Below are positions 1-64,000 of a stretch of 64,000 bases of DNA, piece by piece. Both the position numbers and the translations under genes were made by a program. The stretch comes from Deltaproteobacteria bacterium (GTDB lineage: Bacteria > Desulfobacterota > DSM-4660 > Desulfatiglandales > HGW-15), in assembly GCA_016931115.1 (NCBI GenBank), contig JAFGFM010000094.1, positions 15,063 to 79,062 on the forward strand, in the 5' to 3' direction. The notes below the pieces were generated by a model. It saw nothing but the letters and a program-made list of their open reading frames with translations, did not search any database and was not told the origin of the DNA. How positions within the stretch are numbered: the first letter of the stretch is position 1; every line of letters starts with the position of its first letter.

Positions 1-121
1 GTATTTTCTTTATGTCAAGAAAATAAAGAGAAGCAAAATCATGTCATAACAAACCCTAGCGTTATAAGTAGCGGCATTATAATATTATTGAAAAAAAATA
101 GTGTATGCTTTTTAAAAACTA

Positions 122-151
122 TTGACACTGTCGCATGAAGTTATTTATATT
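122..151 (+). promoter_or_regulatory. candidate sigma-70 promoter (TTGACA-N18-TATATT)
   Basis: TTGACA at 122-127 and TATATT at 146-151, read directly. Lies about 90 nt upstream of ATG 241. Confidence 0.4.
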
Positions 152-240
152 CTTTTTCGGTTCACGTCTTTCGTATTTTTTTCCCTGATAGCAGCAGATT
201 GAGATAGAGATAGATTAATTCTATTATAAAGGAGCTAAAC

Positions 241-825
241 ATGAAAAAAAAATTGGTGTTTTTTCTATTTGTATTTATGGTATCGAATTTTGGCATTTGT
301 GCTTTAACCTACGCCGGTGAATGGCGTTTTCCTGTTGGATTGAGCTATTTCAGCGGTTTGGATGATATAGGTGATATCCTTGAAGATAATGAAACGTCTG
401 GATATACTACTGCGGATATTACTGTAATACCAGTTGGAATTACATTCAGACCCTATTATGAATTTGAGAATGGTATGGGTGTTGGCATGGATTTCGGACC
501 AACAATGTTGACTACCGGAGATATTGATTTTTTTAACTTTCCCATAAATGCCACCTTCAGATATTCATTCAATCATGACGGAAATACGAGTCCTTATCTG
601 CGCGCAGGTGTCAGTTATAACATTGTCTCTGGCGATTATAAGGAAGGTAGCAACCCAGGTATTTTTGCAGCAGCTGGCATAGAACTGATGAGAACCAAAA
701 TGATTGGTTTTGGCATTGAAGTGGCCTATGATTCATCTGAAATTGAAATGGAGAACCTGGATTATAGCAGAATTGATGAAATTAAACCAGGTGACTTAAT
801 TTTAACTTTTTCAGTTATTTTTTAA
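241..825 (+). CDS. outer-membrane beta-barrel protein (small OMP family)
   Basis: Signal peptide MKKKLVFFLFVFMVSNFGICALTYA. G/Y/F-rich alternating strands. C-terminus ...LTFSVIF ends in Phe as in OM barrels. RBS aaggag 6 nt upstream. Confidence 0.55.
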   Translation: MKKKLVFFLFVFMVSNFGICALTYAGEWRFPVGLSYFSGLDDIGDILEDNETSGYTTADITVIPVGITFRPYYEFENGMGVGMDFGPTMLTTGDIDFFNFPINATFRYSFNHDGNTSPYLRAGVSYNIVSGDYKEGSNPGIFAAAGIELMRTKMIGFGIEVAYDSSEIEMENLDYSRIDEIKPGDLILTFSVIF

Positions 826-975
826 TTACTTTTAAAAAAATCTGCTGGCATTAAAACACTTGCTCAATCGAAAATGTAATGCACATTTAAATACAACGAT
901 TAGCTAACTTATTAAGCAATCCAGTGTGGATTGAAAATAAGTAAATATTAAATTTTTTCAGGGAATCAGTATTAG

Positions 976-1014
976 CGCCCTTAACTTATTTATAAATAAG
1001 TTAAGGGCGTTTTC
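976..1014 (+). terminator. rho-independent terminator-like hairpin
   Basis: cgcccttaacttattta/taaataagttaagggcg perfect inverted repeat followed by tttt. Lies about 150 nt after the OMP stop. Confidence 0.5.
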
Positions 1015-1070
1015 ATTTAATGGTGTCAGCAAAAAAACAAGGTATTTAGTATATGAATTGTTTATTTATT

Positions 1071-1099
1071 ATGATAAATAATTAAAACTGGATTATAAT
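1071..1099 (+). promoter_or_regulatory. possible sigma-70 promoter for the lipid cluster (weak -35 atgata, perfect -10 tataat)
   Basis: tataat at 1094-1099 with atgata 17 nt upstream. About 45 nt before the fabG-like ATG 1146. Confidence 0.3.
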
Positions 1100-1145
1100 T
1101 GGAATATTTTGTTAATAACTTCATTCTATTTTCCAAAGGATAACT

Positions 1146-1874
1146 ATGTTTAAATCAAAAATAGCCCTGATAACCGGAGGAAGCGGGGGTATTGGTTCTG
1201 CTATTGCTGTTGCACTTGCAAAGAAAGGGTTTGATATCTGGCTCCATTATAATAAGAATCAGGTCAAGGCTGAAAAGATTGCAGAAAATATCATGGAGGC
1301 TGGTGTAAAATGTAGCCTTCTGCAATTCGATGTTACTGATATGAATGCGGTAAAAAGTACCCTCGAACCCCTGCTTGAAGCTGATGTCCCATATGTGCTG
1401 GTAAACAATGCGGGTATAAGCCGTGATGCGCTTATGATATGGATGAGCAGGGAAGAATGGGATGATGTCCTTGCGATCAATCTTGACGGGTTTTTCAATG
1501 TAACAAAAATTGTATTAAACAGCATGCTCCGTAAAAGGGAGGGGAGGATAATCAATATCACCTCCACATCCGGCCAGAATGGCCTTGCAGGCCAGGTCAA
1601 TTACTCTACAGCAAAGGCAGGGTTGATCGGCGCAACAAAGTCTCTTGCAAAAGAGGTTGCAAAGCGTAATGTCCTTGTTAACGCAGTTGCGCCAGGATTT
1701 ATTGAAAGTGAAATGACTGAAAAACTTCCCAAGGATGATATCATTCAAATGATACCTTTAGGCCGTTTTGGTAAACCTGAAGAGGTTGCAGGGATTGTAT
1801 CATTCCTCTGCTCAGAGGATGCATCATATATTACCGGTCAGGTCTTTTCTGTTAATGGCGGCATATACATGTAG
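1146..1874 (+). CDS. fabG: 3-oxoacyl-ACP reductase (SDR, FabG-type ketoreductase)
   Basis: SDR motifs TGGSGGIGSAIA, NNAG and catalytic YSTAKAG (YxxxK). 242 aa, typical FabG length. Confidence 0.9.
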   Translation: MFKSKIALITGGSGGIGSAIAVALAKKGFDIWLHYNKNQVKAEKIAENIMEAGVKCSLLQFDVTDMNAVKSTLEPLLEADVPYVLVNNAGISRDALMIWMSREEWDDVLAINLDGFFNVTKIVLNSMLRKREGRIINITSTSGQNGLAGQVNYSTAKAGLIGATKSLAKEVAKRNVLVNAVAPGFIESEMTEKLPKDDIIQMIPLGRFGKPEEVAGIVSFLCSEDASYITGQVFSVNGGIYM

Positions 1875-1897
1875 ACATCAGGACAGCAGAATATTAA

Positions 1898-3118
1898 ATG
1901 AACAGAGTTGCAATAACAGGTATAGGTATTATCTCCTGTCTCGGTAATAATATCGAGGCTGTTGGAGACTCATTGCGTGAAGGCAGGTCAGGTATTGTTA
2001 TTGATGATATCAGGATTAAGATGGGTTTCCGCAGCCCCTTAACAGGCATGATAAAGGATTTTACACCTGAAGCGTATCTGTCAAGAAAACAGAGAAAGAC
2101 AATGCCTGATTTTGCTGTACAGGCATATGCGGCATCAATGGACGCCATCACCATGTCAGGTCTTGATGAAAAGGCAATCCAGAATCCGGAAACAGGCATC
2201 ATATTTGGATGCGATTCAAGTTGTATTGCCGCTGTTGAACAGGCAGCCCTTTTAAAAGAGACAGGTGAGACCAAATCCATAGGCAGCGGACTTGTTTTTC
2301 GCTCAATGACCTCAACCATAACCATGAACCTGAACACGATCCTTAAAACCAGAGGCGCATGCTGGACAATAAGCTCGGCCTGCTCCAGCGGAGGACATGC
2401 AGTAGGTCAGGCAGCAAACCTTATCGCCCTCGGTCAACAGGAACGTATTATCTGTGGTGGGGCACAGGAGATAAACTGGGAATCCATGTGCAGCTTTGAC
2501 GGTCTTGGCGCATTTTCTGCCAATATCAAAAATCCTGCGGCTGCAAGCAGACCCTTTGACATAAACAGGGATGGGCTTGTCCCGGGCGGAGGCGCAGCAG
2601 CAATTATACTTGAACGATATGATCTTGCCAGAAAAAGGGGTGCAAAGATTCTGGGTGAAATCAGGGGTTACGGCTTTTCCTCTGATGGCTCAAACCTCTC
2701 TGTTCCTGATAGTGATGGCCTGGCAAGGGCAATGAACATGGCCTTAAAGGGTTCAGGTGTTGTCACTTCAGAAATAGATTATATATGCGCCCATGCAACA
2801 TCAACACCGGCAGGGGATGCAGCTGAAGGCGCAAATATACTAAAGATATTTAATGAAAAAATACCCTTTATCTCTTCAACAAAATCAATGACAGGCCATG
2901 AATTATGGATGTCAGGTGCCTCACAGGTTGTCTATTCTGTTATTATGGCGCAGCAGAGTTTTATTGCCCCGAATATCAATTTTGAAAATCCCGACGAAGG
3001 CTTTGAAAGACTTAATATAGTCAGGGAAACAATAGAATTTGCACCCGGGAACATTCTATGCAATTCAGCGGGATTCGGCGGGACCAATTCCTGCCTGGTT
3101 ATACGAGTCGATCAATGA
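1898..3118 (+). CDS. beta-ketoacyl-ACP synthase (KS-1, FabF/FabB-like, Cys-His-His)
   Basis: Active-site SSACSSGGHA. His motifs HATSTPAGD and TGHELW. C-terminal NSAGFGGTNSCLVI. Confidence 0.9.
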   Translation: MNRVAITGIGIISCLGNNIEAVGDSLREGRSGIVIDDIRIKMGFRSPLTGMIKDFTPEAYLSRKQRKTMPDFAVQAYAASMDAITMSGLDEKAIQNPETGIIFGCDSSCIAAVEQAALLKETGETKSIGSGLVFRSMTSTITMNLNTILKTRGACWTISSACSSGGHAVGQAANLIALGQQERIICGGAQEINWESMCSFDGLGAFSANIKNPAAASRPFDINRDGLVPGGGAAAIILERYDLARKRGAKILGEIRGYGFSSDGSNLSVPDSDGLARAMNMALKGSGVVTSEIDYICAHATSTPAGDAAEGANILKIFNEKIPFISSTKSMTGHELWMSGASQVVYSVIMAQQSFIAPNINFENPDEGFERLNIVRETIEFAPGNILCNSAGFGGTNSCLVIRVDQ

Positions 3119-4617
3119 CCTATGATTGTGCAGTCATAGGCGCAGGTCTATCAGGGCTTGCCTCTGCTATCATCCTTTCAAAAAATGGCCTTAAAACCGC
3201 CCTGATAGAAAAATCATCCAGAACAGCCCCCCTGGTAAGGGGATTTAAAAGAGAAGGTCATTATTTTGATACCGGGTTTCATCATGCAGGGGGTATTAAT
3301 GAAGGTAGTACCGGCAGACTCATGCTTGATTATCTCGGCATTTCACAGCACCTTAACGTGGTCTCATCTAATAGTAATTATACCGATATGGTTAGATTCA
3401 GGGACTCCTCATTTGAATTCAGGTTTCCTGTCGGGATTAAACAGCTTAAGGATCGACTTGAACAGTTTTTCCCCGGTGATATAAATTTTATAAATAGATA
3501 CATTAATGAGATAAACAGGCAGTGTTCATTACTCCCATTTCTCAACCTGAATGCGGATATCAAGACAATGAATATCCTGGAAAATGTGCATGGTAATAGT
3601 CTTGCAGATTTCTTATCACACAATACAGATAATCCTTATCTTCAATCTGTGCTGACCATACACTCTCTTTTAAATGGAGTCCCTCCCGGCGAGCAGGGGT
3701 TGAATAATTATGCATATATAGTAGGCCCATATTATGAATCGGTAAGCTATATTGAGGGCGGCGGTTCTGCACTTGTGGCGGCATATGAAAAAGCAGCAAA
3801 AGAAAATGGAGTTGATATATTTTTAAACAGAGAGGCTCAAAAACTTATATTTTCATCATCAGGAGAGCTGAAGGGGACAGGTTTTAAAGATGGAGCAGAG
3901 ATCAACGCAAAAAATATAATATCTACAATACACCCTTCACAGCTTATGAATATTGTTCCTGAAAATCTTTTTCGGCCTTCGTATAACAAGAGGATTAAAA
4001 CACTTGATGAGACACCTTCAGCATTTATTCTATATGGCACCTCTGAAATCGATCTTAAAAGATTGATAGGGTCTAATCTCTATCTTGTTCCTGCTGATGG
4101 AAATAATTTTGGTGATTTCAGTAACCCCATTGAAAATCGCCCCATTAATATAATCATCTCAAATGCTGATAAAAAAGAAAATATTTTCCAGTGTATATTT
4201 ATTATGATATGCCCAGCCTCTATAAATGAGGTTGAGCAGTGGGGGAATTCAATCAGGGGAAAACGTCCACAGGGTTATCTGGAGTTCAAGGATAATATTT
4301 GCCGGAGAATGCTGGATTATTTTGTATCATACTACCCGGAACTAAAAGGTAAGATACATGCGGTTGATTTTTCAACCCCATTGACTTTGAAAGACTATTC
4401 AGGCAGCCCATTTGGAAGCATGTATGGCGCAAAACACAGGATAGAACAGTATAACCCTTTTCCCATGACAAGTATAAAGGGTTTGTATCTTGCCGGTCAA
4501 TCTATTGTTGCACCTGGCCTTTTAGGTACACTTATTTCAGCATTTCTGGCATGCGGTAATATACTGGGGCATGATTATCTTAGAGGAGCATTAAAAGTAT
4601 GGAACCAAGAAGAGTAG
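3115..4617 (+). CDS. FAD/NAD(P)-dependent oxidoreductase, phytoene-desaturase (CrtI)-like
   Basis: N-terminal dinucleotide fold MTYDCAVIGAGLSGLASAIIL...IEK. About 500 aa, CrtI-family length. ATG 3115 overlaps the KS-1 stop (ATGA). The track start 3058 lies inside KS-1 and is rejected. Confidence 0.8.
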   Translation: MTYDCAVIGAGLSGLASAIILSKNGLKTALIEKSSRTAPLVRGFKREGHYFDTGFHHAGGINEGSTGRLMLDYLGISQHLNVVSSNSNYTDMVRFRDSSFEFRFPVGIKQLKDRLEQFFPGDINFINRYINEINRQCSLLPFLNLNADIKTMNILENVHGNSLADFLSHNTDNPYLQSVLTIHSLLNGVPPGEQGLNNYAYIVGPYYESVSYIEGGGSALVAAYEKAAKENGVDIFLNREAQKLIFSSSGELKGTGFKDGAEINAKNIISTIHPSQLMNIVPENLFRPSYNKRIKTLDETPSAFILYGTSEIDLKRLIGSNLYLVPADGNNFGDFSNPIENRPINIIISNADKKENIFQCIFIMICPASINEVEQWGNSIRGKRPQGYLEFKDNICRRMLDYFVSYYPELKGKIHAVDFSTPLTLKDYSGSPFGSMYGAKHRIEQYNPFPMTSIKGLYLAGQSIVAPGLLGTLISAFLACGNILGHDYLRGALKVWNQEE

Positions 4618-5834
4618 TTATTACAGGAATGGGTGCTGTCTCACCCTTTGGTCAGGGGAGTGAAATATTCTATGATTCTCTTGTAAAAGGCAGGAGCGGG
4701 ATAATATGTCATCCTGATCTTGCATCCATGGAAGGTGTCCGCTCAATGGTGGCAGGTAAAGTTAAAAATATAGACCCGATGATTATACCCAGAAAGTTTC
4801 GACGTTCCATGTCAGATATGTCAGTCTACTCTGTTCTTGCCTGCCAGGAGGCGCTCTCTATGGCAGGCATTTTTCCGGAAAATTATTCAAATGACAACAT
4901 GGGGATTGTCCTCGGGTCGACAATAAACAGCATTGATACATTTGTTAATTTTTTCAATGATTACTTTGTTAATAAAAACATGGAGAACATGCGATCAACA
5001 ACCTTCTTTAAACTGATGAACCATTCCTGCGCCTTTAATGTCTCACAGGTCTTTGGTTTAAAGGGAAGGGTAATAGCCCCTTCTGCAGCATGTTCCACAG
5101 GTTGTCAGACAGTTGGTATTGGTTATGAGATGATAGCCTTCGGCAAGCAGGACTATATGCTGTGCGGGGGCGCAGATGAATATCATCCCTTTACCACCAT
5201 GTCTTTTGATCTGATCAATGCCGCTTCAACAAGCTATAATGGCTCTCCATCAAAAACCCCGAGGCCATTTGATCGTGACAGGGATGGAATGGTATGCTCT
5301 GAAGGGTGCGGGATACTGCTGCTTGAAACCCTTGAGTCGGCAAAAAAGAGGGGGGCTGAAATATTATCAGAGGTAATAGGGTTTGCCTCAACTGCAAATC
5401 CTGAAAATATCGCAAACCCCAGCGCTGAATCACTGATCGAGTGCATGAAAAAGGCATTGTCTGATGCAAATATATCTCCTCATGATGTTGACTATGTGAA
5501 TGCCCATGCGACTGGCACCATACAGGGAGATATTGAAGAGAGCAGGGCAATATACAGCGTTTTTGGGGGAGGTGTCCCGGTCAGCAGCCTTAAAGGGCAT
5601 ATTGGCCATACAATGGCAGCTAGCGGAAGCCTTGAATTGATTGCCTCTATTCATATGTTAAGAAAAAAAGAGGTAATACCTACCTTAAACCTTGAAAATA
5701 TTGATGATTTATGCAAGATAGTTAATTTTGTTCAATCTCTTGAAAAAAAAGAGATCAAATGTGTTTTAAAAAATAATTTTGCCCTTGGCGGGGTTAATTC
5801 ATGTCTGATAATACGGAGCTGTGAGCATGACTGA
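4599..5834 (+). CDS. beta-ketoacyl-ACP synthase (KS-2, Cys-His-His)
   Basis: PSAACSTGCQTVG active-site Cys. HATGTIQGD and GHIGHTMAASG His motifs. NNFALGGVNSCLII tail. Overlaps the upstream gene by 19 nt. Confidence 0.9.
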   Translation: MEPRRVVITGMGAVSPFGQGSEIFYDSLVKGRSGIICHPDLASMEGVRSMVAGKVKNIDPMIIPRKFRRSMSDMSVYSVLACQEALSMAGIFPENYSNDNMGIVLGSTINSIDTFVNFFNDYFVNKNMENMRSTTFFKLMNHSCAFNVSQVFGLKGRVIAPSAACSTGCQTVGIGYEMIAFGKQDYMLCGGADEYHPFTTMSFDLINAASTSYNGSPSKTPRPFDRDRDGMVCSEGCGILLLETLESAKKRGAEILSEVIGFASTANPENIANPSAESLIECMKKALSDANISPHDVDYVNAHATGTIQGDIEESRAIYSVFGGGVPVSSLKGHIGHTMAASGSLELIASIHMLRKKEVIPTLNLENIDDLCKIVNFVQSLEKKEIKCVLKNNFALGGVNSCLIIRSCEHD

Positions 5835-6090
5835 TGATGAAATTATAGATACCATAAACAGGGCGCTGGTAAAGGAGTTTGAGCTTGATAAAAAAAAGAT
5901 GCTTTCTGATGCCCATCTTTTTGATACCCTTGAACTGGATAGCCTTGATATGGTCGATATGGTTATTGTACTTGAAAATGCCTTCAAATTTAAAATAACC
6001 GAAGAAAAGGAGATCCGTGAAATCAGAACTCTTGGAGACATACATAATTTTGTAATTAAAAAAAGTAATGAGATCAGGAAGGGATCATAA
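5827..6090 (+). CDS. acyl carrier protein (ACP-1)
   Basis: Phosphopantetheine site LELDSLDMVDMV (DSL). 87 aa. ggag lies 8 nt before ATG 5827, while GTG 5821 in the track has no usable RBS spacing. Confidence 0.85.
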   Translation: MTDDEIIDTINRALVKEFELDKKKMLSDAHLFDTLELDSLDMVDMVIVLENAFKFKITEEKEIREIRTLGDIHNFVIKKSNEIRKGS

Positions 6091-6129
6091 TAATCCCTTT
6101 TCATTACCATCCTATGAAAGAAATGATAA

Positions 6130-6882
6130 ATGCCATTTGCAGGAAATTTTTCTATTTTGCTTATAAACCTGACGGTTTTTCCTCTCCTGATACTAATGAC
6201 TTTAGTAGGCATTATCATTTCACCATTTGCCTTTTTATTTTTTAAACTCATCGGAAACCTGGATAGAGTAAAAATCATCAGATATTTTGTATGGATTTAT
6301 GGAAAGGGGTGGCTTGCAATAATAAAACCCTTTACCGGTCTCACAGCCTCTGGTTTCAGAAGGGGAGAAATCCCTACCCCGTGCATAATTGTACTTAATC
6401 ATCTTTCCTTTTTTGATACATTTTTTATGGGAGTCCTTCCCTTCAGCAATGTTTGTTTTGCCCTGCGTTCATGGCCCTTTAAAATGGCCTGGTACCACCC
6501 CTTTATGAAGCTGGCTCAATACCTTGATGTGGAGAGACTTTCATGGGATGAGACACTCACTGCATCAAAGAAGATACTTAATGATGGCGGTGTACTTCTA
6601 CTGTTTCCAGAGGCTCATCGCAGCCGCGACGGCAGGATGGGCCGTTTTTATTCAGGGGCATTCAAGATATCCATCTCAACAAATTATCCGATTGTCCCTC
6701 TATGTATCACTGGTACTGGTGAGCTGTTGCCACCCGGAAGATGGTATCTGAAACCGGCGAAGGTTAAAATAAAGGCCCTTGCCCCTGTATATCCTGATGC
6801 CTTTACCGGTGAGAATGGCCACATTGAGATGCGTAAACATGTAAAAGCGCTTATTGCTGATGAAGTTGAACGAATGAGGTAA
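6130..6882 (+). CDS. 1-acyl-sn-glycerol-3-phosphate / lysophospholipid acyltransferase (PlsC family)
   Basis: HX4D motif NHLSFFDT and FPEAHRSRDG block. N-terminal membrane helices. Confidence 0.8.
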   Translation: MPFAGNFSILLINLTVFPLLILMTLVGIIISPFAFLFFKLIGNLDRVKIIRYFVWIYGKGWLAIIKPFTGLTASGFRRGEIPTPCIIVLNHLSFFDTFFMGVLPFSNVCFALRSWPFKMAWYHPFMKLAQYLDVERLSWDETLTASKKILNDGGVLLLFPEAHRSRDGRMGRFYSGAFKISISTNYPIVPLCITGTGELLPPGRWYLKPAKVKIKALAPVYPDAFTGENGHIEMRKHVKALIADEVERMR

Positions 6883-6892
6883 TTAGATATCA

Positions 6893-7336
6893 ATGAATAT
6901 AGTTACAAAATTACCAATATCTGCCGAGATGCTTGTTCCTCATCGGCCTCCCTTTCTTCTTGTAGATCGGTTGATTGAATTTTCCGGTGTGTCCGGTGTT
7001 GTGGAATCTTATATATCTATGGATAATCTTTTTGTTACAGAAGATGGTCACCTCAAGGAGATCGCCATGGTAGAGATACTTGCACAGTCAGCTGCTGCGG
7101 TTAAAGGCTACAGCGATTTACAGCAGGGTAAAGAGATAAGCATGGGTTTTCTCGTCGATATCAGGGGATTTAACTTTATAAAAAGATGCAATAAGGGTGA
7201 CACAATACAAACCAGGATAGAGATAACAAAGAGCTTTTCCGGTTTTTCTTTAATTAATGGTTCGCTGGTATGTTCAGGGAATGAGATTGCTTCAGGCTCT
7301 ATTAAATTATGGGTACCTGATGACAGTCAAAAATAA
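6893..7336 (+). CDS. hotdog-fold 3-hydroxyacyl-ACP dehydratase (FabZ/FabA-like, DH-1)
   Basis: N-terminal LVPHRPPFLLVDRLIEF, matching the FabZ LPHRYPFLLVDR signature. 147 aa. Confidence 0.8.
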   Translation: MNIVTKLPISAEMLVPHRPPFLLVDRLIEFSGVSGVVESYISMDNLFVTEDGHLKEIAMVEILAQSAAAVKGYSDLQQGKEISMGFLVDIRGFNFIKRCNKGDTIQTRIEITKSFSGFSLINGSLVCSGNEIASGSIKLWVPDDSQK

Positions 7337-7413
7337 GTTTTATTATGATGCGGTCGGGGATAAATCCTGACCCAGCCTATTTTTTCACAGGGTGGCTTTC
7401 TTGAACCATGATG

Positions 7414-7437
7414 TAGAGACAAGGCATGCCTTGTCTC
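7414..7437. repeat. perfect palindromic REP-like element, copy 1 (tagagacaaggcatgccttgtctc)
   Basis: gagacaaggcatgccttgtctc is its own reverse complement. The same core recurs at 13366 and 42155. A nearby hairpin ggtcggggataaatcctgaccc lies at about 7353-7375. Confidence 0.85.
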
Positions 7438-7482
7438 AGAAAGATGATGCTACCTTGTTTCAAACATGAGTGAGAAAAAATT

Positions 7483-8124
7483 ATGCCTAAACACAGAATC
7501 ATATTTTTAACCATTCTTTTTGTTTTCACAGCCTGGATTTCCGGTGATGAACAGGGTGTGTCAGCTGATGAAGTCAAAACAGAGGCAATACTTCTTCGTA
7601 TCAAGCAGGCATCTTCCAATATAGAATCGCTGGAGGGCGATTTTGTCCAGAAGAAGAAACTGGAAATCCTCAAGGATATGCCTGATTCGTATGGCAAACT
7701 ATACTATATGAGCCCGGGCCGCCTTCGATGGGAGATAACCGCGCCTGTGATCATGGGTTTCATAATAAACGGGGAGCATGGTAAAAAATGGCGCGGTAAG
7801 GATGGCAGGTCAATGAAATTTGACCTGAGCAGGGAACCTCTAATTGCAGCGATCTCAAACCAGGTGTTTTCATGGGCAAGAGGTGATTATGAGAGGTTAA
7901 AGGCAGGTTATGATATCTCGATCTTAAGTGAAGAGCCTGTTGAGATAAGACTGAGACCCATTTCGCCTGTGGAGCAAAAATATATAGAATCAATAGACCT
8001 TGCCTTTTCTGAAGAGGAGAGTCATGTAACAAAAATAGAGATAAACGATAAAAAGGGCGGCTCCACACAGATCAGCTTTTCCAATATGAAAATAAACCCC
8101 GGACTTTCAGAGGAAATTTTTTAA
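7483..8124 (+). CDS. LolA-like outer-membrane lipoprotein carrier protein
   Basis: Signal peptide. LolA-like pattern LEGDFVQKKKLEILKDMPDSYGKLYYMSPGRLRWEI. Position next to an MMPL exporter, as in aryl-polyene clusters. Confidence 0.65.
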   Translation: MPKHRIIFLTILFVFTAWISGDEQGVSADEVKTEAILLRIKQASSNIESLEGDFVQKKKLEILKDMPDSYGKLYYMSPGRLRWEITAPVIMGFIINGEHGKKWRGKDGRSMKFDLSREPLIAAISNQVFSWARGDYERLKAGYDISILSEEPVEIRLRPISPVEQKYIESIDLAFSEEESHVTKIEINDKKGGSTQISFSNMKINPGLSEEIF

Positions 8125-10536
8125 ATGGGTCTCTTTGACATATTCGGTCAGATATATCTCTTTTTTTCAAAAAGACGCCAGGCCCTTTTTGTGATCTCAG
8201 CTCTTGTAATCCTGTTAAGCCTTTTTTATCTTACAAAAATAAGGTTTTCAGAGGATATAAAATCGCTTTTACCGGATAGCAGAGAGGATTTTTTGCTTGA
8301 ATTCAATCTTCTCCAGCAGACCCCCTTTATGCATAAAGTCATAATAAATTTGAGGGAGAGGTCAGGAGCGGACAAAGAGGGGCTGACTGATGCAGCTGAT
8401 GATCTGGCAAAGGCAATTTCTGCCTCCCAATATTTCACCAGTGTTACTTCCGGGCCTGTATCGGATCAGAATTTCGATATCTATACCTTTATAGTTAAAT
8501 CAATCCCAAACCTGATAACCCGGAATGATCTCGAAGAAATAAGGGGATGGCTTACACCGGGACATGTACATGAAAAACTGCTGGAGAGGTATACCGGACT
8601 CTTTTCGCCTGAAGGCTCCATGATGATAGATGATATCAGGCTTGATCCACTTGATATAAAAACGCTTGTACTTAAAAAGCTTTCCTCACTGAATATAATT
8701 CCTGAGGGTGCCATTAAAAAGAACCACTTTATAGACCAGTCAGGGAGAAATCTGCTGCTGATAGCTGATACGTGCGTGGATGTCACTGATACCTTAAACG
8801 CTGAGAGGATGCTTGCCGAACTGGAGGAAATTAAAAAAAAGGCATTACCTGAAAACCTGGAAATGCTTATACTGAGCCCTCAAAGCTATACTGTTACAAA
8901 TACGCGGGCAATCAAGAAAGATCTTGTTGTTGTGCTTTCAATATCCTCATTATCCATGATCATACTTTTTTTCCTGTTTTTAAAAAACTGGCGCGCTATT
9001 TTTATACTCCTGATATCATTTTCGTCATTTACCATTGCCCTTGGAGGGGTATCAGTTATTTACTCTACCATATCTGCAATTACCATAGGGTTTGGTTCAG
9101 TACTGCTGGGGCTATCAGATGATCTCAGTCTGCATGTCTATTTTGCCCTGCGCAGGGATGGGGGGAGGTATGATGCAGGACATATTATGTCAGAGGTCTC
9201 CCGACCTGTCCTGTATGGCGGTCTTATAATAATCTGTTCTCTCTCACTGCTCCTGTTATCAGAGCTGCCTGGCCAGCGGCAGCTTGGGCTATTTTCCATT
9301 ATCGGTGTTATCACATCGCTTGTCTTTACCCTGGTATTGTTACCGCAGATGATGCGGGCGACCTCATCATCAAAAGAAATCAAATCCGATAATATCATCC
9401 TTGTAAAGGGTAAAACCAGCCGCCCCATACTCTATATCTCCCTGTGGATCATTATGATCATTGCATGTTTCTGGTCAGGAAAAGGAATAACCTTTGACGG
9501 TGATCTTAATAATCTCAATTACAGGTCTGATGAGCTTAAGTATATAGAGGGGTATATTAAAAGGACATGGGGGGATTTTAACAGCAGGGCAATGATATTT
9601 TCAGAGGGTGATGACCTGGAATCGGCCCTTATGGTCAATGAATCGCTTTATAATTACATTAAAGATGATTCAGGAAAAGAGACTATAATCAGTATTGCAC
9701 CTGTACTGCCATCGATCGAAACCCAGAGATCCAATATTGATACATGGAAATCCTTCTGGTCTGAAAATAAAAACATAGTAACCCGTATTTTTGAAAATGA
9801 GGGCAGCTCTATCGGGTTTACCCCTGATGCCTTTGACCCTTTTATAAAAAGCCTTGATGAATCACCCGATTTTATCACACCTGATACACTAAACAGGGCA
9901 GGGATATCAGCCCTGATAGATTCCCTTATCATACCCTACAAAGAAAAGATCAGGATTCTTACACTTGCCCCTGATAATGAGAGGATAAGGGCACTTTTAA
10001 AAGCGTCTGATTGCCCCGGTGGTGTGAGATTTGTATCGCAGGGTTATATAGGAGAGATGATCAGGAAGACAGTCGGGCATGATTTTGTCCATTTCATAGC
10101 TGGTGCACTGATTGTCATTTTGGTCCTACTGATCCCGCTTTTCAGGGATTTTAAAAAGGTGATGCTTAGCATGGTGCCTGTTGTTACAGGTGTGGTATTC
10201 ATGTTTGGAATAATGGGGTTATTTGATATAGCATTCAATATCTTTAATGTGATTTCATCGATATTATTAATCGGTCTTGGAATTGATTATGGTATATTTA
10301 TGGTATGCAGGTGTTCTGAGGATTATGAGCATGATACTGATACAGCGGTCCTTTTATCGGGCCTTACAACTGTTACAGGGTTTGGGGCGCTCATATTTGC
10401 AAGCCACCCTGCTCTCTATTCTATCGGTATAACTGTTTTACTGGGAATAGGGGCTGCAATACCCTCTGCTATATATGTTATCCCGGCCCTGTATCATTAT
10501 TTTGACAAAGGGGGCAAAAAGGTAGTATCTCTTTGA
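8125..10536 (+). CDS. MMPL/RND-superfamily predicted lipid exporter
   Basis: 803 aa with two hydrophobic multi-helix blocks separated by large soluble loops. Start ATG directly abuts the LolA-like stop. Confidence 0.8.
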   Translation: MGLFDIFGQIYLFFSKRRQALFVISALVILLSLFYLTKIRFSEDIKSLLPDSREDFLLEFNLLQQTPFMHKVIINLRERSGADKEGLTDAADDLAKAISASQYFTSVTSGPVSDQNFDIYTFIVKSIPNLITRNDLEEIRGWLTPGHVHEKLLERYTGLFSPEGSMMIDDIRLDPLDIKTLVLKKLSSLNIIPEGAIKKNHFIDQSGRNLLLIADTCVDVTDTLNAERMLAELEEIKKKALPENLEMLILSPQSYTVTNTRAIKKDLVVVLSISSLSMIILFFLFLKNWRAIFILLISFSSFTIALGGVSVIYSTISAITIGFGSVLLGLSDDLSLHVYFALRRDGGRYDAGHIMSEVSRPVLYGGLIIICSLSLLLLSELPGQRQLGLFSIIGVITSLVFTLVLLPQMMRATSSSKEIKSDNIILVKGKTSRPILYISLWIIMIIACFWSGKGITFDGDLNNLNYRSDELKYIEGYIKRTWGDFNSRAMIFSEGDDLESALMVNESLYNYIKDDSGKETIISIAPVLPSIETQRSNIDTWKSFWSENKNIVTRIFENEGSSIGFTPDAFDPFIKSLDESPDFITPDTLNRAGISALIDSLIIPYKEKIRILTLAPDNERIRALLKASDCPGGVRFVSQGYIGEMIRKTVGHDFVHFIAGALIVILVLLIPLFRDFKKVMLSMVPVVTGVVFMFGIMGLFDIAFNIFNVISSILLIGLGIDYGIFMVCRCSEDYEHDTDTAVLLSGLTTVTGFGALIFASHPALYSIGITVLLGIGAAIPSAIYVIPALYHYFDKGGKKVVSL

Positions 10537-10553
10537 TGCCCTGAGGTATGAGT

Positions 10554-10922
10554 ATGAAAAATCTGATAGAGGCTATAAAAAAATCGTCTGCCAAACCGGC
10601 CCAGATTAAAAGTCAATGGGAGATATCAAACTCCTACTGTTTTAATAATAGTTTTTTAGGTTTTTCAGGCCACTTCCCCGGATACCCCATACTTCCGGCT
10701 GTAATGCAGCTGCTTCTTGCACAATTGCTTATTGAAGAGCAGAAGGGCCATAAGATAGAGGTAATATCAATAGAAAAGGCTAAGTTTCTTTCTGAGATAA
10801 GGCCCAATGACCCGGTAACAGTTATCTGTACAAATGCTGATACAGATAATGGCCAGAGGAGTAAAGTAAAAATTGTATCAGGTGACAGGGCTGTATCCTC
10901 TTTCACTATCTGTTTCCGCTAA
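10554..10922 (+). CDS. hotdog-fold dehydratase-like protein (DH-2, probable partner of DH-1)
   Basis: FSGHFPGYPILPAVMQLLLAQL resembles the FabZ GHFPGxPImPGVL block. gagg lies 7 nt before ATG 10554, so I prefer it to the track start 10548. Confidence 0.65.
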   Translation: MKNLIEAIKKSSAKPAQIKSQWEISNSYCFNNSFLGFSGHFPGYPILPAVMQLLLAQLLIEEQKGHKIEVISIEKAKFLSEIRPNDPVTVICTNADTDNGQRSKVKIVSGDRAVSSFTICFR

Positions 10923-10939
10923 TTAAAGGAGAATATGAA

Positions 10940-11401
10940 TTGTTAAGGCCCTACTTTAAGAGCATGATAAATGCACCTCAGCCCCTCACTGTAAAGGTGG
11001 AACGGAGGGTAAGGTTTGAAGAGGTGGATCCTCTTGGTATTGTCTGGCATGGCCGTTACCCCAGCTTTTTTGAAGATGCAAGGGGCGCCCTTGGCGAAAA
11101 ATATGGGATCAGTTATCTGGATTTTTATAATAATGGTATTATTGCCCCCATAAAAAGGATGCATATTGATTACCACCTGCCCTTATCCTACCCGGATGTT
11201 TTTGTAATCGAGGGGATACTACACTGGTCAGATGCAGCAAGGATTGATTTTGAATATGTTATCATGGACAGTAAGGGGGCACTGCTGACAACAGGATATA
11301 CAGTACAGGTAATGCTTGATCCGAATAAAAATCTTTATATGGTTTTACCTCCTTTTTATATGGAGTTTTGTCAGAGATGGAAGAGAGGTGATTTTAAATA
11401 G
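10940..11401 (+). CDS. acyl-CoA/acyl-ACP thioesterase (4HBT/YbgC-like hotdog)
   Basis: VRFEEVDPLGIVWHGRYPSFFEDAR is the typical 4HBT N-terminal block. TTG start with aaggag 8 nt upstream. Confidence 0.75.
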   Translation: MLRPYFKSMINAPQPLTVKVERRVRFEEVDPLGIVWHGRYPSFFEDARGALGEKYGISYLDFYNNGIIAPIKRMHIDYHLPLSYPDVFVIEGILHWSDAARIDFEYVIMDSKGALLTTGYTVQVMLDPNKNLYMVLPPFYMEFCQRWKRGDFK

Positions 11402-12522
11402 CCTCTGTCTATGTCACTGATGCAAACGCTGTTACCCCGTTTGGCAGCACGCTTGAAGAGCTGTGGCAGGGGCTCTTATCCGGTAAAACAGAGATCAGAA
11501 GGATAACACGCTTTCCTGTGGATCGATATTATGCCGGGGTGGCCTCCTGTATAGAGGGCCTTGAACAGGGGGGTAACAGGTCACTTGTTTATGAACTGAT
11601 TGACCGGGTGTTAGAAAATACAGGGATAGTACCCTCTGATACCTTTTTGATAACCGCATCCACAAAGGCTGGTATTGACAGGATAGTTGACTCAGTTAAA
11701 AAACCGCCATCGGATTATTCAGACTCTTTCCCTCAACATATAGCAGATTATATTTGTGATAGATTTTCCCTTTCAGGTGAAACTCTTCACATAAGCGCTG
11801 CATGCGCATCATCAACTGTTGCCATTGCAAGGGGCGCAGCACTTATTAAGAGCGGGAGGTATGATTCAGTACTTATATGCTGCTATGACCTTGTTACAGA
11901 ATTTGTATTTTCCGGTTTCTGCAGTTTACAGGCTATGTCACCCGCTGCCTGCAAACCCTTTGATAAGAACAGGAAGGGTATGTCTATAGGTGAAGGTGCA
12001 GCAACACTTCTGCTCATGAATGAGAAAAAGGCCAGAGAGCTGGGTAAAAAAACAATGGGGATCATATCAGGCTGGGCAGTTACAAATGACGCAACACATA
12101 TAACCAGGCCTGACAAAGATGGGTGCGGGCTAGCCCTTGCCATAGAAAAATCAGCCCTGATGGCAGGAATTAACACTGATTCCATTTCTGCCATATGCGC
12201 TCATGGTACAGGCACCCTGTACAATGATTCAATGGAACTTGCCGCATACAAAAATGTATTCGGTTCAAGAAACATACCTGTATTTTCTGTCAAAGGGGCA
12301 ATAGGACACACCCTTGGGGCAGCCGGCGGTATTGAGGCAGCAGTGAGTCTGAAGTGCCTTATGCATGGTGTAATACCTCCAACTACAGGCTTTACTGATC
12401 CTGACCCTGATGCAGCGGGTCTGGTAAGTTCTGGCCCTGTTAAGACAGATATTAGATGTATCCTCTCGACAAACTCGGGTTTTGCCGGTGTCAATGCCTC
12501 AGTTATTATGGAAAGGGGATAA
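11398..12522 (+). CDS. beta-ketoacyl-ACP synthase (KS-3, Cys-His-His); start codon unresolved
   Basis: ISAACASSTVA Cys, HGTGTLYND and GHTLGAAGGIEA His motifs. The first canonical start is GTG 11518. However, the same frame upstream encodes the conserved KS N-terminus VYVTDANAVTPFGSTLEELWQGLLSGKTEIRRITRF, open from 11398. Confidence 0.8.
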   Translation: MASVYVTDANAVTPFGSTLEELWQGLLSGKTEIRRITRFPVDRYYAGVASCIEGLEQGGNRSLVYELIDRVLENTGIVPSDTFLITASTKAGIDRIVDSVKKPPSDYSDSFPQHIADYICDRFSLSGETLHISAACASSTVAIARGAALIKSGRYDSVLICCYDLVTEFVFSGFCSLQAMSPAACKPFDKNRKGMSIGEGAATLLLMNEKKARELGKKTMGIISGWAVTNDATHITRPDKDGCGLALAIEKSALMAGINTDSISAICAHGTGTLYNDSMELAAYKNVFGSRNIPVFSVKGAIGHTLGAAGGIEAAVSLKCLMHGVIPPTTGFTDPDPDAAGLVSSGPVKTDIRCILSTNSGFAGVNASVIMERG

Positions 12523-12526
12523 TCTG

Positions 12527-13228
12527 ATGTTCATTACAGGGATAGGATGGGTGACTTCAGGAGGGGTTGGAAAGGGCAACAGTGCTGACCCTTTTGATTT
12601 TAAAAAAGGCGCCCTTCCTGATATTTCAGGCAATGATTTTCCTGTTAATCCCATCTTTCGTAAAGGGAGGCTTGATCGCTTTTCTCTGCTGGGGTTAGAG
12701 GCCATTGCCATTGCCCTAAAAGATGCAGGTCTGTATGAGTATAACATCAAGCGACATATCGGTATTGTCGCGTCAACAGTATTTGGATGCCTTGTTACTG
12801 ACCTTGATTTTCATGAAACAGTTACTCCTGAAAACAATACCCTGCCTGATCCTAATCTCTTTACACATACACTGCCGAACATATTTTTAGGTTATGCTGC
12901 CATGCTCTTTGGTTTGACTGGGCCAAATTATATACTCTATGAAAAGGAGAGCAGAGGTCATGGTGCGCTCTATTCGGCAGTGGAGTCTATACAGTCAGGG
13001 GAATGCGATATTATGCTTGCAGGAATATGTGATGTTGAACCCCCTGATGGCTATATATATAATGACGCATTCAGGCCAGGGGCCATATTTATCATGATTG
13101 AAAATAACCCCTGTGATAAACAAAATTATGGCAAACTTACAGTGGATAAAAATGGTAATATTTACTTGAATAACCTTATTATTGAAGATATTGAATCATG
13201 TGTGAGAGAGTGCATTAAAAAGGCATGA
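12527..13228 (+). CDS. KS-like protein lacking active-site Cys (chain-length-factor-like partner, short form)
   Basis: ITGIGWVTSGG KS-type N-terminus. The ACxS position reads YEKESRG, so no Cys, and the C-terminal His half is absent. gggga RBS 7 nt before ATG 12527. The track start 12482 lies inside KS-3. Confidence 0.6.
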   Translation: MFITGIGWVTSGGVGKGNSADPFDFKKGALPDISGNDFPVNPIFRKGRLDRFSLLGLEAIAIALKDAGLYEYNIKRHIGIVASTVFGCLVTDLDFHETVTPENNTLPDPNLFTHTLPNIFLGYAAMLFGLTGPNYILYEKESRGHGALYSAVESIQSGECDIMLAGICDVEPPDGYIYNDAFRPGAIFIMIENNPCDKQNYGKLTVDKNGNIYLNNLIIEDIESCVRECIKKA

Positions 13229-13233
13229 ACTGA

Positions 13234-13307
13234 AGGGGCACGGCGCACCGTGCCCTTGAACGCGTAATGCACTTTGCTAAACAGGGCACGATGCCTCGTG
13301 CCCCTAC
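13234..13307. repeat. GC-rich double-hairpin element (GGGGC...GCCCCTAC family), copy 1
   Basis: aggggcacggcgcaccgtgccc ... agggcacgatgcctcgtgcccctac. Same architecture as 27533-27613 and 40100-40179. Confidence 0.75.
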
Positions 13308-13365
13308 GATAATGAATATTGAGGTGATAAATTGATAAAATTATCGATGGTGTTCCCTCAATGTA

Positions 13366-13386
13366 GAGACAAGGCATGCCTTGTCT
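13366..13386. repeat. palindromic REP-like element, copy 2
   Basis: gagacaaggcatgccttgtct preceded by atgta as in copy 1. Followed by ggtcagggataaaccctaccc at about 13397-13420, which is related to the hairpin near copy 1. Confidence 0.85.
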
Positions 13387-13469
13387 AAAAATAGAGGTCA
13401 GGGATAAACCCTACCCTATGGTTCGTGCATGAGAATAAAAATTAATTATTTATCGCATAGAGGAAAATT

Positions 13470-14735
13470 ATGAATCTGACACTTATATACCCCAAATGGC
13501 CAAAACTGGATCGACAGACAGAATTTCACCTTCCGCCCCATGGGCCTGTTGTCTTTGCAGCGGAGGTTCCCAAGGATGTTAATCTGCAATTTATTGATGA
13601 GACCTTTGAAGAGATTGATTACACAAGCGCAACTGATCTTGTTGCACTCTCTGTCATGCTTACATGCCAGGTACCCAGGGCCATAGAGATAGCTGAACAA
13701 TACCGGGCAAAAAAAATCCCTGTCATATTTGGCGGTATTGCAACCATGCTTCACAGTGAGGAGCTAATGAACCACAGCGACTCGGTTTTTCTGGGTGAGG
13801 TTGAGGGACGTTTTGGCCAGGTTATTGATGATTTCAAAAACAGGCGACTTCAAAAGGTATATAACTATATGAATAACCTCCCTGATATCAACCTTGTCGG
13901 GACCGCCAGAAGAGAAATATTGAATTCAGATTATTATGCCTACAGAGGTGTAAAGATGCTTGATCTCGTGCATGCATCAAGGGGATGTAAATTCAACTGT
14001 TTCCCCTGTTGTGTCGGATACCTTGGTGGAAGGGTCTTCCGGCCAAGGCCTGTTGACAGAGTGATGGAAGAGATGAGCTCCATTCAGAATAACCGGCTCT
14101 TTATTGTGGATAACTCCCTTGCACAGGAGCGAGACTGGCTGAAAAAGCTCTTTACTGCCATGATACCGCTTAAAAAGACATGGGTTTCCCACCCTATCAT
14201 GGATGACGATGAGGTACTCACCCTTGCAAAGGATGCAGGCTGCTGGTATGTGTACCAGGCAATAGTGAATACATCAAATGGAATAAGAAACCGTGTCAGG
14301 CGTCTCAAAGAACATGGCATAGGTGTTGAAGGGACTATCCTTCTCGGGACAGATGACCAGACCGAAGATGACATCAAGCGCCTTGTTGATTTTCTGCTTG
14401 AGATAGAGCTGGACATGGCCGAGTTCACAATACTCACTCCCTTTCCCCACAGCCCGATCCGTGCAGATTATGAGAAAGAGGGCAGGATTATTTCAAACAA
14501 CTGGCTTGATTATACCTGCGATAAGGTAGTTTTCAAGCCAAAAAAAATGTCACCTGATACCCTTTATAAAATGTACCACTATGCATGGGATACATTTTAT
14601 TACAATACAAGCCCCAGCCTTAAAATGAGCTTCCTTTTTAAGAAGGCTGTAATGAGCGAAATGGAAAAGGGCACATACCGGCAGTACAATCCGCGTAAAA
14701 AACGTTCCTTTGTAAACAGGGAGAACAATGAGTAA
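13470..14735 (+). CDS. B12-binding-domain radical SAM enzyme (rSAM-1)
   Basis: N-terminal cobalamin-binding-like Rossmann region (DLVALSVML...IPVIFGGIATM). CX3CX2C cluster SRGCKFNCFPCC. C-terminal DUF4070-like tail. Confidence 0.85.
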   Translation: MNLTLIYPKWPKLDRQTEFHLPPHGPVVFAAEVPKDVNLQFIDETFEEIDYTSATDLVALSVMLTCQVPRAIEIAEQYRAKKIPVIFGGIATMLHSEELMNHSDSVFLGEVEGRFGQVIDDFKNRRLQKVYNYMNNLPDINLVGTARREILNSDYYAYRGVKMLDLVHASRGCKFNCFPCCVGYLGGRVFRPRPVDRVMEEMSSIQNNRLFIVDNSLAQERDWLKKLFTAMIPLKKTWVSHPIMDDDEVLTLAKDAGCWYVYQAIVNTSNGIRNRVRRLKEHGIGVEGTILLGTDDQTEDDIKRLVDFLLEIELDMAEFTILTPFPHSPIRADYEKEGRIISNNWLDYTCDKVVFKPKKMSPDTLYKMYHYAWDTFYYNTSPSLKMSFLFKKAVMSEMEKGTYRQYNPRKKRSFVNRENNE

Positions 14736-16101
14736 GGTACTGATGATATCATCAAATACCTTTGCCTATTCATACCCGGTTTATCCTCTTGGCATGGCAA
14801 TGGTAACAGGTGCACTGAAAAAAAAGGGGCACAGTGTGGTTCAGTTTGATTATTCCGCCCATGAATATCCGGAAGAAGAACTGAGGAAGAGAATAATTGA
14901 TTTTGCACCCGATTACATCGGCATATCTGTAAGAAACATTGATGAAGTGGATTCAATGAGCATAGAGCCATCAGTGCTTGGCATTGAAAAAAGGATTGTG
15001 AGCATTATCAGAAACACAACCAGTGCTGCTATTATTATAGGGGGTTCAGCCTTTTCCATTATGCCTGAAGAGATTCTTGAATATACAGGCGCTGATTATG
15101 GCATTGTCGGCGCAGGAGAAGGTCAGGTAACAGGGCTCATAGAGTCTCTTAAACTTGGCAAACCTGTGCCCCGGATATCAAGGGGCTGCCCGCTTAATAT
15201 CGATTGCAGCAATAACATCTCCCCTGAATGGGAAAAGGTAATGGTTGATTTTTACATAAAGAAAAGCGGCATGCTTAATATCCAGACAAAAAGGGGGTGC
15301 CCCTATAACTGTTCATACTGTGTTTATCCATCCCTTGAAGGAAAGAGCTTCAGATATCGTGACCCTGATGCAGTGATATATGATATTAAAAGGGCATACA
15401 GTGAATTCAACGTGAATACCTTCTTTATTACCGACTCCATATTCAATGACCCTGAAGGCCATTACCTTGAAATCGCCGAAAAGATTATACAATCGGGTAT
15501 GAATATCAGGTGGGCAGGTTATTTCAGACCAAAAGGGGTGAGCCAGGATGAATTCAGGCTCCTTAAACGTTCAGGCCTTTATGCGGTTGAGGTAGGGGCA
15601 GACGCAGGTTGTGACCATACCCTTTATGAAATGGGAAAGGGTTTTACATTTGAGGATATTATGGGATTTTACCGGGGATGCCTTAATGAAGGGATAGCAA
15701 GCGCCTATTTCTTTATCTTCGGAGGTCCTGGTGAGACCGGCAAAACCATTGATGAAGGGTTAATTAACCTGAAACAGCTTGAACATGGTGTTATTTTTAT
15801 TTACTCGGGTATAAGGATTCTGCCCGGGACAGGGCTCTACAGGCTTGCATTAAAGGAAAATATTATTTCAGAGGAAGATTCACTGCTGAGGCCAGTATAT
15901 TATTTTTCACCGGGCATTGATGTTAATGAGATGAACAGAAAGATCATTGAGGAGGCGGAGAAAAACCGAAGGTATATTTTCCCCCCTGAAAAGGGCAAGC
16001 TCATGATTGATGCCATGCATGCATTCGGTTACAGGGGGTTGTTATGGGATGAGCTTCTCAAAGTAACCGGCAGGTCAGAAAGGCACAGGAAGAGGCACTA
16101 A
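14728..16101 (+). CDS. B12-binding-domain radical SAM enzyme (rSAM-2, lipid-biosynthesis type)
   Basis: N-terminal B12-like domain (DYIGISVRN...IIIGGSAFS). TKRGCPYNCSYCVY cluster. 8-nt overlap with rSAM-1. Confidence 0.85.
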   Translation: MSKVLMISSNTFAYSYPVYPLGMAMVTGALKKKGHSVVQFDYSAHEYPEEELRKRIIDFAPDYIGISVRNIDEVDSMSIEPSVLGIEKRIVSIIRNTTSAAIIIGGSAFSIMPEEILEYTGADYGIVGAGEGQVTGLIESLKLGKPVPRISRGCPLNIDCSNNISPEWEKVMVDFYIKKSGMLNIQTKRGCPYNCSYCVYPSLEGKSFRYRDPDAVIYDIKRAYSEFNVNTFFITDSIFNDPEGHYLEIAEKIIQSGMNIRWAGYFRPKGVSQDEFRLLKRSGLYAVEVGADAGCDHTLYEMGKGFTFEDIMGFYRGCLNEGIASAYFFIFGGPGETGKTIDEGLINLKQLEHGVIFIYSGIRILPGTGLYRLALKENIISEEDSLLRPVYYFSPGIDVNEMNRKIIEEAEKNRRYIFPPEKGKLMIDAMHAFGYRGLLWDELLKVTGRSERHRKRH

Positions 16102-16104
16102 AAG

Positions 16105-17550
16105 ATGGGGCATCCTGATTTCAAGAATATCCTGCTTGTTCATCCCCTTGGCTATAAAAAGAGTGCAGCCAGGCAGGATGTGTCAAGGCTTGCCAATATT
16201 ATGCCTCCACTAGGGCTGGCAAGTATATCCGCCTATCTTGAGCAGCGTGGGACAGAAACCGCTATTATTGACTCTTATGCAAACCCTGACTCAGACCTGC
16301 TCATACAGAGTTATCTGCATGAGAAAACGCCAGCATATTTAGGGATAAGCTGCACAACATCCAGTTTTCTTGATGGTGTCCGAATAGCATCCATGGCAAA
16401 AAAGGTGTTGCCTGAAATAAAAGTAATATTTGGCGGTCCCCATGTCTCGGCCCTCAAGGGAAAGATACTTGAAGGGTATCCTCTAATAGATTTTTGTGCT
16501 ATTGGTGAGGGTGAGGTGACACTCTCGGAACTGATAGAGTCAGGCGGGGAGGATGCTGCAAAGATTGAGGGGCTTGCATACAGGGATTCGGGGAATGGGA
16601 TTCATGTCAATTCATACAGGTCAAATCTACTTGAACTTGACAGGCTCCCCTTTCCTGCATATTCAAAACTGAATGGATATCCAGTTGCCTACATGCTCCC
16701 CATATTCAACTATCCCGTCTCCCCGAATACCAGCTGTATTTCCAGCCGGGGATGCCCTTATGCATGCAGTTACTGTGACAGGTCAGTATTTCAAAGAACC
16801 TTTCGATACAACTCTGCTGAATACCTTTATGAGCATCTGAGATATTTGAAAGACAGATTCAATATAAGGCATATAAATTTTTATGATGACCAGTTTACAT
16901 TTAACAGGAAAAGGGTAGAGGCCTTTGCAGGGCTGATGATTGCAAGGCCCCTTAATATGACATTCAACTGTGCTGTAAGGGCGGAACATATAGATATGGA
17001 TCTGCTCCTTTTGATGAAGAGGGCCGGATGCTGGATGATAAGCCTCGGTATAGAATCTGGTGATGACAAACTGCTCTCCATGCATCGACAGAATGTCAAT
17101 TCTGAAATGATGAGGGAAAAAATTCATATGATAAAAAAGGCCGGTATCAGGACAAAGGGGCTCTTTATGATAGGCCTGCCCGGTGAAACAGTTGAGAGCA
17201 TTAAAAGGAGTATAGCATTCTACAGCTCCCTGCCCATTGATGAGATAAACGTTGCAAAATTTACCCCCTTTCCCGGGACACCTTTATATGAAAAAATTGT
17301 CCGGTCAGGCGGATTTACTGAAGAGTGGGAAAAGATGGACTGCATGCATTTTTTGTATATACCTGAAGGGATGGATGTTCAAACCCTGGAAACCTATTTT
17401 ATTAAGTTTTATAAGGCCCATTTTTCAAGATTAAGAACTATTGTGAGCTATATATCCATGATCTGGAAATCTCCTGAGAGCTGGAAACGATTTATCGTAA
17501 GCATGAGGAGATTTCTCCTCTTTGCCAAAAGTAATAAAAGATTTAATTGA
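16105..17550 (+). CDS. B12-binding-domain radical SAM enzyme (rSAM-3)
   Basis: B12-like domain (YLGISCTT...VIFGGPHVS). SSRGCPYACSYCDR cluster. Starts 3 nt after the rSAM-2 stop. Confidence 0.85.
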   Translation: MGHPDFKNILLVHPLGYKKSAARQDVSRLANIMPPLGLASISAYLEQRGTETAIIDSYANPDSDLLIQSYLHEKTPAYLGISCTTSSFLDGVRIASMAKKVLPEIKVIFGGPHVSALKGKILEGYPLIDFCAIGEGEVTLSELIESGGEDAAKIEGLAYRDSGNGIHVNSYRSNLLELDRLPFPAYSKLNGYPVAYMLPIFNYPVSPNTSCISSRGCPYACSYCDRSVFQRTFRYNSAEYLYEHLRYLKDRFNIRHINFYDDQFTFNRKRVEAFAGLMIARPLNMTFNCAVRAEHIDMDLLLLMKRAGCWMISLGIESGDDKLLSMHRQNVNSEMMREKIHMIKKAGIRTKGLFMIGLPGETVESIKRSIAFYSSLPIDEINVAKFTPFPGTPLYEKIVRSGGFTEEWEKMDCMHFLYIPEGMDVQTLETYFIKFYKAHFSRLRTIVSYISMIWKSPESWKRFIVSMRRFLLFAKSNKRFN

Positions 17551-17564
17551 CAGAACTGTAACCC

Positions 17565-18743
17565 ATGACAGAGAGCACACAAATAAAGGCAGCGGTTTTG
17601 ATACCTGTCTATAATAACCCTGAAACCATAAGGGATGTTACAGCAAAGACCCTGATGTTTCATCCAAATGTTATTGTGGTTGATGATGGAAGCGATACTG
17701 AGGTCTCGGGTTTAATATCGGGTCTTGATGTTGCAGTTTTGCGTCATCCACAGAACATGGGAAAGGGTTCAGCAATTCTTAAAGGTGCTGCAATGGCCCG
17801 AAGCATGGGGTTTACACATATTATTACCATTGATGCAGATGGTCAGCATGACCCATCCGATATTCCGAAAATGTTATCCGCGATTGAAAAAACCCCTGAT
17901 TCTATTATTGTTGGAAAACGCAATTTCTCTAATGCAGATGTGCCACGATCATCTGTATTCGGCAGGGGTTTTTCAAATTTCTGGCTCAGGGTGCAGACAG
18001 GAAGGTCGGTTGGTGACAGCCAGAGCGGGTTCAGGGCATACCCTCTCTATCTGCTTAATGAACTAAAACTGAGTGAAAGACATTATTCATTTGAGGTTGA
18101 GGTACTGGTAAAGGCGATATGGGCAGGGGTTAATGTTATCGATGTGGACGTAACGGTCTATTATCCGCCGGGTGATAAAAGGGTTACACACTTTAAGGCC
18201 TTCAGGGATAACCTGCGCATCAGCATCCTGAACACCAAACTTACCATGAGGTCTGTACTTCCCTGGCCCCATCGCAAGATTGTTTTTGATATTATAAAAA
18301 ACAGGAGCGTCTCTATATGGCACCCTGTAAAATCTATAAGGAGACTGCTTACTGAAAATGCCACCCCTCACAAGATCGCCATTGCAGGGGGTATCGGGGT
18401 CTTTCTGGGTGCGCTCCCTCTTATTGCCTGTCACATGATTGTTATCATTATGGTTACCTCTTTTTTCAGGCTGAACAAGGTTGTTGCGCTTAGCTCCAGC
18501 CAGCTGTGTATGCCCCCCTTTATGCCTGCTATATGTATTGAGGCCGGATATTTTATGAGAAACTGGAGTTTTCTTACTGAAATATCTATTGAGACCATAG
18601 GATATCAGGCAATTGACAGGCTTTATGAATGGCTGATCGGCTCACTTATTGTCGGCCCTGTTGCAGGTATAATAACAGGGCTTATCCTGTTTCTTATGGC
18701 CATTGTAATCAGGAAAGGTACAGATGGGATTGCACGGAAGTGA
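17565..18743 (+). CDS. family 2 glycosyltransferase fused to a C-terminal membrane (DUF2062-like) domain
   Basis: VLIPVYNNPETI, VVDDGSDT and TIDADGQHDP (DxD) GT2 motifs. Hydrophobic C-terminal third. Confidence 0.85.
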   Translation: MTESTQIKAAVLIPVYNNPETIRDVTAKTLMFHPNVIVVDDGSDTEVSGLISGLDVAVLRHPQNMGKGSAILKGAAMARSMGFTHIITIDADGQHDPSDIPKMLSAIEKTPDSIIVGKRNFSNADVPRSSVFGRGFSNFWLRVQTGRSVGDSQSGFRAYPLYLLNELKLSERHYSFEVEVLVKAIWAGVNVIDVDVTVYYPPGDKRVTHFKAFRDNLRISILNTKLTMRSVLPWPHRKIVFDIIKNRSVSIWHPVKSIRRLLTENATPHKIAIAGGIGVFLGALPLIACHMIVIIMVTSFFRLNKVVALSSSQLCMPPFMPAICIEAGYFMRNWSFLTEISIETIGYQAIDRLYEWLIGSLIVGPVAGIITGLILFLMAIVIRKGTDGIARK

Positions 18744-19659
18744 AAAAAATACTGAAGATAAAAGGATATGGACAAGCCGCAGTATTGGTTCTTATATACA
18801 GCACCAGTTTTTTTATGCGCTGATAAGAATAGGCGGGAGAAGACTGGCCTATTTCTTTTTATATTTTATACTGGCATATTATGTCCTGATGAGGCCATCG
18901 GTCAGACGCAGATGTTACTTTTATCTTTCACACAGGTTTCCGGGTGAATCTTCCTTAAAGAGAATAGCTCACGGTTATCGACTCTACCTTAATTTTGGTA
19001 TGGTGCTGATTGACCGTGCAATTATCGGTATACTTGGAAACGAAATGATGTCAGTTTCTTTTAATCAGAGGGAGAGCCTTAAAAATCTTGTCTCTGAAGG
19101 CAAAGGGGTAATATTCCTTATGGCCCATGCCGGATGCTGGCAGGTCGCCCTCTCTGCCCTGGGCTATCTCAAAACACGTGTTAACATGGTCATAAGGAGA
19201 GAAGAGGGAGATATTGACAGGCATTATTTTGAGCACCAGTCTAACGATACGCCTTTCAACATAATAGATCCTGAAGGGTATCTTGGCGGGACCATTGAGA
19301 TGATAAATGCCCTGAAAAACGGTGAGATAGTCTCCATTATGGGTGATCGTATTTTCGGGAGCCTGAAAAATACAGTGCATGTTGATTTCATGGGGGAAAA
19401 GGCCCTGTTTCCTTTCAGCGCATTCAAGGTTGCCTCAGCAACAGGCTCTCCTATCGCCCTTCTTTTTACACATAAAAATGGAGCAGATCATTTTGTGCTT
19501 GATCTTGCAAAGGTGATTCATGTGCCTGAAGGGCTGGGCAGGTCAGGGGAAGGATATCTGCCCTATGTAATAGAGTTTGTAAAAATTCTTGAAGGCTATG
19601 CTGAGACGCATCCATTTCAGTTTTTTAATTTTTATGATATGTGGAGGCCCTCTCCATAA
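18724..19659 (+). CDS. LpxL/HtrB-family lipid acyltransferase
   Basis: N-terminal membrane anchor. MAHAGCWQVA resembles the HxGNWE acyltransferase motif. 311 aa. 20-nt overlap with the GT2 gene. Confidence 0.7.
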   Translation: MGLHGSEKNTEDKRIWTSRSIGSYIQHQFFYALIRIGGRRLAYFFLYFILAYYVLMRPSVRRRCYFYLSHRFPGESSLKRIAHGYRLYLNFGMVLIDRAIIGILGNEMMSVSFNQRESLKNLVSEGKGVIFLMAHAGCWQVALSALGYLKTRVNMVIRREEGDIDRHYFEHQSNDTPFNIIDPEGYLGGTIEMINALKNGEIVSIMGDRIFGSLKNTVHVDFMGEKALFPFSAFKVASATGSPIALLFTHKNGADHFVLDLAKVIHVPEGLGRSGEGYLPYVIEFVKILEGYAETHPFQFFNFYDMWRPSP

Positions 19660-19760
19660 TCGGCCTTTATTCTATATTTGCTTGATTTATTACATTAATC
19701 GGAATAGTTAATAACTTTAAAATAACTGGTATTAAATACTCACCGCGAGGAGTCAAACGA

Positions 19761-20018
19761 ATGACAATTAATATGGAAGAGCTGAAGGAGATAATTATAA
19801 AAGAACTTTTTCTTGAGGATATCACCCCGGGGGATATTGATGACAACGCACCCCTTTTCGGAGGGGGATTGGGTCTTGATTCCCTTGATGCAGTTGAACT
19901 GGTAGTTATCATTCAGAAACACTTTAATGTAGAAATAAAGGATATGGATGAGGGAAGGGTTGCATTTGAATCAATTAAATCACTTGCTTCGTTTATTGAG
20001 GAACATCAGAAATCATGA
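19761..20018 (+). CDS. acyl carrier protein (ACP-2)
   Basis: GLGLDSLDAVELV phosphopantetheine site. 85 aa. gaggag RBS 9 nt upstream. Confidence 0.85.
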   Translation: MTINMEELKEIIIKELFLEDITPGDIDDNAPLFGGGLGLDSLDAVELVVIIQKHFNVEIKDMDEGRVAFESIKSLASFIEEHQKS

Positions 20019-21214
20019 ACCGTGGCGCACCTGTTGCAATAACTGGAACAGGCTGTCTGAGCGCATCAGGGGAATCCCTGATGCAGAACATGAAAACTGT
20101 TTTTTCAGGTAAAAGGGCTCCTGGTAAGCCAGGGGCCTTTTCCTCTTCCCATCCAGTGATCTACCCGGTTTTTGAAATAAAATATCCTATTCCCCATATA
20201 AATGATCAGCATAAAAAATATCTCTCCAGGACAGCCCAACTGGCGCTGGCAGCCGCTGCTGAGGCCATTATGGATGCAGGGCTTGACACTGAGGCAATGA
20301 ATGGTCTCAGGGTCGGTGTATGCATGGGTACCACTGTAGGCAGTACAATGAATGATGAAAAGTTTTACAGGGATTTTAAAAACAGGCTTGAACCTGATAT
20401 GTCTGCCATAAGCCGATATCTTAATAGCAACCCCTCTTCGGTTATCTCTAAAGAGTATTCCCTTAAAGGGCCGTGCCAGACCATTGTAAATGCCTGTTCT
20501 TCCGGCACAGATGCTATTGGCATAGGTGCATCATGGATAAGGAGTGGTATATGTGACATTGTTATCGCAGGAGGCGCTGACGAGCTTAGCCGCATCTCAT
20601 ATAACGGGTTTATATCCCTGATGATTACTGATTCAGATCCATGCAGGCCATTTGACAAAAACCGCAAAGGCCTTAATCTGGGCGAAGGGGCAGGATTGGT
20701 GGTGCTTGAAAGTGAGTATTCACTCAAAAGACGCAATAAAAGGGCAAAAGCATTTGTCATTGGATATGGTTCTGCCAGTGACGGGTATCATCTTACTGCA
20801 CCACACCCGGAGGGAAGGGGTTTAAAAAGGGCCATTGCAGATGCATTTATTGAGAGTGGGAAAAAGGCCAGTGATATAGGCTTTATAAATGCACACGGGA
20901 CAGCAACACCTGAAAATGACCTGGCTGAGGCCAGGGTGCTGAGGGAAATATTCAGCGGTATACCTTTTCTCTCTACAAAGGGGTATACAGGCCACACACT
21001 TGGTGCAGCAGGGGCCATTGAGGCGGTATATACAGTGGCATCCCTTGAGGCAGGCCAGATCCCTGTCAGTGCTGGATTCTCAGAAATCGATCCTTATGCA
21101 GCCATTTCACCTGTGACTGAAAATACCGGTATAAGTCTCAAAACAGCCCTGTCAGAATCACTGGCATTTGGCGGGCAGAATGCAGTACTGATCCTGACCA
21201 CAGAAGGGATTTAG
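20015..21214 (+). CDS. beta-ketoacyl-ACP synthase (KS-4, Cys-His-His)
   Basis: VNACSSGTDAIG Cys, HGTATPEND and GHTLGAAGAIEA His motifs. ATGA overlap with the ACP-2 stop. Confidence 0.9.
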   Translation: MNRGAPVAITGTGCLSASGESLMQNMKTVFSGKRAPGKPGAFSSSHPVIYPVFEIKYPIPHINDQHKKYLSRTAQLALAAAAEAIMDAGLDTEAMNGLRVGVCMGTTVGSTMNDEKFYRDFKNRLEPDMSAISRYLNSNPSSVISKEYSLKGPCQTIVNACSSGTDAIGIGASWIRSGICDIVIAGGADELSRISYNGFISLMITDSDPCRPFDKNRKGLNLGEGAGLVVLESEYSLKRRNKRAKAFVIGYGSASDGYHLTAPHPEGRGLKRAIADAFIESGKKASDIGFINAHGTATPENDLAEARVLREIFSGIPFLSTKGYTGHTLGAAGAIEAVYTVASLEAGQIPVSAGFSEIDPYAAISPVTENTGISLKTALSESLAFGGQNAVLILTTEGI

Positions 21215-21215
21215 A

Positions 21216-22292
21216 ATGAAGATATATATCAATGGAACAGGTATTGCCGGGGGATTTGGTTGCGGTTCAAATGTGCTTTTGAATCGGCTCCATACAGGTG
21301 TTGCATGTGAGCCATCTTCACAGGATGGATATTATCCTGCCTTTCATGCTGATATCTCCTCTCTGTATGATTTTGTTCCAAAAAAGTCATTAAGAAGGAT
21401 AGACCATTTTTCACAGCTTGCCCTTACAGGTGCATATCTGACGTTTAATGAGGCTGGGCAGGATTCATTTGATAAAATGGCGACCGGCCTTGTTCTATGT
21501 TCAGGATATGGTTCAGCCAAAACAACCTTCTCCTTTCTTGATTCCATTATTGATTCTGGTGATATCTGTGCATCCCCAACTCTCTTTTCAAACTCGGTAC
21601 ATAATGCTGCTGCGGGGCACATCTCCATGATGCTTGGCATTGAAGGCCCATGCCTGACTGTCAGCCAGTTTGAGATATCTGTTTATTCAGGGCTGCTTAG
21701 CGCCATTCAATGGCTTCGTGAAGAGAGGGTGGGGCAGGTGCTTTTTGGTGCGGTTGATGAATATTTTGATGTTTTGGGCTACTGCTATCAGCGCAGGTAT
21801 GGAAGGAATAGCAATATCTCCATGTCACCACTTGCACCAGGGATTCAAAGCGCTGTGCCTGGCGAAGGGGCTGCATTTTTTCTGCTATCCCGTGACAAGG
21901 CAACAAACTGTTATGGGGCAATCACCTCTGTTAATACCGGCAGCGTAAAAGACTTTGATGACATCCTTCCTGAAGAGAGTTTTTATATCCTGAATGCAGA
22001 CGGGCATATTGAATCTGACAAAAATTACTCTAAAATTATACCAGAGGGCTCTCTGGTCTCATGCTATACCCCTTATTATGGCTCTATACCGACCGGGCCC
22101 GCCTTTGATATGGCAATAGCAGCCCTTTCACTAAGAGAGGGGCGGATTTTTCCCGTGCCGGTAAATGTGATACGCCCTGATAACTATCGAATTCCGGTAC
22201 AAGAGAGTACATTGAATCAAGGAAATATCTCATGTGTAAAGGCAGGAGTAAAGGGTGAATTCAGTATTATAACCCTGTCACACCCCGGCTGA
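21216..22292 (+). CDS. KS-like protein lacking active-site Cys (chain-length-factor-like partner, long form)
   Basis: Thiolase-fold length of 358 aa. The position of the ACSS motif reads TVSQFEISVYSG with no Cys. Starts 1 nt after the KS-4 stop. Confidence 0.7.
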   Translation: MKIYINGTGIAGGFGCGSNVLLNRLHTGVACEPSSQDGYYPAFHADISSLYDFVPKKSLRRIDHFSQLALTGAYLTFNEAGQDSFDKMATGLVLCSGYGSAKTTFSFLDSIIDSGDICASPTLFSNSVHNAAAGHISMMLGIEGPCLTVSQFEISVYSGLLSAIQWLREERVGQVLFGAVDEYFDVLGYCYQRRYGRNSNISMSPLAPGIQSAVPGEGAAFFLLSRDKATNCYGAITSVNTGSVKDFDDILPEESFYILNADGHIESDKNYSKIIPEGSLVSCYTPYYGSIPTGPAFDMAIAALSLREGRIFPVPVNVIRPDNYRIPVQESTLNQGNISCVKAGVKGEFSIITLSHPG

Positions 22293-22412
22293 TTATATAT
22301 GGCTATTCCCTGTATAAAATAGGTTTATGAATGTATCAGTAAAAAAGTTGCAGGTATTAATTCTGCCGGTAATGGCTTTAAAATATGATGGATGTATAAA
22401 CATGGAGGGGAG

Positions 22413-22988
22413 ATGAAGAGGATATATAGATTAATGATCACAGTATTGTTTATATCATCCATAAGCCAAGGTATGATATATGCCATCGAAAAGGAGCCAG
22501 GATATCTCCCTGAACGATATGGGATGGGGATAACCGCGGGCAACAGCTATAACCTGTCCGGAGATATAGGTTTTTATACGCTCACAGGATTTATACTGTA
22601 TGATTATGACAGGGTCTGGAAACACAATGCCCCTGAACAGCTCATGTTCAAGGTGGAGGGGAACCTTGGCATTGCCCATTATAAAAGGACATGCGCAACC
22701 CTTTCTGCAAATATATTTGCACTGTACTACCTTGATTCGTTTGAGGGTAAAACATTTAAACCATATGTTGAAGGCGGTATTGGTATCATATATACAGATT
22801 TTCAGGTCCCGGGGCAGGGGATGAGGGTAAATTTCAATCCGCAGCTTGGTATTGGCGCTGAGATAAAAACAGGGTCAGAAAAGGCCTTTTATATGGCCCT
22901 GAGGCTCCATCATATATCAAACGGTGGCCTTGATGATGAAAACAGGGGTATTAATTCAGTCATGGGTATGTTCGGGTTTTATTTTTAG
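22413..22988 (+). CDS. PagL-like lipid A deacylase / acyloxyacyl hydrolase outer-membrane barrel
   Basis: Signal peptide. C-terminal LRLHHISNGGLDDENRGINSVMGMFGFYF carries the His-x-Ser catalytic motif and a terminal Phe. ggagggg RBS before ATG 22413. Confidence 0.65.
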   Translation: MKRIYRLMITVLFISSISQGMIYAIEKEPGYLPERYGMGITAGNSYNLSGDIGFYTLTGFILYDYDRVWKHNAPEQLMFKVEGNLGIAHYKRTCATLSANIFALYYLDSFEGKTFKPYVEGGIGIIYTDFQVPGQGMRVNFNPQLGIGAEIKTGSEKAFYMALRLHHISNGGLDDENRGINSVMGMFGFYF

Positions 22989-23032
22989 GGATTTAATAAA
23001 TTTAAAATAAACAATTTTATAAGGAGGATACT

Positions 23033-23605
23033 ATGTTTAAAAAAATAGTTGGTGCAACAATATTGACAGCAGCACTTTTTATGAACCCTTTAATTTCTGA
23101 GGCCAAGAAAGATTTTATCATGGAAGGCCCGGTTTATATGAAGGTAAACATCCATTACCAGAATAATGGGAAGGACAGTAAGGCAAGTTATGCAAATTAT
23201 ACCAACCCTGGTGCAGGTCATAAAATAGTTACTGTAAATACACCTGTTCAGATAAAAAGCTGGAAGAGGAAGGGTTTTATTATTGTTAATACAGAAACAA
23301 ATGAAGAGATATATTTTGAATATAGCGAAGAGCGCATGCAGATGACTGCTGAGGAGTATCTCAATAAGATAACATCACCAGCAAAGGTGGATCTTTCAAA
23401 ACTTTCTGAAAAGGACTTGAAGGGAATAAAAGAGGGGGTTGCTTCTGCAGGTATGACAAAAGATGGTGTCATGATGGCCCTTGGATATCCTGCAACACAC
23501 AGGACTCCATCACTTGAAAGTAACACATGGGTATACTGGAGCAATCGTTTTAAAACTATTGCTGTGACGTTTGATGATAAAGGCATTGTAACAGCCATTC
23601 AGTAA
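23033..23605 (+). CDS. secreted protein with BamE/SmpA-OmlA-like C-terminal domain
   Basis: Signal peptide MFKKIVGATILTAALFMNPLISEA. GMTKDGVMMALGYPATH...WVYW resembles the BamE fold signature. aaggagg RBS. Confidence 0.45.
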   Translation: MFKKIVGATILTAALFMNPLISEAKKDFIMEGPVYMKVNIHYQNNGKDSKASYANYTNPGAGHKIVTVNTPVQIKSWKRKGFIIVNTETNEEIYFEYSEERMQMTAEEYLNKITSPAKVDLSKLSEKDLKGIKEGVASAGMTKDGVMMALGYPATHRTPSLESNTWVYWSNRFKTIAVTFDDKGIVTAIQ

Positions 23606-23618
23606 TAAAAACTTTTAT

Positions 23619-23660
23619 AATATCCTCTCAGTGATACTTTTTAATCAATGAGAGGATATT
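23619..23660 (+). terminator. terminator-like hairpin
   Basis: aatatcctctca ... tgagaggatatt, a 12-bp stem with an 18-nt loop followed by a T-rich tract, 14 nt after stop 23605. Confidence 0.4.
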
Positions 23661-23687
23661 TATTAACACCATGTTATACAGATAAAT

Positions 23688-24896
23688 ATGAAACTCCTGA
23701 TTATACCAGGCAACAATTCCCTTTCTCATGGATTAAAAAGTATATTGATCCAGCAGAATCTTAATCTGTATGGTCATGAATCCCTGATCGCCATCTGCGC
23801 TGATAAAGCGGAGTTTTATAAAGAGTATAAAGCCTCATATCATGTTATACCTGATATACAGGAGGTTGACTGCTCAGCATATCCTACTATCAACTGGTTC
23901 AGGGATCGAGAGCATATCATCAGGTGCATTAATGCAGAAAATTCTCTTATCGAAAAATATAAACCTGACCGTGTTCTGGGGGTTTTCCGTTTTACACTGA
24001 AGGCGGCCTCATCAATCTGCAATATCCCATATGACTCTCTTGCCTGCGGTTGTATGCTCCCTCATATTTCAGGAGCCCTTGGCTTTCATAATGATGCAGA
24101 TGATCCAGAAAATAACAGGGCTTTTATCAACATGTTTTTCAGGGCCTCAGGCATGAAGATGAACAGGGCATTATCCATGCTGGGAATTAAACCGGTAGAT
24201 GATATCAGGGATATGCTTGTTGGTGAAAGGACATTTTTATGGGATTTCCCGGAGTTTATGCCCCTGCCCGAAAAAAAGGGTTTTATTCATGTAGGGCCTT
24301 TATCATGGAATAAAGGGAAATATAAAGATATGGATTTGAATCTTTCTGCTAACGATTCAAAACCTCTGGCAGTCATGGCCTTTGGAACCTGCAATGGCAA
24401 CATCGCCCAAATGATCAGATTAAAAGATATACTTTGCAAAATAGGGTACAAGGTAATTGTAGCCGCAGGTGGTCAGGAAAAACTCTACTCATTATTCAAG
24501 AATGATTCAGATGTAAACAGTTATTTATTTGCACCCATTGATAAAATTCTCCCGCATGCCTCTCTGGTTGTATGCCATGGCGGGCAGATGACGATATTTG
24601 AAGCCCTGGCAAATGGGGTTCCAGTAGCGGTAATCCCTTTTCATCCTGAGCAGGCCCATAATGGCATATGTCTAGAAAGGATAGGGTGTGGTCGTATGCT
24701 GACACCTGTATGCCGTTTTGTTGGTAACCCTTCTGTGTATGAAGATGCCTTTGAAAAAAGCTGTAATGATAGCATAAAGGCAAAGATTATTGACTTTGTG
24801 GAAAACCCTGACACAATAAAAAATCTGAAAAGGTTTAAGGGTATCCTCTCAGGGTATAATGGTATTGAAACACTAACTGCTCATCTCGGTCAATAG
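23688..24896 (+). CDS. family 1 glycosyltransferase (MGT/UDP-glycosyltransferase type)
   Basis: C-terminal nucleotide-sugar motif VCHGGQMTIFEALANGVPVAVIPFHPEQAHNG. 402 aa. Confidence 0.8.
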   Translation: MKLLIIPGNNSLSHGLKSILIQQNLNLYGHESLIAICADKAEFYKEYKASYHVIPDIQEVDCSAYPTINWFRDREHIIRCINAENSLIEKYKPDRVLGVFRFTLKAASSICNIPYDSLACGCMLPHISGALGFHNDADDPENNRAFINMFFRASGMKMNRALSMLGIKPVDDIRDMLVGERTFLWDFPEFMPLPEKKGFIHVGPLSWNKGKYKDMDLNLSANDSKPLAVMAFGTCNGNIAQMIRLKDILCKIGYKVIVAAGGQEKLYSLFKNDSDVNSYLFAPIDKILPHASLVVCHGGQMTIFEALANGVPVAVIPFHPEQAHNGICLERIGCGRMLTPVCRFVGNPSVYEDAFEKSCNDSIKAKIIDFVENPDTIKNLKRFKGILSGYNGIETLTAHLGQ

Positions 24897-24897
24897 A

Positions 24898-26652
24898 ATG
24901 AAAACCGGTATTCTACTTATCCATGGTTTTTCAGGGTCATATAATGACTTTAAACCCCTTGCTGAACTACTTGTAAATATATATGGAGCCGACTCAGTAA
25001 AAAATATCTCGCTTCCTGGCCATATTGGAGGAGATGTATTTGAATTTGATGAAGAAAAATTCATTGAATACATCTCAATGGGGATATCTTCTTTCAGAAA
25101 ACAAAACAGAAGAATCGCAATAATAGGGCATTCCACTGGTGGTAATCTGGCGCTATCTTTTATTCACAGAGATCATTATTTCCCTGACCTGCTGATACTT
25201 GCAGGAACCCCATATATTATTGACAGCAGCGCATATAATAGATGGATTGATCACAGAAAAGACAGGATAGAGATACCGTTTTCGAGTGTTGCTGGAATGG
25301 TTTCCATGATTAATCGGACTGCGAGGCAGAGTTATGATTGTTCGGACAAAAATCTAATTTTATTGACAGGCGAAAAGGATAAGCTTGTATTACCTTCAGA
25401 TGCATTCTCATGGAAAACAAAATTTCACAATGCAAAAACACACCTTGTTATTGCACCGCAAGCAGGACATGACATATTCAATGGTTCTGTCAATTCATAT
25501 TCAATTGATATTGTAATGCGTGCCATCGCAGATATATATGATAACTGTAATTATGATATTTCTAAACTTGTATCTGTAGAACCTGATGCACAGGAATTTA
25601 TTCAGTCCAGCCCTTTTTCAAAAAAACACCTTAACATCAGCCCGGGAGTAAAAGTACTTACCGGATCACACACAGAGCTTAATCCTGCACCTGTAAATGA
25701 TCCTCTTTTTGCAAATATTGAAATCACCACAAGGTGTAATTTCAGGTGTAAATACTGTGCAAGGGCTTTTATTAACAAAGAGGGTGCGGATATGGACATG
25801 GAGACCTATAAAAGAATCCTTGACCTGTTACCCCATGCATACAGGGTTACCCTTGTAGGTCTTGGTGAGCCGATATTACATCCCCGGATAACTGAGTTTA
25901 TAGAAATTGCCAAATCATTGAAAAGAAGGGTAGGGCTTGTAACCAATGCCAGCCTGATGGATGGTATCATCTCAAAGGAGTTAATTTCAGCAGGCCTTGA
26001 TTCAATCGCATTCAGTATTGATACTGTAAACCAGGATGCAGCCTCATCTGTCCGAAACGGGACAGATGTTGAAAAGATAATTATCAACATAAGGCGGTTT
26101 GTTGAGATAGCCGGTTCAGGTCGTCCAATAGCAAAGGCGGTATTTACTGCTTTATCAGCGGAAACCATTCCCTATTTTCATGAACTTATAAACACTGTAT
26201 CCACCCTGGGTGTTGATATCATGATGCTGACGGATCTGAATTTTACACATAATTTAAAGGATGCCATTTGGCAAACTGCTGATAATGAACTGGTCAAGTA
26301 TATCAGGAACGGTGTTAAAAATGCCTTTAAAAATAATCTTCCGGTTCTGTCGGTTCATGCCCTTGAGGAGTTCGGGTTGAGACAAAGGTACAAGGATTTT
26401 CTGTTGCTGCCTCCTGACCAGCTCTTCCACCGATCAGCTAGGCGGCAATACTGCCTTTCTCCCTGGCAGACCGTGCCTGTTGATGTTAATGGAAATATAA
26501 CAATGTGCGACTGTCAGCCTGAAAACAGGGTTGGTAATATACTTACTGATCCATTTAATAAAATCTGGCGGGGTGACTTAATGGCAGCTTATCGTAAAAG
26601 AATGATAAGCGATGATCCTCCTGATGCATGCAGGATATGCCCGAGGTTTTAA
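24898..26652 (+). CDS. fusion protein: N-terminal alpha/beta hydrolase + C-terminal radical SAM with SPASM/twitch-like Cys-rich tail
   Basis: ILLIHGFSGS and nucleophile elbow IIGHSTGG (aa 1-200). EITTRCNFRCKYCAR CX3CX2C (about aa 275). C-terminal CLSPWQ...MCDCQ...CRICP. Starts 1 nt after the GT1 stop. Confidence 0.8.
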   Translation: MKTGILLIHGFSGSYNDFKPLAELLVNIYGADSVKNISLPGHIGGDVFEFDEEKFIEYISMGISSFRKQNRRIAIIGHSTGGNLALSFIHRDHYFPDLLILAGTPYIIDSSAYNRWIDHRKDRIEIPFSSVAGMVSMINRTARQSYDCSDKNLILLTGEKDKLVLPSDAFSWKTKFHNAKTHLVIAPQAGHDIFNGSVNSYSIDIVMRAIADIYDNCNYDISKLVSVEPDAQEFIQSSPFSKKHLNISPGVKVLTGSHTELNPAPVNDPLFANIEITTRCNFRCKYCARAFINKEGADMDMETYKRILDLLPHAYRVTLVGLGEPILHPRITEFIEIAKSLKRRVGLVTNASLMDGIISKELISAGLDSIAFSIDTVNQDAASSVRNGTDVEKIIINIRRFVEIAGSGRPIAKAVFTALSAETIPYFHELINTVSTLGVDIMMLTDLNFTHNLKDAIWQTADNELVKYIRNGVKNAFKNNLPVLSVHALEEFGLRQRYKDFLLLPPDQLFHRSARRQYCLSPWQTVPVDVNGNITMCDCQPENRVGNILTDPFNKIWRGDLMAAYRKRMISDDPPDACRICPRF

Positions 26653-26660
26653 GCCTTACG

Positions 26661-27386
26661 TTACTTTACATACACATACATGTTTTCTACTGTTGAATCA
26701 GGAATCACCCCTTTTATACTGAAAAGTTCGCTTATGGTTACAAATTGATAGCCCTTTTTAATGAGATAAGGTATCAGGGTATCGAGTGCAGCAGGTGTGG
26801 GGTGCGGTTTGGGCTGCACATCATGAAGCAGGATAATAACACCATCCCTTATACCCGGCTTCAATTTATCCATTATACGTTTAGTGGTATTGCCTCCTCC
26901 ATTGGGCCAGTCGCCTGCTGCAAGACCGCTCATAAATGGGAGATCAACTGCATTGTACATGGCAGGGCTTGTTGAAAGGTTTGGCGGTCTGAAAAATAGG
27001 GGTGTTACACCTGCATATTTCTTAATAGCCGCAGTTGTATCGGATACAGATTTTTTCACCTCATCAGAAGATATGCCTGCCATGTCATCATATGCCCATG
27101 AATGGTTGCCTATCTCATGGCCTGCTTTTACCATGCGGTCAATAACAGTTTTTGTATCATCGTTCAAATTCTGGCCTACAACAAAGAATGTGGCCTTTAC
27201 ATGGTACTTTTCAAGTTTATCCAGTACCAGTGATGTAAGGTCAGGGTCAGTACTCGGCCCGTCATCAAAGGTTATGGCGCATAATTTATCAGGTTTATTG
27301 CCTATTACATGAGCACATGATAGGAAACAGATTAATACCAGTGCTAATAATGCAAGAACAAACATTCTGATCAATTTGATCTCCAT
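26661..27386 (-). CDS. polysaccharide deacetylase (NodB homology, CE4), secreted
   Basis: Signal peptide. CE4 motifs ITFDDGPS, HEIGNHSW, FRPP and ILLHD. Confidence 0.85.
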   Translation of the reverse strand: MEIKLIRMFVLALLALVLICFLSCAHVIGNKPDKLCAITFDDGPSTDPDLTSLVLDKLEKYHVKATFFVVGQNLNDDTKTVIDRMVKAGHEIGNHSWAYDDMAGISSDEVKKSVSDTTAAIKKYAGVTPLFFRPPNLSTSPAMYNAVDLPFMSGLAAGDWPNGGGNTTKRIMDKLKPGIRDGVIILLHDVQPKPHPTPAALDTLIPYLIKKGYQFVTISELFSIKGVIPDSTVENMYVYVK

Positions 27387-27532
27387 TTGTTTAGTGAGGG
27401 ATAGAATATCCTACCCAACATATACCTATGACCACCTTCGTCATTCCACGGCTTGACCGTGGAATCCAGTTGTTTTAAAAAAAGAAGGTGTTTTCCCTAT
27501 TTCAATAGGACATAAAAAAGGTTTTCAGCATT

Positions 27533-27613
27533 GTAGGGGCAGGCCTGAGTGCCTGCCCGGTGATGAAGGTCCTCATTCCCAAATACCGGGCGGACACGTA
27601 GGTCCGCCCCTAC
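27533..27613. repeat. GC-rich double-hairpin element (GTAGGGGC...GCCCCTAC family), copy 2
   Basis: gtaggggcaggcctgagtgcctgccc ... gggcggacacgtaggtccgcccctac. Near-identical to 40100-40179. Overlaps the stop codon of the DUF3820 gene. Confidence 0.85.
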
Positions 27614-27843
27614 AATTTACGCTTTAAAGGTTTAAACAAATATTCAAGCCCGTTCACCTTTATCTCATATACGCTTCTCAGCATATCACCAAGTTCACCT
27701 TCAGGGAGCCCCTTTCCCATAAACCAAACAAGATAGGTTTCGGGAAGGTCAATAAGCGACCTCCCCTTGTATTTTCCGAATGGCATCTTTGTCTCCACCA
27801 TCTTAATAAGATATTGAGGATCAGGTTGAACATCGGTTGCCAT
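27610..27843 (-). CDS. DUF3820-family small protein
   Basis: MPFGKYKGRSLIDLPETYLVWFMGKGLPEGELGDML matches my memory of the DUF3820 signature. Not searched. Confidence 0.65.
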   Translation of the reverse strand: MATDVQPDPQYLIKMVETKMPFGKYKGRSLIDLPETYLVWFMGKGLPEGELGDMLRSVYEIKVNGLEYLFKPLKRKL

Positions 27844-27852
27844 TTATTATCT

Positions 27853-29538
27853 CTAGCCCCTTGTAAGGTGACGGTATTTGATCCTGTGGGGGTTAACAGC
27901 CGCCTCGCCAAGCCTCTCCTTTTTATCCTGCTCATACTCTGTATAGTTGCCGTCAAACCATACTGCCTTGCTGTCATTCTCAAATGCAAGTATATGTGTT
28001 GCAAGCCTGTCCAGAAACCACCTGTCATGGCTGATAATAATGGCACATCCACCAAAGTTTTCTATGGCCTCTTCAAGTGCCCTCAGTGTATTAACATCCA
28101 GGTCATTCGTGGGTTCGTCAAGAAGTAATACGTTCCCCCCTTCCTTCAGCATTCTTGCAAGGTGCACACGGTTTCTTTCACCGCCTGAAAGATTGCTGAC
28201 CTTTTTCTGCTGGTCACTGCCTGAAAAATTAAACCTTGCCACATAGGCCCTGGAGTTTACCTCCCTGTCACCAAGCTGAATGGTGTCATGACCTTCAGAT
28301 ATAACCTCCCATATGTTTTTTTCAGGGGCAAGTGTGTCCCTTGTCTGATCCACATATGAAAGCTTTACTGTTTCACCAATCCTGAATTCACCTGATGTAA
28401 CCTGCTCCTGACCTGTAATCATCCTGAAAAGTGTTGTTTTTCCAGCGCCATTCGGCCCGATTACCCCAACAATAGCGCCTGATGGCACAGAAAAGGTGAG
28501 GTTATCAATAAGGAGGTTGTCATCATAGGCCTTGCTTATGTTCTTTGCATCTATAACCACATTACCGAGCCTTGGTCCTGGCGGAATAAATATCTCAAGC
28601 TCCTTTTCTCTCTCCTTTGTCTCCTGATTAACCAGGCTGTCATATGCGGTTATACGCGCCTTTGCCTTGGCATGACGCCCTTTTGGAGACATTCTTATCC
28701 ATTCAAGCTCCCTCTCAAGGGTCTTTCTTCTTTTACTTTCTCCCTTTTCCTCAAGTACAAGCCTCTTCTGTTTCTGTTCCAGCCATGAGGAGTAATTACC
28801 CTTCCACGGGATGCCTTCACCCCTGTCAAGCTCAAGTATCCAACCTGCCACATTATCCAGAAAATATCTGTCATGGGTTACTGCTATTACTGTCCCCTCG
28901 TATCTCTGCAAGTGCTGTTCAAGCCATGCAACTGTCTCTGCATCAAGGTGGTTGGTGGGTTCATCAAGAAGCAGTATATCAGGTTTTTTAAGAAGGAGCC
29001 TGCACAGTGCAACGCGGCGTCTTTCACCGCCTGAAAGCACCTTTATGGGTGTATCCCCTTCAGGGCAGCGAAGTGCATCCATTGCCATCTCTAAGCGTGA
29101 GTCTATGTCCCAGGCATCAAGTGCATCTATCTTTTCCTGTACCTTACCCTGTCTTTCAATCAGGTCATTCATCTCATCATCGGACATGGGCTCTGCAAAT
29201 TTATCATTTATTTTGTTAAACTCCTTTAAGAGGTCAACCGCCTCCTGGAGCCCCTCTTCAACAACCGCTCTAACTGTCTTTGAGTCATCAAGATGTGGTT
29301 CCTGTTCAAGTAAACCAATAGTAAGGCCCGGTGATATGGTTGTTTCACCATTAAACTCCTTGTCCACACCTGCAAAAATCCTTAAGAGGCTGCTCTTTCC
29401 TGACCCGTTAAGTCCCAACACACCTATCTTTGCCCCGTAAAAATAGGAGATGGAGATATCCTTTAATACAGGTTTTTTGTCATAAAATTTACTCACCTTC
29501 ATCATTGAATAGATGATTTTATTTGCTTCCTGGCTCAT
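27853..29538 (-). CDS. ettA: energy-dependent translational throttle protein EttA (ABC-F ATPase)
   Basis: Two ABC cassettes: GLNGSGKSS and GPNGAGKTT Walker A, two LSGGE signatures. N-terminus IIYSMMKVSKFY...GAKIGVLGLNG is collinear with E. coli EttA. 561 aa. Confidence 0.9.
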   Translation of the reverse strand: MSQEANKIIYSMMKVSKFYDKKPVLKDISISYFYGAKIGVLGLNGSGKSSLLRIFAGVDKEFNGETTISPGLTIGLLEQEPHLDDSKTVRAVVEEGLQEAVDLLKEFNKINDKFAEPMSDDEMNDLIERQGKVQEKIDALDAWDIDSRLEMAMDALRCPEGDTPIKVLSGGERRRVALCRLLLKKPDILLLDEPTNHLDAETVAWLEQHLQRYEGTVIAVTHDRYFLDNVAGWILELDRGEGIPWKGNYSSWLEQKQKRLVLEEKGESKRRKTLERELEWIRMSPKGRHAKAKARITAYDSLVNQETKEREKELEIFIPPGPRLGNVVIDAKNISKAYDDNLLIDNLTFSVPSGAIVGVIGPNGAGKTTLFRMITGQEQVTSGEFRIGETVKLSYVDQTRDTLAPEKNIWEVISEGHDTIQLGDREVNSRAYVARFNFSGSDQQKKVSNLSGGERNRVHLARMLKEGGNVLLLDEPTNDLDVNTLRALEEAIENFGGCAIIISHDRWFLDRLATHILAFENDSKAVWFDGNYTEYEQDKKERLGEAAVNPHRIKYRHLTRG

Positions 29539-30085
29539 GTATATTTATTTCCTCCTTAATAAATGTTCTATATTTCTCCAGCTCCCCCTGCATGGATTTT
29601 ATAATGGTTGTTAAAACTGCAACATCATCCAATAGGCCCAAAAAGGGTATAAAATCAGGGATAAAATCTGTAGGTATTACAAAATAGAGAAGGCCCCCTG
29701 CAATAATGCTCATGTTTACAGGATGCAGCTTATAATCGCCTTTTAAGGAATCCCTTGTCATACGATAAAGGTCCTTCACATCCTTCATGATGTTTTTTAT
29801 AGCACCGGATGATCTCCTGATTTTATCACTAAAGATATCATCATTAACATACTGCCCAAAATCCTTTTCACCTGAATATCGCAGAATCCTGTCATAATGA
29901 ACCCGCTGCTTTTGATCAGACAAAACACCATAGGCAATATTAAGGGTCTTTGTCATCTCTTCCGCCTGATCCCTGCGGTCAGGGTTTTTATCAGGGTGCC
30001 ATTCCATGAGCTTTTGCCTGTATGCACTTTTTATCTCATCCGGTTCGGTTTTTTGATCTATTTCAAACAGTTCGTAATAGTTCAT
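29519..30085 (-). CDS. J-domain protein with C-terminal DUF1232 (YkvA-like) membrane domain
   Basis: J domain NYYELFEI...AYRQKLMEWHPDKNP (HPD). C-terminal GGLLYFVIPTDFIPDFIPFLGLLDDVAVL. Confidence 0.8.
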   Translation of the reverse strand: MNYYELFEIDQKTEPDEIKSAYRQKLMEWHPDKNPDRRDQAEEMTKTLNIAYGVLSDQKQRVHYDRILRYSGEKDFGQYVNDDIFSDKIRRSSGAIKNIMKDVKDLYRMTRDSLKGDYKLHPVNMSIIAGGLLYFVIPTDFIPDFIPFLGLLDDVAVLTTIIKSMQGELEKYRTFIKEEINIHEPGSK

Positions 30086-30242
30086 AATTATTAAGTAAAC
30101 TTAAGATTAATAACTGGATTTTTATCCGCTGGAAACACCAAATTTCAGGCTGGAGCTTATTTTAATTTGGCTTTCATGTCCACAAAATTCAGGGTGTATT
30201 TACTGCAAAGTAAATAAAATTTCCAGCCGTTTGAAGGATATA

Positions 30243-30321
30243 AACCGCGAACCACACGAACGACACGAAAAAAGACTTTTTAATTACTAAAGCTTTCGCG
30301 CAGTTTGCGCTTTTCGCGGTT
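30243..30321. repeat. triple-9-mer inverted-repeat element (CGCGAA type)
   Basis: aaccgcgaa ccacacgaa cgacacgaa, AT-rich spacer, then ctttcgcgc agtttgcgc ttttcgcggtt. Confidence 0.75.
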
Positions 30322-30362
30322 AAAAAAAATCAATCCATGAACCCTTTTATTTTTTACTGTAA

Positions 30363-30576
30363 TGCCCACCCATGCAGAAGAGATGTATGACCCTGATGTT
30401 TTCGGTGAATAAGGTGCAGGTGTATTGAATGTGAAGATGGAGGATTAAAAAAGAGGTCAGAAGACAGAAATCAGAATTCAGAAGCCAGAAGGAAGAGAGT
30501 AAATAGAAAATAGGAAATAGGAAATAGTGAAAAATCGACGCGAAGCATCAAAGAACTACGTTCTCACGGAGACGGT
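30363..30576 (+). repeat. about 200-bp direct repeat, left copy, flanking the TA module
   Basis: tgcccacccatgcagaagagatgtatgaccctgatgttttcgg ... gaagatggaggattaa ... cagaagccagaaggaagagag ... aaataggaaatag ... cacggagac aligns with 31313-31502. Confidence 0.8.
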
Positions 30577-30595
30577 TGGAAAGAGGAGTTATGCA

Positions 30596-30991
30596 TTACC
30601 ATATTGTTTCGACATATGGATAACTGATTATTTTATCATCCTTTGTGACTAGTGCAGCACCGAGCGTAATTGCAGTTGAAATAATGATCCTGTCGGCAGG
30701 ATCTTTATGCAGAGGTTCAGGTAATGAAACTGATTTTACTGCTATGCGGTTGTCTATTGGTATAAATGATACAAAAGGAAGTCTCTCCGATGCAGCCATC
30801 CATTCATCAAAATCGATTGATAACTCCAGTCTTTTATTAGAATGGAGAAGAGCTGCTTCCCAGGCACTGATTGACGAAATACAAATATTTTTCCCTTTTA
30901 CTGCTTTGTTGATTGCTTTCTTTGCAGGGCTTGATAATTTTTCAGGATTACTGATCCACCATATCCACACATGAGTATCAAGGACTATCAT
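30596..30991 (-). CDS. vapC: PIN-domain toxin (VapC family)
   Basis: MIVLDTHVWIWW N-terminal acidic motif, SAWEAA and DPADRIIISTA blocks. 4-nt overlap with the upstream antitoxin gene. Confidence 0.85.
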   Translation of the reverse strand: MIVLDTHVWIWWISNPEKLSSPAKKAINKAVKGKNICISSISAWEAALLHSNKRLELSIDFDEWMAASERLPFVSFIPIDNRIAVKSVSLPEPLHKDPADRIIISTAITLGAALVTKDDKIISYPYVETIW

Positions 30992-31221
30992 TTCATGGCT
31001 TCCCAGTCTTTTTCAGCAATTGGTTTGAGGGGATCTATATATTTAATAACTGTGTTTCTAAGTGAATTTAATGTTTCCATAGGGTCATTATTATAAGGAA
31101 CAATTTTTAACTTAGGTTTACCATGATCGGTTATAATCAATTCCTTACCTGTATCTTCTATCTGCCTGAAGTATTTTAAGGCATTTGGTTTGAATCTTGA
31201 TTTTGATACTGCATTTTCCAA
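30988..31221 (-). CDS. Phd/YefM-family antitoxin
   Basis: 77 aa. FKPNALKYFRQIEDTGKELIITDHGKPKLKIVPY. Operonic with the PIN toxin. Confidence 0.75.
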   Translation of the reverse strand: MENAVSKSRFKPNALKYFRQIEDTGKELIITDHGKPKLKIVPYNNDPMETLNSLRNTVIKYIDPLKPIAEKDWEAMK

Positions 31222-31312
31222 TTTTTATTCCTTTTATCTTTCATATGAATGTGGTCATTATATCATGGTCATTTTATGAGTCAAGATATGATCAGGCAAG
31301 AAGGTGAAGTAT

Positions 31313-31502
31313 TGCCTGCCCATGCAGAAGAGATGTATGACCCTAATGTTTTCGGTAAATCAGGTACGGGTATCCTTAATGTGAAGATGGAGGATTAATA
31401 AAGAGGTCAGGAGTCAGAATTCAGAAGCCAGAAGGAAGAGAGGAAATAGAAAATAGGAAATAGACGCGGAGCGTCCAATGGTTACGTTCCCACGGAGACC
31501 GT
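31313..31502 (+). repeat. about 200-bp direct repeat, right copy, flanking the TA module
   Basis: tgcctgcccatgcagaagagatgtatgaccctaatgttttcgg ... gaagatggaggattaa ... cagaagccagaaggaagagag ... cacggagac. Same orientation as the left copy. Confidence 0.8.
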
Positions 31503-31535
31503 AGTAACCAGAAAAACTTATAAACAAAAGCGTAG

Positions 31536-31561
31536 AAGGGGCGAATAATTATTCGCCCCTT
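31536..31561 (-). terminator. perfect 26-bp palindrome, likely bidirectional terminator
   Basis: aaggggcgaataattattcgcccctt lies 5 nt past the stop of the 313-aa gene. A T-rich run follows on the minus strand (cttttgttt). Confidence 0.55.
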
Positions 31562-31565
31562 CAAT

Positions 31566-32507
31566 TTATTTGTACACCGGGCCGATCCAGCCATCGCCTA
31601 TGCCATAGGGCATTGCTGATCCAAGACCCCATATGCCGATGATCTTCCCCTTCCTGGTATGAAATATCTCAGAAACAGGCATACTGTTCGGGGTATTAAA
31701 GTATGTTGGCTGCGTTGTTCCATCAGGCATCTCAACCGAGGCTAGCCCCCGGTGATTAAAGCAATAGATTCCCCATGTAATGCCCTTTTCTTCATCCACT
31801 ACAGGTGTTCTGCGTGGAGTGACACTGTAGATGGTCTTAAGCATCGGTGATATCTTGCCGTTCCTGCACTTGGAGCTTGAGGGCATTCCCGGTGGTGGTT
31901 TAGGCGCTCCGGGGAAGGTACCTGCTGTAACCATACCGTTTTCAAGACGGTAACATTCATCAGCAAATGGTACATCCTTGTCATCCAGTATTTTGAGTGC
32001 ATTAAAATAGAGTTCAGGAATGTTTGCCATCTCATCACGTGAAACACGATCAGATGGGGCAAGGAATTCTGTAAAAGGCTTTTCTGTCAATTTGAAATTG
32101 GCAATGTTCTTTTGATCGATATCTCTTATTACAATAGATTCAGCCTCTGTAATCTGGCGGTTTATCACCTTGAGCCTTAAAGATAAGATCACAGGTTTGT
32201 TATGCTCCTTAACGCCGCCCACCCATGCAACCTGGCCTGTCTTAAGGTCACAGATATATATCTTGAAATCACCCATGCCGGATGCTGTGAACCAGAGTCC
32301 TTCAGTGAGCGGCAGTTTTATAGTGTTTTCAGTAAAGATTACATTATCAGCAAATGGGGCCTTTGAGGCATCATGAGCTACCATAGCAGCCAGGTACTGA
32401 TCGGCTATGCCTTCAAGACATGCACGGTCGCATTCATTTGCGTGGCTGATGCTTCTTATTGATATGCTCAGTATGGTTATTAAGAGTACTACCCACAGTT
32501 TTTTCAT
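31566..32507 (-). CDS. secreted protein of unknown function (paralog A; N-terminal CDRACLEG motif)
   Basis: Signal peptide, then ECDRACLEGIADQYLAAMVAHDASKAP. Aligns end to end with the 34303-35253 product. Confidence 0.7.
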   Translation of the reverse strand: MKKLWVVLLITILSISIRSISHANECDRACLEGIADQYLAAMVAHDASKAPFADNVIFTENTIKLPLTEGLWFTASGMGDFKIYICDLKTGQVAWVGGVKEHNKPVILSLRLKVINRQITEAESIVIRDIDQKNIANFKLTEKPFTEFLAPSDRVSRDEMANIPELYFNALKILDDKDVPFADECYRLENGMVTAGTFPGAPKPPPGMPSSSKCRNGKISPMLKTIYSVTPRRTPVVDEEKGITWGIYCFNHRGLASVEMPDGTTQPTYFNTPNSMPVSEIFHTRKGKIIGIWGLGSAMPYGIGDGWIGPVYK

Positions 32508-32508
32508 A

Positions 32509-33417
32509 TTATTTACTCTCCTCTTTTTTCCAATTTGACTCCATTGTAAGCGGTTTGCCTGTAACAGGATTCATATAATGAAATGGCACAATGGATGTAT
32601 TTGGCCATGTAGCCGGTGGAGATTCCATGGGTGCATCGGGCCCTACCGGGTTTTCCGGATAGAGTTTTTTTGGCGCAGTGCTGTCATAAATCATTTTAGA
32701 CTTTCCCCAGCCTGATTCATAGTCGGCATGCCAGAGCGGGTTATAATTGAGTATCTGGATCTTCCAGACGCCATTTTCTTTTACATAGCTGTTCTCGTAA
32801 ATACCTCCTTCCCACCATACCATAGGAGTATCTCCTTTCGCTATGGCAGCCTTGGCCGATGGGGAAGATTCATGAGAGCCGGCCTGCATGAGACATCGGA
32901 ACCTTGCTTTTGCTGTCTGGCGATCAGGCGCAACATGGATCACGTCCTGCATCTGGGGATGATCCAGGAGAAAACCATAAACAGGCCCTGGCTTGCCTCC
33001 GGTAAATCCCTGAAGGAAATTCCCAACATAGAGACGGCGTACACCCTGTTCCTTGCCTCGAAAAATGCCTCCGAAAAAATGTACCTCTCCATTTTCGGCA
33101 AACAGGTCCACCACATCCTCATACAAGCACTTGTCGATGTAGTATCCGTATGCATAGTGCAGGTTCCTGATTGCCTGGGTGTCTTCGAGGATTCCCATCC
33201 TGTTGTCCATTTCATTCAGCTTCTTTTCCAGCTCAGTGTTGGCGCTGTTTACTTGTGCCAGTTTCTCCTCGAGACCTGTATTAGGGTTTGTGCAGGAGGA
33301 GCCAATAATAAACAATAGTGAAAAGACAATCATCACACCTAATACGAAAAACCGCTTATTAGACCTTGAATCTCTGATAATGTGGCTTAATGTTTCCTGA
33401 TTTTTTCTTGTACTCAT
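32509..33417 (-). CDS. membrane-anchored NTF2/SnoaL-like domain protein
   Basis: N-terminal TM helix, a coiled segment, then DTQAIRNLHYAYGYYIDKCLYEDVVDLFAENGEVHF, a SnoaL_4-like opening. Stop abuts the start of paralog A. Confidence 0.6.
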   Translation of the reverse strand: MSTRKNQETLSHIIRDSRSNKRFFVLGVMIVFSLLFIIGSSCTNPNTGLEEKLAQVNSANTELEKKLNEMDNRMGILEDTQAIRNLHYAYGYYIDKCLYEDVVDLFAENGEVHFFGGIFRGKEQGVRRLYVGNFLQGFTGGKPGPVYGFLLDHPQMQDVIHVAPDRQTAKARFRCLMQAGSHESSPSAKAAIAKGDTPMVWWEGGIYENSYVKENGVWKIQILNYNPLWHADYESGWGKSKMIYDSTAPKKLYPENPVGPDAPMESPPATWPNTSIVPFHYMNPVTGKPLTMESNWKKEESK

Positions 33418-33497
33418 TTTAACCCTCCTTTAATAAGTGTTCTATTTTTAATACATTTCTTAAATTCAATGCCATATGACACACATTGTTATAGCAA

Positions 33498-33570
33498 ACC
33501 ACGGAGTACACGGAGTTCACGGAGATTGAGATTAAAATTGCTTCTCTGTGTCCTCCGTATTCTCTGTGTG
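33498..33570. repeat. triple-9-mer inverted-repeat element (CACGGAG type)
   Basis: accacggag tacacggag ttcacggag, spacer attgagattaaaattgctt, then ctctgtgtc ctccgtatt ctctgtgtg. Confidence 0.8.
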
Positions 33571-33625
33571 AAAATAAATGTTATCGTATTTATACCCATA
33601 TATGCTTAGCCAAAGTCCGAATATT

Positions 33626-33856
33626 CTACCATCCGTGCTTCATGCCATAAGGCGCTGAATAGAAGACCGTGTAAATCCGGTGTATCTCACCATTGATGAT
33701 CTTGAAGAGCCCTCCGCCAAAAAGGGTTGTGGGGCTCAACTGACCTATATCACGTGTCTTTGTGTAATAAAATACTGATTGAAGGGTGGTTAGGGTTGAT
33801 AAGATGAAAAACAGGAAATGAACAATGATCATAAGAGAGGTTTTTTTTGTTTTCAT
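33626..33856 (-). CDS. small membrane/secreted protein, C-terminus related to the paralog A/B tail (possible gene remnant)
   Basis: TM helix SLMIIVHFLFFILSTL. LFKIINGEIHRIYTVFYSAPYGMKHGW resembles MFKIKNGKLRGIFAFGVMLPYGIGDGW. No clear RBS checked. Confidence 0.35.
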   Translation of the reverse strand: MKTKKTSLMIIVHFLFFILSTLTTLQSVFYYTKTRDIGQLSPTTLFGGGLFKIINGEIHRIYTVFYSAPYGMKHGW

Positions 33857-34302
33857 ACTCTAACTCCTATTAGAATTGGTAAGTAAAACCAAAAAATACC
33901 ATGCTGCATGAACATTAGCCGGAAATAAGAGGATGATCTCAAGGGTTGAGTGTCAATAAGTTATCTCAATATCCCAGGTTGCGGATGCCAGTCTATTAAG
34001 ACAAACTTAAACACTCAGGAAACAATGAATAGGATTTTTTATAAATGAGCTTGTTCAATAGGACGAACTATAGGGAAATGGATTTTTATAGTCAAGAGAT
34101 TTAAAAAGAATTTTATTTACATAAGGCTTGAGATTTTTCCAGGCTAAAGCGGCTGTTAAACAGTCGAGATTTGCCGGTTTTTCCTTGCTTTTTTACCATA
34201 TAAATCTTAAATCTGGTTCATTGTTGCTATTCTGTCATTATTATTTACTGCAAAACAGACATTCCAAAAAAGACTGTAGAAACGAGTAAAAAGGAGGGTA
34301 TT

Positions 34303-35253
34303 ATGAAAAAGGTACTGGGTTTTATTTTTGTAATAATGTGTGTGTCTTCTTTCTCTGTATCTCTTTTTGCTGAAACTGAATGTGATAGGGCGTGTCTGGA
34401 GGGTATTGCAGATAAATACCTCGCAGCCATGGTGGCCCATGATGCATCAAAGGCCCCTCTGGCAAAAGATTTAGTTTTTACAGAGAATACTGTAAAGCTT
34501 CCTCCTACAGAAGGACTCTGGTTTACCGCTTCAGGCCTAGGCGATTTCAGGTTTTATGCCTGTGATACACAGGAAGGGCAGGTGGCATGGACAGGCATTG
34601 CAAAAGAGCATGATAAACCGGTGTTGTTATCTGTCAGGCTCAAGGTAGTAGACAGGTTGATCACAGAGGCCGAATCTATAGTTGTCCGCGATGTTGATGA
34701 AAAAAACCTGGGTAATCTGAAAAATGTCCCTCCGGGTTTTGATGAAATGCTGGTGCCAGCAGAGAGGATATCCCGTGAAAAGATGCTCGCCATGTCCGAT
34801 ATATATTTCAAGGCCATGGATACGCTTGATGCAAGTTCAATCCCATGGGATACTGATGGCTACAGGGTAGAAAATGGAATGGTTACATGCGGCAAGATAC
34901 CCGGCATGGGGCCACCTCCGCCCGGATTACCCTCTGCTGCATCATGCATTGAGCCTGACGGCAAGATTCCTCCATCACTCAAGTCAATATATAGTGTGCT
35001 CCCGCGCCGCACACCATTAGTCGATGTTGAAAAGGGTATTACATGGGGCCTGTATTGCTTTAATCATCGTGGGTATGATGTTATTAAGATGCCTGACGGC
35101 ACAACACATCCAAGTTTTGCAAAGACCCCCAGTTCAATGCCTTTCGCTGATATGTTCAAGATAAAGAATGGCAAGCTGAGGGGCATTTTTGCGTTTGGGG
35201 TTATGCTGCCATATGGTATAGGAGATGGTTGGTCTCCTTCCATATTCAAATAG
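34303..35253 (+). CDS. secreted protein of unknown function (paralog B; CDRACLEG motif)
   Basis: Signal peptide, then ECDRACLEGIADKYLAAMVAHDASKAP. aaaggaggg RBS. Collinear with the 31566-32507 product. Confidence 0.7.
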   Translation: MKKVLGFIFVIMCVSSFSVSLFAETECDRACLEGIADKYLAAMVAHDASKAPLAKDLVFTENTVKLPPTEGLWFTASGLGDFRFYACDTQEGQVAWTGIAKEHDKPVLLSVRLKVVDRLITEAESIVVRDVDEKNLGNLKNVPPGFDEMLVPAERISREKMLAMSDIYFKAMDTLDASSIPWDTDGYRVENGMVTCGKIPGMGPPPPGLPSAASCIEPDGKIPPSLKSIYSVLPRRTPLVDVEKGITWGLYCFNHRGYDVIKMPDGTTHPSFAKTPSSMPFADMFKIKNGKLRGIFAFGVMLPYGIGDGWSPSIFK

Positions 35254-35354
35254 TGTCCATCCAGAAAGTGGCAAATTATGTATGGGGATGTCAGTCCCAC
35301 CCAGGGCGCATGGGCGTCAAGCTAAGGCGAAAAGCAAAAGCCTAAAGCAATAGC

Positions 35355-35449
35355 TCACACAGAGGCGCAAAGAACACTAAGAAAATCAAATGCTTTTTAA
35401 ATAATATTTTATTTGTTTTTTAACTTTGTGAGCTTTGTGACTTTGTGTG
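35355..35449. repeat. triple-9-mer inverted-repeat element (CACAAAG type)
   Basis: cacacagag gcgcaaaga acactaaga, AT-rich spacer, then aactttgtg agctttgtg actttgtgtg. Confidence 0.75.
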
Positions 35450-35553
35450 AAAAATGATTTTCCGTCTTGATTTATCAATTTAATGCATGTTGACAATTAA
35501 ACATCGTTAATCTAAACTAAGTGGACTAAGCAACAATACATGAGGTTTTTATC

Positions 35554-35784
35554 ATGAAAAATCTAAACATACACGAGGCAAAAACAAAGTTATCAGCGCT
35601 TATCATGGAAATTGAAAATAAAGGCGAGACATTTCTTATCTGCCGAAATGGAAAACCTGTTGCTGAACTTGTTCCCCATAAAAAACCGGATCGTCTGGCA
35701 TATCATCCCAAGATGGGAAAAATAAAAATCAAATATGATCCTGTTGAAGACCTTTCTAAAGAAGAATGGGGAGATATAGAATAA
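35554..35784 (+). CDS. Phd/YefM-family antitoxin
   Basis: 76 aa. IHEAKTKLSALIMEIENKGETFLICRNGKPVAELVPH. Stop TAA overlaps the ATG of the PIN gene (TAATG). Confidence 0.8.
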   Translation: MKNLNIHEAKTKLSALIMEIENKGETFLICRNGKPVAELVPHKKPDRLAYHPKMGKIKIKYDPVEDLSKEEWGDIE

Positions 35785-36161
35785 TGATCCTTGATACATG
35801 CGGTCTTCTCTGGCTGGTTCATGATCAAAATAAAATGAGTCATAAAGCCCTTGAAATAATAAAAAATTCACCAGTTTTATACATCTCGGCAATTAGTTCA
35901 TTTGAGATAGGATTAAAATATAAGGCCGGTAAACTACTTTTACCTGCCCCGCCAAAAGAATGGTTTCAAGAAATTATTAAACATCACGATATTTCAATCA
36001 TTAATCTTGATAAAGATATTTGCCTGAAAGCAACAGAATTACCCGATATTCACAGGGATCCATGCGATAGATTTATTATTGCCACAGCATTGATCAAAAA
36101 AATGGCTGTTATTACGGCAGACACACGTTTTCAAGAATATGGAGTAACAGTTTATATTTAA
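35784..36161 (+). CDS. vapC: PIN-domain toxin (VapC family)
   Basis: MILDTCGLLWL, SSFEIG and DPCDRFIIATA blocks. ATG 35784 preferred to the track start 35766, which lies inside the antitoxin gene. Confidence 0.85.
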   Translation: MILDTCGLLWLVHDQNKMSHKALEIIKNSPVLYISAISSFEIGLKYKAGKLLLPAPPKEWFQEIIKHHDISIINLDKDICLKATELPDIHRDPCDRFIIATALIKKMAVITADTRFQEYGVTVYI

Positions 36162-36182
36162 TAGGAGATAGGGGGGGAGATT

Positions 36183-37727
36183 ATGAAAAAAAATTATTTG
36201 GTAGGATTATTTGTTGTACTCATATCCATTTCGTTTTCGTGCTCAAGAGGCTCAAATGACGCTTCAAACGGCCTTAATGTAATGGGCCCGGTTCAGGTAA
36301 CATCCGAGTCATACCCATTTAATGGGGCTGATCACACAGTTGTGCCCCAGAATATTGCCTTTTCAGGTTACATAGAAGAAGAATACTTTGTCAGCGGAAA
36401 GGCAAATGTCTATGATTATGACACAGCCGGAAAGGTTATTGTTAAACATGCTGATGCCCCCTATACTACAAGGATTCTTGTAAGACGTCCTGCTGATACA
36501 TCACGATTTAGCGGTAATGTGGTTCTTGAGTTAAATAATCCAACCAAAATGTTTGATATGGATCTTCAATGGATGTTTTGCAGGGATTTCTTTATAGAGA
36601 ATGGCGATATATGGGTTGGTATTACAGTAAAACCCATTGCGCTTAAGGCACTTCAGAAATTCAATCCTGATCGTTATAAATCATTATCAATGGATAATCC
36701 TGCCCCTCCTGACGAGAGATGTGAGATAAAACCTTCAACTTTAAATGATACTGCAAAAGAGACAGAAAACGGCCTTGCCTGGGATATAGTAAGTCAGATA
36801 GGTAAACTGCTTAAGGGCAGGGAGGATTCAAACCCTTTAAAAGGGTATGATGTGAAATACCTTATTGCCACAGGCTATTCACAGACAGGGGGTTACCTTA
36901 CAACATATATTAATCTTATTCATCCGCTTGATACTGCTAAAATGGCTGATGGCAGGCCGATATTTGACGGCTACATGATAGGTGATGGTGATGCATTTAT
37001 GGTGCCTATAAACCAGTGTGTTGATGCCCTGCCTCCTGGCGAAACCAACGTGACAATTAAGCCAAGCGGAGTGCCTGTTATTAGCGTTGTAACCCAGGGG
37101 GTGCTAAATTCCACGATCATTGCCAGACGGCCTGACAGTGATGATCCGGTTGACAGATTCAGGCGGTATGAAATACCGGGTGCTGCCCATGTTAATAAAA
37201 AAAGCATGGATAACTCACCAAATTCGGCAGATTCCGCAAAGGCAGGGGTGCCTGATTTAGTGTCAAAATGCGAAGGGGTTGATCAATATGGGGTAACCGA
37301 TTTCCCCATTGAGTTCTTCATGAACAGCGCATATCAGAATCTTTACTCATGGATCAGAACTGGCACTCTACCGCCAAAGGCAGAGCCTATTGTGACTGAA
37401 AAGGCCCCTGAAAAAAATGGGATAACAATAAAGCTTGATGAACATGAAAATGCCCTTGGTGGTGTAAGACATCCATATGTTGAAGCGCCTGTGGCAACAT
37501 ATTTCGGAAATAGTAAGGCCCTGGATGAGGCTAGTGGATTTTTCTGTTCCCTCGCAGGGTATAGGGTGCCCTTTGATGCTGAAAAGATAAAGGCTTTATA
37601 CCCGGCTAAGGAGGATTACCTTAAAAAGGTATATGATGTTACAGATAAGCTGGTTGCTGGGAGACTGTTAACAGAATCAGATGGGGAGAGGATAAAAACA
37701 GCAGCCAAGGATGTTAATGCTTGGTAA
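36183..37727 (+). CDS. lipoprotein, probable alpha/beta hydrolase
   Basis: Lipobox LISISFSC. GxSxG-type elbow ATGYSQTGGY. 514 aa. Family assignment not verified. Confidence 0.5.
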   Translation: MKKNYLVGLFVVLISISFSCSRGSNDASNGLNVMGPVQVTSESYPFNGADHTVVPQNIAFSGYIEEEYFVSGKANVYDYDTAGKVIVKHADAPYTTRILVRRPADTSRFSGNVVLELNNPTKMFDMDLQWMFCRDFFIENGDIWVGITVKPIALKALQKFNPDRYKSLSMDNPAPPDERCEIKPSTLNDTAKETENGLAWDIVSQIGKLLKGREDSNPLKGYDVKYLIATGYSQTGGYLTTYINLIHPLDTAKMADGRPIFDGYMIGDGDAFMVPINQCVDALPPGETNVTIKPSGVPVISVVTQGVLNSTIIARRPDSDDPVDRFRRYEIPGAAHVNKKSMDNSPNSADSAKAGVPDLVSKCEGVDQYGVTDFPIEFFMNSAYQNLYSWIRTGTLPPKAEPIVTEKAPEKNGITIKLDEHENALGGVRHPYVEAPVATYFGNSKALDEASGFFCSLAGYRVPFDAEKIKALYPAKEDYLKKVYDVTDKLVAGRLLTESDGERIKTAAKDVNAW

Positions 37728-37779
37728 TGGTGTTATGCGGAAGTAGTTACAGTATAATGCTAAAACATAAATATTTTTT

Positions 37780-37965
37780 CACCACGGAGAGCACGGAGAA
37801 CACGGGGTAACATTTTAAAAGATAAAGTCTCCGTGCTCTTGTATAGTTGAAGTGACAAATTAAAATTGAACCGCAAAGACGCAAAGGGCGCTAAGAAAAA
37901 CAAAATTTATTTATTGATATATAATAGAAAACTTTTCTCCGTGCTCTCCGTGTCCTTCGTGGTTT
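37780..37965. repeat. compound triple-9-mer repeat elements (CACGGAG and CGCAAAG types)
   Basis: caccacggagagcacggagaacacgggg ... ctccgtgctctt; then gaaccgcaaagacgcaaagggcgctaag ... tctccgtgctctccgtgtccttcgtggtt. Confidence 0.75.
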
Positions 37966-38017
37966 TTATCTGCATTTTCTTTATCTAACTGAAATTGTAA
38001 ATGGAGACTTTTTAAAT

Positions 38018-40078
38018 ATGCCCCGGATTCTTAAAATTATAATTCTATTAGTTTTGCTTATTTGTACTAATTCCTATGCTGAACTCGCACTCAAAGAGGT
38101 TCGAACTGCATCAAAGGATGTGCTTGCCCTCTTATTTACAAGCGATATTATTGATATCAATGAAGCGGATATCACCAATCCTGCGGTCTGGAAGATCAAT
38201 GGTGAGCCTGCAAAAGGGATATATAAGTATGTTATGCAGGCTGATCCATGTGATCATCATATCTATCTTGAGACTAATAACCTTAAAAAAGGGAAAAAAT
38301 ACTTTGTGCAGTCTCCTTATGGAAACACCGAATTTGTATACAACCCGGCGAATATCCTGTGTGAGTCTATAAAGATAAACCAGGCAGGTTACAATGCCCT
38401 GTCAAAAACAAGATACGCTAACTTTGCAATATGGCTGGGCACAGGAGGAAGCCGCAGGATACATGGGTTTTTACCAGGCTATAAAGTCATCAATATATCA
38501 TCAGGAAAAAAAATAAAAAAAGGCCGGTTAAAGAAGATTGGGAAGGATGAATCTTCCGGTGATTTTGTCTACCGCATTGATCTCTCCAAAGTACCTGAGG
38601 GCGGACCATATAAAATAGTTGTGGATGGATATGGTGCTTCATATCCATTCGGGGTGGGGGGTGAGTTCTCAAAACGCGCTGCCTATCTACTTTTCAGGGC
38701 TCAGTATTTGCAGCGCTGCGGGTGCCCTATTAAAAACCCTGATATACGTGAAAAACCATGTCATACCATTATCTATGATGTTGACGGCCCAATAGGCGAG
38801 GCAAATATCGAGGTTAAAGGTGATGAAAGGCAGTTCCGTGTATATGGCGGTTACCATGATGCAGGTGATGCTGACAGAAGGGCGTATCATATATCAAACC
38901 CGATAATAAATTTGATGATATATGAGGCCTTTCCTGAATATTTTTATGATAACCAGTATGACATCCCCGGAGAATTCGATGCAGAATTCAATATAAAGAG
39001 CTATAGGAATAATATCCCGGATATCATCGATGAGGCTGAATGGGGGGCGCTCCCATGGGAATATCTGCAGAATGAGGATGGCAGTGTTCACTTTGGCACA
39101 GAGACAAAGGGATACCCTGAGCCGTTTGCTGCTCCAATGGACAGGGATACCAAGAAATATGGGACTGTAGCCATAGATAACAGGGCCACCAGCACATGCG
39201 CAGGGCTCTTTATGCATCTTGCAAGGATCATAAAGCCATATGACAAAGAACGATCTGATCAACTGGTTGATCGCGCTGAAAGGGCTTTCATTTTTAGTGA
39301 AAAGGATATGGCTGCCCCTGAAAGGCTCTATTATTATATCCAGAAATATCTGCTTACAGGCAGTGGTGAGGCACATCAAAAGGTAAAAGAGCTTTACAAG
39401 GCTGCTGAATCTCTTAAAAAGAACCTGTATGCCACACCCGGTTATTCACTTAATGATGCGGGCTTTGACAACCCGGCCTATATCTTTTCCTACATTGTTG
39501 CTAAGGATGTCCCTGTTGATACTGTAATAGTTGAATACTTCAAAAGCGCTATTAAAGAGGCTGCCGACAGCAATATTGAAGAATTAAAAAAACATGCATA
39601 CCCTGTTGGCAATGATTCAAAGACAGGTGGCTGGGGGCACAACGTAAGGCAGCCACTCTATGCATGTGCACCCATGCTTTATTATCGTCTCAGCGGGGAT
39701 CAGAAATATCTGGATGCTGCATCAGAACTCATGGATTACAAGCTGGGGCTTAATCCACTTAATATCTCCTATGTGACAGGGCTTGGTTTTAACCGGGTGC
39801 ATAACCCCCATGACCGTGAAAGTGCCTATACCATATCAAAAGGGTGGGGGCCAAAGCCAGGTATCACTGTATTTGGTCCGGGCATACCGGGGTGGAGTGG
39901 TGGAAACGCAAAGGTGCTTCCTGCAGTAAAAGAACTGGTAAGTGAACGCCTTTATGTGGATGACAGGGAGTTAATATCATTCAATGAGTTTACCATCTTT
40001 GAGACAATGACCCATGATGCCCTTTATACAGTGCTTGCGAATGGAGGGAAGTGGGATGGGGAGGATCCATTTAAATAA
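38018..40078 (+). CDS. glycoside hydrolase family 9 (endoglucanase-like) with N-terminal Ig-like domain, secreted
   Basis: Signal peptide. GH9 signature YGGYHDAGDADRR (DAGD). Later SYVTGLG and SFNEFTIFET (catalytic NE). Confidence 0.7.
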   Translation: MPRILKIIILLVLLICTNSYAELALKEVRTASKDVLALLFTSDIIDINEADITNPAVWKINGEPAKGIYKYVMQADPCDHHIYLETNNLKKGKKYFVQSPYGNTEFVYNPANILCESIKINQAGYNALSKTRYANFAIWLGTGGSRRIHGFLPGYKVINISSGKKIKKGRLKKIGKDESSGDFVYRIDLSKVPEGGPYKIVVDGYGASYPFGVGGEFSKRAAYLLFRAQYLQRCGCPIKNPDIREKPCHTIIYDVDGPIGEANIEVKGDERQFRVYGGYHDAGDADRRAYHISNPIINLMIYEAFPEYFYDNQYDIPGEFDAEFNIKSYRNNIPDIIDEAEWGALPWEYLQNEDGSVHFGTETKGYPEPFAAPMDRDTKKYGTVAIDNRATSTCAGLFMHLARIIKPYDKERSDQLVDRAERAFIFSEKDMAAPERLYYYIQKYLLTGSGEAHQKVKELYKAAESLKKNLYATPGYSLNDAGFDNPAYIFSYIVAKDVPVDTVIVEYFKSAIKEAADSNIEELKKHAYPVGNDSKTGGWGHNVRQPLYACAPMLYYRLSGDQKYLDAASELMDYKLGLNPLNISYVTGLGFNRVHNPHDRESAYTISKGWGPKPGITVFGPGIPGWSGGNAKVLPAVKELVSERLYVDDRELISFNEFTIFETMTHDALYTVLANGGKWDGEDPFK

Positions 40079-40099
40079 AGAAAAAATGGGTTCGAGCCT

Positions 40100-40179
40100 G
40101 TAGGGGCAGGCCTGTGTGCCTGCCCGTGGTGCCGGTTCACACACCCAAATACCGGGCGGACACGCAGGTCCGCCCCTAC
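40100..40179. repeat. GC-rich double-hairpin element (GTAGGGGC...GCCCCTAC family), copy 3
   Basis: gtaggggcaggcctgtgtgcctgccc ... aaataccgggcggacacgcaggtccgcccctac. Collinear with 27533-27613. Confidence 0.85.
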
Positions 40180-40250
40180 GATGGCGCAGCAAGCAGGCGC
40201 CCCTATAACCTTCAATGAAATTCAGATCAAAATGTCTTTTCTTTGTTTTT

Positions 40251-40335
40251 CATTGGAAGTTGAACATTGGACGTTCGATGTTGGACGTTCATCTTTTCCG
40301 CTCGAATCCTTGGCCCCTTGAATCCTAGACCCCTG
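40251..40335. repeat. short tandem repeats (ttggacgttc x2; gaatcctNgNcccct x2)
   Basis: cattggacgttcgatgttggacgttcat and cgaatccttggccccttgaatcctagacccctg, read directly, just beyond the stop of the TPP-enzyme gene. Confidence 0.7.
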
Positions 40336-40340
40336 CCTTT

Positions 40341-42008
40341 CTACGCCTTATTCTCGATAAACACCTCAATAAGCCTGGGATGATTATTCTTAACCGCATC
40401 CTTAAGGGCCTTTTCAAGATCATCCGGCTCTTTAACCTGTGCACCTTTGACACCCATTGCTTCTGCAAGCCCTTTAAAATTAATGACAGGTTCATCAATA
40501 TCCATACCTGCATGTTTTTCAGTAAGTACATAATCGCCCAGCACATGTCTTCTTACCAGTTTCACCTGCCGGTAGACCCCGTTATTGGTAATCACAAATG
40601 TTACAGGGATATTGTACCTTGCAGCAGTCCATAAACTTTGCATGCCCCATGCAGCGCTGCCGTCACCGCACACGGCTATGATCTTTTTATCCGGTGCGCC
40701 AAGGGCTGCACCCATTGCACCGGGAAGACCCCAGCCTATGCTTCCGCCCTTGCGTGCTCGAATAAATTGACCGGCATTTTTAAGGTCAACAACCTGCCTG
40801 AGCATCTGGGAAGATGACCAGCAGTCATCAACTATTACTGTATTTTCACCAGTGAGATTATCTATCTCCTTCATGAGCCTTGATACCGCAATCGGTGTGT
40901 TGTTTTGTTCGGCCTCAACCTGTTTTTTGAGAATATTGGTTTTTTCAGATTTCTGTTTTTCTATTTCCTGTTTTCTCTTTTCTATTTTCCTGATTATCTC
41001 TTCAGGAAGACAATTTTCAAGGGCGCTGTTAAGTTCCGTTAATACAGCTTTGATATCCCCCTGCATGCCGCAGTCGGTTGCCATGTTCTTCCCCAGTTCC
41101 CACGGGTTTTCATCAATATGCATAACCCTGATATTTTGCGGCAGTATATCTTCAGGGTTATAAAAACTGGGGCTAAAGATTGAACAGCCTATTCCAATCA
41201 GCAAATCAGCATCCTTAAGGGTCTCTCTTGTATTTGGCATAGAAGGGTCAAGGTCACCCATATAGAGTGGATGCCTTACAGGAAAATTCACATCTGACAT
41301 CCAGGCCTGATAGACCATTGAACCGGTCAGCTCTGCAAATCTTACAACCTCGTCAAGGGCATTACACCTTGTGACGCCGCTTTCTACCATGATAACAGGA
41401 TGACTGGCCGTTTTAATAAGATCAACAGCCTGCTCAATGGCCCTGCTGTCCGCACCTGTTTCTGAATATATGGAACTCTTTTTTACCCCTTTGAAATCTA
41501 TCTCCTGATTCATAATGTTCTGGGGCAGGGATACAAGCACCGGCCCCTTTGGGTGCTGTAATGCCATCTTGAATGCACGCTGCATAATCATGGGGATCTC
41601 TTCAGCATGATGGATTTCAGTACACCACTTGGTAAATATCTTGCCCATGCCCACAATATCGCCTGTAAGGTGGGGATCCTGCTGCAGGAGGCGTGTATCC
41701 TGCTGACCGGCAGTAATAACAAGGGGCACCCCTCCTGCCTGCGCATTATAAAGCATGGCAAGCGCGCCTGCCACGCCCGGCCCTGTATGGAGGTTTAAAA
41801 ATCCTGGTTTACCTGTGACCCTTGCATAGCCTTCTGCCATACCGGCTGATACCAGTTCGTTTAGCCCAAGTATATATTTTATGCCTGTGGTTTTTTCCAG
41901 CGCATCCATGAACAGCACCTCTGTTGCCCCTGGTATGCCAAAGACATATTCAACCCCTTCACTTTTTAATACCTCTATTAATGCCTCTGCACCTTTGATT
42001 TTTGGCAT
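40341..42008 (-). CDS. thiamine-pyrophosphate-dependent enzyme (acetolactate synthase / benzoylformate decarboxylase family)
   Basis: N-terminal Pyr domain GVEYVFGIPGATEV. TPP-binding motif GDGSAAWGMQSLWTAARYNIPVTFVITNNGVY. 555 aa. Confidence 0.85.
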   Translation of the reverse strand: MPKIKGAEALIEVLKSEGVEYVFGIPGATEVLFMDALEKTTGIKYILGLNELVSAGMAEGYARVTGKPGFLNLHTGPGVAGALAMLYNAQAGGVPLVITAGQQDTRLLQQDPHLTGDIVGMGKIFTKWCTEIHHAEEIPMIMQRAFKMALQHPKGPVLVSLPQNIMNQEIDFKGVKKSSIYSETGADSRAIEQAVDLIKTASHPVIMVESGVTRCNALDEVVRFAELTGSMVYQAWMSDVNFPVRHPLYMGDLDPSMPNTRETLKDADLLIGIGCSIFSPSFYNPEDILPQNIRVMHIDENPWELGKNMATDCGMQGDIKAVLTELNSALENCLPEEIIRKIEKRKQEIEKQKSEKTNILKKQVEAEQNNTPIAVSRLMKEIDNLTGENTVIVDDCWSSSQMLRQVVDLKNAGQFIRARKGGSIGWGLPGAMGAALGAPDKKIIAVCGDGSAAWGMQSLWTAARYNIPVTFVITNNGVYRQVKLVRRHVLGDYVLTEKHAGMDIDEPVINFKGLAEAMGVKGAQVKEPDDLEKALKDAVKNNHPRLIEVFIENKA

Positions 42009-42154
42009 CTATATTCTCCTTTAAATTTTTATCATTCTCTATTAATTTGGGGTTAATATATAAACAATCGTTTTCGCTTTCAAATAATTTCTAAAACAAT
42101 GATAAAAATTACTTTCATAATCAATCATATCAGGCGTCTATCAATGAAAAAATC

Positions 42155-42180
42155 GTAGAGACAAGGCATGCCTTGTCTCT
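42155..42180. repeat. palindromic REP-like element, copy 3
   Basis: tagagacaaggcatgccttgtctcta is a perfect 26-bp palindrome. It lies in the divergent intergenic region between the TPP-enzyme and DUF169 genes. Confidence 0.85.
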
Positions 42181-42290
42181 AAAGGTGTAGAAATAATAAC
42201 AACATTCAGGACAACATCATCACTTGATAGAAAAAATCATATGTTTTATAGTGGGACAATATTTATCATTTATTCTAAGGAGGAAATCCA

Positions 42291-43040
42291 ATGTCAGATA
42301 TCAGTGAATATAATCGTTATGGCGAGGAGCTGGAGAGAAAGTTTGCGCTTCGTACCTCCCCGATTGCTGTAAAGATGCTTAAACCGGAAGATACGATACC
42401 TTCCGGGGCAATCAGGCCATCAATAGAACTGGGGCACCCTATTGCACAGTGTCAGGCATTTGCATTATCACGAAGAGATAACAAGACCATTGCAATGCTG
42501 AAGGAGGATAATAACTGCTTTGCCCCATTAATAGCCTATGGGCATGTGGAGAGGCCTGATGACCCGCAATACAGACTTTTTATGAGGTTTCCTGCCTTTG
42601 AAATGGGCAAATATAAGGGGATTGTCTCAGCACCCTTGAAGAGCGCCAACTTTGAACCGGATGTTATTATCATCTATTCAAACAGCGCGCAGATGAGGGG
42701 GCTTATCATGCCTCTCCATTTTATGCAAAAGGAGGATGATGTTGTATACCACTTTTTCCCTCCTGTTTGCTCATATCTTCTGGTACCGGTAATGCAGAAT
42801 CAGAAATACATGGTTGCACTCCCTGACCCTGGGGAGCACATGAGAGCGCTTTCGGGTGAAGATGAGATTATTATTTCCATTCCAGGTTCAAGGCTTAAGG
42901 AGCTTGTAGAGGGGCAGAAACAGACAGAGGCGTATAAGCAGGGTTACAGGGATATTAATTATATGATGAACTATAACTTTCCGCTCCCGCCGCTGTATCA
43001 GGATCTGTTTAAGAGGTGGGGGATGGGGGATAAAAGCTAG
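42291..43040 (+). CDS. DUF169-family protein
   Basis: 249 aa. N-terminal ALRTSPIAVKML and Cys-containing core (AQCQAFALS...NNCFAP), recalled as DUF169-like. aaggagg RBS. Not searched. Confidence 0.5.
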   Translation: MSDISEYNRYGEELERKFALRTSPIAVKMLKPEDTIPSGAIRPSIELGHPIAQCQAFALSRRDNKTIAMLKEDNNCFAPLIAYGHVERPDDPQYRLFMRFPAFEMGKYKGIVSAPLKSANFEPDVIIIYSNSAQMRGLIMPLHFMQKEDDVVYHFFPPVCSYLLVPVMQNQKYMVALPDPGEHMRALSGEDEIIISIPGSRLKELVEGQKQTEAYKQGYRDINYMMNYNFPLPPLYQDLFKRWGMGDKS

Positions 43041-43169
43041 GTGCAGGGCGCAAGGCGCAGGGAAAGATTGGGCTCAGGGCGCAAGGAAAGGCTGGGCGCA
43101 GGGCACAGGGCTCAAGGCGCAAGGAAAAGACGTTTAAAGATTTACCTTGTGCCCTGTGCCTTGCGCCTG
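43041..43169. repeat. triple-9-mer inverted-repeat element (CAGGGCGCAAGG type)
   Basis: Repeated cagggcgcaagg / gcgcagggcacagggctcaaggcgcaagg units, then ccttgtgccctgtgccttgcgcctg. This repeat generates the spurious Arg/Gly-rich N-terminus of track ORF 43041. Confidence 0.75.
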
Positions 43170-43208
43170 TACTTAACAACTTTTTTTATCCATTTAAACG
43201 GTTTTAAC

Positions 43209-44378
43209 ATGACTAAATCACAAATGAAATCGACTTCCTTCCTTCCCGATTATTCCGGTAACAGTATCGTTAACCTGATGAGTTCCATACGGGCTATTTA
43301 TGGAAATGATCATCTTTATCCCCTGCTTGATGGGTTTGATATCGGGCCTTTTAAAGATAAGAATATTGTCTTTATCGTTATTGATGCCCTTGGCTATAAT
43401 TTGTTGATGGAATATGGTGATGATACATTTCTAAAAAAGCACACCATACGAAAAATGACATCAGTTTTTCCATCAAGCACTGCCTCTGCATATATCAGCC
43501 TTATAACCGGGGTTGCGCCGCAACAGCATGGACTTATCGGGTGGTTTATGTATTTAAGGGAGACAGGTATCATTACAAGCATTCTCCCCTTTATCACAAA
43601 GGCGGGTGGTATCCCACTTCGCAATATTCCCTTCACAGATATCTTTGACCAGGATACTGCTTTTACGGGCTTAGATGCGGCCTCATACTCGATTATCCAT
43701 AAGAGCTATGCAAACTCACAATGCTCTGCCTCCATAACAAAAGGCTCAAAGAAAAAGGCATATTCAGATATTAAGGGGTTTTTCAGTAATATAGAAAATA
43801 TCCTTGATTCAGGCGATAACAGGAAATTTATATTTGCATACTGGGATCAGATTGACAAAATCGCCCATGAAAAAGGCATTAAGAGCAATGAAACCCTTGA
43901 TGAGCTGAAAAAGATAGACACTGAAATCTCAAAGCTTGCCCTGTTACTGAATAAGTATAATGCCTCACTTATTGTTACCTCTGATCATGGGATGGTAGAT
44001 TCATCAGAAAGGAATACGATAAGGCTCTCTGATCACCCTATCCTCAACGATACCCTTACACTCCCTCTTACAGGAGACCCGAGGGTTGCATACTGTTATG
44101 TAAAATCTCATATGGAGATGGAGTTTGAGCAATATATTGCGAAAAATCTTGAGGATTGCTGCCATATCTATAAAAGCCGTGACATTATTGAAAAGGGTTT
44201 TTTCGGTCTTTATGAACCAAACAGGAAGCTGTATCAGAGGACAGGTGATTATACCCTTGTCATGAAGAAAAATTATATGATACGTGAGGCGCTCTCAGGC
44301 GAAAAAAACAAGGAGCTCATCGGGATACACGGGGGTTTGACAGAGGATGAGATGTTTAGCCCTCTTATTGTAATATAG
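43209..44378 (+). CDS. alkaline-phosphatase-superfamily protein (nucleotide pyrophosphatase/phosphodiesterase-like)
   Basis: IVFIVIDALGYNLL, nucleophile region MTSVFPSSTASAYISLITG, and VTSDHGM metal-site motif. Start moved to ATG 43209, downstream of the repeat. Confidence 0.7.
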   Translation: MTKSQMKSTSFLPDYSGNSIVNLMSSIRAIYGNDHLYPLLDGFDIGPFKDKNIVFIVIDALGYNLLMEYGDDTFLKKHTIRKMTSVFPSSTASAYISLITGVAPQQHGLIGWFMYLRETGIITSILPFITKAGGIPLRNIPFTDIFDQDTAFTGLDAASYSIIHKSYANSQCSASITKGSKKKAYSDIKGFFSNIENILDSGDNRKFIFAYWDQIDKIAHEKGIKSNETLDELKKIDTEISKLALLLNKYNASLIVTSDHGMVDSSERNTIRLSDHPILNDTLTLPLTGDPRVAYCYVKSHMEMEFEQYIAKNLEDCCHIYKSRDIIEKGFFGLYEPNRKLYQRTGDYTLVMKKNYMIREALSGEKNKELIGIHGGLTEDEMFSPLIVI

Positions 44379-44443
44379 AATCGTTTCTTTACCACAGGTA
44401 TCTTTAGTGTTATTATTTATAAAAATCATAAATGGAGGTAATC

Positions 44444-44746
44444 ATGCTTGAAGAGATAAAAAAAGGTCTGCTCTCAGGGCTTGGCGCTGTGTTTCTTACA
44501 AAGGAAAAGATAGAAAGGATCACGCGCACAATGGTTGACGAGGCAAAGATCAGCAAAGAGGATGCCCATAACCTGAAGGAAGAGCTCTATAAAACAGGCG
44601 AACGCGAATGGTCTGAGCTGGAAGAGATGTTTTCAGGCATCATAAAGAAGATCATGCAGGGGCTTGATCTGTGCAGCAGGAAAGAGATGGCTGAGTTACA
44701 GAAAAGGGTTGAGGAGCTTGAAAAACGCAATGGGGCAGGGGTTTAA
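44444..44746 (+). CDS. phasin-like small coiled-coil protein
   Basis: GLGAVFLTKEKIERITRTMVDEAKISKEDAHNLKEEL resembles COG3937-type phasin-family proteins. ggagg lies 5 nt before ATG 44444. Confidence 0.4.
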   Translation: MLEEIKKGLLSGLGAVFLTKEKIERITRTMVDEAKISKEDAHNLKEELYKTGEREWSELEEMFSGIIKKIMQGLDLCSRKEMAELQKRVEELEKRNGAGV

Positions 44747-44781
44747 TTGAACATCGATTATCAAATACAGGTGAACTGAGA

Positions 44782-46422
44782 GTGCATTTTCGTACTATCG
44801 CAAGACTGGGCAGGTTCAAAGAGGTAATTGTCACCCTGCTGAAATACGGGTTTGAAGACCTTGTGCAGAGGCTTGAATTTCCTGGCATAGAGCTCCTTAA
44901 AAAGGCAAGCAAAGTGGGCAGGGATGTCGGGACCTATGTCAGGATCAGACATATCCTTGAGGACTTAGGGCCTACATTTATCAAAATAGGGCAGATCATG
45001 AGCCTTCGCCCTGATCTGCTTCCACCCGGTCTTGTAAAGGAACTCAGCAAACTCCAGGATCATGCTGCCTTTGTTGATAATGGATTGATATCCGGGATAC
45101 TTGAAAAGAGCATGGGCGGCAGTATTGATCAATTCTTTTCAGATTTTGACCAGACGCCATTTGCCGCAGCATCCCTTTGCCAGGTTCACAGGGCAGTCTT
45201 AAAAAAAGAGGGTTTTACTGTAGCTGTAAAGGTACAGAGACCAGGGATCAGAAAACTGATGGAGGTCGACCTTGATATACTTAAGGCAATAGCCGACCGC
45301 CTTCATGAACGTTCAACAGAACTCAAGATATATGATCTTCCGAATCTATTCAGGGTAACAAAACGCAACCTGATAAAAGAGCTCGATTTTACCAGAGAGG
45401 CACGAAACATGAAAATCGCAAGGGCATATAAGCCTGATATTTATGTGCCTGAGGTATATCTGGATTACTGCTCTGAAAGGGTTATGGTCTCGGAATATAT
45501 TGAGGGGATAAAACTGAGCGAATCGGCTGATGGGATTACTGATCCTCATTCTATTGCAAAGCAGGGGCTTAACACCGCAATAAAGCAGATACTGGAAGAT
45601 GGCTATTTTCATGCGGACCCTCATCCCGGAAATATCATATATTCGGCTGAAAAGGGGCTGTGCCTTATAGACTGGGGCATGGTGGGGAGGCTCTCTGAAA
45701 GGGATCGTTATGAGCTTATTGACCTCATCAGGGCTATTGTAGAAAAGGACAGCAGCCTCTTAATGGAGACCCTGTTAAGGATCACTATCAAGGAAAGGGA
45801 TGTGGATGACAGGGCGCTTGAGAGGGAGTTATCTGAGGTGCTGGATCTCTTCTTTTCCGGGCAGATCAAAGACCTTAATATAGGGCATCTGCTCCTTGCC
45901 ATTATTGATCTCTTAAGGGAATACAGGCTTAAGCTCCCGCCTGACCTTGTGATAATGATCAAGGCCCTTGTCACTGCTGAAGGCACTGCAAGGCAGATAT
46001 ACCCTGCCCTTAATGTGCTTACTGAGGCGGAGACATATATTAAAAAAATTGCATCCAAACGCTACAGGTCAGAGATACTGTGGCACAGTATAAAAAGGGC
46101 TTTCTTTAAATTTTTAGCCATACAAAAGGATATCCCTGTAAGGATACTGAGGATAGCTGACAAGATTGAACGTGATGAACTTGCTATACGCTTCAGGCAT
46201 GAAAACCTTGAGAGCGTCAATCATACCCTTGAAAATATCTCAAACCGCGTGGCATTCAGCGTTATCATAGCCGCCCTTATCATAGGTTCATCCATGATAA
46301 TAACAACCGGGATAGGGCCTTTTATTTTTGGCTTCCCGGCGCTCGGGATAATAGGCTATCTTATATCCAGCCTGCTCGGGTTATGGCTTATTGTCATCAT
46401 TATAAGGACAAAAAAATATTAG
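44782..46422 (+). CDS. ubiB: ABC1/UbiB-family atypical kinase
   Basis: FAAASLCQVHRAVLKKEGFTVAVKVQRPG and HADPHPGNI motifs. Two C-terminal TM helices. GTG start. Confidence 0.85.
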   Translation: MHFRTIARLGRFKEVIVTLLKYGFEDLVQRLEFPGIELLKKASKVGRDVGTYVRIRHILEDLGPTFIKIGQIMSLRPDLLPPGLVKELSKLQDHAAFVDNGLISGILEKSMGGSIDQFFSDFDQTPFAAASLCQVHRAVLKKEGFTVAVKVQRPGIRKLMEVDLDILKAIADRLHERSTELKIYDLPNLFRVTKRNLIKELDFTREARNMKIARAYKPDIYVPEVYLDYCSERVMVSEYIEGIKLSESADGITDPHSIAKQGLNTAIKQILEDGYFHADPHPGNIIYSAEKGLCLIDWGMVGRLSERDRYELIDLIRAIVEKDSSLLMETLLRITIKERDVDDRALERELSEVLDLFFSGQIKDLNIGHLLLAIIDLLREYRLKLPPDLVIMIKALVTAEGTARQIYPALNVLTEAETYIKKIASKRYRSEILWHSIKRAFFKFLAIQKDIPVRILRIADKIERDELAIRFRHENLESVNHTLENISNRVAFSVIIAALIIGSSMIITTGIGPFIFGFPALGIIGYLISSLLGLWLIVIIIRTKKY

Positions 46423-49400
46423 CTTTTTCTCCTTGTAAACATGTTGTAGACAACCGGAAGCACATACATTGTAAGGATACCTGATACAAATATTCCCCCA
46501 ACAGATGCAGCACCGCATGCCTGTCTCATTTCTGCACCTATCCCTGACCCTGCTGCAAGCGGCATCATACCCAGCACAGCTGCGAGTGTAATCATGGCAA
46601 TGGGCCTGAACCTGTCACATGCTGCCCTTACCATTGCCTGGTGCCTTGGCACCCCCTCCTTAACCAGCACATTAAGCCGGTCCATTATCAGGATCGCATT
46701 ATTTACAACAATGCCTATGAGCATGACTCCCCCCATAAGGGCAAAGAGTTCGATGCTTTTACCTGCTGCAAAAAGACCATAAAAGATACCTATCAAAGCC
46801 AGAGGAACTGTCACAAGTATAATAAATGGCTGTTTAAAAGACTCCATGATTGCGGCCAGTGTGAGAAAAACAAGTATCATTGCAATCATTGCCGCCTCGG
46901 CTATTTCGGTCTGTGCCTCTGCCATTACCTCGTACATGCCTGAAAAGGAAAAGCTGTAGCCGGGCATTAACCCGCTTTTTTCATTCAGGGCCTCTGTGAT
47001 CATGCTGACTGCATTGCCCAGGGGCATCCCCTCTTCAAGGTTGCCAAATAGTTTGGAAATCCTGAGTTTGTCCTTTCTGATTATCTGTACCGGCATTGTG
47101 GTTTCTTCAATATATGCCAGGTTTTCCAGGAGAATGGGTGCATTTTTACCCGGTAAAAGGGTGTTGTTAATCTGTTCTTTGCCCTCTGTTTCTGCCAGTT
47201 TTACGACAATATCATAGTTCCTTGCATTGCGTTTATATGTTCCTGCCTCAATGCCTTCAATGTTCCCTCGCATTACAATGCCAAGCCCTGTTACAGGTGA
47301 GCCTATATCCGCCATTATCTCCCTGTTTGGCCTGATCCTGATCTCAGGCTTTCCTATCCTTACGCTGGTATCCTGATCGATTACACCGTCAAAATCCATG
47401 GTGAGTTCCTTTGCCTTGAGCGCCAGGCTGTCAAGGATATTTAAATCCTCCCCTGCAATTTCAAGCTCTATGCCTGAGCTCTGCCCCCCAACTATGGTTG
47501 GGATACTCGCTGCAATGATGGCATCAGGCACATCAAATAGACGGCTTCGTATCTCTTTCAGAAGATCATGAATAGATTCTTCTCTCTCTGTCTTATCATT
47601 GAATTTGAGCAGAACCTGAGCAAGGTTTACACCCTCTGATGCCTGTCCTATCATACCCTCGACCTTTCCAATACTCATGAGCACATGCTTAAGATTTGGA
47701 AGGCTTTTAAGTCTTTCCACACTTTCATCCACTCTTTTTTTTGTATGGTTAAGGTTGTACCAGGTTGGAAATTCCAGTTTGACAAAGATATCACCCCTGT
47801 CAGACTCACTTACAAACCCGCTTCCCAGCCTTGATGCAATAAAGAGTGAACTGAAAAAGAAAAATGCCACTAAAATCAGTACGCCAACCCCGGCAAATTT
47901 GTGTCTTTCAAGAAAGGATAAAGATTTGCCATAACCATACACTATCTTATCAAAAAGATTGTTCCACCCCTTTTCCATTATGGCAAGGCGTGATTTAGAA
48001 TTTTTGTCCTTTGGCTTTAAAAGAAGAGAGCAGAGCAGGGGAGTAAGCGTAAAGGATATGAAAAGAGAAACAAGGGTCATAATAACCATTGATAAAGCAA
48101 ATGATTTTATGAAAACACCAACCTGACTTCCCATTATGGACAGAGGAAAAAGCACCACAACATTTGTCCCTGCGCTTGCCAGAACCGCAATAAATGTCTC
48201 TTTTGCACCTAACCTGGAAGATGCTGCCGGGTCTCCTGTTTCGTCAAGCCTTGATGAGATCGCCTCAAGGACAACTATCGAGTTTGTTACCAGAACCCCG
48301 ACAGAAAGGCCTATTGAAAGCAGTGTAAGGGTGTTAAAGGTGAACCCCATAAAATACATAAAGAAAAGGCCAATAATAATGGTAAGAGGCATGGTGATTG
48401 AAACAACAAGGAGCGCCCTGAAATTATAGAGAAACACAAACAGGATAAGGGCGGTCAGGATTATCCCCTGAATAACATTTGACCATGCGCTGCTCATTGT
48501 TGCGCCGATAAATGTCCCGTCATCTGTTACCCATATAAGCTCCATTCCTCCGGGAAGGCCCTCCCTGATCTTATCCAAGGCGGCCTTTACGCCGTTTACA
48601 ACACTTACTGCGTTTGCATCAGATTTTTTTACAACCTTGATGGCAACACATTGCCTTCCATCAATAACCGACATCTGCCTCAGCTCTTCGGTGCTCATCT
48701 CAACATGGCCAATATCTTTTATGTAGCAACGCTGACCATCCACGCTTGTGACCTCAAGGTAATTCAGATCCTCTACATTGGTGAAATCTGCATCATACTT
48801 TACAGAGTACTCCATGTTATTACCCCTGATACGGCCTGAGGGTATTATGCCGACCCCCTGGCTTATGGCCTGGACAACATGAGTGCTTGTAAGGCCTCTT
48901 GCAGCAAGTTTTTCTCTGTCAAGTATAACATGAACCTCCCTCTCAGCCCCGCCAACAAGGGTAACATCTGCTACACCTGAGATCACGGTAATGCGATCCC
49001 GCAGTGTATTGTCAGCGTAATCATACAGCTCATCTATTGGAATATCACCGGTTAAGGCCATCTGGATAATCGGAGAGGCATTGATATCATACTTGAGTAT
49101 CTTGGGGTCTTCAGCATCCTTTGGAAAGTCTGCCTTTATAAGGTCCAGTTTTTCACGCACATCGGTTGCCGCTATGTCCACATCAACATCCAGGTTGAAT
49201 TGAAGCATTGTCTGTGCAACGTTTTCCATGCATGTTGAAGTTACATGTTTGAGCCCGTCCAGGGTTACCATCTGGTCCTCTATGGGCTTTGCAATATCTG
49301 TTTCTATCTCTGAGGGGCTTGCGCCCGGGTATATTGTGGTGATGGTTACATATGGCATTTCAGCCCTTGGCATCAGCTCCAGACCAATCTTTCTGGCAGC

Positions 49401-49481
49401 ATTAAACCCCAGTATGGTAAGGCCTATGATCAGGCACCCCATTGCCACCGGTCTTCTTATGGATGCATCAGAAAGAAACAT
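46419..49481 (-). CDS. RND efflux pump permease (AcrB/HAE1-like)
   Basis: 1020 aa. N-terminus MFLSDASIRRPVAMGCLI. 12-TM/two-loop architecture. Operonic with MFP and TolC genes. Confidence 0.9.
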   Translation of the reverse strand: MFLSDASIRRPVAMGCLIIGLTILGFNAARKIGLELMPRAEMPYVTITTIYPGASPSEIETDIAKPIEDQMVTLDGLKHVTSTCMENVAQTMLQFNLDVDVDIAATDVREKLDLIKADFPKDAEDPKILKYDINASPIIQMALTGDIPIDELYDYADNTLRDRITVISGVADVTLVGGAEREVHVILDREKLAARGLTSTHVVQAISQGVGIIPSGRIRGNNMEYSVKYDADFTNVEDLNYLEVTSVDGQRCYIKDIGHVEMSTEELRQMSVIDGRQCVAIKVVKKSDANAVSVVNGVKAALDKIREGLPGGMELIWVTDDGTFIGATMSSAWSNVIQGIILTALILFVFLYNFRALLVVSITMPLTIIIGLFFMYFMGFTFNTLTLLSIGLSVGVLVTNSIVVLEAISSRLDETGDPAASSRLGAKETFIAVLASAGTNVVVLFPLSIMGSQVGVFIKSFALSMVIMTLVSLFISFTLTPLLCSLLLKPKDKNSKSRLAIMEKGWNNLFDKIVYGYGKSLSFLERHKFAGVGVLILVAFFFFSSLFIASRLGSGFVSESDRGDIFVKLEFPTWYNLNHTKKRVDESVERLKSLPNLKHVLMSIGKVEGMIGQASEGVNLAQVLLKFNDKTEREESIHDLLKEIRSRLFDVPDAIIAASIPTIVGGQSSGIELEIAGEDLNILDSLALKAKELTMDFDGVIDQDTSVRIGKPEIRIRPNREIMADIGSPVTGLGIVMRGNIEGIEAGTYKRNARNYDIVVKLAETEGKEQINNTLLPGKNAPILLENLAYIEETTMPVQIIRKDKLRISKLFGNLEEGMPLGNAVSMITEALNEKSGLMPGYSFSFSGMYEVMAEAQTEIAEAAMIAMILVFLTLAAIMESFKQPFIILVTVPLALIGIFYGLFAAGKSIELFALMGGVMLIGIVVNNAILIMDRLNVLVKEGVPRHQAMVRAACDRFRPIAMITLAAVLGMMPLAAGSGIGAEMRQACGAASVGGIFVSGILTMYVLPVVYNMFTRRKS

Positions 49482-50651
49482 TTATTTTTCCTCCCTGAGA
49501 ACCGTTACAGAAGCGCCATCTGAAAGCCGATCCTGGCCCATGGTAACAACAGATATTCCAGGTTTGATATCCTTTGTGATGATTTCAATCCAGCCCTCAT
49601 TTTCAAGCCCTGTTTCAACAGGTACTATTTTTGCTTTATCTTTTTCAATTACAAAAATACTTGTTCCATCCAGCTTTTTGATAGCAGATTCACGTGGTAT
49701 TCCAATGCCTTCACGGGAACTCAGCAAAACTTTTATGCGGGCAATATCGCCTGATGTAACCCCTTCTGGGGGATTTTTAATAATGGCCTTAATTTCAAAA
49801 TTTCTCAGCCTGCTGTCAATTACAGGGCTTTTATATACCACCTTAAACTCACCTGCATCTATGGAGCCGACTGTAATTTTCATGTTTGTTTCGTTCGTGA
49901 CAACCTTCTGGTAATAGGCAGCAGGAAGAAAAGCAGAGACCTCAAGGACAGACAGGTCATCTATCTGAACGATTGGAGTGCCTGCAGACACCATTTCTCC
50001 TGGCTCCCTGAATCTCTTGGATACATGGCCGCTGATGGGAGAAAGCCCCATGGAGTTCTCATAATCCTTCTGCGCTATGATGTATTGTGCGCGTGCCTGT
50101 TCAAGCTGTTTTTCAGAGAGATCAGCCATTGCCTTTGCCTCGTCTAATGCGGCCTTTGCCTGGATATATCTGGATTCCTGTGATTCGAGGGCATTCTTTG
50201 TTATAGCACTGTTATCATTATACAGGCGCTGATAACGTTCATAATCCAGTTTTGCCTTGTTGTAATCAGCCTCTACTCTTTTCACTGTTGAGACCCTTGC
50301 CCTGTATGTAAACTCTGCAACAGATACAGAATGTTTTGATATATCAACAGACTGTCCTGATTTTACCCTGTCGATCTGGAAGAGCTTTGTCTTTCCTGAG
50401 TTAACCAGATCACCCTCCCTGACAAAAACATCATCTATGATCCCTGAAGAACGCGCAGATACAATGGAATAATTTCTTGTCTCAAGATTTCCGGATGTCT
50501 CCACCCTCTCTTCAAAGGTCATTCGTTTTGCCTTTGTGACTACAACTGATGCTTTTGTTTCTTTTGATTCATCTTTATCATCAGAAGCATAGGATAAGCT
50601 TCCTGAAATCAGCATTATAAAAAGTGTAAGGTAAACTGTAATATTTTTCAC
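49482..50651 (-). CDS. RND efflux periplasmic adaptor (membrane fusion protein)
   Basis: Signal peptide, coiled-coil hairpin (AKAALDEAKAMADLSEKQLEQARAQ) and beta-barrel C-terminus. Stop abuts the RND start. Confidence 0.85.
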   Translation of the reverse strand: MKNITVYLTLFIMLISGSLSYASDDKDESKETKASVVVTKAKRMTFEERVETSGNLETRNYSIVSARSSGIIDDVFVREGDLVNSGKTKLFQIDRVKSGQSVDISKHSVSVAEFTYRARVSTVKRVEADYNKAKLDYERYQRLYNDNSAITKNALESQESRYIQAKAALDEAKAMADLSEKQLEQARAQYIIAQKDYENSMGLSPISGHVSKRFREPGEMVSAGTPIVQIDDLSVLEVSAFLPAAYYQKVVTNETNMKITVGSIDAGEFKVVYKSPVIDSRLRNFEIKAIIKNPPEGVTSGDIARIKVLLSSREGIGIPRESAIKKLDGTSIFVIEKDKAKIVPVETGLENEGWIEIITKDIKPGISVVTMGQDRLSDGASVTVLREEK

Positions 50652-50655
50652 GATT

Positions 50656-52044
50656 CTATTCCTTTCCTGTTATGCCCATAACATCAGCCATTGTTGCTGC
50701 CGCGACCTGATACCTGTAATCAGCTAGCTCCATATTGCTTTTTATCGATGTGTAATATGTTGCTGCCTCCAGTTTTTTGGATGAAGTCACCATGCCTTCT
50801 TTCCATAATGACATTGTTTCATTTAACATGCTTTCGGCTGAATCAAGCTCCAGTTTCATACGGACTCTGTTATCCGCCGCATGATCAAGGGCCTGTTTTG
50901 CATTTATGACCTCAAGCATTACTTTTATACATGCCTGTTCTCTTTCAACCATTGCCTGTGCCTTTTCCTGTTTTGCGGCCTTATATTTATATATGTTTGC
51001 AAACCCATCAAATATTTTAAGGATGCCTGATGCCCCGTATGTTAAGATATCGCTGTACATTAAGAATGAGTCCCTGTTATTGGTAAAATCACCAATAAGG
51101 AATATTTTAGGCAGAAAGGCTGATATAGCCATCTTTAGTGAATCGCCTCTTGCCTCAATCCCCAGGTCAGCGGCCATGAGCTCCGGACGGTTTAGCAGCG
51201 CTGTAATGATCATCTCATTGAGCTCTTTATCTTCTATTGAAAGGGAAGGGGGGGCACCGAGTGTAATTTCAGAAAGAGGGTTGAGCCCCATGGCCTCAAG
51301 CAGCTCTGCCCTTGCATATATTTTCTGTCTCTTTACCTCGGATAGATTATTCTGCTGCATTGCATGAAAGGCGCGCGCCTTTTCAAGATCGCTTTTAAGG
51401 ATCATGCCCTCTTTAAACAGTGCCTCCATCTCTTTTAAGAGCGCCTTTGCCTGCTCAACTGCTGATTCTGCTGCTGTAAACCCTGACTCCAGAGAAAGGC
51501 ATGAGAGATAAAGCGCAGTGACCTGTAACCTTATCCCCTGTTTAACCCTCATGTTTATAAGCCCCTGAATGTCATCACCTTTATTATATGCGCTGTACAT
51601 AAACCATGTCTCAGGATTAAATATTGCGAGTTGCCCGTTGATTACAGTTACCCTTGTCTCCTGGTCAGACATGGCCATATAGGAGCTTCCTGTATAGCGC
51701 ATCTGGTATTTATCTGTATCTGTTCTTGTTGCCTTTATATCAATCTGGGGCAGGAAATAGCTGAAGGCGATCTTTTTATCCAATCCGGCAAGGCGTGATT
51801 TTATCTCTGCAATTCTTATATCAAGATTGTTCTCTAGTGCGATTTGTATACATTCATCAAGGTCATAAGTTTTATCCTTTGACAAAACCTGGCTGCTTTT
51901 AAGTGAGATTTCATCATTAAATCTTGCTGCCTCTGCTTTTCTTAAGGCCAGTAAGTTTGTTGAACACCCTGTAATGGCGAAAAAAAAGGTGCAAGCAATA
52001 ATTCCATAACATAACCCGTGTAAATATTTTTTAATGGTCGACAA
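50656..52044 (-). CDS. TolC-family outer-membrane efflux protein
   Basis: 462 aa with a lipoprotein-like signal (ITGCS) and duplicated OEP repeats with long helical segments. Confidence 0.8.
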   Translation of the reverse strand: MSTIKKYLHGLCYGIIACTFFFAITGCSTNLLALRKAEAARFNDEISLKSSQVLSKDKTYDLDECIQIALENNLDIRIAEIKSRLAGLDKKIAFSYFLPQIDIKATRTDTDKYQMRYTGSSYMAMSDQETRVTVINGQLAIFNPETWFMYSAYNKGDDIQGLINMRVKQGIRLQVTALYLSCLSLESGFTAAESAVEQAKALLKEMEALFKEGMILKSDLEKARAFHAMQQNNLSEVKRQKIYARAELLEAMGLNPLSEITLGAPPSLSIEDKELNEMIITALLNRPELMAADLGIEARGDSLKMAISAFLPKIFLIGDFTNNRDSFLMYSDILTYGASGILKIFDGFANIYKYKAAKQEKAQAMVEREQACIKVMLEVINAKQALDHAADNRVRMKLELDSAESMLNETMSLWKEGMVTSSKKLEAATYYTSIKSNMELADYRYQVAAATMADVMGITGKE

Positions 52045-52049
52045 TTGTT

Positions 52050-52550
52050 TTACTCCTCTGAGATTTCCCTGATAATGCCAAGCAGCTTTTCATAAATTCC
52101 CCTTAGGTTTTTTCTTTCATCGCCTGACATACCTTTCATGACCCTTAGGACATGTGCATACCTCATGGGCATTGTTTTTTTACAAAAATCAATTCCTTCC
52201 TGTGTAAGGGTTATGAGCAGCATCCTCCTGTCATTCGGATGGGATTCCCTTTTTATAAAGCCTTTTTTCTGAAGAGAATCAAGATTTCCTGTCATGGTTG
52301 AACGTGTAAGGTGGACTTCATCAGCCAGTTGTGCCGGTGTAAGCTCTATTTCATGGTGATTATAAAGAATTTCAAGTATCTCAATCTGCCTTACATGAAG
52401 ACCAAGTTTAGACCCGATTATATCGGTAACCATCTCTATTTCCCTGTGAAGGTCCAATAGAAATAGCCCTTCGCGCACTATTTTTTTATCCTTATCCGGC
52501 CATTCCTTTAAAGACTCGATTATTATGTCAGTGTATCTTTGATCTTTCAT
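52050..52550 (-). CDS. MarR-family transcriptional regulator
   Basis: Winged helix LTPAQLADEVHLTRSTMTGNLDSLQKKGFIKRESHPNDRRMLLITLT. First gene of the efflux operon. Confidence 0.8.
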   Translation of the reverse strand: MKDQRYTDIIIESLKEWPDKDKKIVREGLFLLDLHREIEMVTDIIGSKLGLHVRQIEILEILYNHHEIELTPAQLADEVHLTRSTMTGNLDSLQKKGFIKRESHPNDRRMLLITLTQEGIDFCKKTMPMRYAHVLRVMKGMSGDERKNLRGIYEKLLGIIREISEE

Positions 52551-52681
52551 CAGCTGTTTCCTCTGTATTAAACTACAGTAAAGTTCGATAAATGATAATG
52601 CGGCGCAATATAATACGGTAGCAAACTAATTGCAACTGATTTTTATTATAATTTTAGAGTTCATGATCAATCATAAGGATA

Positions 52682-54205
52682 TCAATGGAAGATATCTGAT
52701 GTTTCGCTCATGCGCCTTACAGTATCTTCTATAATAGAATCAATCTGAGGGGGTTCAATGGCAAGGAGTATTCTTGAAAAAAGGGTAGAAAGGTTAATAG
52801 AATCAGGGTTGCTTGTCACACCAAAACCGCCCTTTTTTGCAATATTTCCTGCCAGATTGGTAACAAGTATCTCCTTATCGGTTGAGGGTTTGAACTTTGG
52901 ACCGGAATGAAGAAGACAGACCCTGCAATAGTCCTCACCAAACCCCCATTTTCTTAATATGGAGCTGCCAAAACCTGTATGGGCAGCCCTCACTTCAGTG
53001 ATCATATCATCTATACTCAGGGTTTGATCCTTGTAGTGGGCATCCCCCAGGGTCTTAAGTATCAATACCTTGCCGATATCATGAACAAGGCCCATAAAAT
53101 AATATTTTTCAGTATCCCCGAGCCTCATTTCCCCGGCAATGCTCCTTGCTGCGAATGCGCTTGCAAGGGAATGTTTCCATAGCCTTTCCATCAGTTTTTT
53201 AAATACCCTGTCTTTGACCTCATAAAGGCTTTTATTGGCTATTGTGGCAACAATGCTCTGTGTCTCCTTTGCCCCTATGCGCGGGATAGCCTGTTTTACT
53301 GTAAGTATCTTCTCTGCGCCCCTGTAAAGGACAGAATTTGCAACATGTATCAGCCTGACCGATATCACCGCATCCTTTTCAATAACCTCGGCAAGGTTAT
53401 CCATACCGCTTGAAGGGGAATTTATAACATCCTGGATATTTTTAACAACTTCAGGCAATACAGGAAGATTTAAATCATTATTCCTGAATTTATGTATTAT
53501 CCCTGTCACAATCTCTTTTATTGACCCTTTTAATATCTCCTCGTTATCAAGGGGTTTTTCAGGTTCCTGCCTTACAGGTTCAGGATTTGAATTTTTTTCT
53601 ATTTTCTCTTGTTTATTTTCATCAGCTCTTATGAAGGATATAAAGCGCTCGGTTAATGCCCTGTCAAGCTTGTTCCCTGATAATTTTACCATCTCATCAA
53701 GGGCCTGATCAATGCCTGATGGCTTTGCATTATTTCCACTGGTTATCAGCCTGTCATAAATGTTTACTATATACAGGATTTTTGCACCGGCAGGAATATC
53801 ATCCCCCTTTAATCCATCAGGGTAACCGCTTCCATCTATGGCCTCATGATGGTGCCGGATCATCGGCAAAATCTCTTTTAAAACATCATATTTTGATAAT
53901 ATTTTTTCAGAAAGGATAGTGTGCTTTTTGATGTATTCCATCTCAGATTCAGTAAGGCCATTTTTCCTGGATGATATGTTGTCCGGTATAAAAACCATGC
54001 CGATATCATGGAGGAGTCCTGCAATGTATATCTGGTTTATCTCTTTTGAAGGCCGGTCAAGTTCCTTTGTGAACAGGACACACTGGTTCGCAACCCTTGT
54101 GGCATGAGCCTTCATGGCTGGATCCTTTTTTTCCATCTCCAGCATCAGTGAATTTATCAGCTCTTTCAGTGTCCCCTGTTTATTCTCAGAAAAATTATTT
54201 TCCAT
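52682..54205 (-). CDS. HD-GYP domain (c-di-GMP phosphodiesterase-type) protein fused to a C-terminal HDOD domain
   Basis: LLHDIGMVFIPD and HHEAIDGSGYPDGLKGDDIP (HD-GYP). C-terminal LPVLPEVVKNIQDVI...VANSVLYRG and GLVHDIGKV (HDOD). Confidence 0.8.
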   Translation of the reverse strand: MENNFSENKQGTLKELINSLMLEMEKKDPAMKAHATRVANQCVLFTKELDRPSKEINQIYIAGLLHDIGMVFIPDNISSRKNGLTESEMEYIKKHTILSEKILSKYDVLKEILPMIRHHHEAIDGSGYPDGLKGDDIPAGAKILYIVNIYDRLITSGNNAKPSGIDQALDEMVKLSGNKLDRALTERFISFIRADENKQEKIEKNSNPEPVRQEPEKPLDNEEILKGSIKEIVTGIIHKFRNNDLNLPVLPEVVKNIQDVINSPSSGMDNLAEVIEKDAVISVRLIHVANSVLYRGAEKILTVKQAIPRIGAKETQSIVATIANKSLYEVKDRVFKKLMERLWKHSLASAFAARSIAGEMRLGDTEKYYFMGLVHDIGKVLILKTLGDAHYKDQTLSIDDMITEVRAAHTGFGSSILRKWGFGEDYCRVCLLHSGPKFKPSTDKEILVTNLAGNIAKKGGFGVTSNPDSINLSTLFSRILLAIEPPQIDSIIEDTVRRMSETSDIFH

Positions 54206-54241
54206 ATTTTTTAAATAATAAATTGCCAGGTTTAAAAATAA

Positions 54242-54655
54242 CTATCCAATAGTCTTGATAAACCTGGAATATGCAAGTCCTTTCTTATTCCCATAACTCT
54301 TTACAGCGGTACGACCCTTTTTTAATCCTTTGATATCGCATAGAAAAACCTCACGTTTTTCTCTTACAAGCTCTTCAACCCTTTTGTCCACAGCCATTAT
54401 GGATTCTATTACCTCGGAAATTTCCCTGTTTAAAGACACTGCCATTTCTCTTTCCTTTTTATCAGCCCTTTCAAGGGCTGACCTGTATTTTTTCTGATCA
54501 GAATCGATCTCCTTTCTGATTAGTTCCCTTTTTTCCCATAATGAGAGAAACTCATCCAGCTCCTCATTAGATAACAGCTCTTCCTGCTGTATTGAGATAT
54601 CCCTTATTTTATAAAAATCGTCTCTCTTTTTCTCAAGCGCCTCAATTATATTCAT
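54242..54655 (-). CDS. coiled-coil protein, possible FlgN-like flagellar chaperone (function uncertain)
   Basis: 137 aa, helical and charged. Textbook sigma-54 promoter 27 nt upstream, aaaggagaa RBS, flagellar neighbourhood. Confidence 0.55.
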   Translation of the reverse strand: MNIIEALEKKRDDFYKIRDISIQQEELLSNEELDEFLSLWEKRELIRKEIDSDQKKYRSALERADKKEREMAVSLNREISEVIESIMAVDKRVEELVREKREVFLCDIKGLKKGRTAVKSYGNKKGLAYSRFIKTIG

Positions 54656-54682
54656 CCTCTATTCTCCTTTCATTTTATAGAT

Positions 54683-54698
54683 AGCAATTATAGTGCCA
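54683..54698 (-). promoter_or_regulatory. sigma-54 promoter (TGGCAC-N5-TTGCT)
   Basis: The minus strand reads tggcactataattgct, a full match to the -24/-12 consensus TGGCAC-N5-TTGCW. The -12 element lies 27 nt before ATG 54655. Confidence 0.7.
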
Positions 54699-54760
54699 TT
54701 GATGAATTTTTTGGGAGTGTTTGCCTGGATCAGGTAGAATTGGGGGAAGGAGGGGAGGAA

Positions 54761-54844
54761 CGATTTCGATAGCGATTTCGATTTCGATTTCGATAGGGGT
54801 TTCGATTGCGATTGCGATACTGATAAAGATAGTTATTGCGATGG
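54761..54844. repeat. degenerate hexamer tandem repeat (CGATTT/CGATTG)n
   Basis: cgatttcgatagcgatttcgatttcgatttcgataggggtttcgattgcgattgcgatactgat... read directly. Confidence 0.8.
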
Positions 54845-55180
54845 CTACTGACGTTATCAGCTGGAAAGCTCACACTCACTGTGGGAAAAAAATTCCATAA
54901 AAAACCATAACAGGGAAAATTATCCCATACATGTTTATATGATCAGGGCTGTTTCAGTTTAATGCCTTCAGAAATATTGAATAAAACAGATTTTCGACAA
55001 AATATTGTCTGTTTTTTTAATGAACTGCATTTTCATCCACAGCTCAACGTCAATTTTCTGACATTTATATTCTGTAAATCTTTAAACCCTGAATCCATAA
55101 CAGATCTTTTAACGATAAATTACCAGTTAATTAAAGATGTTATGTCTGTAACGAGGTTATTTCAATGCAAGAAACCAGGA

Positions 55181-55196
55181 TGGCATAGGTTGTGCT
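55181..55196 (+). promoter_or_regulatory. candidate sigma-54 promoter (TGGCAT-N5-GTGCT)
   Basis: tggcataggttgtgct has the GG and GC dinucleotides at consensus spacing. About 120 nt upstream of the TPR gene ATG 55319. Confidence 0.45.
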
Positions 55197-55318
55197 ATTG
55201 AGCACTATATGAAAGATCTTTCACAGGGATATCAAAAAATGAATAACAGATTTAAAAAGGTCATATATATCTTCTTGTTAATTGACCTTCTTAAAACCAT
55301 AGCTGACAAGAATAAGAA

Positions 55319-58222
55319 ATGAAAAGATTAAAATATTTTCTAATAGCTGGAATAATCACGCTTTTTCCTGGTCAGCATGGTCTGACCGGGGCAGAGGTCG
55401 TTACAAATATCCTTTCTGATGTTGAGTCGGCTAAAAAGGAGAGCTCCTGTTTATATACATTCAAACTTGCGAAAAAACCCTTTTATTCCCTTGGTGTTTC
55501 AGAGAACGGATGGCTCTCCCTCTCATTTAATAATATTGAAAAACCTGAAGGTTTGGGCGAAAGGCTGAAAAACAACCCTTATATAAAACTGGATAATGGA
55601 GCAGATAAGGCTAAAACCGATTTTGTTCTTACAACAGACATATATTATGGCCGGGTTACCTGCGGCTGGATAAATGAAAGGTCTGTTTTTCTAATAAACA
55701 TAGAATCTGCTGATGAAACAGAAAACAGCGGTATTGCAAATAAAGGGACAGTAATAAAAGATATCAGGTTCGGGTTTAAGGAAAATGCGGCAAGGATGGT
55801 TATAGGCGCCTTGGAAAGACCTCACTGGAAGATAGAATACTCTGAGGCAAATGCCCTGATGCTTTTTATTAATGCCACATCTGAAAGGGTTAAGACAAAA
55901 AATTACAGTTCAGACAAGTGGTTAAACAGCGCCTCTATCTCTGAAACGGAGGACAAATCAAGTTTAGTAAGGCTTGATCTCAATTCTGCCCCTGATCAGA
56001 CCGTGATCTCATGGATGTCAGTGGGAAACAGGCTTGTGCTGGATATGGCAGAAAGGCCTGAAGAGATGCTCCTTGGATTGTCATCCGGTGATGACACAGA
56101 AAAGAATGGTGCCCATGCAAAAGATCGTACAAATGATACTGAAAAAAAAGAGTTCAGGAATATTGTGCGCATGAAGATAGATAAAAAGGTGGTAATGAAC
56201 AACATCAAAAATGATACCGCCAATGAGAAGGTCTCAGTCCCACATACTTCTGCTGGTATTAAACCTGAAATAAAAAACAGGCTTCCTGGAAGCGCTGAAA
56301 TATCTGTGGATGTGGATAAATTAAGCCCTGGAGAGGCATTCCTGCTGGGACGCATAAGGCAGGCAAAGGAGATAAGCGATTATGGCATGGGCATTACACT
56401 TGCCAACCAGTTTCTTAATGAATTCCCTGAATCGATCCTGCGTGAGGCAATCTCATTCTGGCGCGGAGATTTTTATTTTGATCAGTGGGAAAAGGGTGAT
56501 AAAGGCATTGGTGAAAAGGTTATAAGGGCATACACATTTGCTGTTGAAAACTTTGAAAAATCCAAAAATGTCCCGCCTGCCTATATCAGGATGGCCATAG
56601 TTGCCTCTGAAATGGATAACGGGTATCAGGCCTTAGGTTATCTAAGCATTGTTATAAGCCGCAATATCCCTGAGTTAACACCCCTTGCCTATCTCACAAG
56701 AGGCAAGATCTTTTTACAGATCGACCAGACAGAAAAGGCGATGAAGGATTTTAAAGTCATTCTGGATCAGTATGAGAATACAAAATATGCTATTGAGGCA
56801 AACCTCTGGATAGGCAATTATTATCATAAGATAGGCCTGTACCAGGAGGCTGAAGAGAAGCTGAATGAGATTGAGACCAGGTATCCCGGTCTGTACCTTG
56901 AATATCCTGATTCCATTCTCCTGAATGCAAAGAACTATATCTATCTGAAAAAATACAGTGATGCAAGGGAGCATCTCTTCAGGGCAGTCAATTTAGGGGG
57001 GCAGCAGGAGAGCGTTGATCTCCTTTTATCCCGCATAGGTGATACCTATCACAATGAGGAGAATGACAAAGAGGCTGAAAAATATTACAGGATGGTTATT
57101 GACTATTATCCAGATTCTGAAGGGGCATCTATTTCAAAACTGAGGCTTGCAGAGTATTTCTCTGATATCGCCATGCTGGATGAGGTGGGCAAGACATCAA
57201 CTGATGAGACCATCAGCGAGATTGCCCAACTCGAAAAGGGCTATCAGCTGTTTGAAAAAAAGGAATATGCTGAAGCCATTAAAACCATTAAAGAGATTGC
57301 CCTGAAACCTATCCAGACAGAAACCCGAAAGGATGCAAAACGTCTCTATTTGCGCTCTGTAGAAAAGGAGATTGAAAGGCTTAAAGATGCCGGGATGTAT
57401 AATGATCTCATCTTTGTCTATAATGAAAACAGGGAAGAGATAACAGACAGGATCAACCCTGAGGCACTTGTAAAGGTGGCTGAGGGTTACAGGAAGCTTG
57501 GACGCAATGATGAGGCTATAAGGGTTTATAATCAGATAAGTGCCCATGATATTGATATGGATTCAAGAGGCAATTTTATGCTGGGGCTGGCAGACAGCTA
57601 CATCTCCATGAACGATACAGACAGGGCAATCACCTTTCTTGAAAAGGCCAAAAAGGAAAAAATAGAGCAAAATGATCTGCAAAGGGTAAATATGCTCCTG
57701 GCTGATATGTATCAGCTCAAGGGGAGAAATAAAGAGGCAGAGGAGCTCTACAGCCAGATCATACAGAACAGCAGTGCCCTTCCACCACATGATATGGCAA
57801 AGGCATATCTGAACCTGGGCATTACCTTTAAAAAGCGGAAACAGTATAATGAGGCAAGGAATGCCCTTATAAACAGTATCAATATCAGTCTTGATAATAA
57901 GGAGAGTCAGGAGCTGCTGCGCAGGTCATACATAGAACTGGGGAATGTCCTCCATGCTGAGGGTAAAGATCATCAGGCGGTAAAGGCATTTGAAAAGGGT
58001 TTTGACCTCGGTTATGACGAGGAAAATCAGGATTACTGGGAGATCAGGTTCAGGCAGGCAATGGGCTATATTAAGACAGGTGAAAACAGCAAAGCAGAGA
58101 CCCTGCTCGGTGATATCTCAGAAGGCGGTGAGGATTCAATACTTCAGCAGAGGGCGCAGCTTAAACTTGGCTCTATACAATTATCAAGACAACTCAAGAT
58201 ATTATCCATGGGAGAAGATTAA
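55319..58222 (+). CDS. large TPR-repeat protein with signal peptide and AMIN-like N-terminal domain
   Basis: Signal peptide MKRLKYFLIAGIITLFPG. Region about aa 140-250 resembles an AMIN domain (IKDIRFGFKENAARMVIGALERPHWKIEY...LMLFINA). The C-terminal 600 aa has many TPR-like A/Y/L repeats. Confidence 0.7.
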   Translation: MKRLKYFLIAGIITLFPGQHGLTGAEVVTNILSDVESAKKESSCLYTFKLAKKPFYSLGVSENGWLSLSFNNIEKPEGLGERLKNNPYIKLDNGADKAKTDFVLTTDIYYGRVTCGWINERSVFLINIESADETENSGIANKGTVIKDIRFGFKENAARMVIGALERPHWKIEYSEANALMLFINATSERVKTKNYSSDKWLNSASISETEDKSSLVRLDLNSAPDQTVISWMSVGNRLVLDMAERPEEMLLGLSSGDDTEKNGAHAKDRTNDTEKKEFRNIVRMKIDKKVVMNNIKNDTANEKVSVPHTSAGIKPEIKNRLPGSAEISVDVDKLSPGEAFLLGRIRQAKEISDYGMGITLANQFLNEFPESILREAISFWRGDFYFDQWEKGDKGIGEKVIRAYTFAVENFEKSKNVPPAYIRMAIVASEMDNGYQALGYLSIVISRNIPELTPLAYLTRGKIFLQIDQTEKAMKDFKVILDQYENTKYAIEANLWIGNYYHKIGLYQEAEEKLNEIETRYPGLYLEYPDSILLNAKNYIYLKKYSDAREHLFRAVNLGGQQESVDLLLSRIGDTYHNEENDKEAEKYYRMVIDYYPDSEGASISKLRLAEYFSDIAMLDEVGKTSTDETISEIAQLEKGYQLFEKKEYAEAIKTIKEIALKPIQTETRKDAKRLYLRSVEKEIERLKDAGMYNDLIFVYNENREEITDRINPEALVKVAEGYRKLGRNDEAIRVYNQISAHDIDMDSRGNFMLGLADSYISMNDTDRAITFLEKAKKEKIEQNDLQRVNMLLADMYQLKGRNKEAEELYSQIIQNSSALPPHDMAKAYLNLGITFKKRKQYNEARNALINSINISLDNKESQELLRRSYIELGNVLHAEGKDHQAVKAFEKGFDLGYDEENQDYWEIRFRQAMGYIKTGENSKAETLLGDISEGGEDSILQQRAQLKLGSIQLSRQLKILSMGED

Positions 58223-58229
58223 GAAGGTA

Positions 58230-59597
58230 ATGAATGATTCATCTAACAGTATACTCTGGACAGCATCTGATGTGGCTATTCCTGAAGAGATATGGAAAAG
58301 GCTTGAAGACCGCGGGTTAAAGGTGCTGCTTTCAGATAAAGGCCTTAATGTAAATGAGAAAATAGATGCTATCTCACCAAGGATCTGGGTGGAGCAGATC
58401 AATGGTGATTCCGAATCTGTGCTTTCTCAGCTAAGGGATGTAAAGGGCAGGATGCCCCTTTTACCTGTAATACTGATAGCCATTAACTCAAATGTGGATG
58501 ATGCGGTTAACGCCATCAAGCTGGGTGCGTTTGATTATCTTAATGGTAAGTTTACTCCTGATAGATTATGGGCTATCCTTGAGGCAGCCCTTGATGATTA
58601 TTATATTCCTGCTGCACAGCAGAGTATAAAGGCAAAACAGGATTATAAAAAAAAGAGGCTTATTGCCAGTCATCCATCAATGGAGAGGCTGCTCCAGATG
58701 GCAAAAAAGATCGCACCATCCCGTTCCACAGTGCTGATAAGGGGGGAAACAGGCGTTGGTAAAGAGGTGCTTGCAAGGTATATCCATGAAAACAGCAATA
58801 GAAATGACGGCCCTTTTATTGCGGTAAACTGTGCAGCGCTCCCTGAAAATCTCCTTGAAAGCGAGTTGTTCGGTCATGAAAAGGGGTCATTTACAGGGGC
58901 AGTGAACAGGAAAAAGGGGAAGTTTGAACTCGCAAGCGGCGGGACACTCTTGCTGGATGAAATAAGTGAAATGGCCGTATCAATCCAGGCAAAGCTCTTA
59001 AGGGTCTTGCAGGAAAGAGAGATAGACAGGGTTGGAGGTCAGTACACTATACCTGTTGACACCAGGGTTATTGCAACCACCAACAGGGAGCTTGAAGAGG
59101 AGGTAAGGGAAGGAAGGTTCAGGAGCGACCTTTTTTACAGACTCAATGTTGTACCACTTATTCTTCCGCCATTAAGGGAAAGAAGGGATGATATCGCACC
59201 TCTGGCTGAGTTCTTTCTTGAAAAACACTGCCAGCTTAATAATGTCTCTAAAAAGTCCCTTGCAGGTGATGCAATAACCTTTCTTAAAGGCAAGGAATGG
59301 CCGGGAAATATCAGGGAGTTTGAAAATATAATAGAGAGATGCACGCTCCTTATTGATTCGGAAAAGATAAACGCCTCAGACCTTGAAATGATCTTCGGCC
59401 CTGTTGAAGTACAGGCATCAGGTGTCAACCTTAACCAGTCTGCTATCCCATTGAGGGAGATGGAAAAACAGATGATTATCAAGGCCCTTGATGATCACAA
59501 AGGCAACAGGACCCATGCAGCAAAGATGCTGGGTATCAGCGTAAGGACACTCAGAAACAAGCTCCATGAATATGAGACTGACTACCCGGAACCATAG
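58230..59597 (+). CDS. sigma-54-dependent transcriptional activator with degenerate receiver domain (FleQ/FlrA-like)
   Basis: AAA+ Walker A GETGVGKEV, GSFTGA (GAFTGA variant), LLLDEI, C-terminal Fis HTH GNRTHAAKMLGISVRTLRNKL. The receiver-like N-terminus lacks the acidic pocket (ILWTASD; VEQI in place of LLDI). The track start 57990 lies inside the TPR gene. Confidence 0.9.
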   Translation: MNDSSNSILWTASDVAIPEEIWKRLEDRGLKVLLSDKGLNVNEKIDAISPRIWVEQINGDSESVLSQLRDVKGRMPLLPVILIAINSNVDDAVNAIKLGAFDYLNGKFTPDRLWAILEAALDDYYIPAAQQSIKAKQDYKKKRLIASHPSMERLLQMAKKIAPSRSTVLIRGETGVGKEVLARYIHENSNRNDGPFIAVNCAALPENLLESELFGHEKGSFTGAVNRKKGKFELASGGTLLLDEISEMAVSIQAKLLRVLQEREIDRVGGQYTIPVDTRVIATTNRELEEEVREGRFRSDLFYRLNVVPLILPPLRERRDDIAPLAEFFLEKHCQLNNVSKKSLAGDAITFLKGKEWPGNIREFENIIERCTLLIDSEKINASDLEMIFGPVEVQASGVNLNQSAIPLREMEKQMIIKALDDHKGNRTHAAKMLGISVRTLRNKLHEYETDYPEP

Positions 59598-59982
59598 ATT
59601 CCTTTTTTATATCCAGTTAAATGAGCGGATGCATAAGGGAGCCTCTTCAATTTCGATCCCTGTTACTGCAATATAGAATGGTAATAATATTGACACCGCC
59701 TCCCCTCTGATACAGAATAAACTGATCGAATTTTGCTAACGTCAATATTCCGACGCTAAATAGCAATTTTTAAGACGTATAAATGATGTGAATTTTGTCA
59801 CTTATCTATAAGGCCAAATAAATCCAGGAGCTCTCCTGTATAAACCTGTTATAGACCTGAAATAAATAAAAGCTGTAATAACGATAAGATAGATCTTTTA
59901 AAATCAAAAGTTACAGATAAAATATCCTTTAAAAATAAATGTTTTTTACATAATACAACCTGAGAGAAAACAGGCCGGATTT

Positions 59983-59998
59983 TGGTATCTGTTTTGCA
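59983..59998 (+). promoter_or_regulatory. sigma-54 promoter (TGGTAT-N5-TTGCA) upstream of flgB
   Basis: tggtatctgttttgca has GG/GC at consensus spacing and ends 29 nt before ATG 60028. Confidence 0.6.
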
Positions 59999-60027
59999 GG
60001 CATACTTGTTAGAAATCAGGAGGCATC

Positions 60028-60447
60028 ATGGAAACAATAAAATCCGGGAAAAACATGTTTATGGACAGCACCTCAAGGCTTTTAGCAAAGGCGCTTGATT
60101 TAAGGGCTGCAAGGCAGAATGTAATCTCAGGTAACCTGGCAAATGCAGAGACACCAGGGTATGTCATGAAGGAACTCCCCTTTGAAAAGGAGCTCCAGAA
60201 GGCAATTGATGATACAACCCTCAAACCCTTAAAACTGGAACCTGGATATATTAAAGGCAATGAGGCACTCATGGAGGATGGTTATGATCCGAATCAGTTA
60301 ATAAGGGAATATGGTGAACCGAACGAGCTGAACATAGATAGCGAAATGGCCAAAATGACTCAGAACAATCTCCTGTATGAGGTATCCACCAGGCTGCTTT
60401 CAAAGAAATTTGAAGCCCTTAAGACCGTAATAGAGTCAAGGAGGTAA
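60028..60447 (+). CDS. flgB: flagellar basal-body rod protein FlgB
   Basis: Rod N-terminal motif RQNVISGNLANAETPGY. 139 aa. caggagg RBS. Confidence 0.9.
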   Translation: METIKSGKNMFMDSTSRLLAKALDLRAARQNVISGNLANAETPGYVMKELPFEKELQKAIDDTTLKPLKLEPGYIKGNEALMEDGYDPNQLIREYGEPNELNIDSEMAKMTQNNLLYEVSTRLLSKKFEALKTVIESRR

Positions 60448-60450
60448 CAG

Positions 60451-60888
60451 ATGGATTTAATTAAATGCATGGATATAGCTGCAAGCGGTATGACCTCACA
60501 GAGGACAAGGTTGAATGTTATTTCAATGAACCTTGCAAATGCAAATACAACCAAGACCGAAGACGGCACCCCATACAGAAGAAAGACTGCCATTTTCAGG
60601 ACAGTACCAATAGATAATACATTTGAAGAGCGGTTACAAAACACACTGGATAAAAAGATATATGGGGTTGAGGTAAAAAAAATAGTGCCTGTTAATTCAG
60701 AACTTAAAAAGATGTATGACCCTACCCATCCTGATGCTGATAAGCAGGGCTATGTCTACCTGCCAAACGTAAACCTGGTTGAGGAGATGGTGAATATGCT
60801 TGATGCAAACAGGGCTTATGAGGCAAACGCATCAGCAATCAGGGCAGCCAAGGATATGGCAACAAAGGCGCTTGATATCGGCAGATAG
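60451..60888 (+). CDS. flgC: flagellar basal-body rod protein FlgC
   Basis: MDIAASGMTSQRTRLNVISMNLANANTT and C-terminal ANRAYEANASAIRAAKDM. Confidence 0.95.
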   Translation: MDLIKCMDIAASGMTSQRTRLNVISMNLANANTTKTEDGTPYRRKTAIFRTVPIDNTFEERLQNTLDKKIYGVEVKKIVPVNSELKKMYDPTHPDADKQGYVYLPNVNLVEEMVNMLDANRAYEANASAIRAAKDMATKALDIGR

Positions 60889-60898
60889 GAGTTAAACT

Positions 60899-61189
60899 AT
60901 GAAAGTCCAGAACATCAATACAGAATTCCTGATCCCTTCAAAAATAGATAAAAAAAATGAAGAGAGCGGCATATCATTTCAGAATACCCTGAAAGAGCTT
61001 GTCTCCAATGTTAACACACAGATGAAAGAGTCTGACCAGCTTGCAAGGGATTTTGCCGCAGGCAAGAACAACAATATCCATGAGGTAATGATAGCATCTG
61101 AAAAGGCCGGAATATCCATGCGGTTTTTACTGCAGATCAGAAATAAATTACTGGATGCCTACCAGGAAATAATGAGGATGAGTTTTTAG
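60899..61189 (+). CDS. fliE: flagellar hook-basal body complex protein FliE
   Basis: 96 aa. FQNTLKELV...HEVMIASEKAGISMRFLLQIRNKLLDAYQEIMRM is the typical FliE C-terminus. Confidence 0.9.
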   Translation: MKVQNINTEFLIPSKIDKKNEESGISFQNTLKELVSNVNTQMKESDQLARDFAAGKNNNIHEVMIASEKAGISMRFLLQIRNKLLDAYQEIMRMSF

Positions 61190-61233
61190 TTTGAGTGAAA
61201 TTCACTGTATAAATTTTAAAACCAGGAGTTGAA

Positions 61234-62820
61234 ATGGCAGAGGGCATGGGAAATATAATAGAGGTCTTTAAGGCAATACCGGCAGGTAAAAAAATCTCCT
61301 TTTTAATAACCTTTGGTATAGTTATTGGCGGTTTTATTGCCCTTCTGACATATACAAACAGGCCTGATTACCAGGTGTTATACAGCGACCTTGAGCCTGT
61401 TGATGCCTCAAAAATAACAGAAAAACTGAAAGAGAGCAGGGTGCCATACCAGTTAAAGGATGGAGGGAAAACAGTAATGGTACCTGATGAAAATGTACAC
61501 CAGATGCGCCTTGATATGGCCTCTGAAGGCATACAGCCCAATGGCGGCAGTGTGGGTTTTGAGATATTTGATAACATGTCATTTGGTACAACCGAATTTC
61601 AGCAAAAGGTTAAATACCAGCAGGCCCTGCAGGGCGAACTGGAAAGGACTATCGAGGCCTTTGATGCAATAGATAAAGCGCGTGTTCATATTGTGACTTC
61701 AGGTGACTCGCTTTTTGCAGAAGAAGAGCAGCCTGCAACCGCATCTGTTGTTGTCAGGCTCAATCCGGGCAGGCAACTGGATCAGAGGCAGCTTCAGGGG
61801 ATTATCAATCTTGTATCCGGTTTTGTAAAGGGCCTTAAACCTGAAAATGTCTCTATTGTTGACATGCAGGGCGGTATCCTCACAAAGAGTCATGATAAAA
61901 ACAGCATTGGCGATGTAAGCGCTGATCAGTTTGATTATCAGCGCAGACTTGCAGATACCTATGAAAAGCAGATTGAAACAATGCTGGGGCCGGTTGTAGG
62001 CATGAAAAACGTGGTTGCAAGGGTCTCGGTTGATGTGGATTTCAAGAGGATTAACACCTCTGAGGAGCAGTATGATCCTGACAGCGCTGTAATTTTCAGC
62101 GAGCAGAGAAATAAGGAAAAGGAAACCGAGGGCAAGGGGCTCCCCCAGGGCGCTCCTGATCTTCTTAATACGGGAATCCAGACCGGAGAAGAGGGTGTTT
62201 CATCATCTTCAAATGTCCTTGAAAGGGAAAGCTCCACATCCCATTACAAGATCAACAGGGTCGAAAAACAGACCATTGATGAATCGAGTGAGATAAAACG
62301 ACTCTCTGCATCAGTAATCATAGATGGGCCATATGAAACTGCCACAGATGACAAGGGTAATCCGACAAGGGTATTCAAACAGAGAGACAAAAAACAGATG
62401 AAGACCTTTGAGGATATAGTTAAAAATGCAATAGGGTTCAATACAGATCGCGGAGATCAGGTGACAGTATCCAATATTGCGTTCAGCATGGATAAACAGA
62501 GCATTGAAGAGATGCCTGAGGCTGTATCAGAGGGCTGGATTGGATATATTAAAAAGGCAAGTAAACCGATCCTGAATGTGCTGATTGTTGGATTATTCTT
62601 TCTTGTTGCCATCAAGCCATTTAAAAAGTGGTTAAGCCAGACAAGTGAATTTGTATCTGTAAGGGCAGCGCTTCCCTCAGGCGCGCAAAATGATGAGGCA
62701 CACGGTGTGGGTGAACTCCAGTCAAGGTATTCTGAAAAGGTAAAACTCCTTGAGGCAACAAAGGAAAACCCTGATATCGCTGCTGACATAATAAAAACCT
62801 GGCTTAATGAAGTAAGCTAA
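61234..62820 (+). CDS. fliF: flagellar M-ring protein FliF
   Basis: 528 aa. N-terminal TM, YQVLYSDL...ASKITEKLKESRVPYQL, RVHIV...ASVVV blocks, second TM near the C-terminus. Gene order fliE-fliF-fliG. Confidence 0.9.
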   Translation: MAEGMGNIIEVFKAIPAGKKISFLITFGIVIGGFIALLTYTNRPDYQVLYSDLEPVDASKITEKLKESRVPYQLKDGGKTVMVPDENVHQMRLDMASEGIQPNGGSVGFEIFDNMSFGTTEFQQKVKYQQALQGELERTIEAFDAIDKARVHIVTSGDSLFAEEEQPATASVVVRLNPGRQLDQRQLQGIINLVSGFVKGLKPENVSIVDMQGGILTKSHDKNSIGDVSADQFDYQRRLADTYEKQIETMLGPVVGMKNVVARVSVDVDFKRINTSEEQYDPDSAVIFSEQRNKEKETEGKGLPQGAPDLLNTGIQTGEEGVSSSSNVLERESSTSHYKINRVEKQTIDESSEIKRLSASVIIDGPYETATDDKGNPTRVFKQRDKKQMKTFEDIVKNAIGFNTDRGDQVTVSNIAFSMDKQSIEEMPEAVSEGWIGYIKKASKPILNVLIVGLFFLVAIKPFKKWLSQTSEFVSVRAALPSGAQNDEAHGVGELQSRYSEKVKLLEATKENPDIAADIIKTWLNEVS

Positions 62821-63828
62821 ATGGAGAATAAAATATATATGGAAGGAAAGAAAAAGGCAGCAATTTTTCTGATGGTAATGGGTGAGAACTTTACAGCCCA
62901 GGTCTTTCGTCACCTTGATGACAGGGAAATAAAGGTACTTGGAGAAGAGATGGCAGTCATTAAGAAGATAGATTCAAGGACCATCTCTGTTGTTATGGAT
63001 GAGTTTTCAAAGGAGGTGGGTGACGGCAGCATGGGTTTATCAGGCAAGGATTTTCTCCAGAAAACCATGCCCAAGGCATTTGATACCAAAAAGTCCGATG
63101 AACTGCTTGGAGACCTGCTTTCAAAAGGTAATGAAAAGTCATTTGAGAAACTGAGCAATTACAATCCCACAGTTCTTGCCAACCTTCTAATGACAGAGCA
63201 TCCTCAGACAATTGCCCTTATCCTGGTAAATATGAAACACCAGACAGCAGCAGAGATAATAAAGGCGCTTCCTGAGCATCTTCAGGGAGAGGTCATAATA
63301 AGGATAGCAGACCTGGATGATGTGCCTTCTGAAATTATTGAAGAGATACATGAAGTTGTTGATGAGATGATCTCTGACATGGGAAATGAGACCCATGCAT
63401 CTCAGGGCGGGATAGAGGCTGCTGCTGAAATATTGAACAATCTGGATAACCAGACAGAAAACAATATTTTTGACAAGATAGAGAGTGTAAGGGAAGAACT
63501 GGCAGATGAAATAAGACAGAAGATGTTCGTATTTGCAGACCTTGTCAGCCTTGATGACCGTTCTATCAGGGCGCTCCTGAAGGAGATCAGCAATGATGAA
63601 CTGATACTTGCGCTTAAGACAAGCTCGGATGAACTGACGCAGAAGATATTCAACAATATCAGCCAGCGCGCAGCAGAGATGATGAAAGAGGATATGGAGG
63701 TTATGGGCCCTGTAAAACTTAAGGATGTTGAACAGGCCCAGCTCAATATAGTAAAGGCTGCAAGAAGACTAGAAGAAGAGGGGAAGATCGTGCTTGGCGG
63801 CAAGGGAGGAGATGAAGTCCTTGTATAA
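62821..63828 (+). CDS. fliG: flagellar motor switch protein FliG
   Basis: GKKKAAIFLMVMGENFTAQVFRHL, EHPQTIALIL and MFVFADL motifs. 335 aa. Confidence 0.95.
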   Translation: MENKIYMEGKKKAAIFLMVMGENFTAQVFRHLDDREIKVLGEEMAVIKKIDSRTISVVMDEFSKEVGDGSMGLSGKDFLQKTMPKAFDTKKSDELLGDLLSKGNEKSFEKLSNYNPTVLANLLMTEHPQTIALILVNMKHQTAAEIIKALPEHLQGEVIIRIADLDDVPSEIIEEIHEVVDEMISDMGNETHASQGGIEAAAEILNNLDNQTENNIFDKIESVREELADEIRQKMFVFADLVSLDDRSIRALLKEISNDELILALKTSSDELTQKIFNNISQRAAEMMKEDMEVMGPVKLKDVEQAQLNIVKAARRLEEEGKIVLGGKGGDEVLV

Positions 63829-64000
63829 AAACTCTGACGAAAATTTTTCTCCCCTGTACAACATTGAATCATTTCATGCTGATGAAATCATATCTGAACG
63901 GGGTATGAAATTACACTCCAATTCTGTTGTGACAGATCAATCCAGTGTGATTTCATGGAATCTCCCTGAAATAGAGGAGAAGGAAGACCCCACAGCAAAA
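63812..64000 (+). CDS. fliH: probable flagellar assembly protein FliH, 5' partial (runs off the window)
   Basis: ATG 63812 with aagggagga RBS, overlapping the fliG end. Open to position 64000 (MKSLYKNSDENFSPLYNIESF...). Assigned by synteny only. Confidence 0.5.
   Translation, partial: MKSLYKNSDENFSPLYNIESFHADEIISERGMKLHSNSVVTDQSSVISWNLPEIEEKEDPTAK

Follow-up and report, generated by a model that had tools for sequence, protein, structure and literature searches.

Gene clusters of the kind analysed here form a family that is already known: Rattray et al. 2009 (PMC2649909) reported them from Deltaproteobacteria, and the family is covered by the NCBIfam model TIGR04072. It is very common in anaerobic bacteria. 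No identified product was found in literature searches for any of its members. The pathway presented below was modelled on that of the Xenorhabdus aryl polyene lipids (APELs; bioRxiv 10.1101/2020.12.19.423268), with all steps assigned by homology. APELs contain both a conjugated, non-aryl 26:5 acyl chain, which is built on ApeF and passed on by ApeD, and a sugar-bound polyene, which is built on ApeE and joined by ApeJ; the substrate that ApeJ glycosylates in Xenorhabdus is a phosphoglycerolipid, whose sugar (rather than lipid A) it also acylates (bioRxiv 10.1101/2020.12.19.423268). Synthesis is initiated by malonyl-ACP decarboxylation carried out by a KS/CLF-like pair (bioRxiv 10.64898/2026.05.19.726425). 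The locus under study lies in a window of 64 kb (the whole stretch of DNA that was analysed). Judging from its sequence, we lean towards reading it as an anaerobe-type APEL/flexirubin-class type II PKS-like pathway, whose product would be an outer membrane glycolipid with radical-SAM-tailored polyene acyl chains.

Organization and boundaries of the locus

The ORF listing shows 21 co-directional ORFs on the + strand at positions 1146-22292. Together with Pfam and NCBIfam scans of the cluster proteins, on which domain assignment is based, it confirmed the 21 same-strand genes and the domains described in the initial annotation, as well as the overlaps between start and stop codons (3115/3118, 4599/4617, 5827/5834, 14728/14735, 18724/18743 and 20015/20018). 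The end that had been set at 22292 is four genes short, as the co-directional block reaches position 26652. Each of the added genes d1-d4 (22392-26652) is tied to the cluster in related loci: d1 adjoins g21 downstream in 25 of the 42 full loci, over 20 related loci have a d2 homolog directly upstream of g01, d3 and d4 lie inside the cluster in three loci (L005, L053, L066), and d4 always adjoins d3. The locus is thus a real operon of 25 genes (1146-26652). The OMP gene upstream (241-825) has a counterpart in none of the 42 full related loci. The features are the following:

974-1011, +, 17-bp terminator-like hairpin 3' of the unrelated OMP gene; upstream boundary
1071-1099, +, promoter-like site (10/12) preceding g01
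1146-1874, +, g01: 3-oxoacyl-ACP reductase, ApeQ/FlxB-like KR (FabG)
1898-3118, +, g02: FabB/ApeR-like ketosynthase, Cys-His-His (31% identity to ApeR)
3115-4617, +, g03: CrtI-family FAD oxidoreductase, desaturase or saturase (Pfam Amino_oxidase, 51 bits)
4599-5834, +, g04: ApeR-like ketosynthase, Cys-His-His (38% identity to ApeR)
5827-6090, +, g05: ApeF-like acyl carrier protein (PP-binding; 40% identity to ApeF)
6130-6882, +, g06: PlsC-type acyltransferase, ApeD-like (PF01553, 63.6 bits; 26% identity to ApeD)
6893-7336, +, g07: hotdog dehydratase, ApeP-like (weak FabZ models; blastp to ApeP, E 3e-8)
7483-8124, +, g08: LolA-like periplasmic lipid carrier, ApeL/LolA2_flexi-like (PF03548, 62.5 bits)
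8125-10536, +, g09: MMPL/RND exporter, ApeM-like (PF03176; HpnN/HAE3 models; weak blastp match to ApeM)
10548-10922, +, g10: hotdog dehydratase, ApeI-like (weak FabA/ApeI-like; blastp to ApeI, E 1.5e-5)
10940-11401, +, g11: 4HBT thioesterase, ApeK-like (PF13279, 55.7 bits; 32% identity to ApeK)
11398-12522, +, g12: ketosynthase, Cys-His-His (alignment and homology to relatives)
12527-13228, +, g13: KS-N-like protein lacking both Cys and His, presumed CLF-like partner of g12
13470-14735, +, g14: B12-binding radical SAM protein A (C173/C177/C180)
14728-16101, +, g15: TIGR04072 "lipid biosynthesis B12-binding/radical SAM protein" (C191/C195/C198)
16105-17550, +, g16: B12-binding radical SAM protein C, HpnJ/BchE-like (C217/C221/C224)
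17565-18743, +, g17: GT2-DUF2062 glycosyltransferase (aligns with the ApeJ N-terminal part, 35% identity over 234 aa)
18724-19659, +, g18: LpxL-family acyltransferase (PF03279, 43.7 bits)
19761-20018, +, g19: ApeE-like acyl carrier protein (47% identity to ApeE)
20015-21214, +, g20: ApeO-like ketosynthase, Cys-His-His (33% identity to ApeO)
21216-22292, +, g21: chain-length-factor-like KS homolog, Cys and His absent (PF13723, 48 bits)
22392-22988, +, d1: PagL-like outer membrane beta-barrel, lipid deacylase fold (PF09411, 75.3 bits)
23033-23605, +, d2: BamE-domain protein
23688-24896, +, d3: GT28/UDP-glycosyltransferase
24898-26652, +, d4: fusion of alpha/beta-hydrolase and radical SAM/SPASM (C280/C284/C287)

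Comparison with ape and flexirubin clusters

For 14 of the 21 genes, blastp gave a best match in the E. coli CFT073 ape cluster, which supports the ape-like chassis proposed initially. The pairs are g01/ApeQ, g02 and g04/ApeR, g05/ApeF, g06/ApeD, g07/ApeP, g08/ApeL, g09/ApeM, g10/ApeI, g11/ApeK, g17+g18/ApeJ, g19/ApeE and g20/ApeO. Identity is low for ApeM, ApeL, ApeD, ApeI and ApeP (20-31%); it is 45% between g01 and ApeQ. Domain models point in the same direction: g01 matches Pfam adh_short_C2 (192 bits), FabG models of NCBIfam and, just under the cutoff of 340, FlxB (324.6 bits); g19 passes NF006617 (72.4 bits, cutoff 70) and g08 falls just under the cutoff of NF053544 (LolA2; 113.8 bits, cutoff 125). 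For the dehydratases, PF22818 is precomputed for g10 and PF22817 is recorded for the equivalent of g07 on contig L082 of the same organism. ApeJ, a single fused protein in E. coli, is split here into two genes, g18 aligning with the other, presumably C-terminal, ApeJ segment (25% identity over 318 aa). The g18 match to the lipid A acyltransferase family would also suit a role of the locus in lipid A/LPS remodelling, in which g18 would put an unusual (polyene or branched) chain, assembled on the cluster's dedicated ACPs, on lipid A and d1 would strip the resident chain in the outer membrane; the match of d1 to PagL (lipid A 3-O-deacylase, 75 bits), its conservation beside g21 and the BamE-like protein linked to the cluster are in line with this. 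Such a role is improbable, since g17 and g18 correspond to segments of ApeJ, which in Xenorhabdus works on a phosphoglycerolipid sugar, and since MMPL/LolA proteins encoded in the cluster itself provide an export route other than Msb/Lpt.

No counterparts of ApeH (adenylating enzyme), ApeB (methyltransferase), ApeG, ApeN and ApeA were found in the cluster, and the domain scans detected no methyltransferase, enoyl reductase, AMP-binding or aromatic-lyase domain in it. The lyase and ligase of relatives, used as tblastn queries, gave no match across the 64-kb window. The absence of starter, methylation and enoyl reductase genes noted at the outset therefore stands. A possible upstream starter module was looked for in the two closest relatives (L083, L084): their cluster opens at FabG with unrelated genes upstream, and no lyase, ligase or chorismate-utilising gene was found within 8 kb upstream in either or in the 64 kb. 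On the 82-kb contig of the window, a more remote starter gene upstream of the 64 kb is conceivable. What holds for the window does not hold for the family. About one third of the relatives have an aromatic (tyrosine/histidine-type) ammonia-lyase, with or without a FlxY-like ligase, so that the family as a whole is not aryl-free. These starter genes are always found in the slot between g06 and g07, where a lyase is present in 23 loci and which is empty in 47. The pattern fits a chassis that stays constant and a starter module that varies. A FlxA-like lyase and a FlxY-like ligase occur in relatives whose genes follow the same order, and a DarG-family protein (136.7 bits, cutoff 70) and DarH (466.9 bits, cutoff 300) were found in many relatives. 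Taken together, these genes identify the family as flexirubin/APE-like and the window as its commonest, starter-less form.

The lyase-bearing third of the relatives, built on the same chassis, raises the question of whether the product could be a true aryl polyene lipid. In that case the starter would come in trans, for example as benzoyl- or 4-hydroxybenzoyl-CoA produced by the anaerobic breakdown of aromatics, or from a ligase/lyase encoded elsewhere, and g15 would methylate the ring. The nearest characterised relatives of g15 (TsrM, BzaD) methylate aromatic sp2 carbons, and the organism is close to Desulfatiglans/Desulfatiglandales, which are anaerobic degraders of aromatics. We find this reading doubtful because lyase, ligase and chorismate-utilising genes are missing from the 64 kb and from the 8 kb upstream in L083 and L084, and because loading of an aryl acid on the ACP needs an ApeH/FlxY-type enzyme that the cluster lacks. 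The starter-less form is moreover the majority (47 loci), which argues for a self-sufficient pathway.

Ketosynthases, flavoenzyme and radical SAM proteins

The alignment of the KS homologs bears out the count of four Cys-His-His ketosynthases and two Cys-less partners: the triad is kept in g02, g04, g12 and g20 while all three residues are absent in g13 and g21. NCBI names g21 a "beta-ketoacyl synthase chain length factor". The g13 protein is related to the g21 family (hhalign probability 99.7%), and the relation of g13 and g21 to E. coli ApeC is weak (1% and 55%, respectively). The first canonical start codon of g12 is GTG 11518 but homology to relatives is already found from 11431, so the protein is probably ~374 aa long; the ATA at 11398, which overlaps the g11 stop codon, is a possible start. 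The g13 gene most likely starts at ATG 12527 (gene call), giving 233 aa.

The flavoenzyme g03 matches TIGR02734 with 77.6 bits, below the cutoff of 238, and its homologs are labelled "all-trans-retinol 13,14-reductase" by JGI. The best folds for its AF2 model (pLDDT 83) are the carotenoid desaturases 4rep, 5mog and 4dgk. The modelled fold is compatible with either a desaturase or a saturase and does not decide between them.

All three B12-binding radical SAM proteins have an intact CxxxCxxC motif. Conservation within the cluster is highest for g14 (58-82% identity across loci). Present in 41 of the 42 full loci, g15 is the universal marker of the family; it matches TIGR04072 with 588.6 bits (cutoff 360), its closest other NCBIfam models are BzaD, TsrM and PhpK, and its nearest solved structure is TsrM (PDB, E 9e-29). 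The most dispensable of the three is g16 (28 of 42 full loci). Class B radical SAM enzymes also carry out cyclisations and ring contractions, and the reaction cannot be read from sequence.

Proposed pathway

In the glycolipid pathway that we favour, a first arm (g01-g06) would use the ketosynthases g04 and g02, the reductase g01 and a pair of dehydratases, g07 and g10, to build an acyl chain on the ACP g05, predicted to be a conjugated polyene because no enoyl reductase is present. The flavoenzyme g03 would tune its saturation pattern and the ApeD-like g06 would transfer it onto a lysophospholipid. Missing enoyl reduction would also suit a route by which anaerobes make polyunsaturated fatty acids or hydrocarbons for the membrane, with the CrtI-like and radical SAM proteins as desaturases. 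Rattray et al. proposed the polyunsaturated fatty acid/hydrocarbon reading for the Kuenenia and Desulfotalea clusters, and D. psychrophila, which has a similar cluster, made C31:8 and C31:9 hydrocarbons (PMC2649909), a link that is correlative only. This route is very improbable here, as KR and DH without ER yield conjugated polyenes directly, making a desaturase unneeded, and as the LolA/MMPL/GT/acyltransferase set indicates an exported glycolipid. Elsewhere, C31:9 hydrocarbons are made by Pfa and Ole enzymes.

In the second arm (g17-g21) of the favoured glycolipid pathway, g20 and the Cys-less g21 would make another polyene on the ApeE-like ACP g19. Since this variant has no lyase or ligase, g20/g21 may self-prime by malonyl-ACP decarboxylation, as KS/CLF pairs do, or take an acyl starter. 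The GT2 protein g17 would put a sugar on the lipid and the LpxL-like g18 would acylate that sugar, jointly doing the job of the fused ApeJ. The radical SAM protein g15 stands closest to methyltransferases of the TsrM, BzaD and PhpK types, and its most likely role is C-methylation of an sp2 or sp3 carbon in place of the missing class I methyltransferase ApeB. The g12/g13/g14 module and g16 could add more radical steps (methylations or C-C bonds) during or after elongation, and the g11 thioesterase may edit or release intermediates. Transport of the lipid to the outer membrane would fall to g09 (MMPL) and g08 (LolA-like), and there the d1 barrel may trim or transfer an acyl chain.

Distribution of the family and comparison with Kuenenia

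The unusualness attributed to the locus in the initial annotation was not borne out, as this variant is the most frequent one in a very large family, with relatives in at least 559 species genomes, in near-identical gene order, and 3956 protein clusters. The order of g01 to g21 and d1 is kept across Desulfobacterota, Acidobacteriota, Lentisphaerota, Nitrospirota, Omnitrophota and others. Cultured carriers include Geothermobacter hydrogeniphilus HR-1 (L043), Desulfovibrio sp. 7SRBS1 (L060), Geobacter species and Desulfotalea psychrophila. Among 80 genome loci examined, co-conservation of the radical SAM genes with the KS/ACP genes was found in most, and that of the CrtI-like gene in all 69 loci with a visible neighbour, its homolog lying each time between those of g02 and g04.

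The locus had also been said to carry the same combination of genes as Kuenenia, which is correct in part. Kuenenia kuste3342 and g15 belong to one equivalog family, TIGR04072 (38.5% identity), but identity between the Cluster I proteins (kuste3603-3608) and window proteins is only 21-37%, and the kuste3335-3352 locus has a ligase, SAM methylases and a SPASM enzyme without equivalents in the window. The one protein compared both ways, amxFabF2, is no closer to the window than to E. coli Ape. One could envisage that radical SAM cyclisation of a polyene gives ladderane-like (cyclobutane) or otherwise carbocyclic lipids, on the grounds of the shared equivalog family and of g14, which is the window protein nearest to the anammox radical SAM proteins kuste3608 and kuste2803 (27-29% identity, E 1e-35 to 1e-39) and, like them, adjoins a pair formed by a KS and a Cys-less KS. 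Such products are extremely unlikely, given the distance of Cluster I and amxFabF2, given that ladderanes were not detected in D. psychrophila and are reported only from anammox bacteria, and given that the family is present in hundreds of non-anammox species.

Operon organization

Plus-strand genes form a continuous series over positions 1146-26652 in the ORF layout of the window. The initial annotation had described 21 genes with their domains (g01-g21, numbered in order), all of which were recovered by Pfam and NCBIfam profile scans; they are followed by four additional genes of the operon that code a PagL-like barrel (d1), a BamE-like protein (d2), a GT28 protein (d3) and a fusion protein (d4). 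Alignment of the six proteins related to ketosynthases (KS) revealed that the Cys-His-His residues are kept in g02, g04, g12 and g20 and are wholly absent from g13 and g21. The CxxxCxxC motif is intact in all three B12-binding radical SAM proteins (g14-g16). The features delimiting the operon are the following:

974-1011, terminator-like hairpin with a perfect, exceptionally long 17-bp stem and a 4-nt loop, located past the OMP gene and before the promoter of the operon
1071-1099, promoter-like site
23688-26652, plus strand, d3 (GT28) followed by d4 (fusion), with a one-base gap between the two genes
26661-27386, minus strand, convergent polysaccharide deacetylase gene directly after the operon (PF01522, 110 bits)

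The hairpin and the promoter-like site part the operon from the unrelated outer-membrane barrel gene found upstream. At the opposite end, d4 is unusual in joining an alpha/beta-hydrolase (residues 1-200) to a radical SAM/SPASM domain with C280/C284/C287. The d3-d4 pair is found inside the cluster in three related loci, positioned between g16 and g17 in L053, between g15 and g17 in L066, and between g15 and g18 in L005. The deacetylase gene, although its product is of the same kind as flexirubin FlxP and kuste3351, was left out of the cluster because no more than 4-5 related loci carry a homolog. Farther downstream (36183-63828) the window codes unrelated proteins (Abhydrolase_10, GH9 cellulase-like, TPP enzyme, ABC1 kinase, AcrB-type RND pump, HD/HDOD, a large TPR protein and FliF).

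Two gene starts were inspected individually. The gene call places the g13 start most likely at the ATG at 12527. The g12 frame is open and homologous to its relatives from position 11431, being 58% identical from there to the homolog of one of the two nearest relatives (L084), and its first ATG, GTG or TTG codon is found only at 11518. Farther upstream, at 11398, lies an ATA codon that shares bases with the termination codon of g11 (ATAG). This arrangement suggests that translation of g12 begins at a non-canonical codon or by termination-reinitiation. Scans of the whole window for Rfam families and tRNAs yielded no match, and no cobalamin riboswitch was found. The GC content is 0.41-0.46 within the cluster versus 0.37-0.47 in the rest of the window, a comparison that gives no compositional sign of recent transfer. 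The close relatives of the source organism are Desulfatiglans/Desulfatiglandales.

An aryl polyene chassis

The proteins of the window were compared directly by blastp with those of the E. coli CFT073 aryl polyene (ape) cluster. A distinct Ape protein is the best match for 14 of the 21 genes.

Best matches of window genes to Ape proteins of E. coli CFT073
g01: ApeQ, 45% identity
g02: ApeR, 31% identity
g04: ApeR, 38% identity
g05: ApeF, 40% identity
g06: ApeD, 26% identity
g07: ApeP, weak match
g08: ApeL, weak match
g09: ApeM, weak match
g10: ApeI, weak match
g11: ApeK, 32% identity
g17 and g18: two segments of the fused ApeJ, 35% and 25% identity
g19: ApeE, 47% identity
g20: ApeO, 33% identity

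The core set defined by Grammbitter et al. for ape clusters comprises KS (apeO, apeR), ACP (apeE, apeF), CLF (apeC), DH (apeI, apeP), KR (apeQ) and transporter (apeM) genes, and the window provides a distinct best blastp match to each of the core proteins except ApeC. The CLF role is filled by g21 (PF13723), which lacks Cys and His in the KS alignment. Matches to E. coli ApeC in hhalign are weak (probability of 1% for g13 and 55% for g21), so that position, the absence of catalytic residues and PF13723 are the grounds for the CLF assignment. The best PDB match of g20 is 9s5h. This entry may be the anammox amxFabF heterodimer, but the preprint on that heterodimer lists no PDB code, and we draw no conclusion from it.

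ApeH, ApeB, ApeG, ApeN and ApeA have no counterpart in the window by blastp. The window codes neither an ApeH-type adenylating enzyme nor a source of aryl acid, and an ApeB-type class I SAM methyltransferase is likewise missing: ApeB finds no match, and Pfam domain scans of the 25 genes detected no methyltransferase, enoyl reductase, adenylating enzyme or ammonia-lyase. The initial annotation was thus right to describe the locus as an ape chassis that lacks starter and methyltransferase.

The clusters for aryl polyene lipids (APEL) of E. coli CFT073 and Xenorhabdus doucetiae (apeA-R) share with the window the ApeQ reductase, the ApeR/ApeO ketosynthases and a Cys-less partner, the ApeI/ApeP pair, the ACPs ApeE and ApeF, the ApeK thioesterase, the PlsC-type acyltransferase ApeD, ApeJ, and export by ApeL (LolA) and ApeM (MMPL). 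Absence of an enoyl reductase is also common to them. They differ in ApeJ, a fused glycosyl/acyltransferase in ape clusters that is split into g17 and g18 in the window, and in several genes present only in the latter: a second ApeR-like KS (g02), the CrtI-family g03, the KS and partner g12/g13, the radical SAM genes g14-g16, and those for the PagL-like barrel, the BamE-like protein, GT28 and the hydrolase-SPASM fusion. Unlike those of APEL clusters, the hosts of the window-type cluster are strict anaerobes.

The starter slot and flexirubin-type genes

Genes present in the related loci and missing from the window were clustered and scanned with profiles. Two of the largest groups code an ammonia-lyase for aromatic amino acids (PF00221, 545 bits; HAL, 500 versus a cutoff of 524; FlxA, 473 versus 700) and an FlxY-like AMP ligase (455 bits versus a cutoff of 520). 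The other large groups are a SPASM radical SAM enzyme, a DarG-family protein (136.7 versus 70), DarH (466.9 versus 300) and an ABC-2 transporter. In tblastn searches with the proteins of the relatives, none of these six had a match in the 64-kb window. The lyase and ligase genes always lie between g06 and g07. This slot holds the lyase gene in 23 loci and a ligase and/or SPASM enzyme gene in about five, and is empty in 47, as in the window. This pattern describes a family built on a flexirubin/APE-like chassis in which the starter module can be swapped; the window shows its commonest form, without a starter. That roughly a third of the relatives carry an aryl-starter module, with FlxA and FlxY scores below the cutoffs, had escaped the initial annotation. 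An upstream position of such a module is not supported by the two nearest relatives: in both L083 and L084 the cluster begins at FabG, as in the window, and is preceded by unrelated genes (a transposase and a two-component system in L083, a Desulfatiglandales genome; FtsK and MiaA in L084), with no starter-type gene within 8 kb upstream of the cluster.

Two window proteins score just under flexirubin cutoffs, namely g01 (324.6 bits versus 340 for FlxB) and g08 (113.8 versus 125 for LolA2_flexi). The FlxA tyrosine ammonia-lyase and FlxY ligase of flexirubin clusters are both missing from the window, and the DarG and DarH homologs of relatives, tested as dialkylresorcinol genes in a search that covered these two, had no match. 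Flexirubin/arcuflavin clusters have the FlxA-like lyase, the FlxY-like ligase, the DarG-family protein, DarH and the ABC-2 transporter in common with relatives of the same gene order but not with the window. Flexirubin clusters have no reported radical SAM or CrtI-like genes (PMC3992019). Downstream of the PagL-like gene, L013, L017, L031, L040, L043, L046, L048, L058 and other loci carry genes for the DarG-family protein, DarH, the ABC-2 transporter and a further ACP. Since these genes are accessories of dialkylresorcinol loci, they suggest that the relatives concerned have an ester partner of flexirubin type.

Distribution and conservation of gene order

A search with g15 found 3956 protein clusters at E≤1e-20 among 8000 candidates scored, and its relatives are present in at least 559 genomes (one genome per species). 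Most carriers belong to the Desulfobacterota (Desulfatiglandales, Geobacter, Desulfuromonadales, Desulfobacterales, Desulfovibrionales and Desulfobulbales); among the matches listed, those outside this phylum are one each in Lentisphaerae, Opitutales, Victivallales and Calditrichota and a few in Acidobacteriota, Nitrospirota and Omnitrophota. The window copy is a typical member of a known, widespread and still orphan family, and the rarity attributed to it initially was overstated. No characterised product was found in the literature for TIGR04072 clusters or for clusters that combine aryl polyene and radical SAM genes, and the genome paper of Pelobacter carbinolicus does not discuss the cluster. 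The family is among the most widespread orphan lipid/pigment pathways of anaerobic Gram-negative bacteria. Its interest, which we consider moderate, comes from the unanswered chemistry and not from any special trait of the window copy.

The best 80 loci, annotated with the window proteins, keep the order from g04 to g21 and the PagL-like gene almost gene for gene. In a second scan, anchored on g03 and directed at metagenome contigs (80 loci), a neighbour of g03 can be seen in 69 loci, and every one of these has g03 flanked by g02 and g04 within the series g01 g02 g03 g04 g05 g06. Both results bear out the proposed co-conservation of the radical SAM and CrtI-like genes with the KS/ACP core. Among loci spanning the radical SAM region, 30 carry all of g12-g16, six have g15 alone and five lack only g16; thus, g15 is the universal extra of the chassis. 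The genes g12/g13/g14 form a module in this comparison, and g16 is the one most readily dispensed with. A conserved gene of about 260 codons (L052:4517-5299 and 26 other loci), whose product has no Pfam or NCBIfam match, lies between the MMPL gene and that of the ApeI-like dehydratase. The window lacks this gene and has 11 bases between the two flanking genes.

Radical SAM enzymes and the CrtI-like flavoprotein

The g15 protein (14728-16101) scores 588.6 bits on TIGR04072, the model for a “lipid biosynthesis B12-binding/radical SAM protein” (cutoff 360). Its nearest PDB entry is TsrM and its nearest NCBIfam models are BzaD, TsrM and PhpK, so that C-methylation would be, judging from these relatives, its most likely reaction. 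The g16 protein resembles HpnJ, BchE, AprD4 and TokK. No close characterised relative was found for g14, the worst annotated of the three (Pfam matches below cutoff) and the most conserved cluster protein across phyla (window 13470-14735 versus L001-L080; 58-82% identity, median 68%). The predicted fold of g03 assigns it confidently to the CrtI family (pLDDT 83; best matches 4rep, 5mog and 4dgk), a fold that does not distinguish desaturation from saturation; “retinol saturase” is the automatic JGI name of its homologs.

Comparison with anammox loci

Rattray et al. (PMC2649909) reported clusters like kuste3335-3352 in Desulfotalea psychrophila, Geobacter and Pelobacter, naming Deltaproteobacteria as carriers, and noted that D. 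psychrophila makes no ladderanes. In the literature ladderanes come only from anammox bacteria. Expression in E. coli gave no new products, and neither kuste3336 nor kuste3607 replaced CrtI (Javidpour et al., PMC4790861). The “ladderane” label assigned by genome-mining tools has led to puzzling reports of ladderane clusters outside anammox bacteria. We matched the Kuenenia proteins of Javidpour Table S6 and the Cluster I locus (L166) directly to the window.

Best matches of Kuenenia proteins
kuste3342: g15, 38.5% identity (kuste3342, truncated, also belongs to TIGR04072, with 401.8 bits)
kuste3343: a SPASM enzyme that other relatives have and the window lacks, 48% identity
kuste3608 and kuste2803: g14 as best window match, 27-29% identity, E 1e-35 to 1e-39
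kuste3336 and kuste3607: g03, 25-26% identity (kuste3336, 25%)
amxFabF2: g04 (33% identity) and g20 (37%), with E. coli ApeR equally close (34%)

The window has the elements of a TIGR04072 cassette, with a radical SAM protein above the curated cutoff (g15) linked to a CrtI-like flavoprotein and to several FabF paralogs, catalytically dead ones included. These elements, together with FabG, FabZ-like proteins, ACPs and a glycosyltransferase, are shared with the “ladderane-candidate” cluster of kuste3335-3352 and D. psychrophila DP185x, which antiSMASH types as “ladderane”. The PaaK-like ligase, the SPASM radical SAM enzyme and the two SAM methylases of kuste3335-3352 are in contrast missing from the window: tblastn, blastp and domain scans found no kuste3344 ligase, no kuste3343 ortholog and no kuste3338/kuste3347 methylases, and kuste3343 has a distant match to d4 alone (28% over 112 aa).

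Anammox Cluster I (kuste3603-3608: amxACP, amxFabZ, amxFabF2, amxFabFmut, PDH and B12-radical SAM) is made of the same kinds of parts, and in both loci a KS and a dead KS adjoin a B12-radical SAM gene. Sequence comparison provides no evidence of orthology: Cluster I proteins are 21-37% identical to those of the window, and amxFabF2 resembles the Ape proteins of E. coli just as closely. According to the literature, Cluster I is confined to ladderane producers. All 120 matches listed for kuste3608 are of the anammox/Brocadiales type (at least 54% identity). The link to a ladderane locus made in the initial annotation thus holds for the TIGR04072 gene family and the general kinds of parts, and fails as orthology with Cluster I, the locus now favoured for ladderane synthesis (21-37% identity). 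Its interpretation stands in substance, with rarity and the ladderane link overstated.

Proposed working of the pathway

Three results sharpen the view of this family: the aryl-polyene-lipid chassis, the starter module as a swappable slot, and the TIGR04072 radical SAM protein as sole universal extra. Together they provide a testable picture of an APEL-like outer-membrane glycolipid whose polyene chains would be tailored by radical SAM enzymes. APEL has a glycerol-phosphate-GalNAc backbone with three acyl groups: a non-aryl conjugated 26:5 chain built on ApeF and attached by ApeD, a sugar-bound aryl polyene built on ApeE and attached by ApeJ, and a saturated fatty acid; export proceeds via ApeM, ApeL and ApeN (bioRxiv 10.1101/2020.12.19.423268). 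In the window, one arm of the pathway would be formed by g01-g06, with the ApeF-like ACP and the ApeD-like acyltransferase, and a second by g17-g21, with the ApeE-like ACP, the ApeO-like KS, the dead partner and the split ApeJ. The second arm, having no starter module, might start from malonyl- or acyl-ACP; the anammox KS/CLF-like pair decarboxylates malonyl-ACP (bioRxiv 10.64898/2026.05.19.726425). C-methylation by g15 could take the place of the missing ApeB.

Action of the three conserved radical SAM enzymes, all of class B, on a lipid of fatty-acyl/polyketide type would represent new enzymology. A bolder and rather improbable reading is that g12/g13/g14 carry out radical C-C bond formation (ring closure or iterative branching) on the growing polyene-ACP, giving undescribed carbocyclic or heavily branched outer-membrane polyene lipids of anaerobes. 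If true, Geobacter, Desulfovibrio and Geothermobacter would offer genetically tractable models for chemistry thought to lie behind ladderane synthesis. The radical SAM protein of this sub-module, g14, is the closest relative of anammox kuste3608 and kuste2803 in the window.

Follow-up and report, generated by a model that had tools for sequence, protein, structure and literature searches.

The window (the whole 64,000-nucleotide stretch analysed here) contains three consecutive genes on the forward strand, designated rsA (13470..14735, 421 aa), rsB (14728..16101, 457 aa) and rsC (16105..17550, 481 aa). rsA and rsB overlap by 8 nt, and rsB and rsC are separated by a gap of 3 nt, which confirms the layout described in a first-pass annotation of this DNA. 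Each protein has an N-terminal Rossmann-like domain and a radical SAM barrel carrying the cluster motif CX3CX2C (RGCKFNCFPC in rsA, RGCPYNCSYC in rsB and RGCPYACSYC in rsC), the motif having likewise been noted before. The same two-domain architecture is found in the characterised class-B radical SAM enzymes TsrM, BzaD, HpnJ, BchE, AprD4, TokK, CysS and MgmA, but the cut-off of a characterised class-B family is reached by none of the three. Scores lie far under the family cut-offs, and none of the proteins is a housekeeping BchE, HpnJ or HemN orthologue, in line with the earlier view. The N-terminal domains had been described as cobalamin-binding-like. This holds for rsB and rsC, which exceed the Pfam gathering scores for both B12-binding and Radical_SAM, while rsA falls below them (27.2 vs 32.1 bits for B12-binding, 23.2 vs 29.5 bits for Radical_SAM), yet has a model fold of the two-domain class-B type.

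The three genes had also been called tandem diverged paralogs. They are indeed adjacent and diverged, but pairwise identity among the proteins is 23-27%, which rules out a local triplication of one radical SAM gene. In NCBIfam comparisons, outside families outscore the other two triad members for each protein. On these two results, the triad represents three separate old families and not recent duplicates: rsA belongs to an unannotated, highly conserved class-B-like family, rsB is a member of TIGR04072, and rsC is nearest to HpnJ and BchE.

[quoted passage not shown] Both members are FabF-type by NCBIfam. KS3 (11518-12522) keeps the active-site Cys (ACASS) and His motifs; CLF3 (12482-13228) lacks the Cys and is truncated to the N-terminal domain. 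The 241-nt CLF3-rsA spacer contains two GC-rich hairpins on the forward strand, GGGCACGGCGCACCGTGCCC and GGGCACGATGCCTCGTGCCC (13234..13305), for which the chance expectation is 0 matches. A comparable hairpin is present in the corresponding spacer of locus L001, and a search of the spacer hairpins found no Rfam family and no riboswitch. On the 3' side, NCBIfam identifies a GT2 glycosyltransferase with a C-terminal TIGR03546 membrane domain (17565-18743) and an LpxL-type acyltransferase (18724-19659), so that the triad sits, as first reported, between a KS/CLF pair and GT2/acyltransferase genes. In locus L081 the homologues of these two genes are annotated Glycos_transf_2+DUF2062 and Lip_A_acyltrans. 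The pair fits the roles proposed for ApeJ and ApeD in the aryl-polyene (APE) cluster (PMC8253772, followed here for ApeD, J, K, L and M).

Further downstream are ACP2, KS4 and CLF4 (19761..22292; KS4 has the Cys, ACSSG, and CLF4 does not), a PagL-like outer-membrane lipid deacylase (22392-22988; Pfam PagL, 75 bits) that is kept at the same position in most loci, a BamE-domain protein (23033-23605; Pfam BamE, 24.7 bits), and a GT28/UDPGT-type glycosyltransferase (23688-24896). This last gene is followed by a fourth radical SAM protein, with alpha/beta-hydrolase, radical SAM and SPASM domains (24898-26652), which was overlooked when the cluster was said to have three radical SAM genes. The GT28/UDPGT-type and fourth radical SAM genes directly adjoin the triad in L030, L071, L055, L061 and L032. 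A divergent polysaccharide deacetylase gene on the reverse strand (26661..27386; NCBIfam deacetylase matches) is probably the cluster edge, and the gene beyond it is the housekeeping gene EttA. The upstream half of the cluster (1146..11401) encodes FabG, KS1, a CrtI-like FAD oxidoreductase, KS2, ACP1, a PlsC-type acyltransferase, DH1, a LolA-like protein, an MMPL/RND exporter, DH2 and a 4HBT thioesterase, in an order retained in Desulfatiglandales and other loci. The description of the triad as translationally coupled class-B-type radical SAM proteins within a type II KS/CLF/ACP assembly line therefore stands.

The arrangement of the triad is not due to chance, since the A-B-C order recurs in 56 of the 64 evaluable loci from other genomes, in Desulfatiglandales, Desulfuromonadales/Geobacter, Syntrophus and Holophaga. 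A-B spacing is mostly between -4 and 33 nt, and the triad is set between TE-KS-CLF and GT2-LpxL-ACP-KS-CLF-PagL, with exceptions in some loci. Natural variants lacking B and/or C also occur, and some genomes have rsA with neither; the three steps are therefore not obligatorily linked. In L078, rsA and rsC are still accompanied by FabG-DH-DH-TE-KS-CLF and KS-CLF in a neighbourhood from which GT2, LpxL and MMPL are absent, which argues for the chain rather than the anchor as substrate.

The Desulfuromonadales cluster adds an aromatic ammonia-lyase, an AMP-ligase and ApeP/ApeI-like dehydratases, and on the strength of these genes it is predicted to be an aryl-polyene cluster. The lyase and ligase are common to about 25 loci; in L081 the triad is surrounded by Lyase_aromatic, AMP-binding, ApeP-like, ApeI-like, LolA, MMPL and 4HBT genes. 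No aryl-starter genes are present anywhere in the 64-kb window, which carries the CrtI-like oxidoreductase and extra KS genes, and its chain may therefore differ from an aryl polyene. The FabG and LolA of the window score just under the cut-offs for flexirubin FlxB and LolA2 (LolA2_flexi).

Neither the cluster nor its set of radical SAM genes is novel. The cluster is a new example of a widespread, described yet uncharacterised "ladderane-like"/aryl-polyene-type lipid cluster of anaerobic bacteria. Synteny of the cluster, including radical SAM genes, between Kuenenia and Desulfotalea, Geobacter and Pelobacter was described by Rattray et al. in 2009 (PMC2649909), the deltaproteobacterial cluster being the counterpart of the Kuenenia stuttgartiensis kuste3335-3352 operon; a curated NCBIfam model exists for rsB; and antiSMASH calls such clusters 'ladderane' BGCs in Desulfobacterota and other non-anammox phyla (PMC9902471). 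Compared by published gene content and descriptions rather than by protein sequences, the window matches kuste3335-3352 in a glycosyltransferase, a phytoene-desaturase-like FAD enzyme, FabZ-like proteins, ACPs, FabG, adjacent radical SAM genes, an MMPL-like membrane protein, and canonical and non-canonical FabF. kuste3351 is described as polysaccharide-deacetylase-like (PMC2649909), as is the gene at the border of the window's cluster, and the deltaproteobacterial taxa agree with those of the window's relatives. There are also differences. Two radical SAM genes are named in Kuenenia (kuste3342 and kuste3343, homologues DP1853 and DP1855), whereas the window has three adjacent ones and the SPASM-type fourth, and of the genes listed for Kuenenia the window lacks those for the phenylacetyl-CoA-ligase and the SAM-methylase. 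With APE/flexirubin clusters such as E. coli ape (PMC8253772), the window's cluster type shares KS/CLF heterodimer genes, two ACPs, a KR, two small dehydratases, a 4HBT thioesterase, GT2+DUF2062, an LPLAT/LpxL-type acyltransferase, a LolA-like protein and an MMPL exporter. Radical SAM genes are absent from classical APE clusters, which rely on the SAM methyltransferase ApeB (PMC8253772). The earlier statement that the chemistry is uncharacterised for this cluster type still applies: the searched literature contains proposed roles for its radical SAM enzymes and no characterisation.

One such proposal, made in 2009 for Desulfotalea and Kuenenia, places the shared radical SAM enzymes before or after polyunsaturated chain synthesis, in oxygen-independent desaturation or processing that leads to polyunsaturated fatty acids or hydrocarbons. 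D. psychrophila, which carries a syntenic cluster, contains C31:8 and C31:9 hydrocarbons (Rattray et al., PMC2649909), and the CrtI-like oxidoreductase of the window would suit such a route. However, APE-type KS/CLF, KR and DH logic gives conjugated double bonds without a desaturase (PMC8253772). No new fatty acids appeared when the Kuenenia genes were expressed in a heterologous host, and expression of kuste3342 and kuste3343 was undetectable. In other bacteria C31:9 hydrocarbons are made by a Pfa synthase and OleABCD, so the Desulfotalea correlation is weak, and we consider this proposal quite improbable.

rsB matches TIGR04072 ("lipid biosynthesis B12-binding/radical SAM protein", short name rSAM_ladder_B12) over its full length with 588.6 bits against a cut-off of 360, followed in NCBIfam by BzaD (210 bits) and a Trp 2-C-methyltransferase family (127 bits). 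Its best solved relative is TsrM (E 9e-29). Because Ile occupies the position of TsrM Glu273, which we take to be the ligand that blocks SAM binding in TsrM, rsB is probably a true radical generator. BzaD and TsrM, its nearest characterised families, methylate aromatic sp2 carbons, and by this analogy rsB is the best candidate in the triad for a cobalamin-dependent C-methyltransferase. The name of its family points in another direction, namely that the triad makes C-C bonds within a polyene by a radical route (cyclisation or cross-linking), mechanistically akin to the proposed formation of ladderane cyclobutanes. Of the three current proposals for ladderanes, one invokes radical-SAM cyclisation of a polyunsaturated chain bound to an ACP, and some class-B enzymes, such as BchE and the GDGT ring synthases, form C-C bonds without methylating. 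This is nevertheless very unlikely here: the window's genes have their closest relatives in Desulfatiglans MAGs and not in anammox bacteria, kuste3603-3608, regarded as central to ladderane synthesis, are reported to be unique to ladderane-producing (anammox) bacteria, and D. psychrophila has the syntenic cluster but no detected ladderanes (PMC2649909).

rsA reaches none of the NCBIfam models. Its AlphaFold model is of moderate confidence (pLDDT 67, pTM 0.68) and matches AprD4, MgmA and TsrM, all structures of the two-domain class-B type, with identity to solved structures of only about 13-17%. The top match is AprD4, presumably a cobalamin-independent enzyme. In a 50%-clustered library only two full-length representatives have at least 49% identity to rsA, and the next relatives have at most 37%. 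The sub-threshold Pfam domains, a Pro where an aromatic residue normally precedes the third Cys, and the conserved tight translational coupling with rsB would fit a heteromeric complex in which one subunit is a non-catalytic scaffold or chaperone, rsA being the most plausible of the three for this part. We regard such a role as highly improbable, given that C173, C177 and C180 of CX3CX2C are invariant across 18 homologues, as are the beta-2 (VDNS) and GxIxG-like (EGTILLGTDDQ) positions, that rsA is the best conserved of the triad (66-86% identity across Desulfobacterota, Acidobacteriota and Nitrospirota), and that it occurs without rsB and rsC. In two Acidobacteria loci, rsA homologues (69% identity) stand alone: their neighbours are a PHP protein, another radical SAM gene and the nuo operon, and no gene of the cluster lies within 10 kb. 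Two further Acidobacteria loci have no cluster gene in the available sequence. rsA may thus act independently of polyene substrates.

rsC (58-71% identity in other loci) scores 195.9 against HpnJ over its full length (cut-off 577.6), 179.3 against BchE (cut-off 481) and 172 against a P-methyltransferase family in NCBIfam, and membership of HpnJ or BchE was rejected on these scores. Its best PDB matches are AprD4 (2e-22) and TokK (8e-17). HpnJ and AprD4, its nearest characterised relatives, act on amino-sugars and not on acyl chains, which counts against chain tailoring. At least rsC might thus modify the sugar head group of a glycolipid anchor. The adjacent GT2 would install an amino-sugar, the polysaccharide deacetylase at the cluster border would free it, and rsC would either contract its ring, like HpnJ, or deoxygenate it, like AprD4. 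The GT2 gene starts within 14 nt 3' of rsC, and in L081 the two overlap by 11 nt. Hopanoid biosynthesis offers a parallel in HpnI (a glycosyltransferase), HpnK (a deacetylase) and HpnJ. However, rsC reaches a third of the HpnJ cut-off and scores nearly as high against BchE and the P-methyltransferase family, so no specific affinity to HpnJ is indicated. rsC also occurs without an adjacent GT2 in the Holophaga loci, L025, L027, L040, L046 and L047, and without GT2 or LpxL in L078, while L002 and L075 have GT2 without rsC. We therefore think a sugar-head role unlikely.

Our preferred reading, to which we give a probability of about 0.6, is that rsA, rsB and rsC are three class-B-type radical SAM enzymes, non-orthologous and diverged long ago, that form a conserved, translationally coupled tailoring module in an aryl-polyene-like type II PKS/FAS cluster. 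Observation supplies the domain content, the family assignment, the conservation of both the triad and the genes around it, and the gene-content match to the published Kuenenia/Desulfotalea cluster. Among the points against this reading are that cobalamin binding of the triad proteins cannot be inferred from sequence and that the cluster type has no member with a known product. The cluster would build a polyene acyl chain on its dedicated ACPs and attach it to a (glyco)lipid anchor, and the LolA-like and MMPL proteins would export the lipid to the outer membrane. The triad most likely tailors the polyene, bound to ACP or lipid, by radical chemistry. Each enzyme would cleave SAM reductively and functionalise a C-H or sp2 carbon of that polyene, or of the aryl head where one exists, rsA and rsC presumably catalysing non-methylating or further alkylating steps. 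The first-pass annotation envisaged that an ACP-bound polyunsaturated chain is modified three times in succession, which would be plausible. The aryl head group, where present, and the glycolipid anchor are equal candidates as substrates, the anchor because of the amino-sugar enzymes related to rsC. In strict anaerobes, the triad module would replace the SAM-methyltransferase tailoring of aerobic APE clusters.

The triad consists of three consecutive radical SAM genes on the forward strand, rsA (13470-14735, 421 aa), rsB (14728-16101, 457 aa) and rsC (16105-17550, 481 aa). The coordinates agree with the first-pass annotation, with an 8-nt overlap between rsA and rsB and a 3-nt gap between rsB and rsC, and the three CX3CX2C motifs quoted there are all present (RGCKFNCFPC, RGCPYNCSYC and RGCPYACSYC, respectively). 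The genes are flanked, as had been claimed, by the ketosynthase/chain-length-factor pair KS3/CLF3 upstream, and by a GT2 glycosyltransferase and an LpxL-type acyltransferase downstream. The N-terminal B12-binding-like domain attributed to all three proteins scores above the Pfam gathering score of 32.1 bits in rsB and rsC (PF02310, 61.5 and 68.4 bits), while rsA falls below it, at 27.2 bits. The same is true of the Radical_SAM domain (54.2 bits for rsB, 83.1 for rsC and 23.2 for rsA, against a gathering score of 29.5).

Despite these sub-threshold scores, rsA is a bona fide two-domain protein of the class-B radical SAM type. The cysteines of the CX3CX2C motif, together with the beta-2 and GxIxG-like positions, are invariant in an alignment of 18 rsA homologues. 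The AlphaFold model of rsA is of moderate quality overall (pLDDT 67, pTM 0.68), and its N-terminal Rossmann part is modelled with confidence. The structures that match the model best are AprD4, the MCR glutamine methylase MgmA, TsrM, MiaB, CysS and TokK. We know of no diagnostic sequence motif for the binding or use of cobalamin, and AprD4, the top match, is not known to contain it. The cluster motif of rsA (residues 173-181) reads CxxxCFPCC, with a proline before the third cysteine where an aromatic residue is usual, and an additional invariant fourth cysteine, C181.

The three genes had been described as tandem paralogs. They are adjacent and diverged, but a local triplication by recent tandem duplication is ruled out: pairwise identities are 23-27%, over partial alignments, and in NCBIfam scores each protein matches outside families better than the families of its neighbours. 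On these sequence comparisons, the triad is made up of three distinct old families. rsB matches TIGR04072 with 588.6 bits (cut-off 360), residues 3-445 aligning to model positions 1-443. This family is named "lipid biosynthesis B12-binding/radical SAM protein" in NCBIfam, with the short name rSAM_ladder_B12; rsA (47.7 bits) and rsC (107.5 bits) are both below its cut-off. For rsB the next best matches are to BzaD, with 210 bits, and to the Trp 2-C-methyltransferase family, with 127 bits; its scores against HpnJ and BchE are 96.5 and 78.6 bits. rsC scores 195.9 bits against HpnJ (TIGR03471, cut-off 577.6), 179.3 against BchE (TIGR02026, cut-off 481.35) and 172 against a P-methyltransferase family, which is roughly one third of the family cut-offs. 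rsA has no NCBIfam score above 55 bits (46 for HpnJ, 38 for BchE). A housekeeping identity of the BchE, HpnJ or HemN type is ruled out by scores so far under the cut-offs. The first reading had named, as an outcome that would count against it, a close grouping of the proteins with housekeeping enzymes of the BchE or HemN type; this is seen neither in the family scores nor in the matches to solved structures.

Sequence matches to solved class-B structures are unambiguous for rsB, for which the nearest is TsrM (E 9e-29), and for rsC, which matches AprD4 (2e-22) and TokK (8e-17); rsA barely matches AprD4 (4e-4). Glu273 of Kitasatospora setae TsrM is said, in the paper describing its structure, to sit on the unique iron and to account for the non-radical chemistry of that enzyme. 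In rsB this position is occupied by Ile (TDSIFN, aligned to TDSEFN in TsrM). A TsrM-like non-radical mechanism is thus disfavoured, and the substitution suggests that rsB generates radicals in the ordinary way.

Each of the three proteins has thousands of homologues. A scan with the rsA alignment, covering 185,579 species with a single genome each, found 417 stretches encoding a relative, and all the window cluster proteins were compared by tblastn with the best 80 of these loci. The closest are from Desulfatiglans and other Desulfatiglandales (82-86% rsA identity), and the remainder are from Desulfuromonadales, Geobacter, Geopsychrobacteraceae, Syntrophus, Syntrophorhabdus, Holophaga and other Acidobacteriota, with a few others. 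Cultured strains of Desulfuromonas and Geoalkalibacter are among the carriers. Many of the loci keep the order thioesterase-KS3-CLF3-rsA-rsB-rsC-GT2-LpxL-ACP2-KS4-CLF4-PagL, which is thus widely conserved. Sixty-four of the best 80 loci had enough downstream sequence to be evaluated, and 56 of these carry all three genes in the order A-B-C, with A and B in three, A and C in two, and A alone in three. The spacing between rsA and rsB is mostly -4 to 33 nt, implying that translational coupling is conserved along with the module.

The apparent partial triads comprise a Desulfatiglans locus in which rsA is followed directly by GT2 (L004), two loci lacking rsC (L002, L075) and two lacking rsB (L043, L078). 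Two Acidobacteria loci (L024, 8800-14600; L053, 120-6000) carry a solitary, 69%-identical rsA homologue. It is flanked by genes for a PHP-domain protein and for a radical SAM protein whose zinc ribbon is of the HMPTM type, with the nuo operon next, and the rest of the cluster is absent within 10 kb. In two further Acidobacteria loci (L049, L057) rsA is likewise without a cluster gene in the sequence searched. The first-pass annotation had suggested three successive modifications, one for each protein. This simple picture is weakened by the apparent natural variants without B and/or C and by the solitary rsA genes.

Although rsA is the weakest Pfam match of the triad, it is the most conserved member, with identities across loci of 66-86%, compared with 58-71% for rsC and 41-64% for rsB. 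In a library clustered at 50% identity, 584 proteins match rsA with E < 1e-30. Just two full-length representatives are at least 49% identical, and the next relatives are at most 37% identical and match BchE, TIGR04013 and HpnJ weakly. This identity gap, with the weak matches of the relatives beyond it, indicates that rsA forms a tight, unannotated clade within a BchE/HpnJ-like radiation.

The triad lies within a polyene-lipid assembly and export cluster, which by NCBIfam and Pfam assignments runs from 1146 to 26652 on the forward strand. It begins with FabG, KS1, a CrtI-like FAD oxidoreductase, KS2, ACP1 and a PlsC-type acyltransferase. These are followed by a small dehydratase, a LolA-like protein, an MMPL/RND exporter, a second small dehydratase, a 4HBT thioesterase and KS3/CLF3. 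After the triad come GT2 (with a C-terminal TIGR03546 membrane domain), the LpxL-type acyltransferase, ACP2, KS4/CLF4, a PagL-like deacylase, a BamE-domain protein, a GT28-type glycosyltransferase and a fourth radical SAM gene. Two proteins score just under flexirubin families, namely FabG (FlxB, 324.6 bits, cut-off 340) and the LolA-like protein (LolA2_flexi, 113.8 bits, cut-off 125). The two small dehydratases have no Pfam match, and no methyltransferase was found in the cluster.

KS3 and CLF3 (11518-13228) form an unusual, split-looking pair that is conserved in other loci, with reading frames overlapping by 41 nt. KS3 is N-terminally short (334 aa, aligning to FabF from about model position 140), yet its catalytic Cys and its two His motifs are retained; CLF3 (248 aa) lacks the Cys and is truncated, consisting of the N-terminal KS domain only. 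The fourth radical SAM protein (584 aa) is a fusion of alpha/beta-hydrolase, radical SAM and SPASM domains, whose best NCBIfam matches are metalloenzyme-maturase-type SPASM families, far under their cut-offs. By domain matches it is paired with the GT28/UDPGT-type glycosyltransferase (23688-26652, forward strand), and this pair directly adjoins the triad in five other loci (L030, L071, L055, L061, L032). A divergent polysaccharide deacetylase on the reverse strand (26661-27386), next to EttA, probably closes the cluster.

At 241 nt, the spacer between CLF3 and rsA (13229-13469) is unusual, as the operon is elsewhere tightly packed. Within it lie two 20-nt GC-rich hairpins (GGGCACG-N6-CGTGCCC), along with a third palindrome. 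The same spacer of a Desulfatiglans locus (L001, 9900-9990) contains a related hairpin, GGGGAACGGCGCACCGTGCCC, and another palindrome. In most of the other loci fetched the spacer is shorter than about 150 nt, and in the Desulfuromonas carbonis-type locus (L081) CLF and rsA overlap by 4 nt. A search of the whole window with Rfam gave no match at the gathering threshold and a single spurious miRNA match (E 0.2); the spacer therefore contains no cobalamin riboswitch or other known RNA by Rfam. There are no further copies of the hairpins in the window, ruling out a dispersed repeat. They may act within the operon as an element for processing, stability or attenuation.

The window cluster shares much with aryl polyene (APE) and flexirubin clusters: KS/CLF, ACPs, ketoreductase, ApeI/ApeP-type dehydratases, thioesterase, GT2 with DUF2062, LPLAT, LolA-like protein and MMPL exporter. 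The roles proposed for the E. coli ape cluster, namely elongation by KS/CLF, ketoreduction, two dehydratases and release by a thioesterase, with ApeD and ApeJ attaching the product to a glycolipid-like anchor and ApeM and ApeL exporting it (PMC8253772), map onto window genes. In L081, the precomputed gene calls upstream of the triad are Acyltransferase, AMP-binding, Lyase_aromatic, ApeP-like, LolA, MMPL, ApeI-like, 4HBT and KS/CLF, and those downstream are GT2+DUF2062, Lip_A_acyltrans, ACP, KS/CLF and PagL. With these gene sets, L081 is a true cluster of the aryl-polyene type, and its starter module is in the flexirubin style. The lyase and ligase, which L081 (164-3149) has after its PlsC-type acyltransferase and ahead of the first dehydratase, occur in about 25 of the fetched loci, in versions from Desulfuromonadales, Geobacter and Geopsychrobacteraceae, and the aromatic ammonia-lyase is 75-91% identical among loci. 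In contrast, the window (stretch compared, 6130-7336) and its Desulfatiglandales relatives lack them, and have FabG-KS1-CrtI-KS2-ACP1 upstream of the PlsC-type acyltransferase. A tblastn search of the 64-kb window with the L081 lyase and ligase gave no match. The aryl starter supply of APE and flexirubin clusters (ammonia-lyase or 4-HBA route, plus an ApeH-type AMP-ligase) is thus missing, so that the window cluster is a starter-less APE-type variant, whose chain may not be aryl-capped.

Clusters of this type are not new. Rattray et al. (2009) described extended FASII clusters with radical SAM genes in Kuenenia stuttgartiensis (kuste3335-3352). They reported that synteny with Desulfotalea psychrophila is striking and that Geobacter and Pelobacter carbinolicus have clusters resembling these; the radical SAM genes common to Kuenenia and Desulfotalea are kuste3343/DP1855 and kuste3342/DP1853 (PMC2649909). 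The published Kuenenia list contains a glycosyltransferase, phytoene desaturase, FabZ, ACPs, FabG, two radical SAM genes, a membrane protein of no assigned role, canonical and non-canonical FabFs and a deacetylase-like protein (PMC4790861). Judged by this list, the window agrees well in gene content with the Kuenenia/Desulfotalea type, which the same deltaproteobacterial groups carry, except that it lacks the phenylacetyl-CoA ligase and SAM methylases. When the Kuenenia genes were expressed in E. coli, no new lipids appeared, and neither kuste3342 nor kuste3343 was detected (PMC4790861). The genome papers on Pelobacter and Geobacter contain no discussion of the cluster.

According to a paper from 2023 and to a preprint and a review from 2026, none of the radical SAM enzymes of these clusters has been characterised, and the anammox-specific kuste3603-3608 is now the favoured ladderane locus; Cluster I is reported to be unique to ladderane-producing (anammox) bacteria. 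The window differs from that system: its contig is labelled a Deltaproteobacteria MAG, its closest loci are from Desulfatiglans and Desulfatiglandales, and it is not of the kuste3603-3608 type. There are no anammox entries among the best matches listed for the triad. Gene clusters annotated as 'ladderane' have been reported, and are expressed, in Desulfobacterota and other non-anammox phyla, with no function assigned (PMC9902471). The 2026 review gives ladderanes and the jawsamycin enzyme Jaw5 as the sole cases in which radical SAM modification has been proposed for a ketoacyl (fatty-acid-type) lipid, and notes that the ladderane enzymes have resisted expression. In the literature searched, no characterised product was found for APE-type clusters that carry B12-radical SAM genes, and nothing on TIGR04072. 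The first-pass statement that the chemistry of this cluster type is uncharacterised therefore holds, but both the cluster type and the idea of radical SAM remodelling of a polyunsaturated chain were already in print.

Its position suggests that the triad tailors an ACP- or lipid-bound polyene, or the aryl head in starter-bearing variants, by radical chemistry. rsB would be the best candidate of the three for a cobalamin-dependent C-methyltransferase, given that the characterised families nearest to it methylate aromatic sp2 carbons, and that an ApeB-type enzyme is missing from the cluster. In E. coli the aryl head is methylated by ApeB, an ordinary SAM methyltransferase (PMC8253772). rsA and rsC belong to a lineage (BchE, HpnJ, AprD4) rich in non-methylating reactions. 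By analogy with HpnI/HpnK/HpnJ, rsC could act on an amino-sugar of the anchor, a reading to which the adjacent GT2 and the polysaccharide deacetylase lend support. The chain is nevertheless favoured over the anchor as substrate. In L078, rsA and rsC stay with a FabG-DH-DH-TE-KS-CLF core (DH, dehydratase; TE, thioesterase) while GT2, LpxL and MMPL are absent from the neighbourhood, and GT2 is not adjacent in several Holophaga and Geobacter loci.

In other, less likely readings, the triad would contribute to oxygen-independent desaturation, as proposed in 2009, or would catalyse C-C cyclisation of the polyene, or one of its subunits would be non-catalytic. Desulfotalea makes C31:8 and C31:9 hydrocarbons and does not make ladderanes (PMC2649909). 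We consider it unlikely, at about one chance in eight, that A-B-C carries out radical C-C bond-forming or skeletal chemistry without characterised precedent on a conjugated polyenoyl-ACP, giving an undescribed class of outer-membrane lipid in anaerobic Desulfobacterota and Acidobacteriota, with rsA as a new functional class-B-like family.

The original observation is thus confirmed, and its interpretation is supported in part. The cluster, here in a Desulfatiglans-like MAG, belongs to a known and widespread type whose function is unsolved. That the triad genes exist is in itself not surprising. What is added is the recognition of three old families, an unannotated and exceptionally conserved rsA, a fourth radical SAM gene, partial-triad variants and culturable carriers, and the finding of the triad inside true aryl-polyene clusters in Desulfuromonadales, with the window as a starter-less form. 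The triad is a widespread non-anammox relative of the ladderane-associated radical SAM gene sets. Its presence in culturable Desulfuromonas, Geoalkalibacter and Geobacter makes the question of its chemistry experimentally accessible. Should the unlikely reading of unprecedented skeletal chemistry hold, the module could serve as a practical model system for the radical steps that have been put forward for ladderane biosynthesis. Solving this chemistry would identify the product of a common anaerobe cluster that genome-mining tools now label 'ladderane', would give a function to three uncharacterised radical SAM families, and would possibly inform the ladderane question itself.
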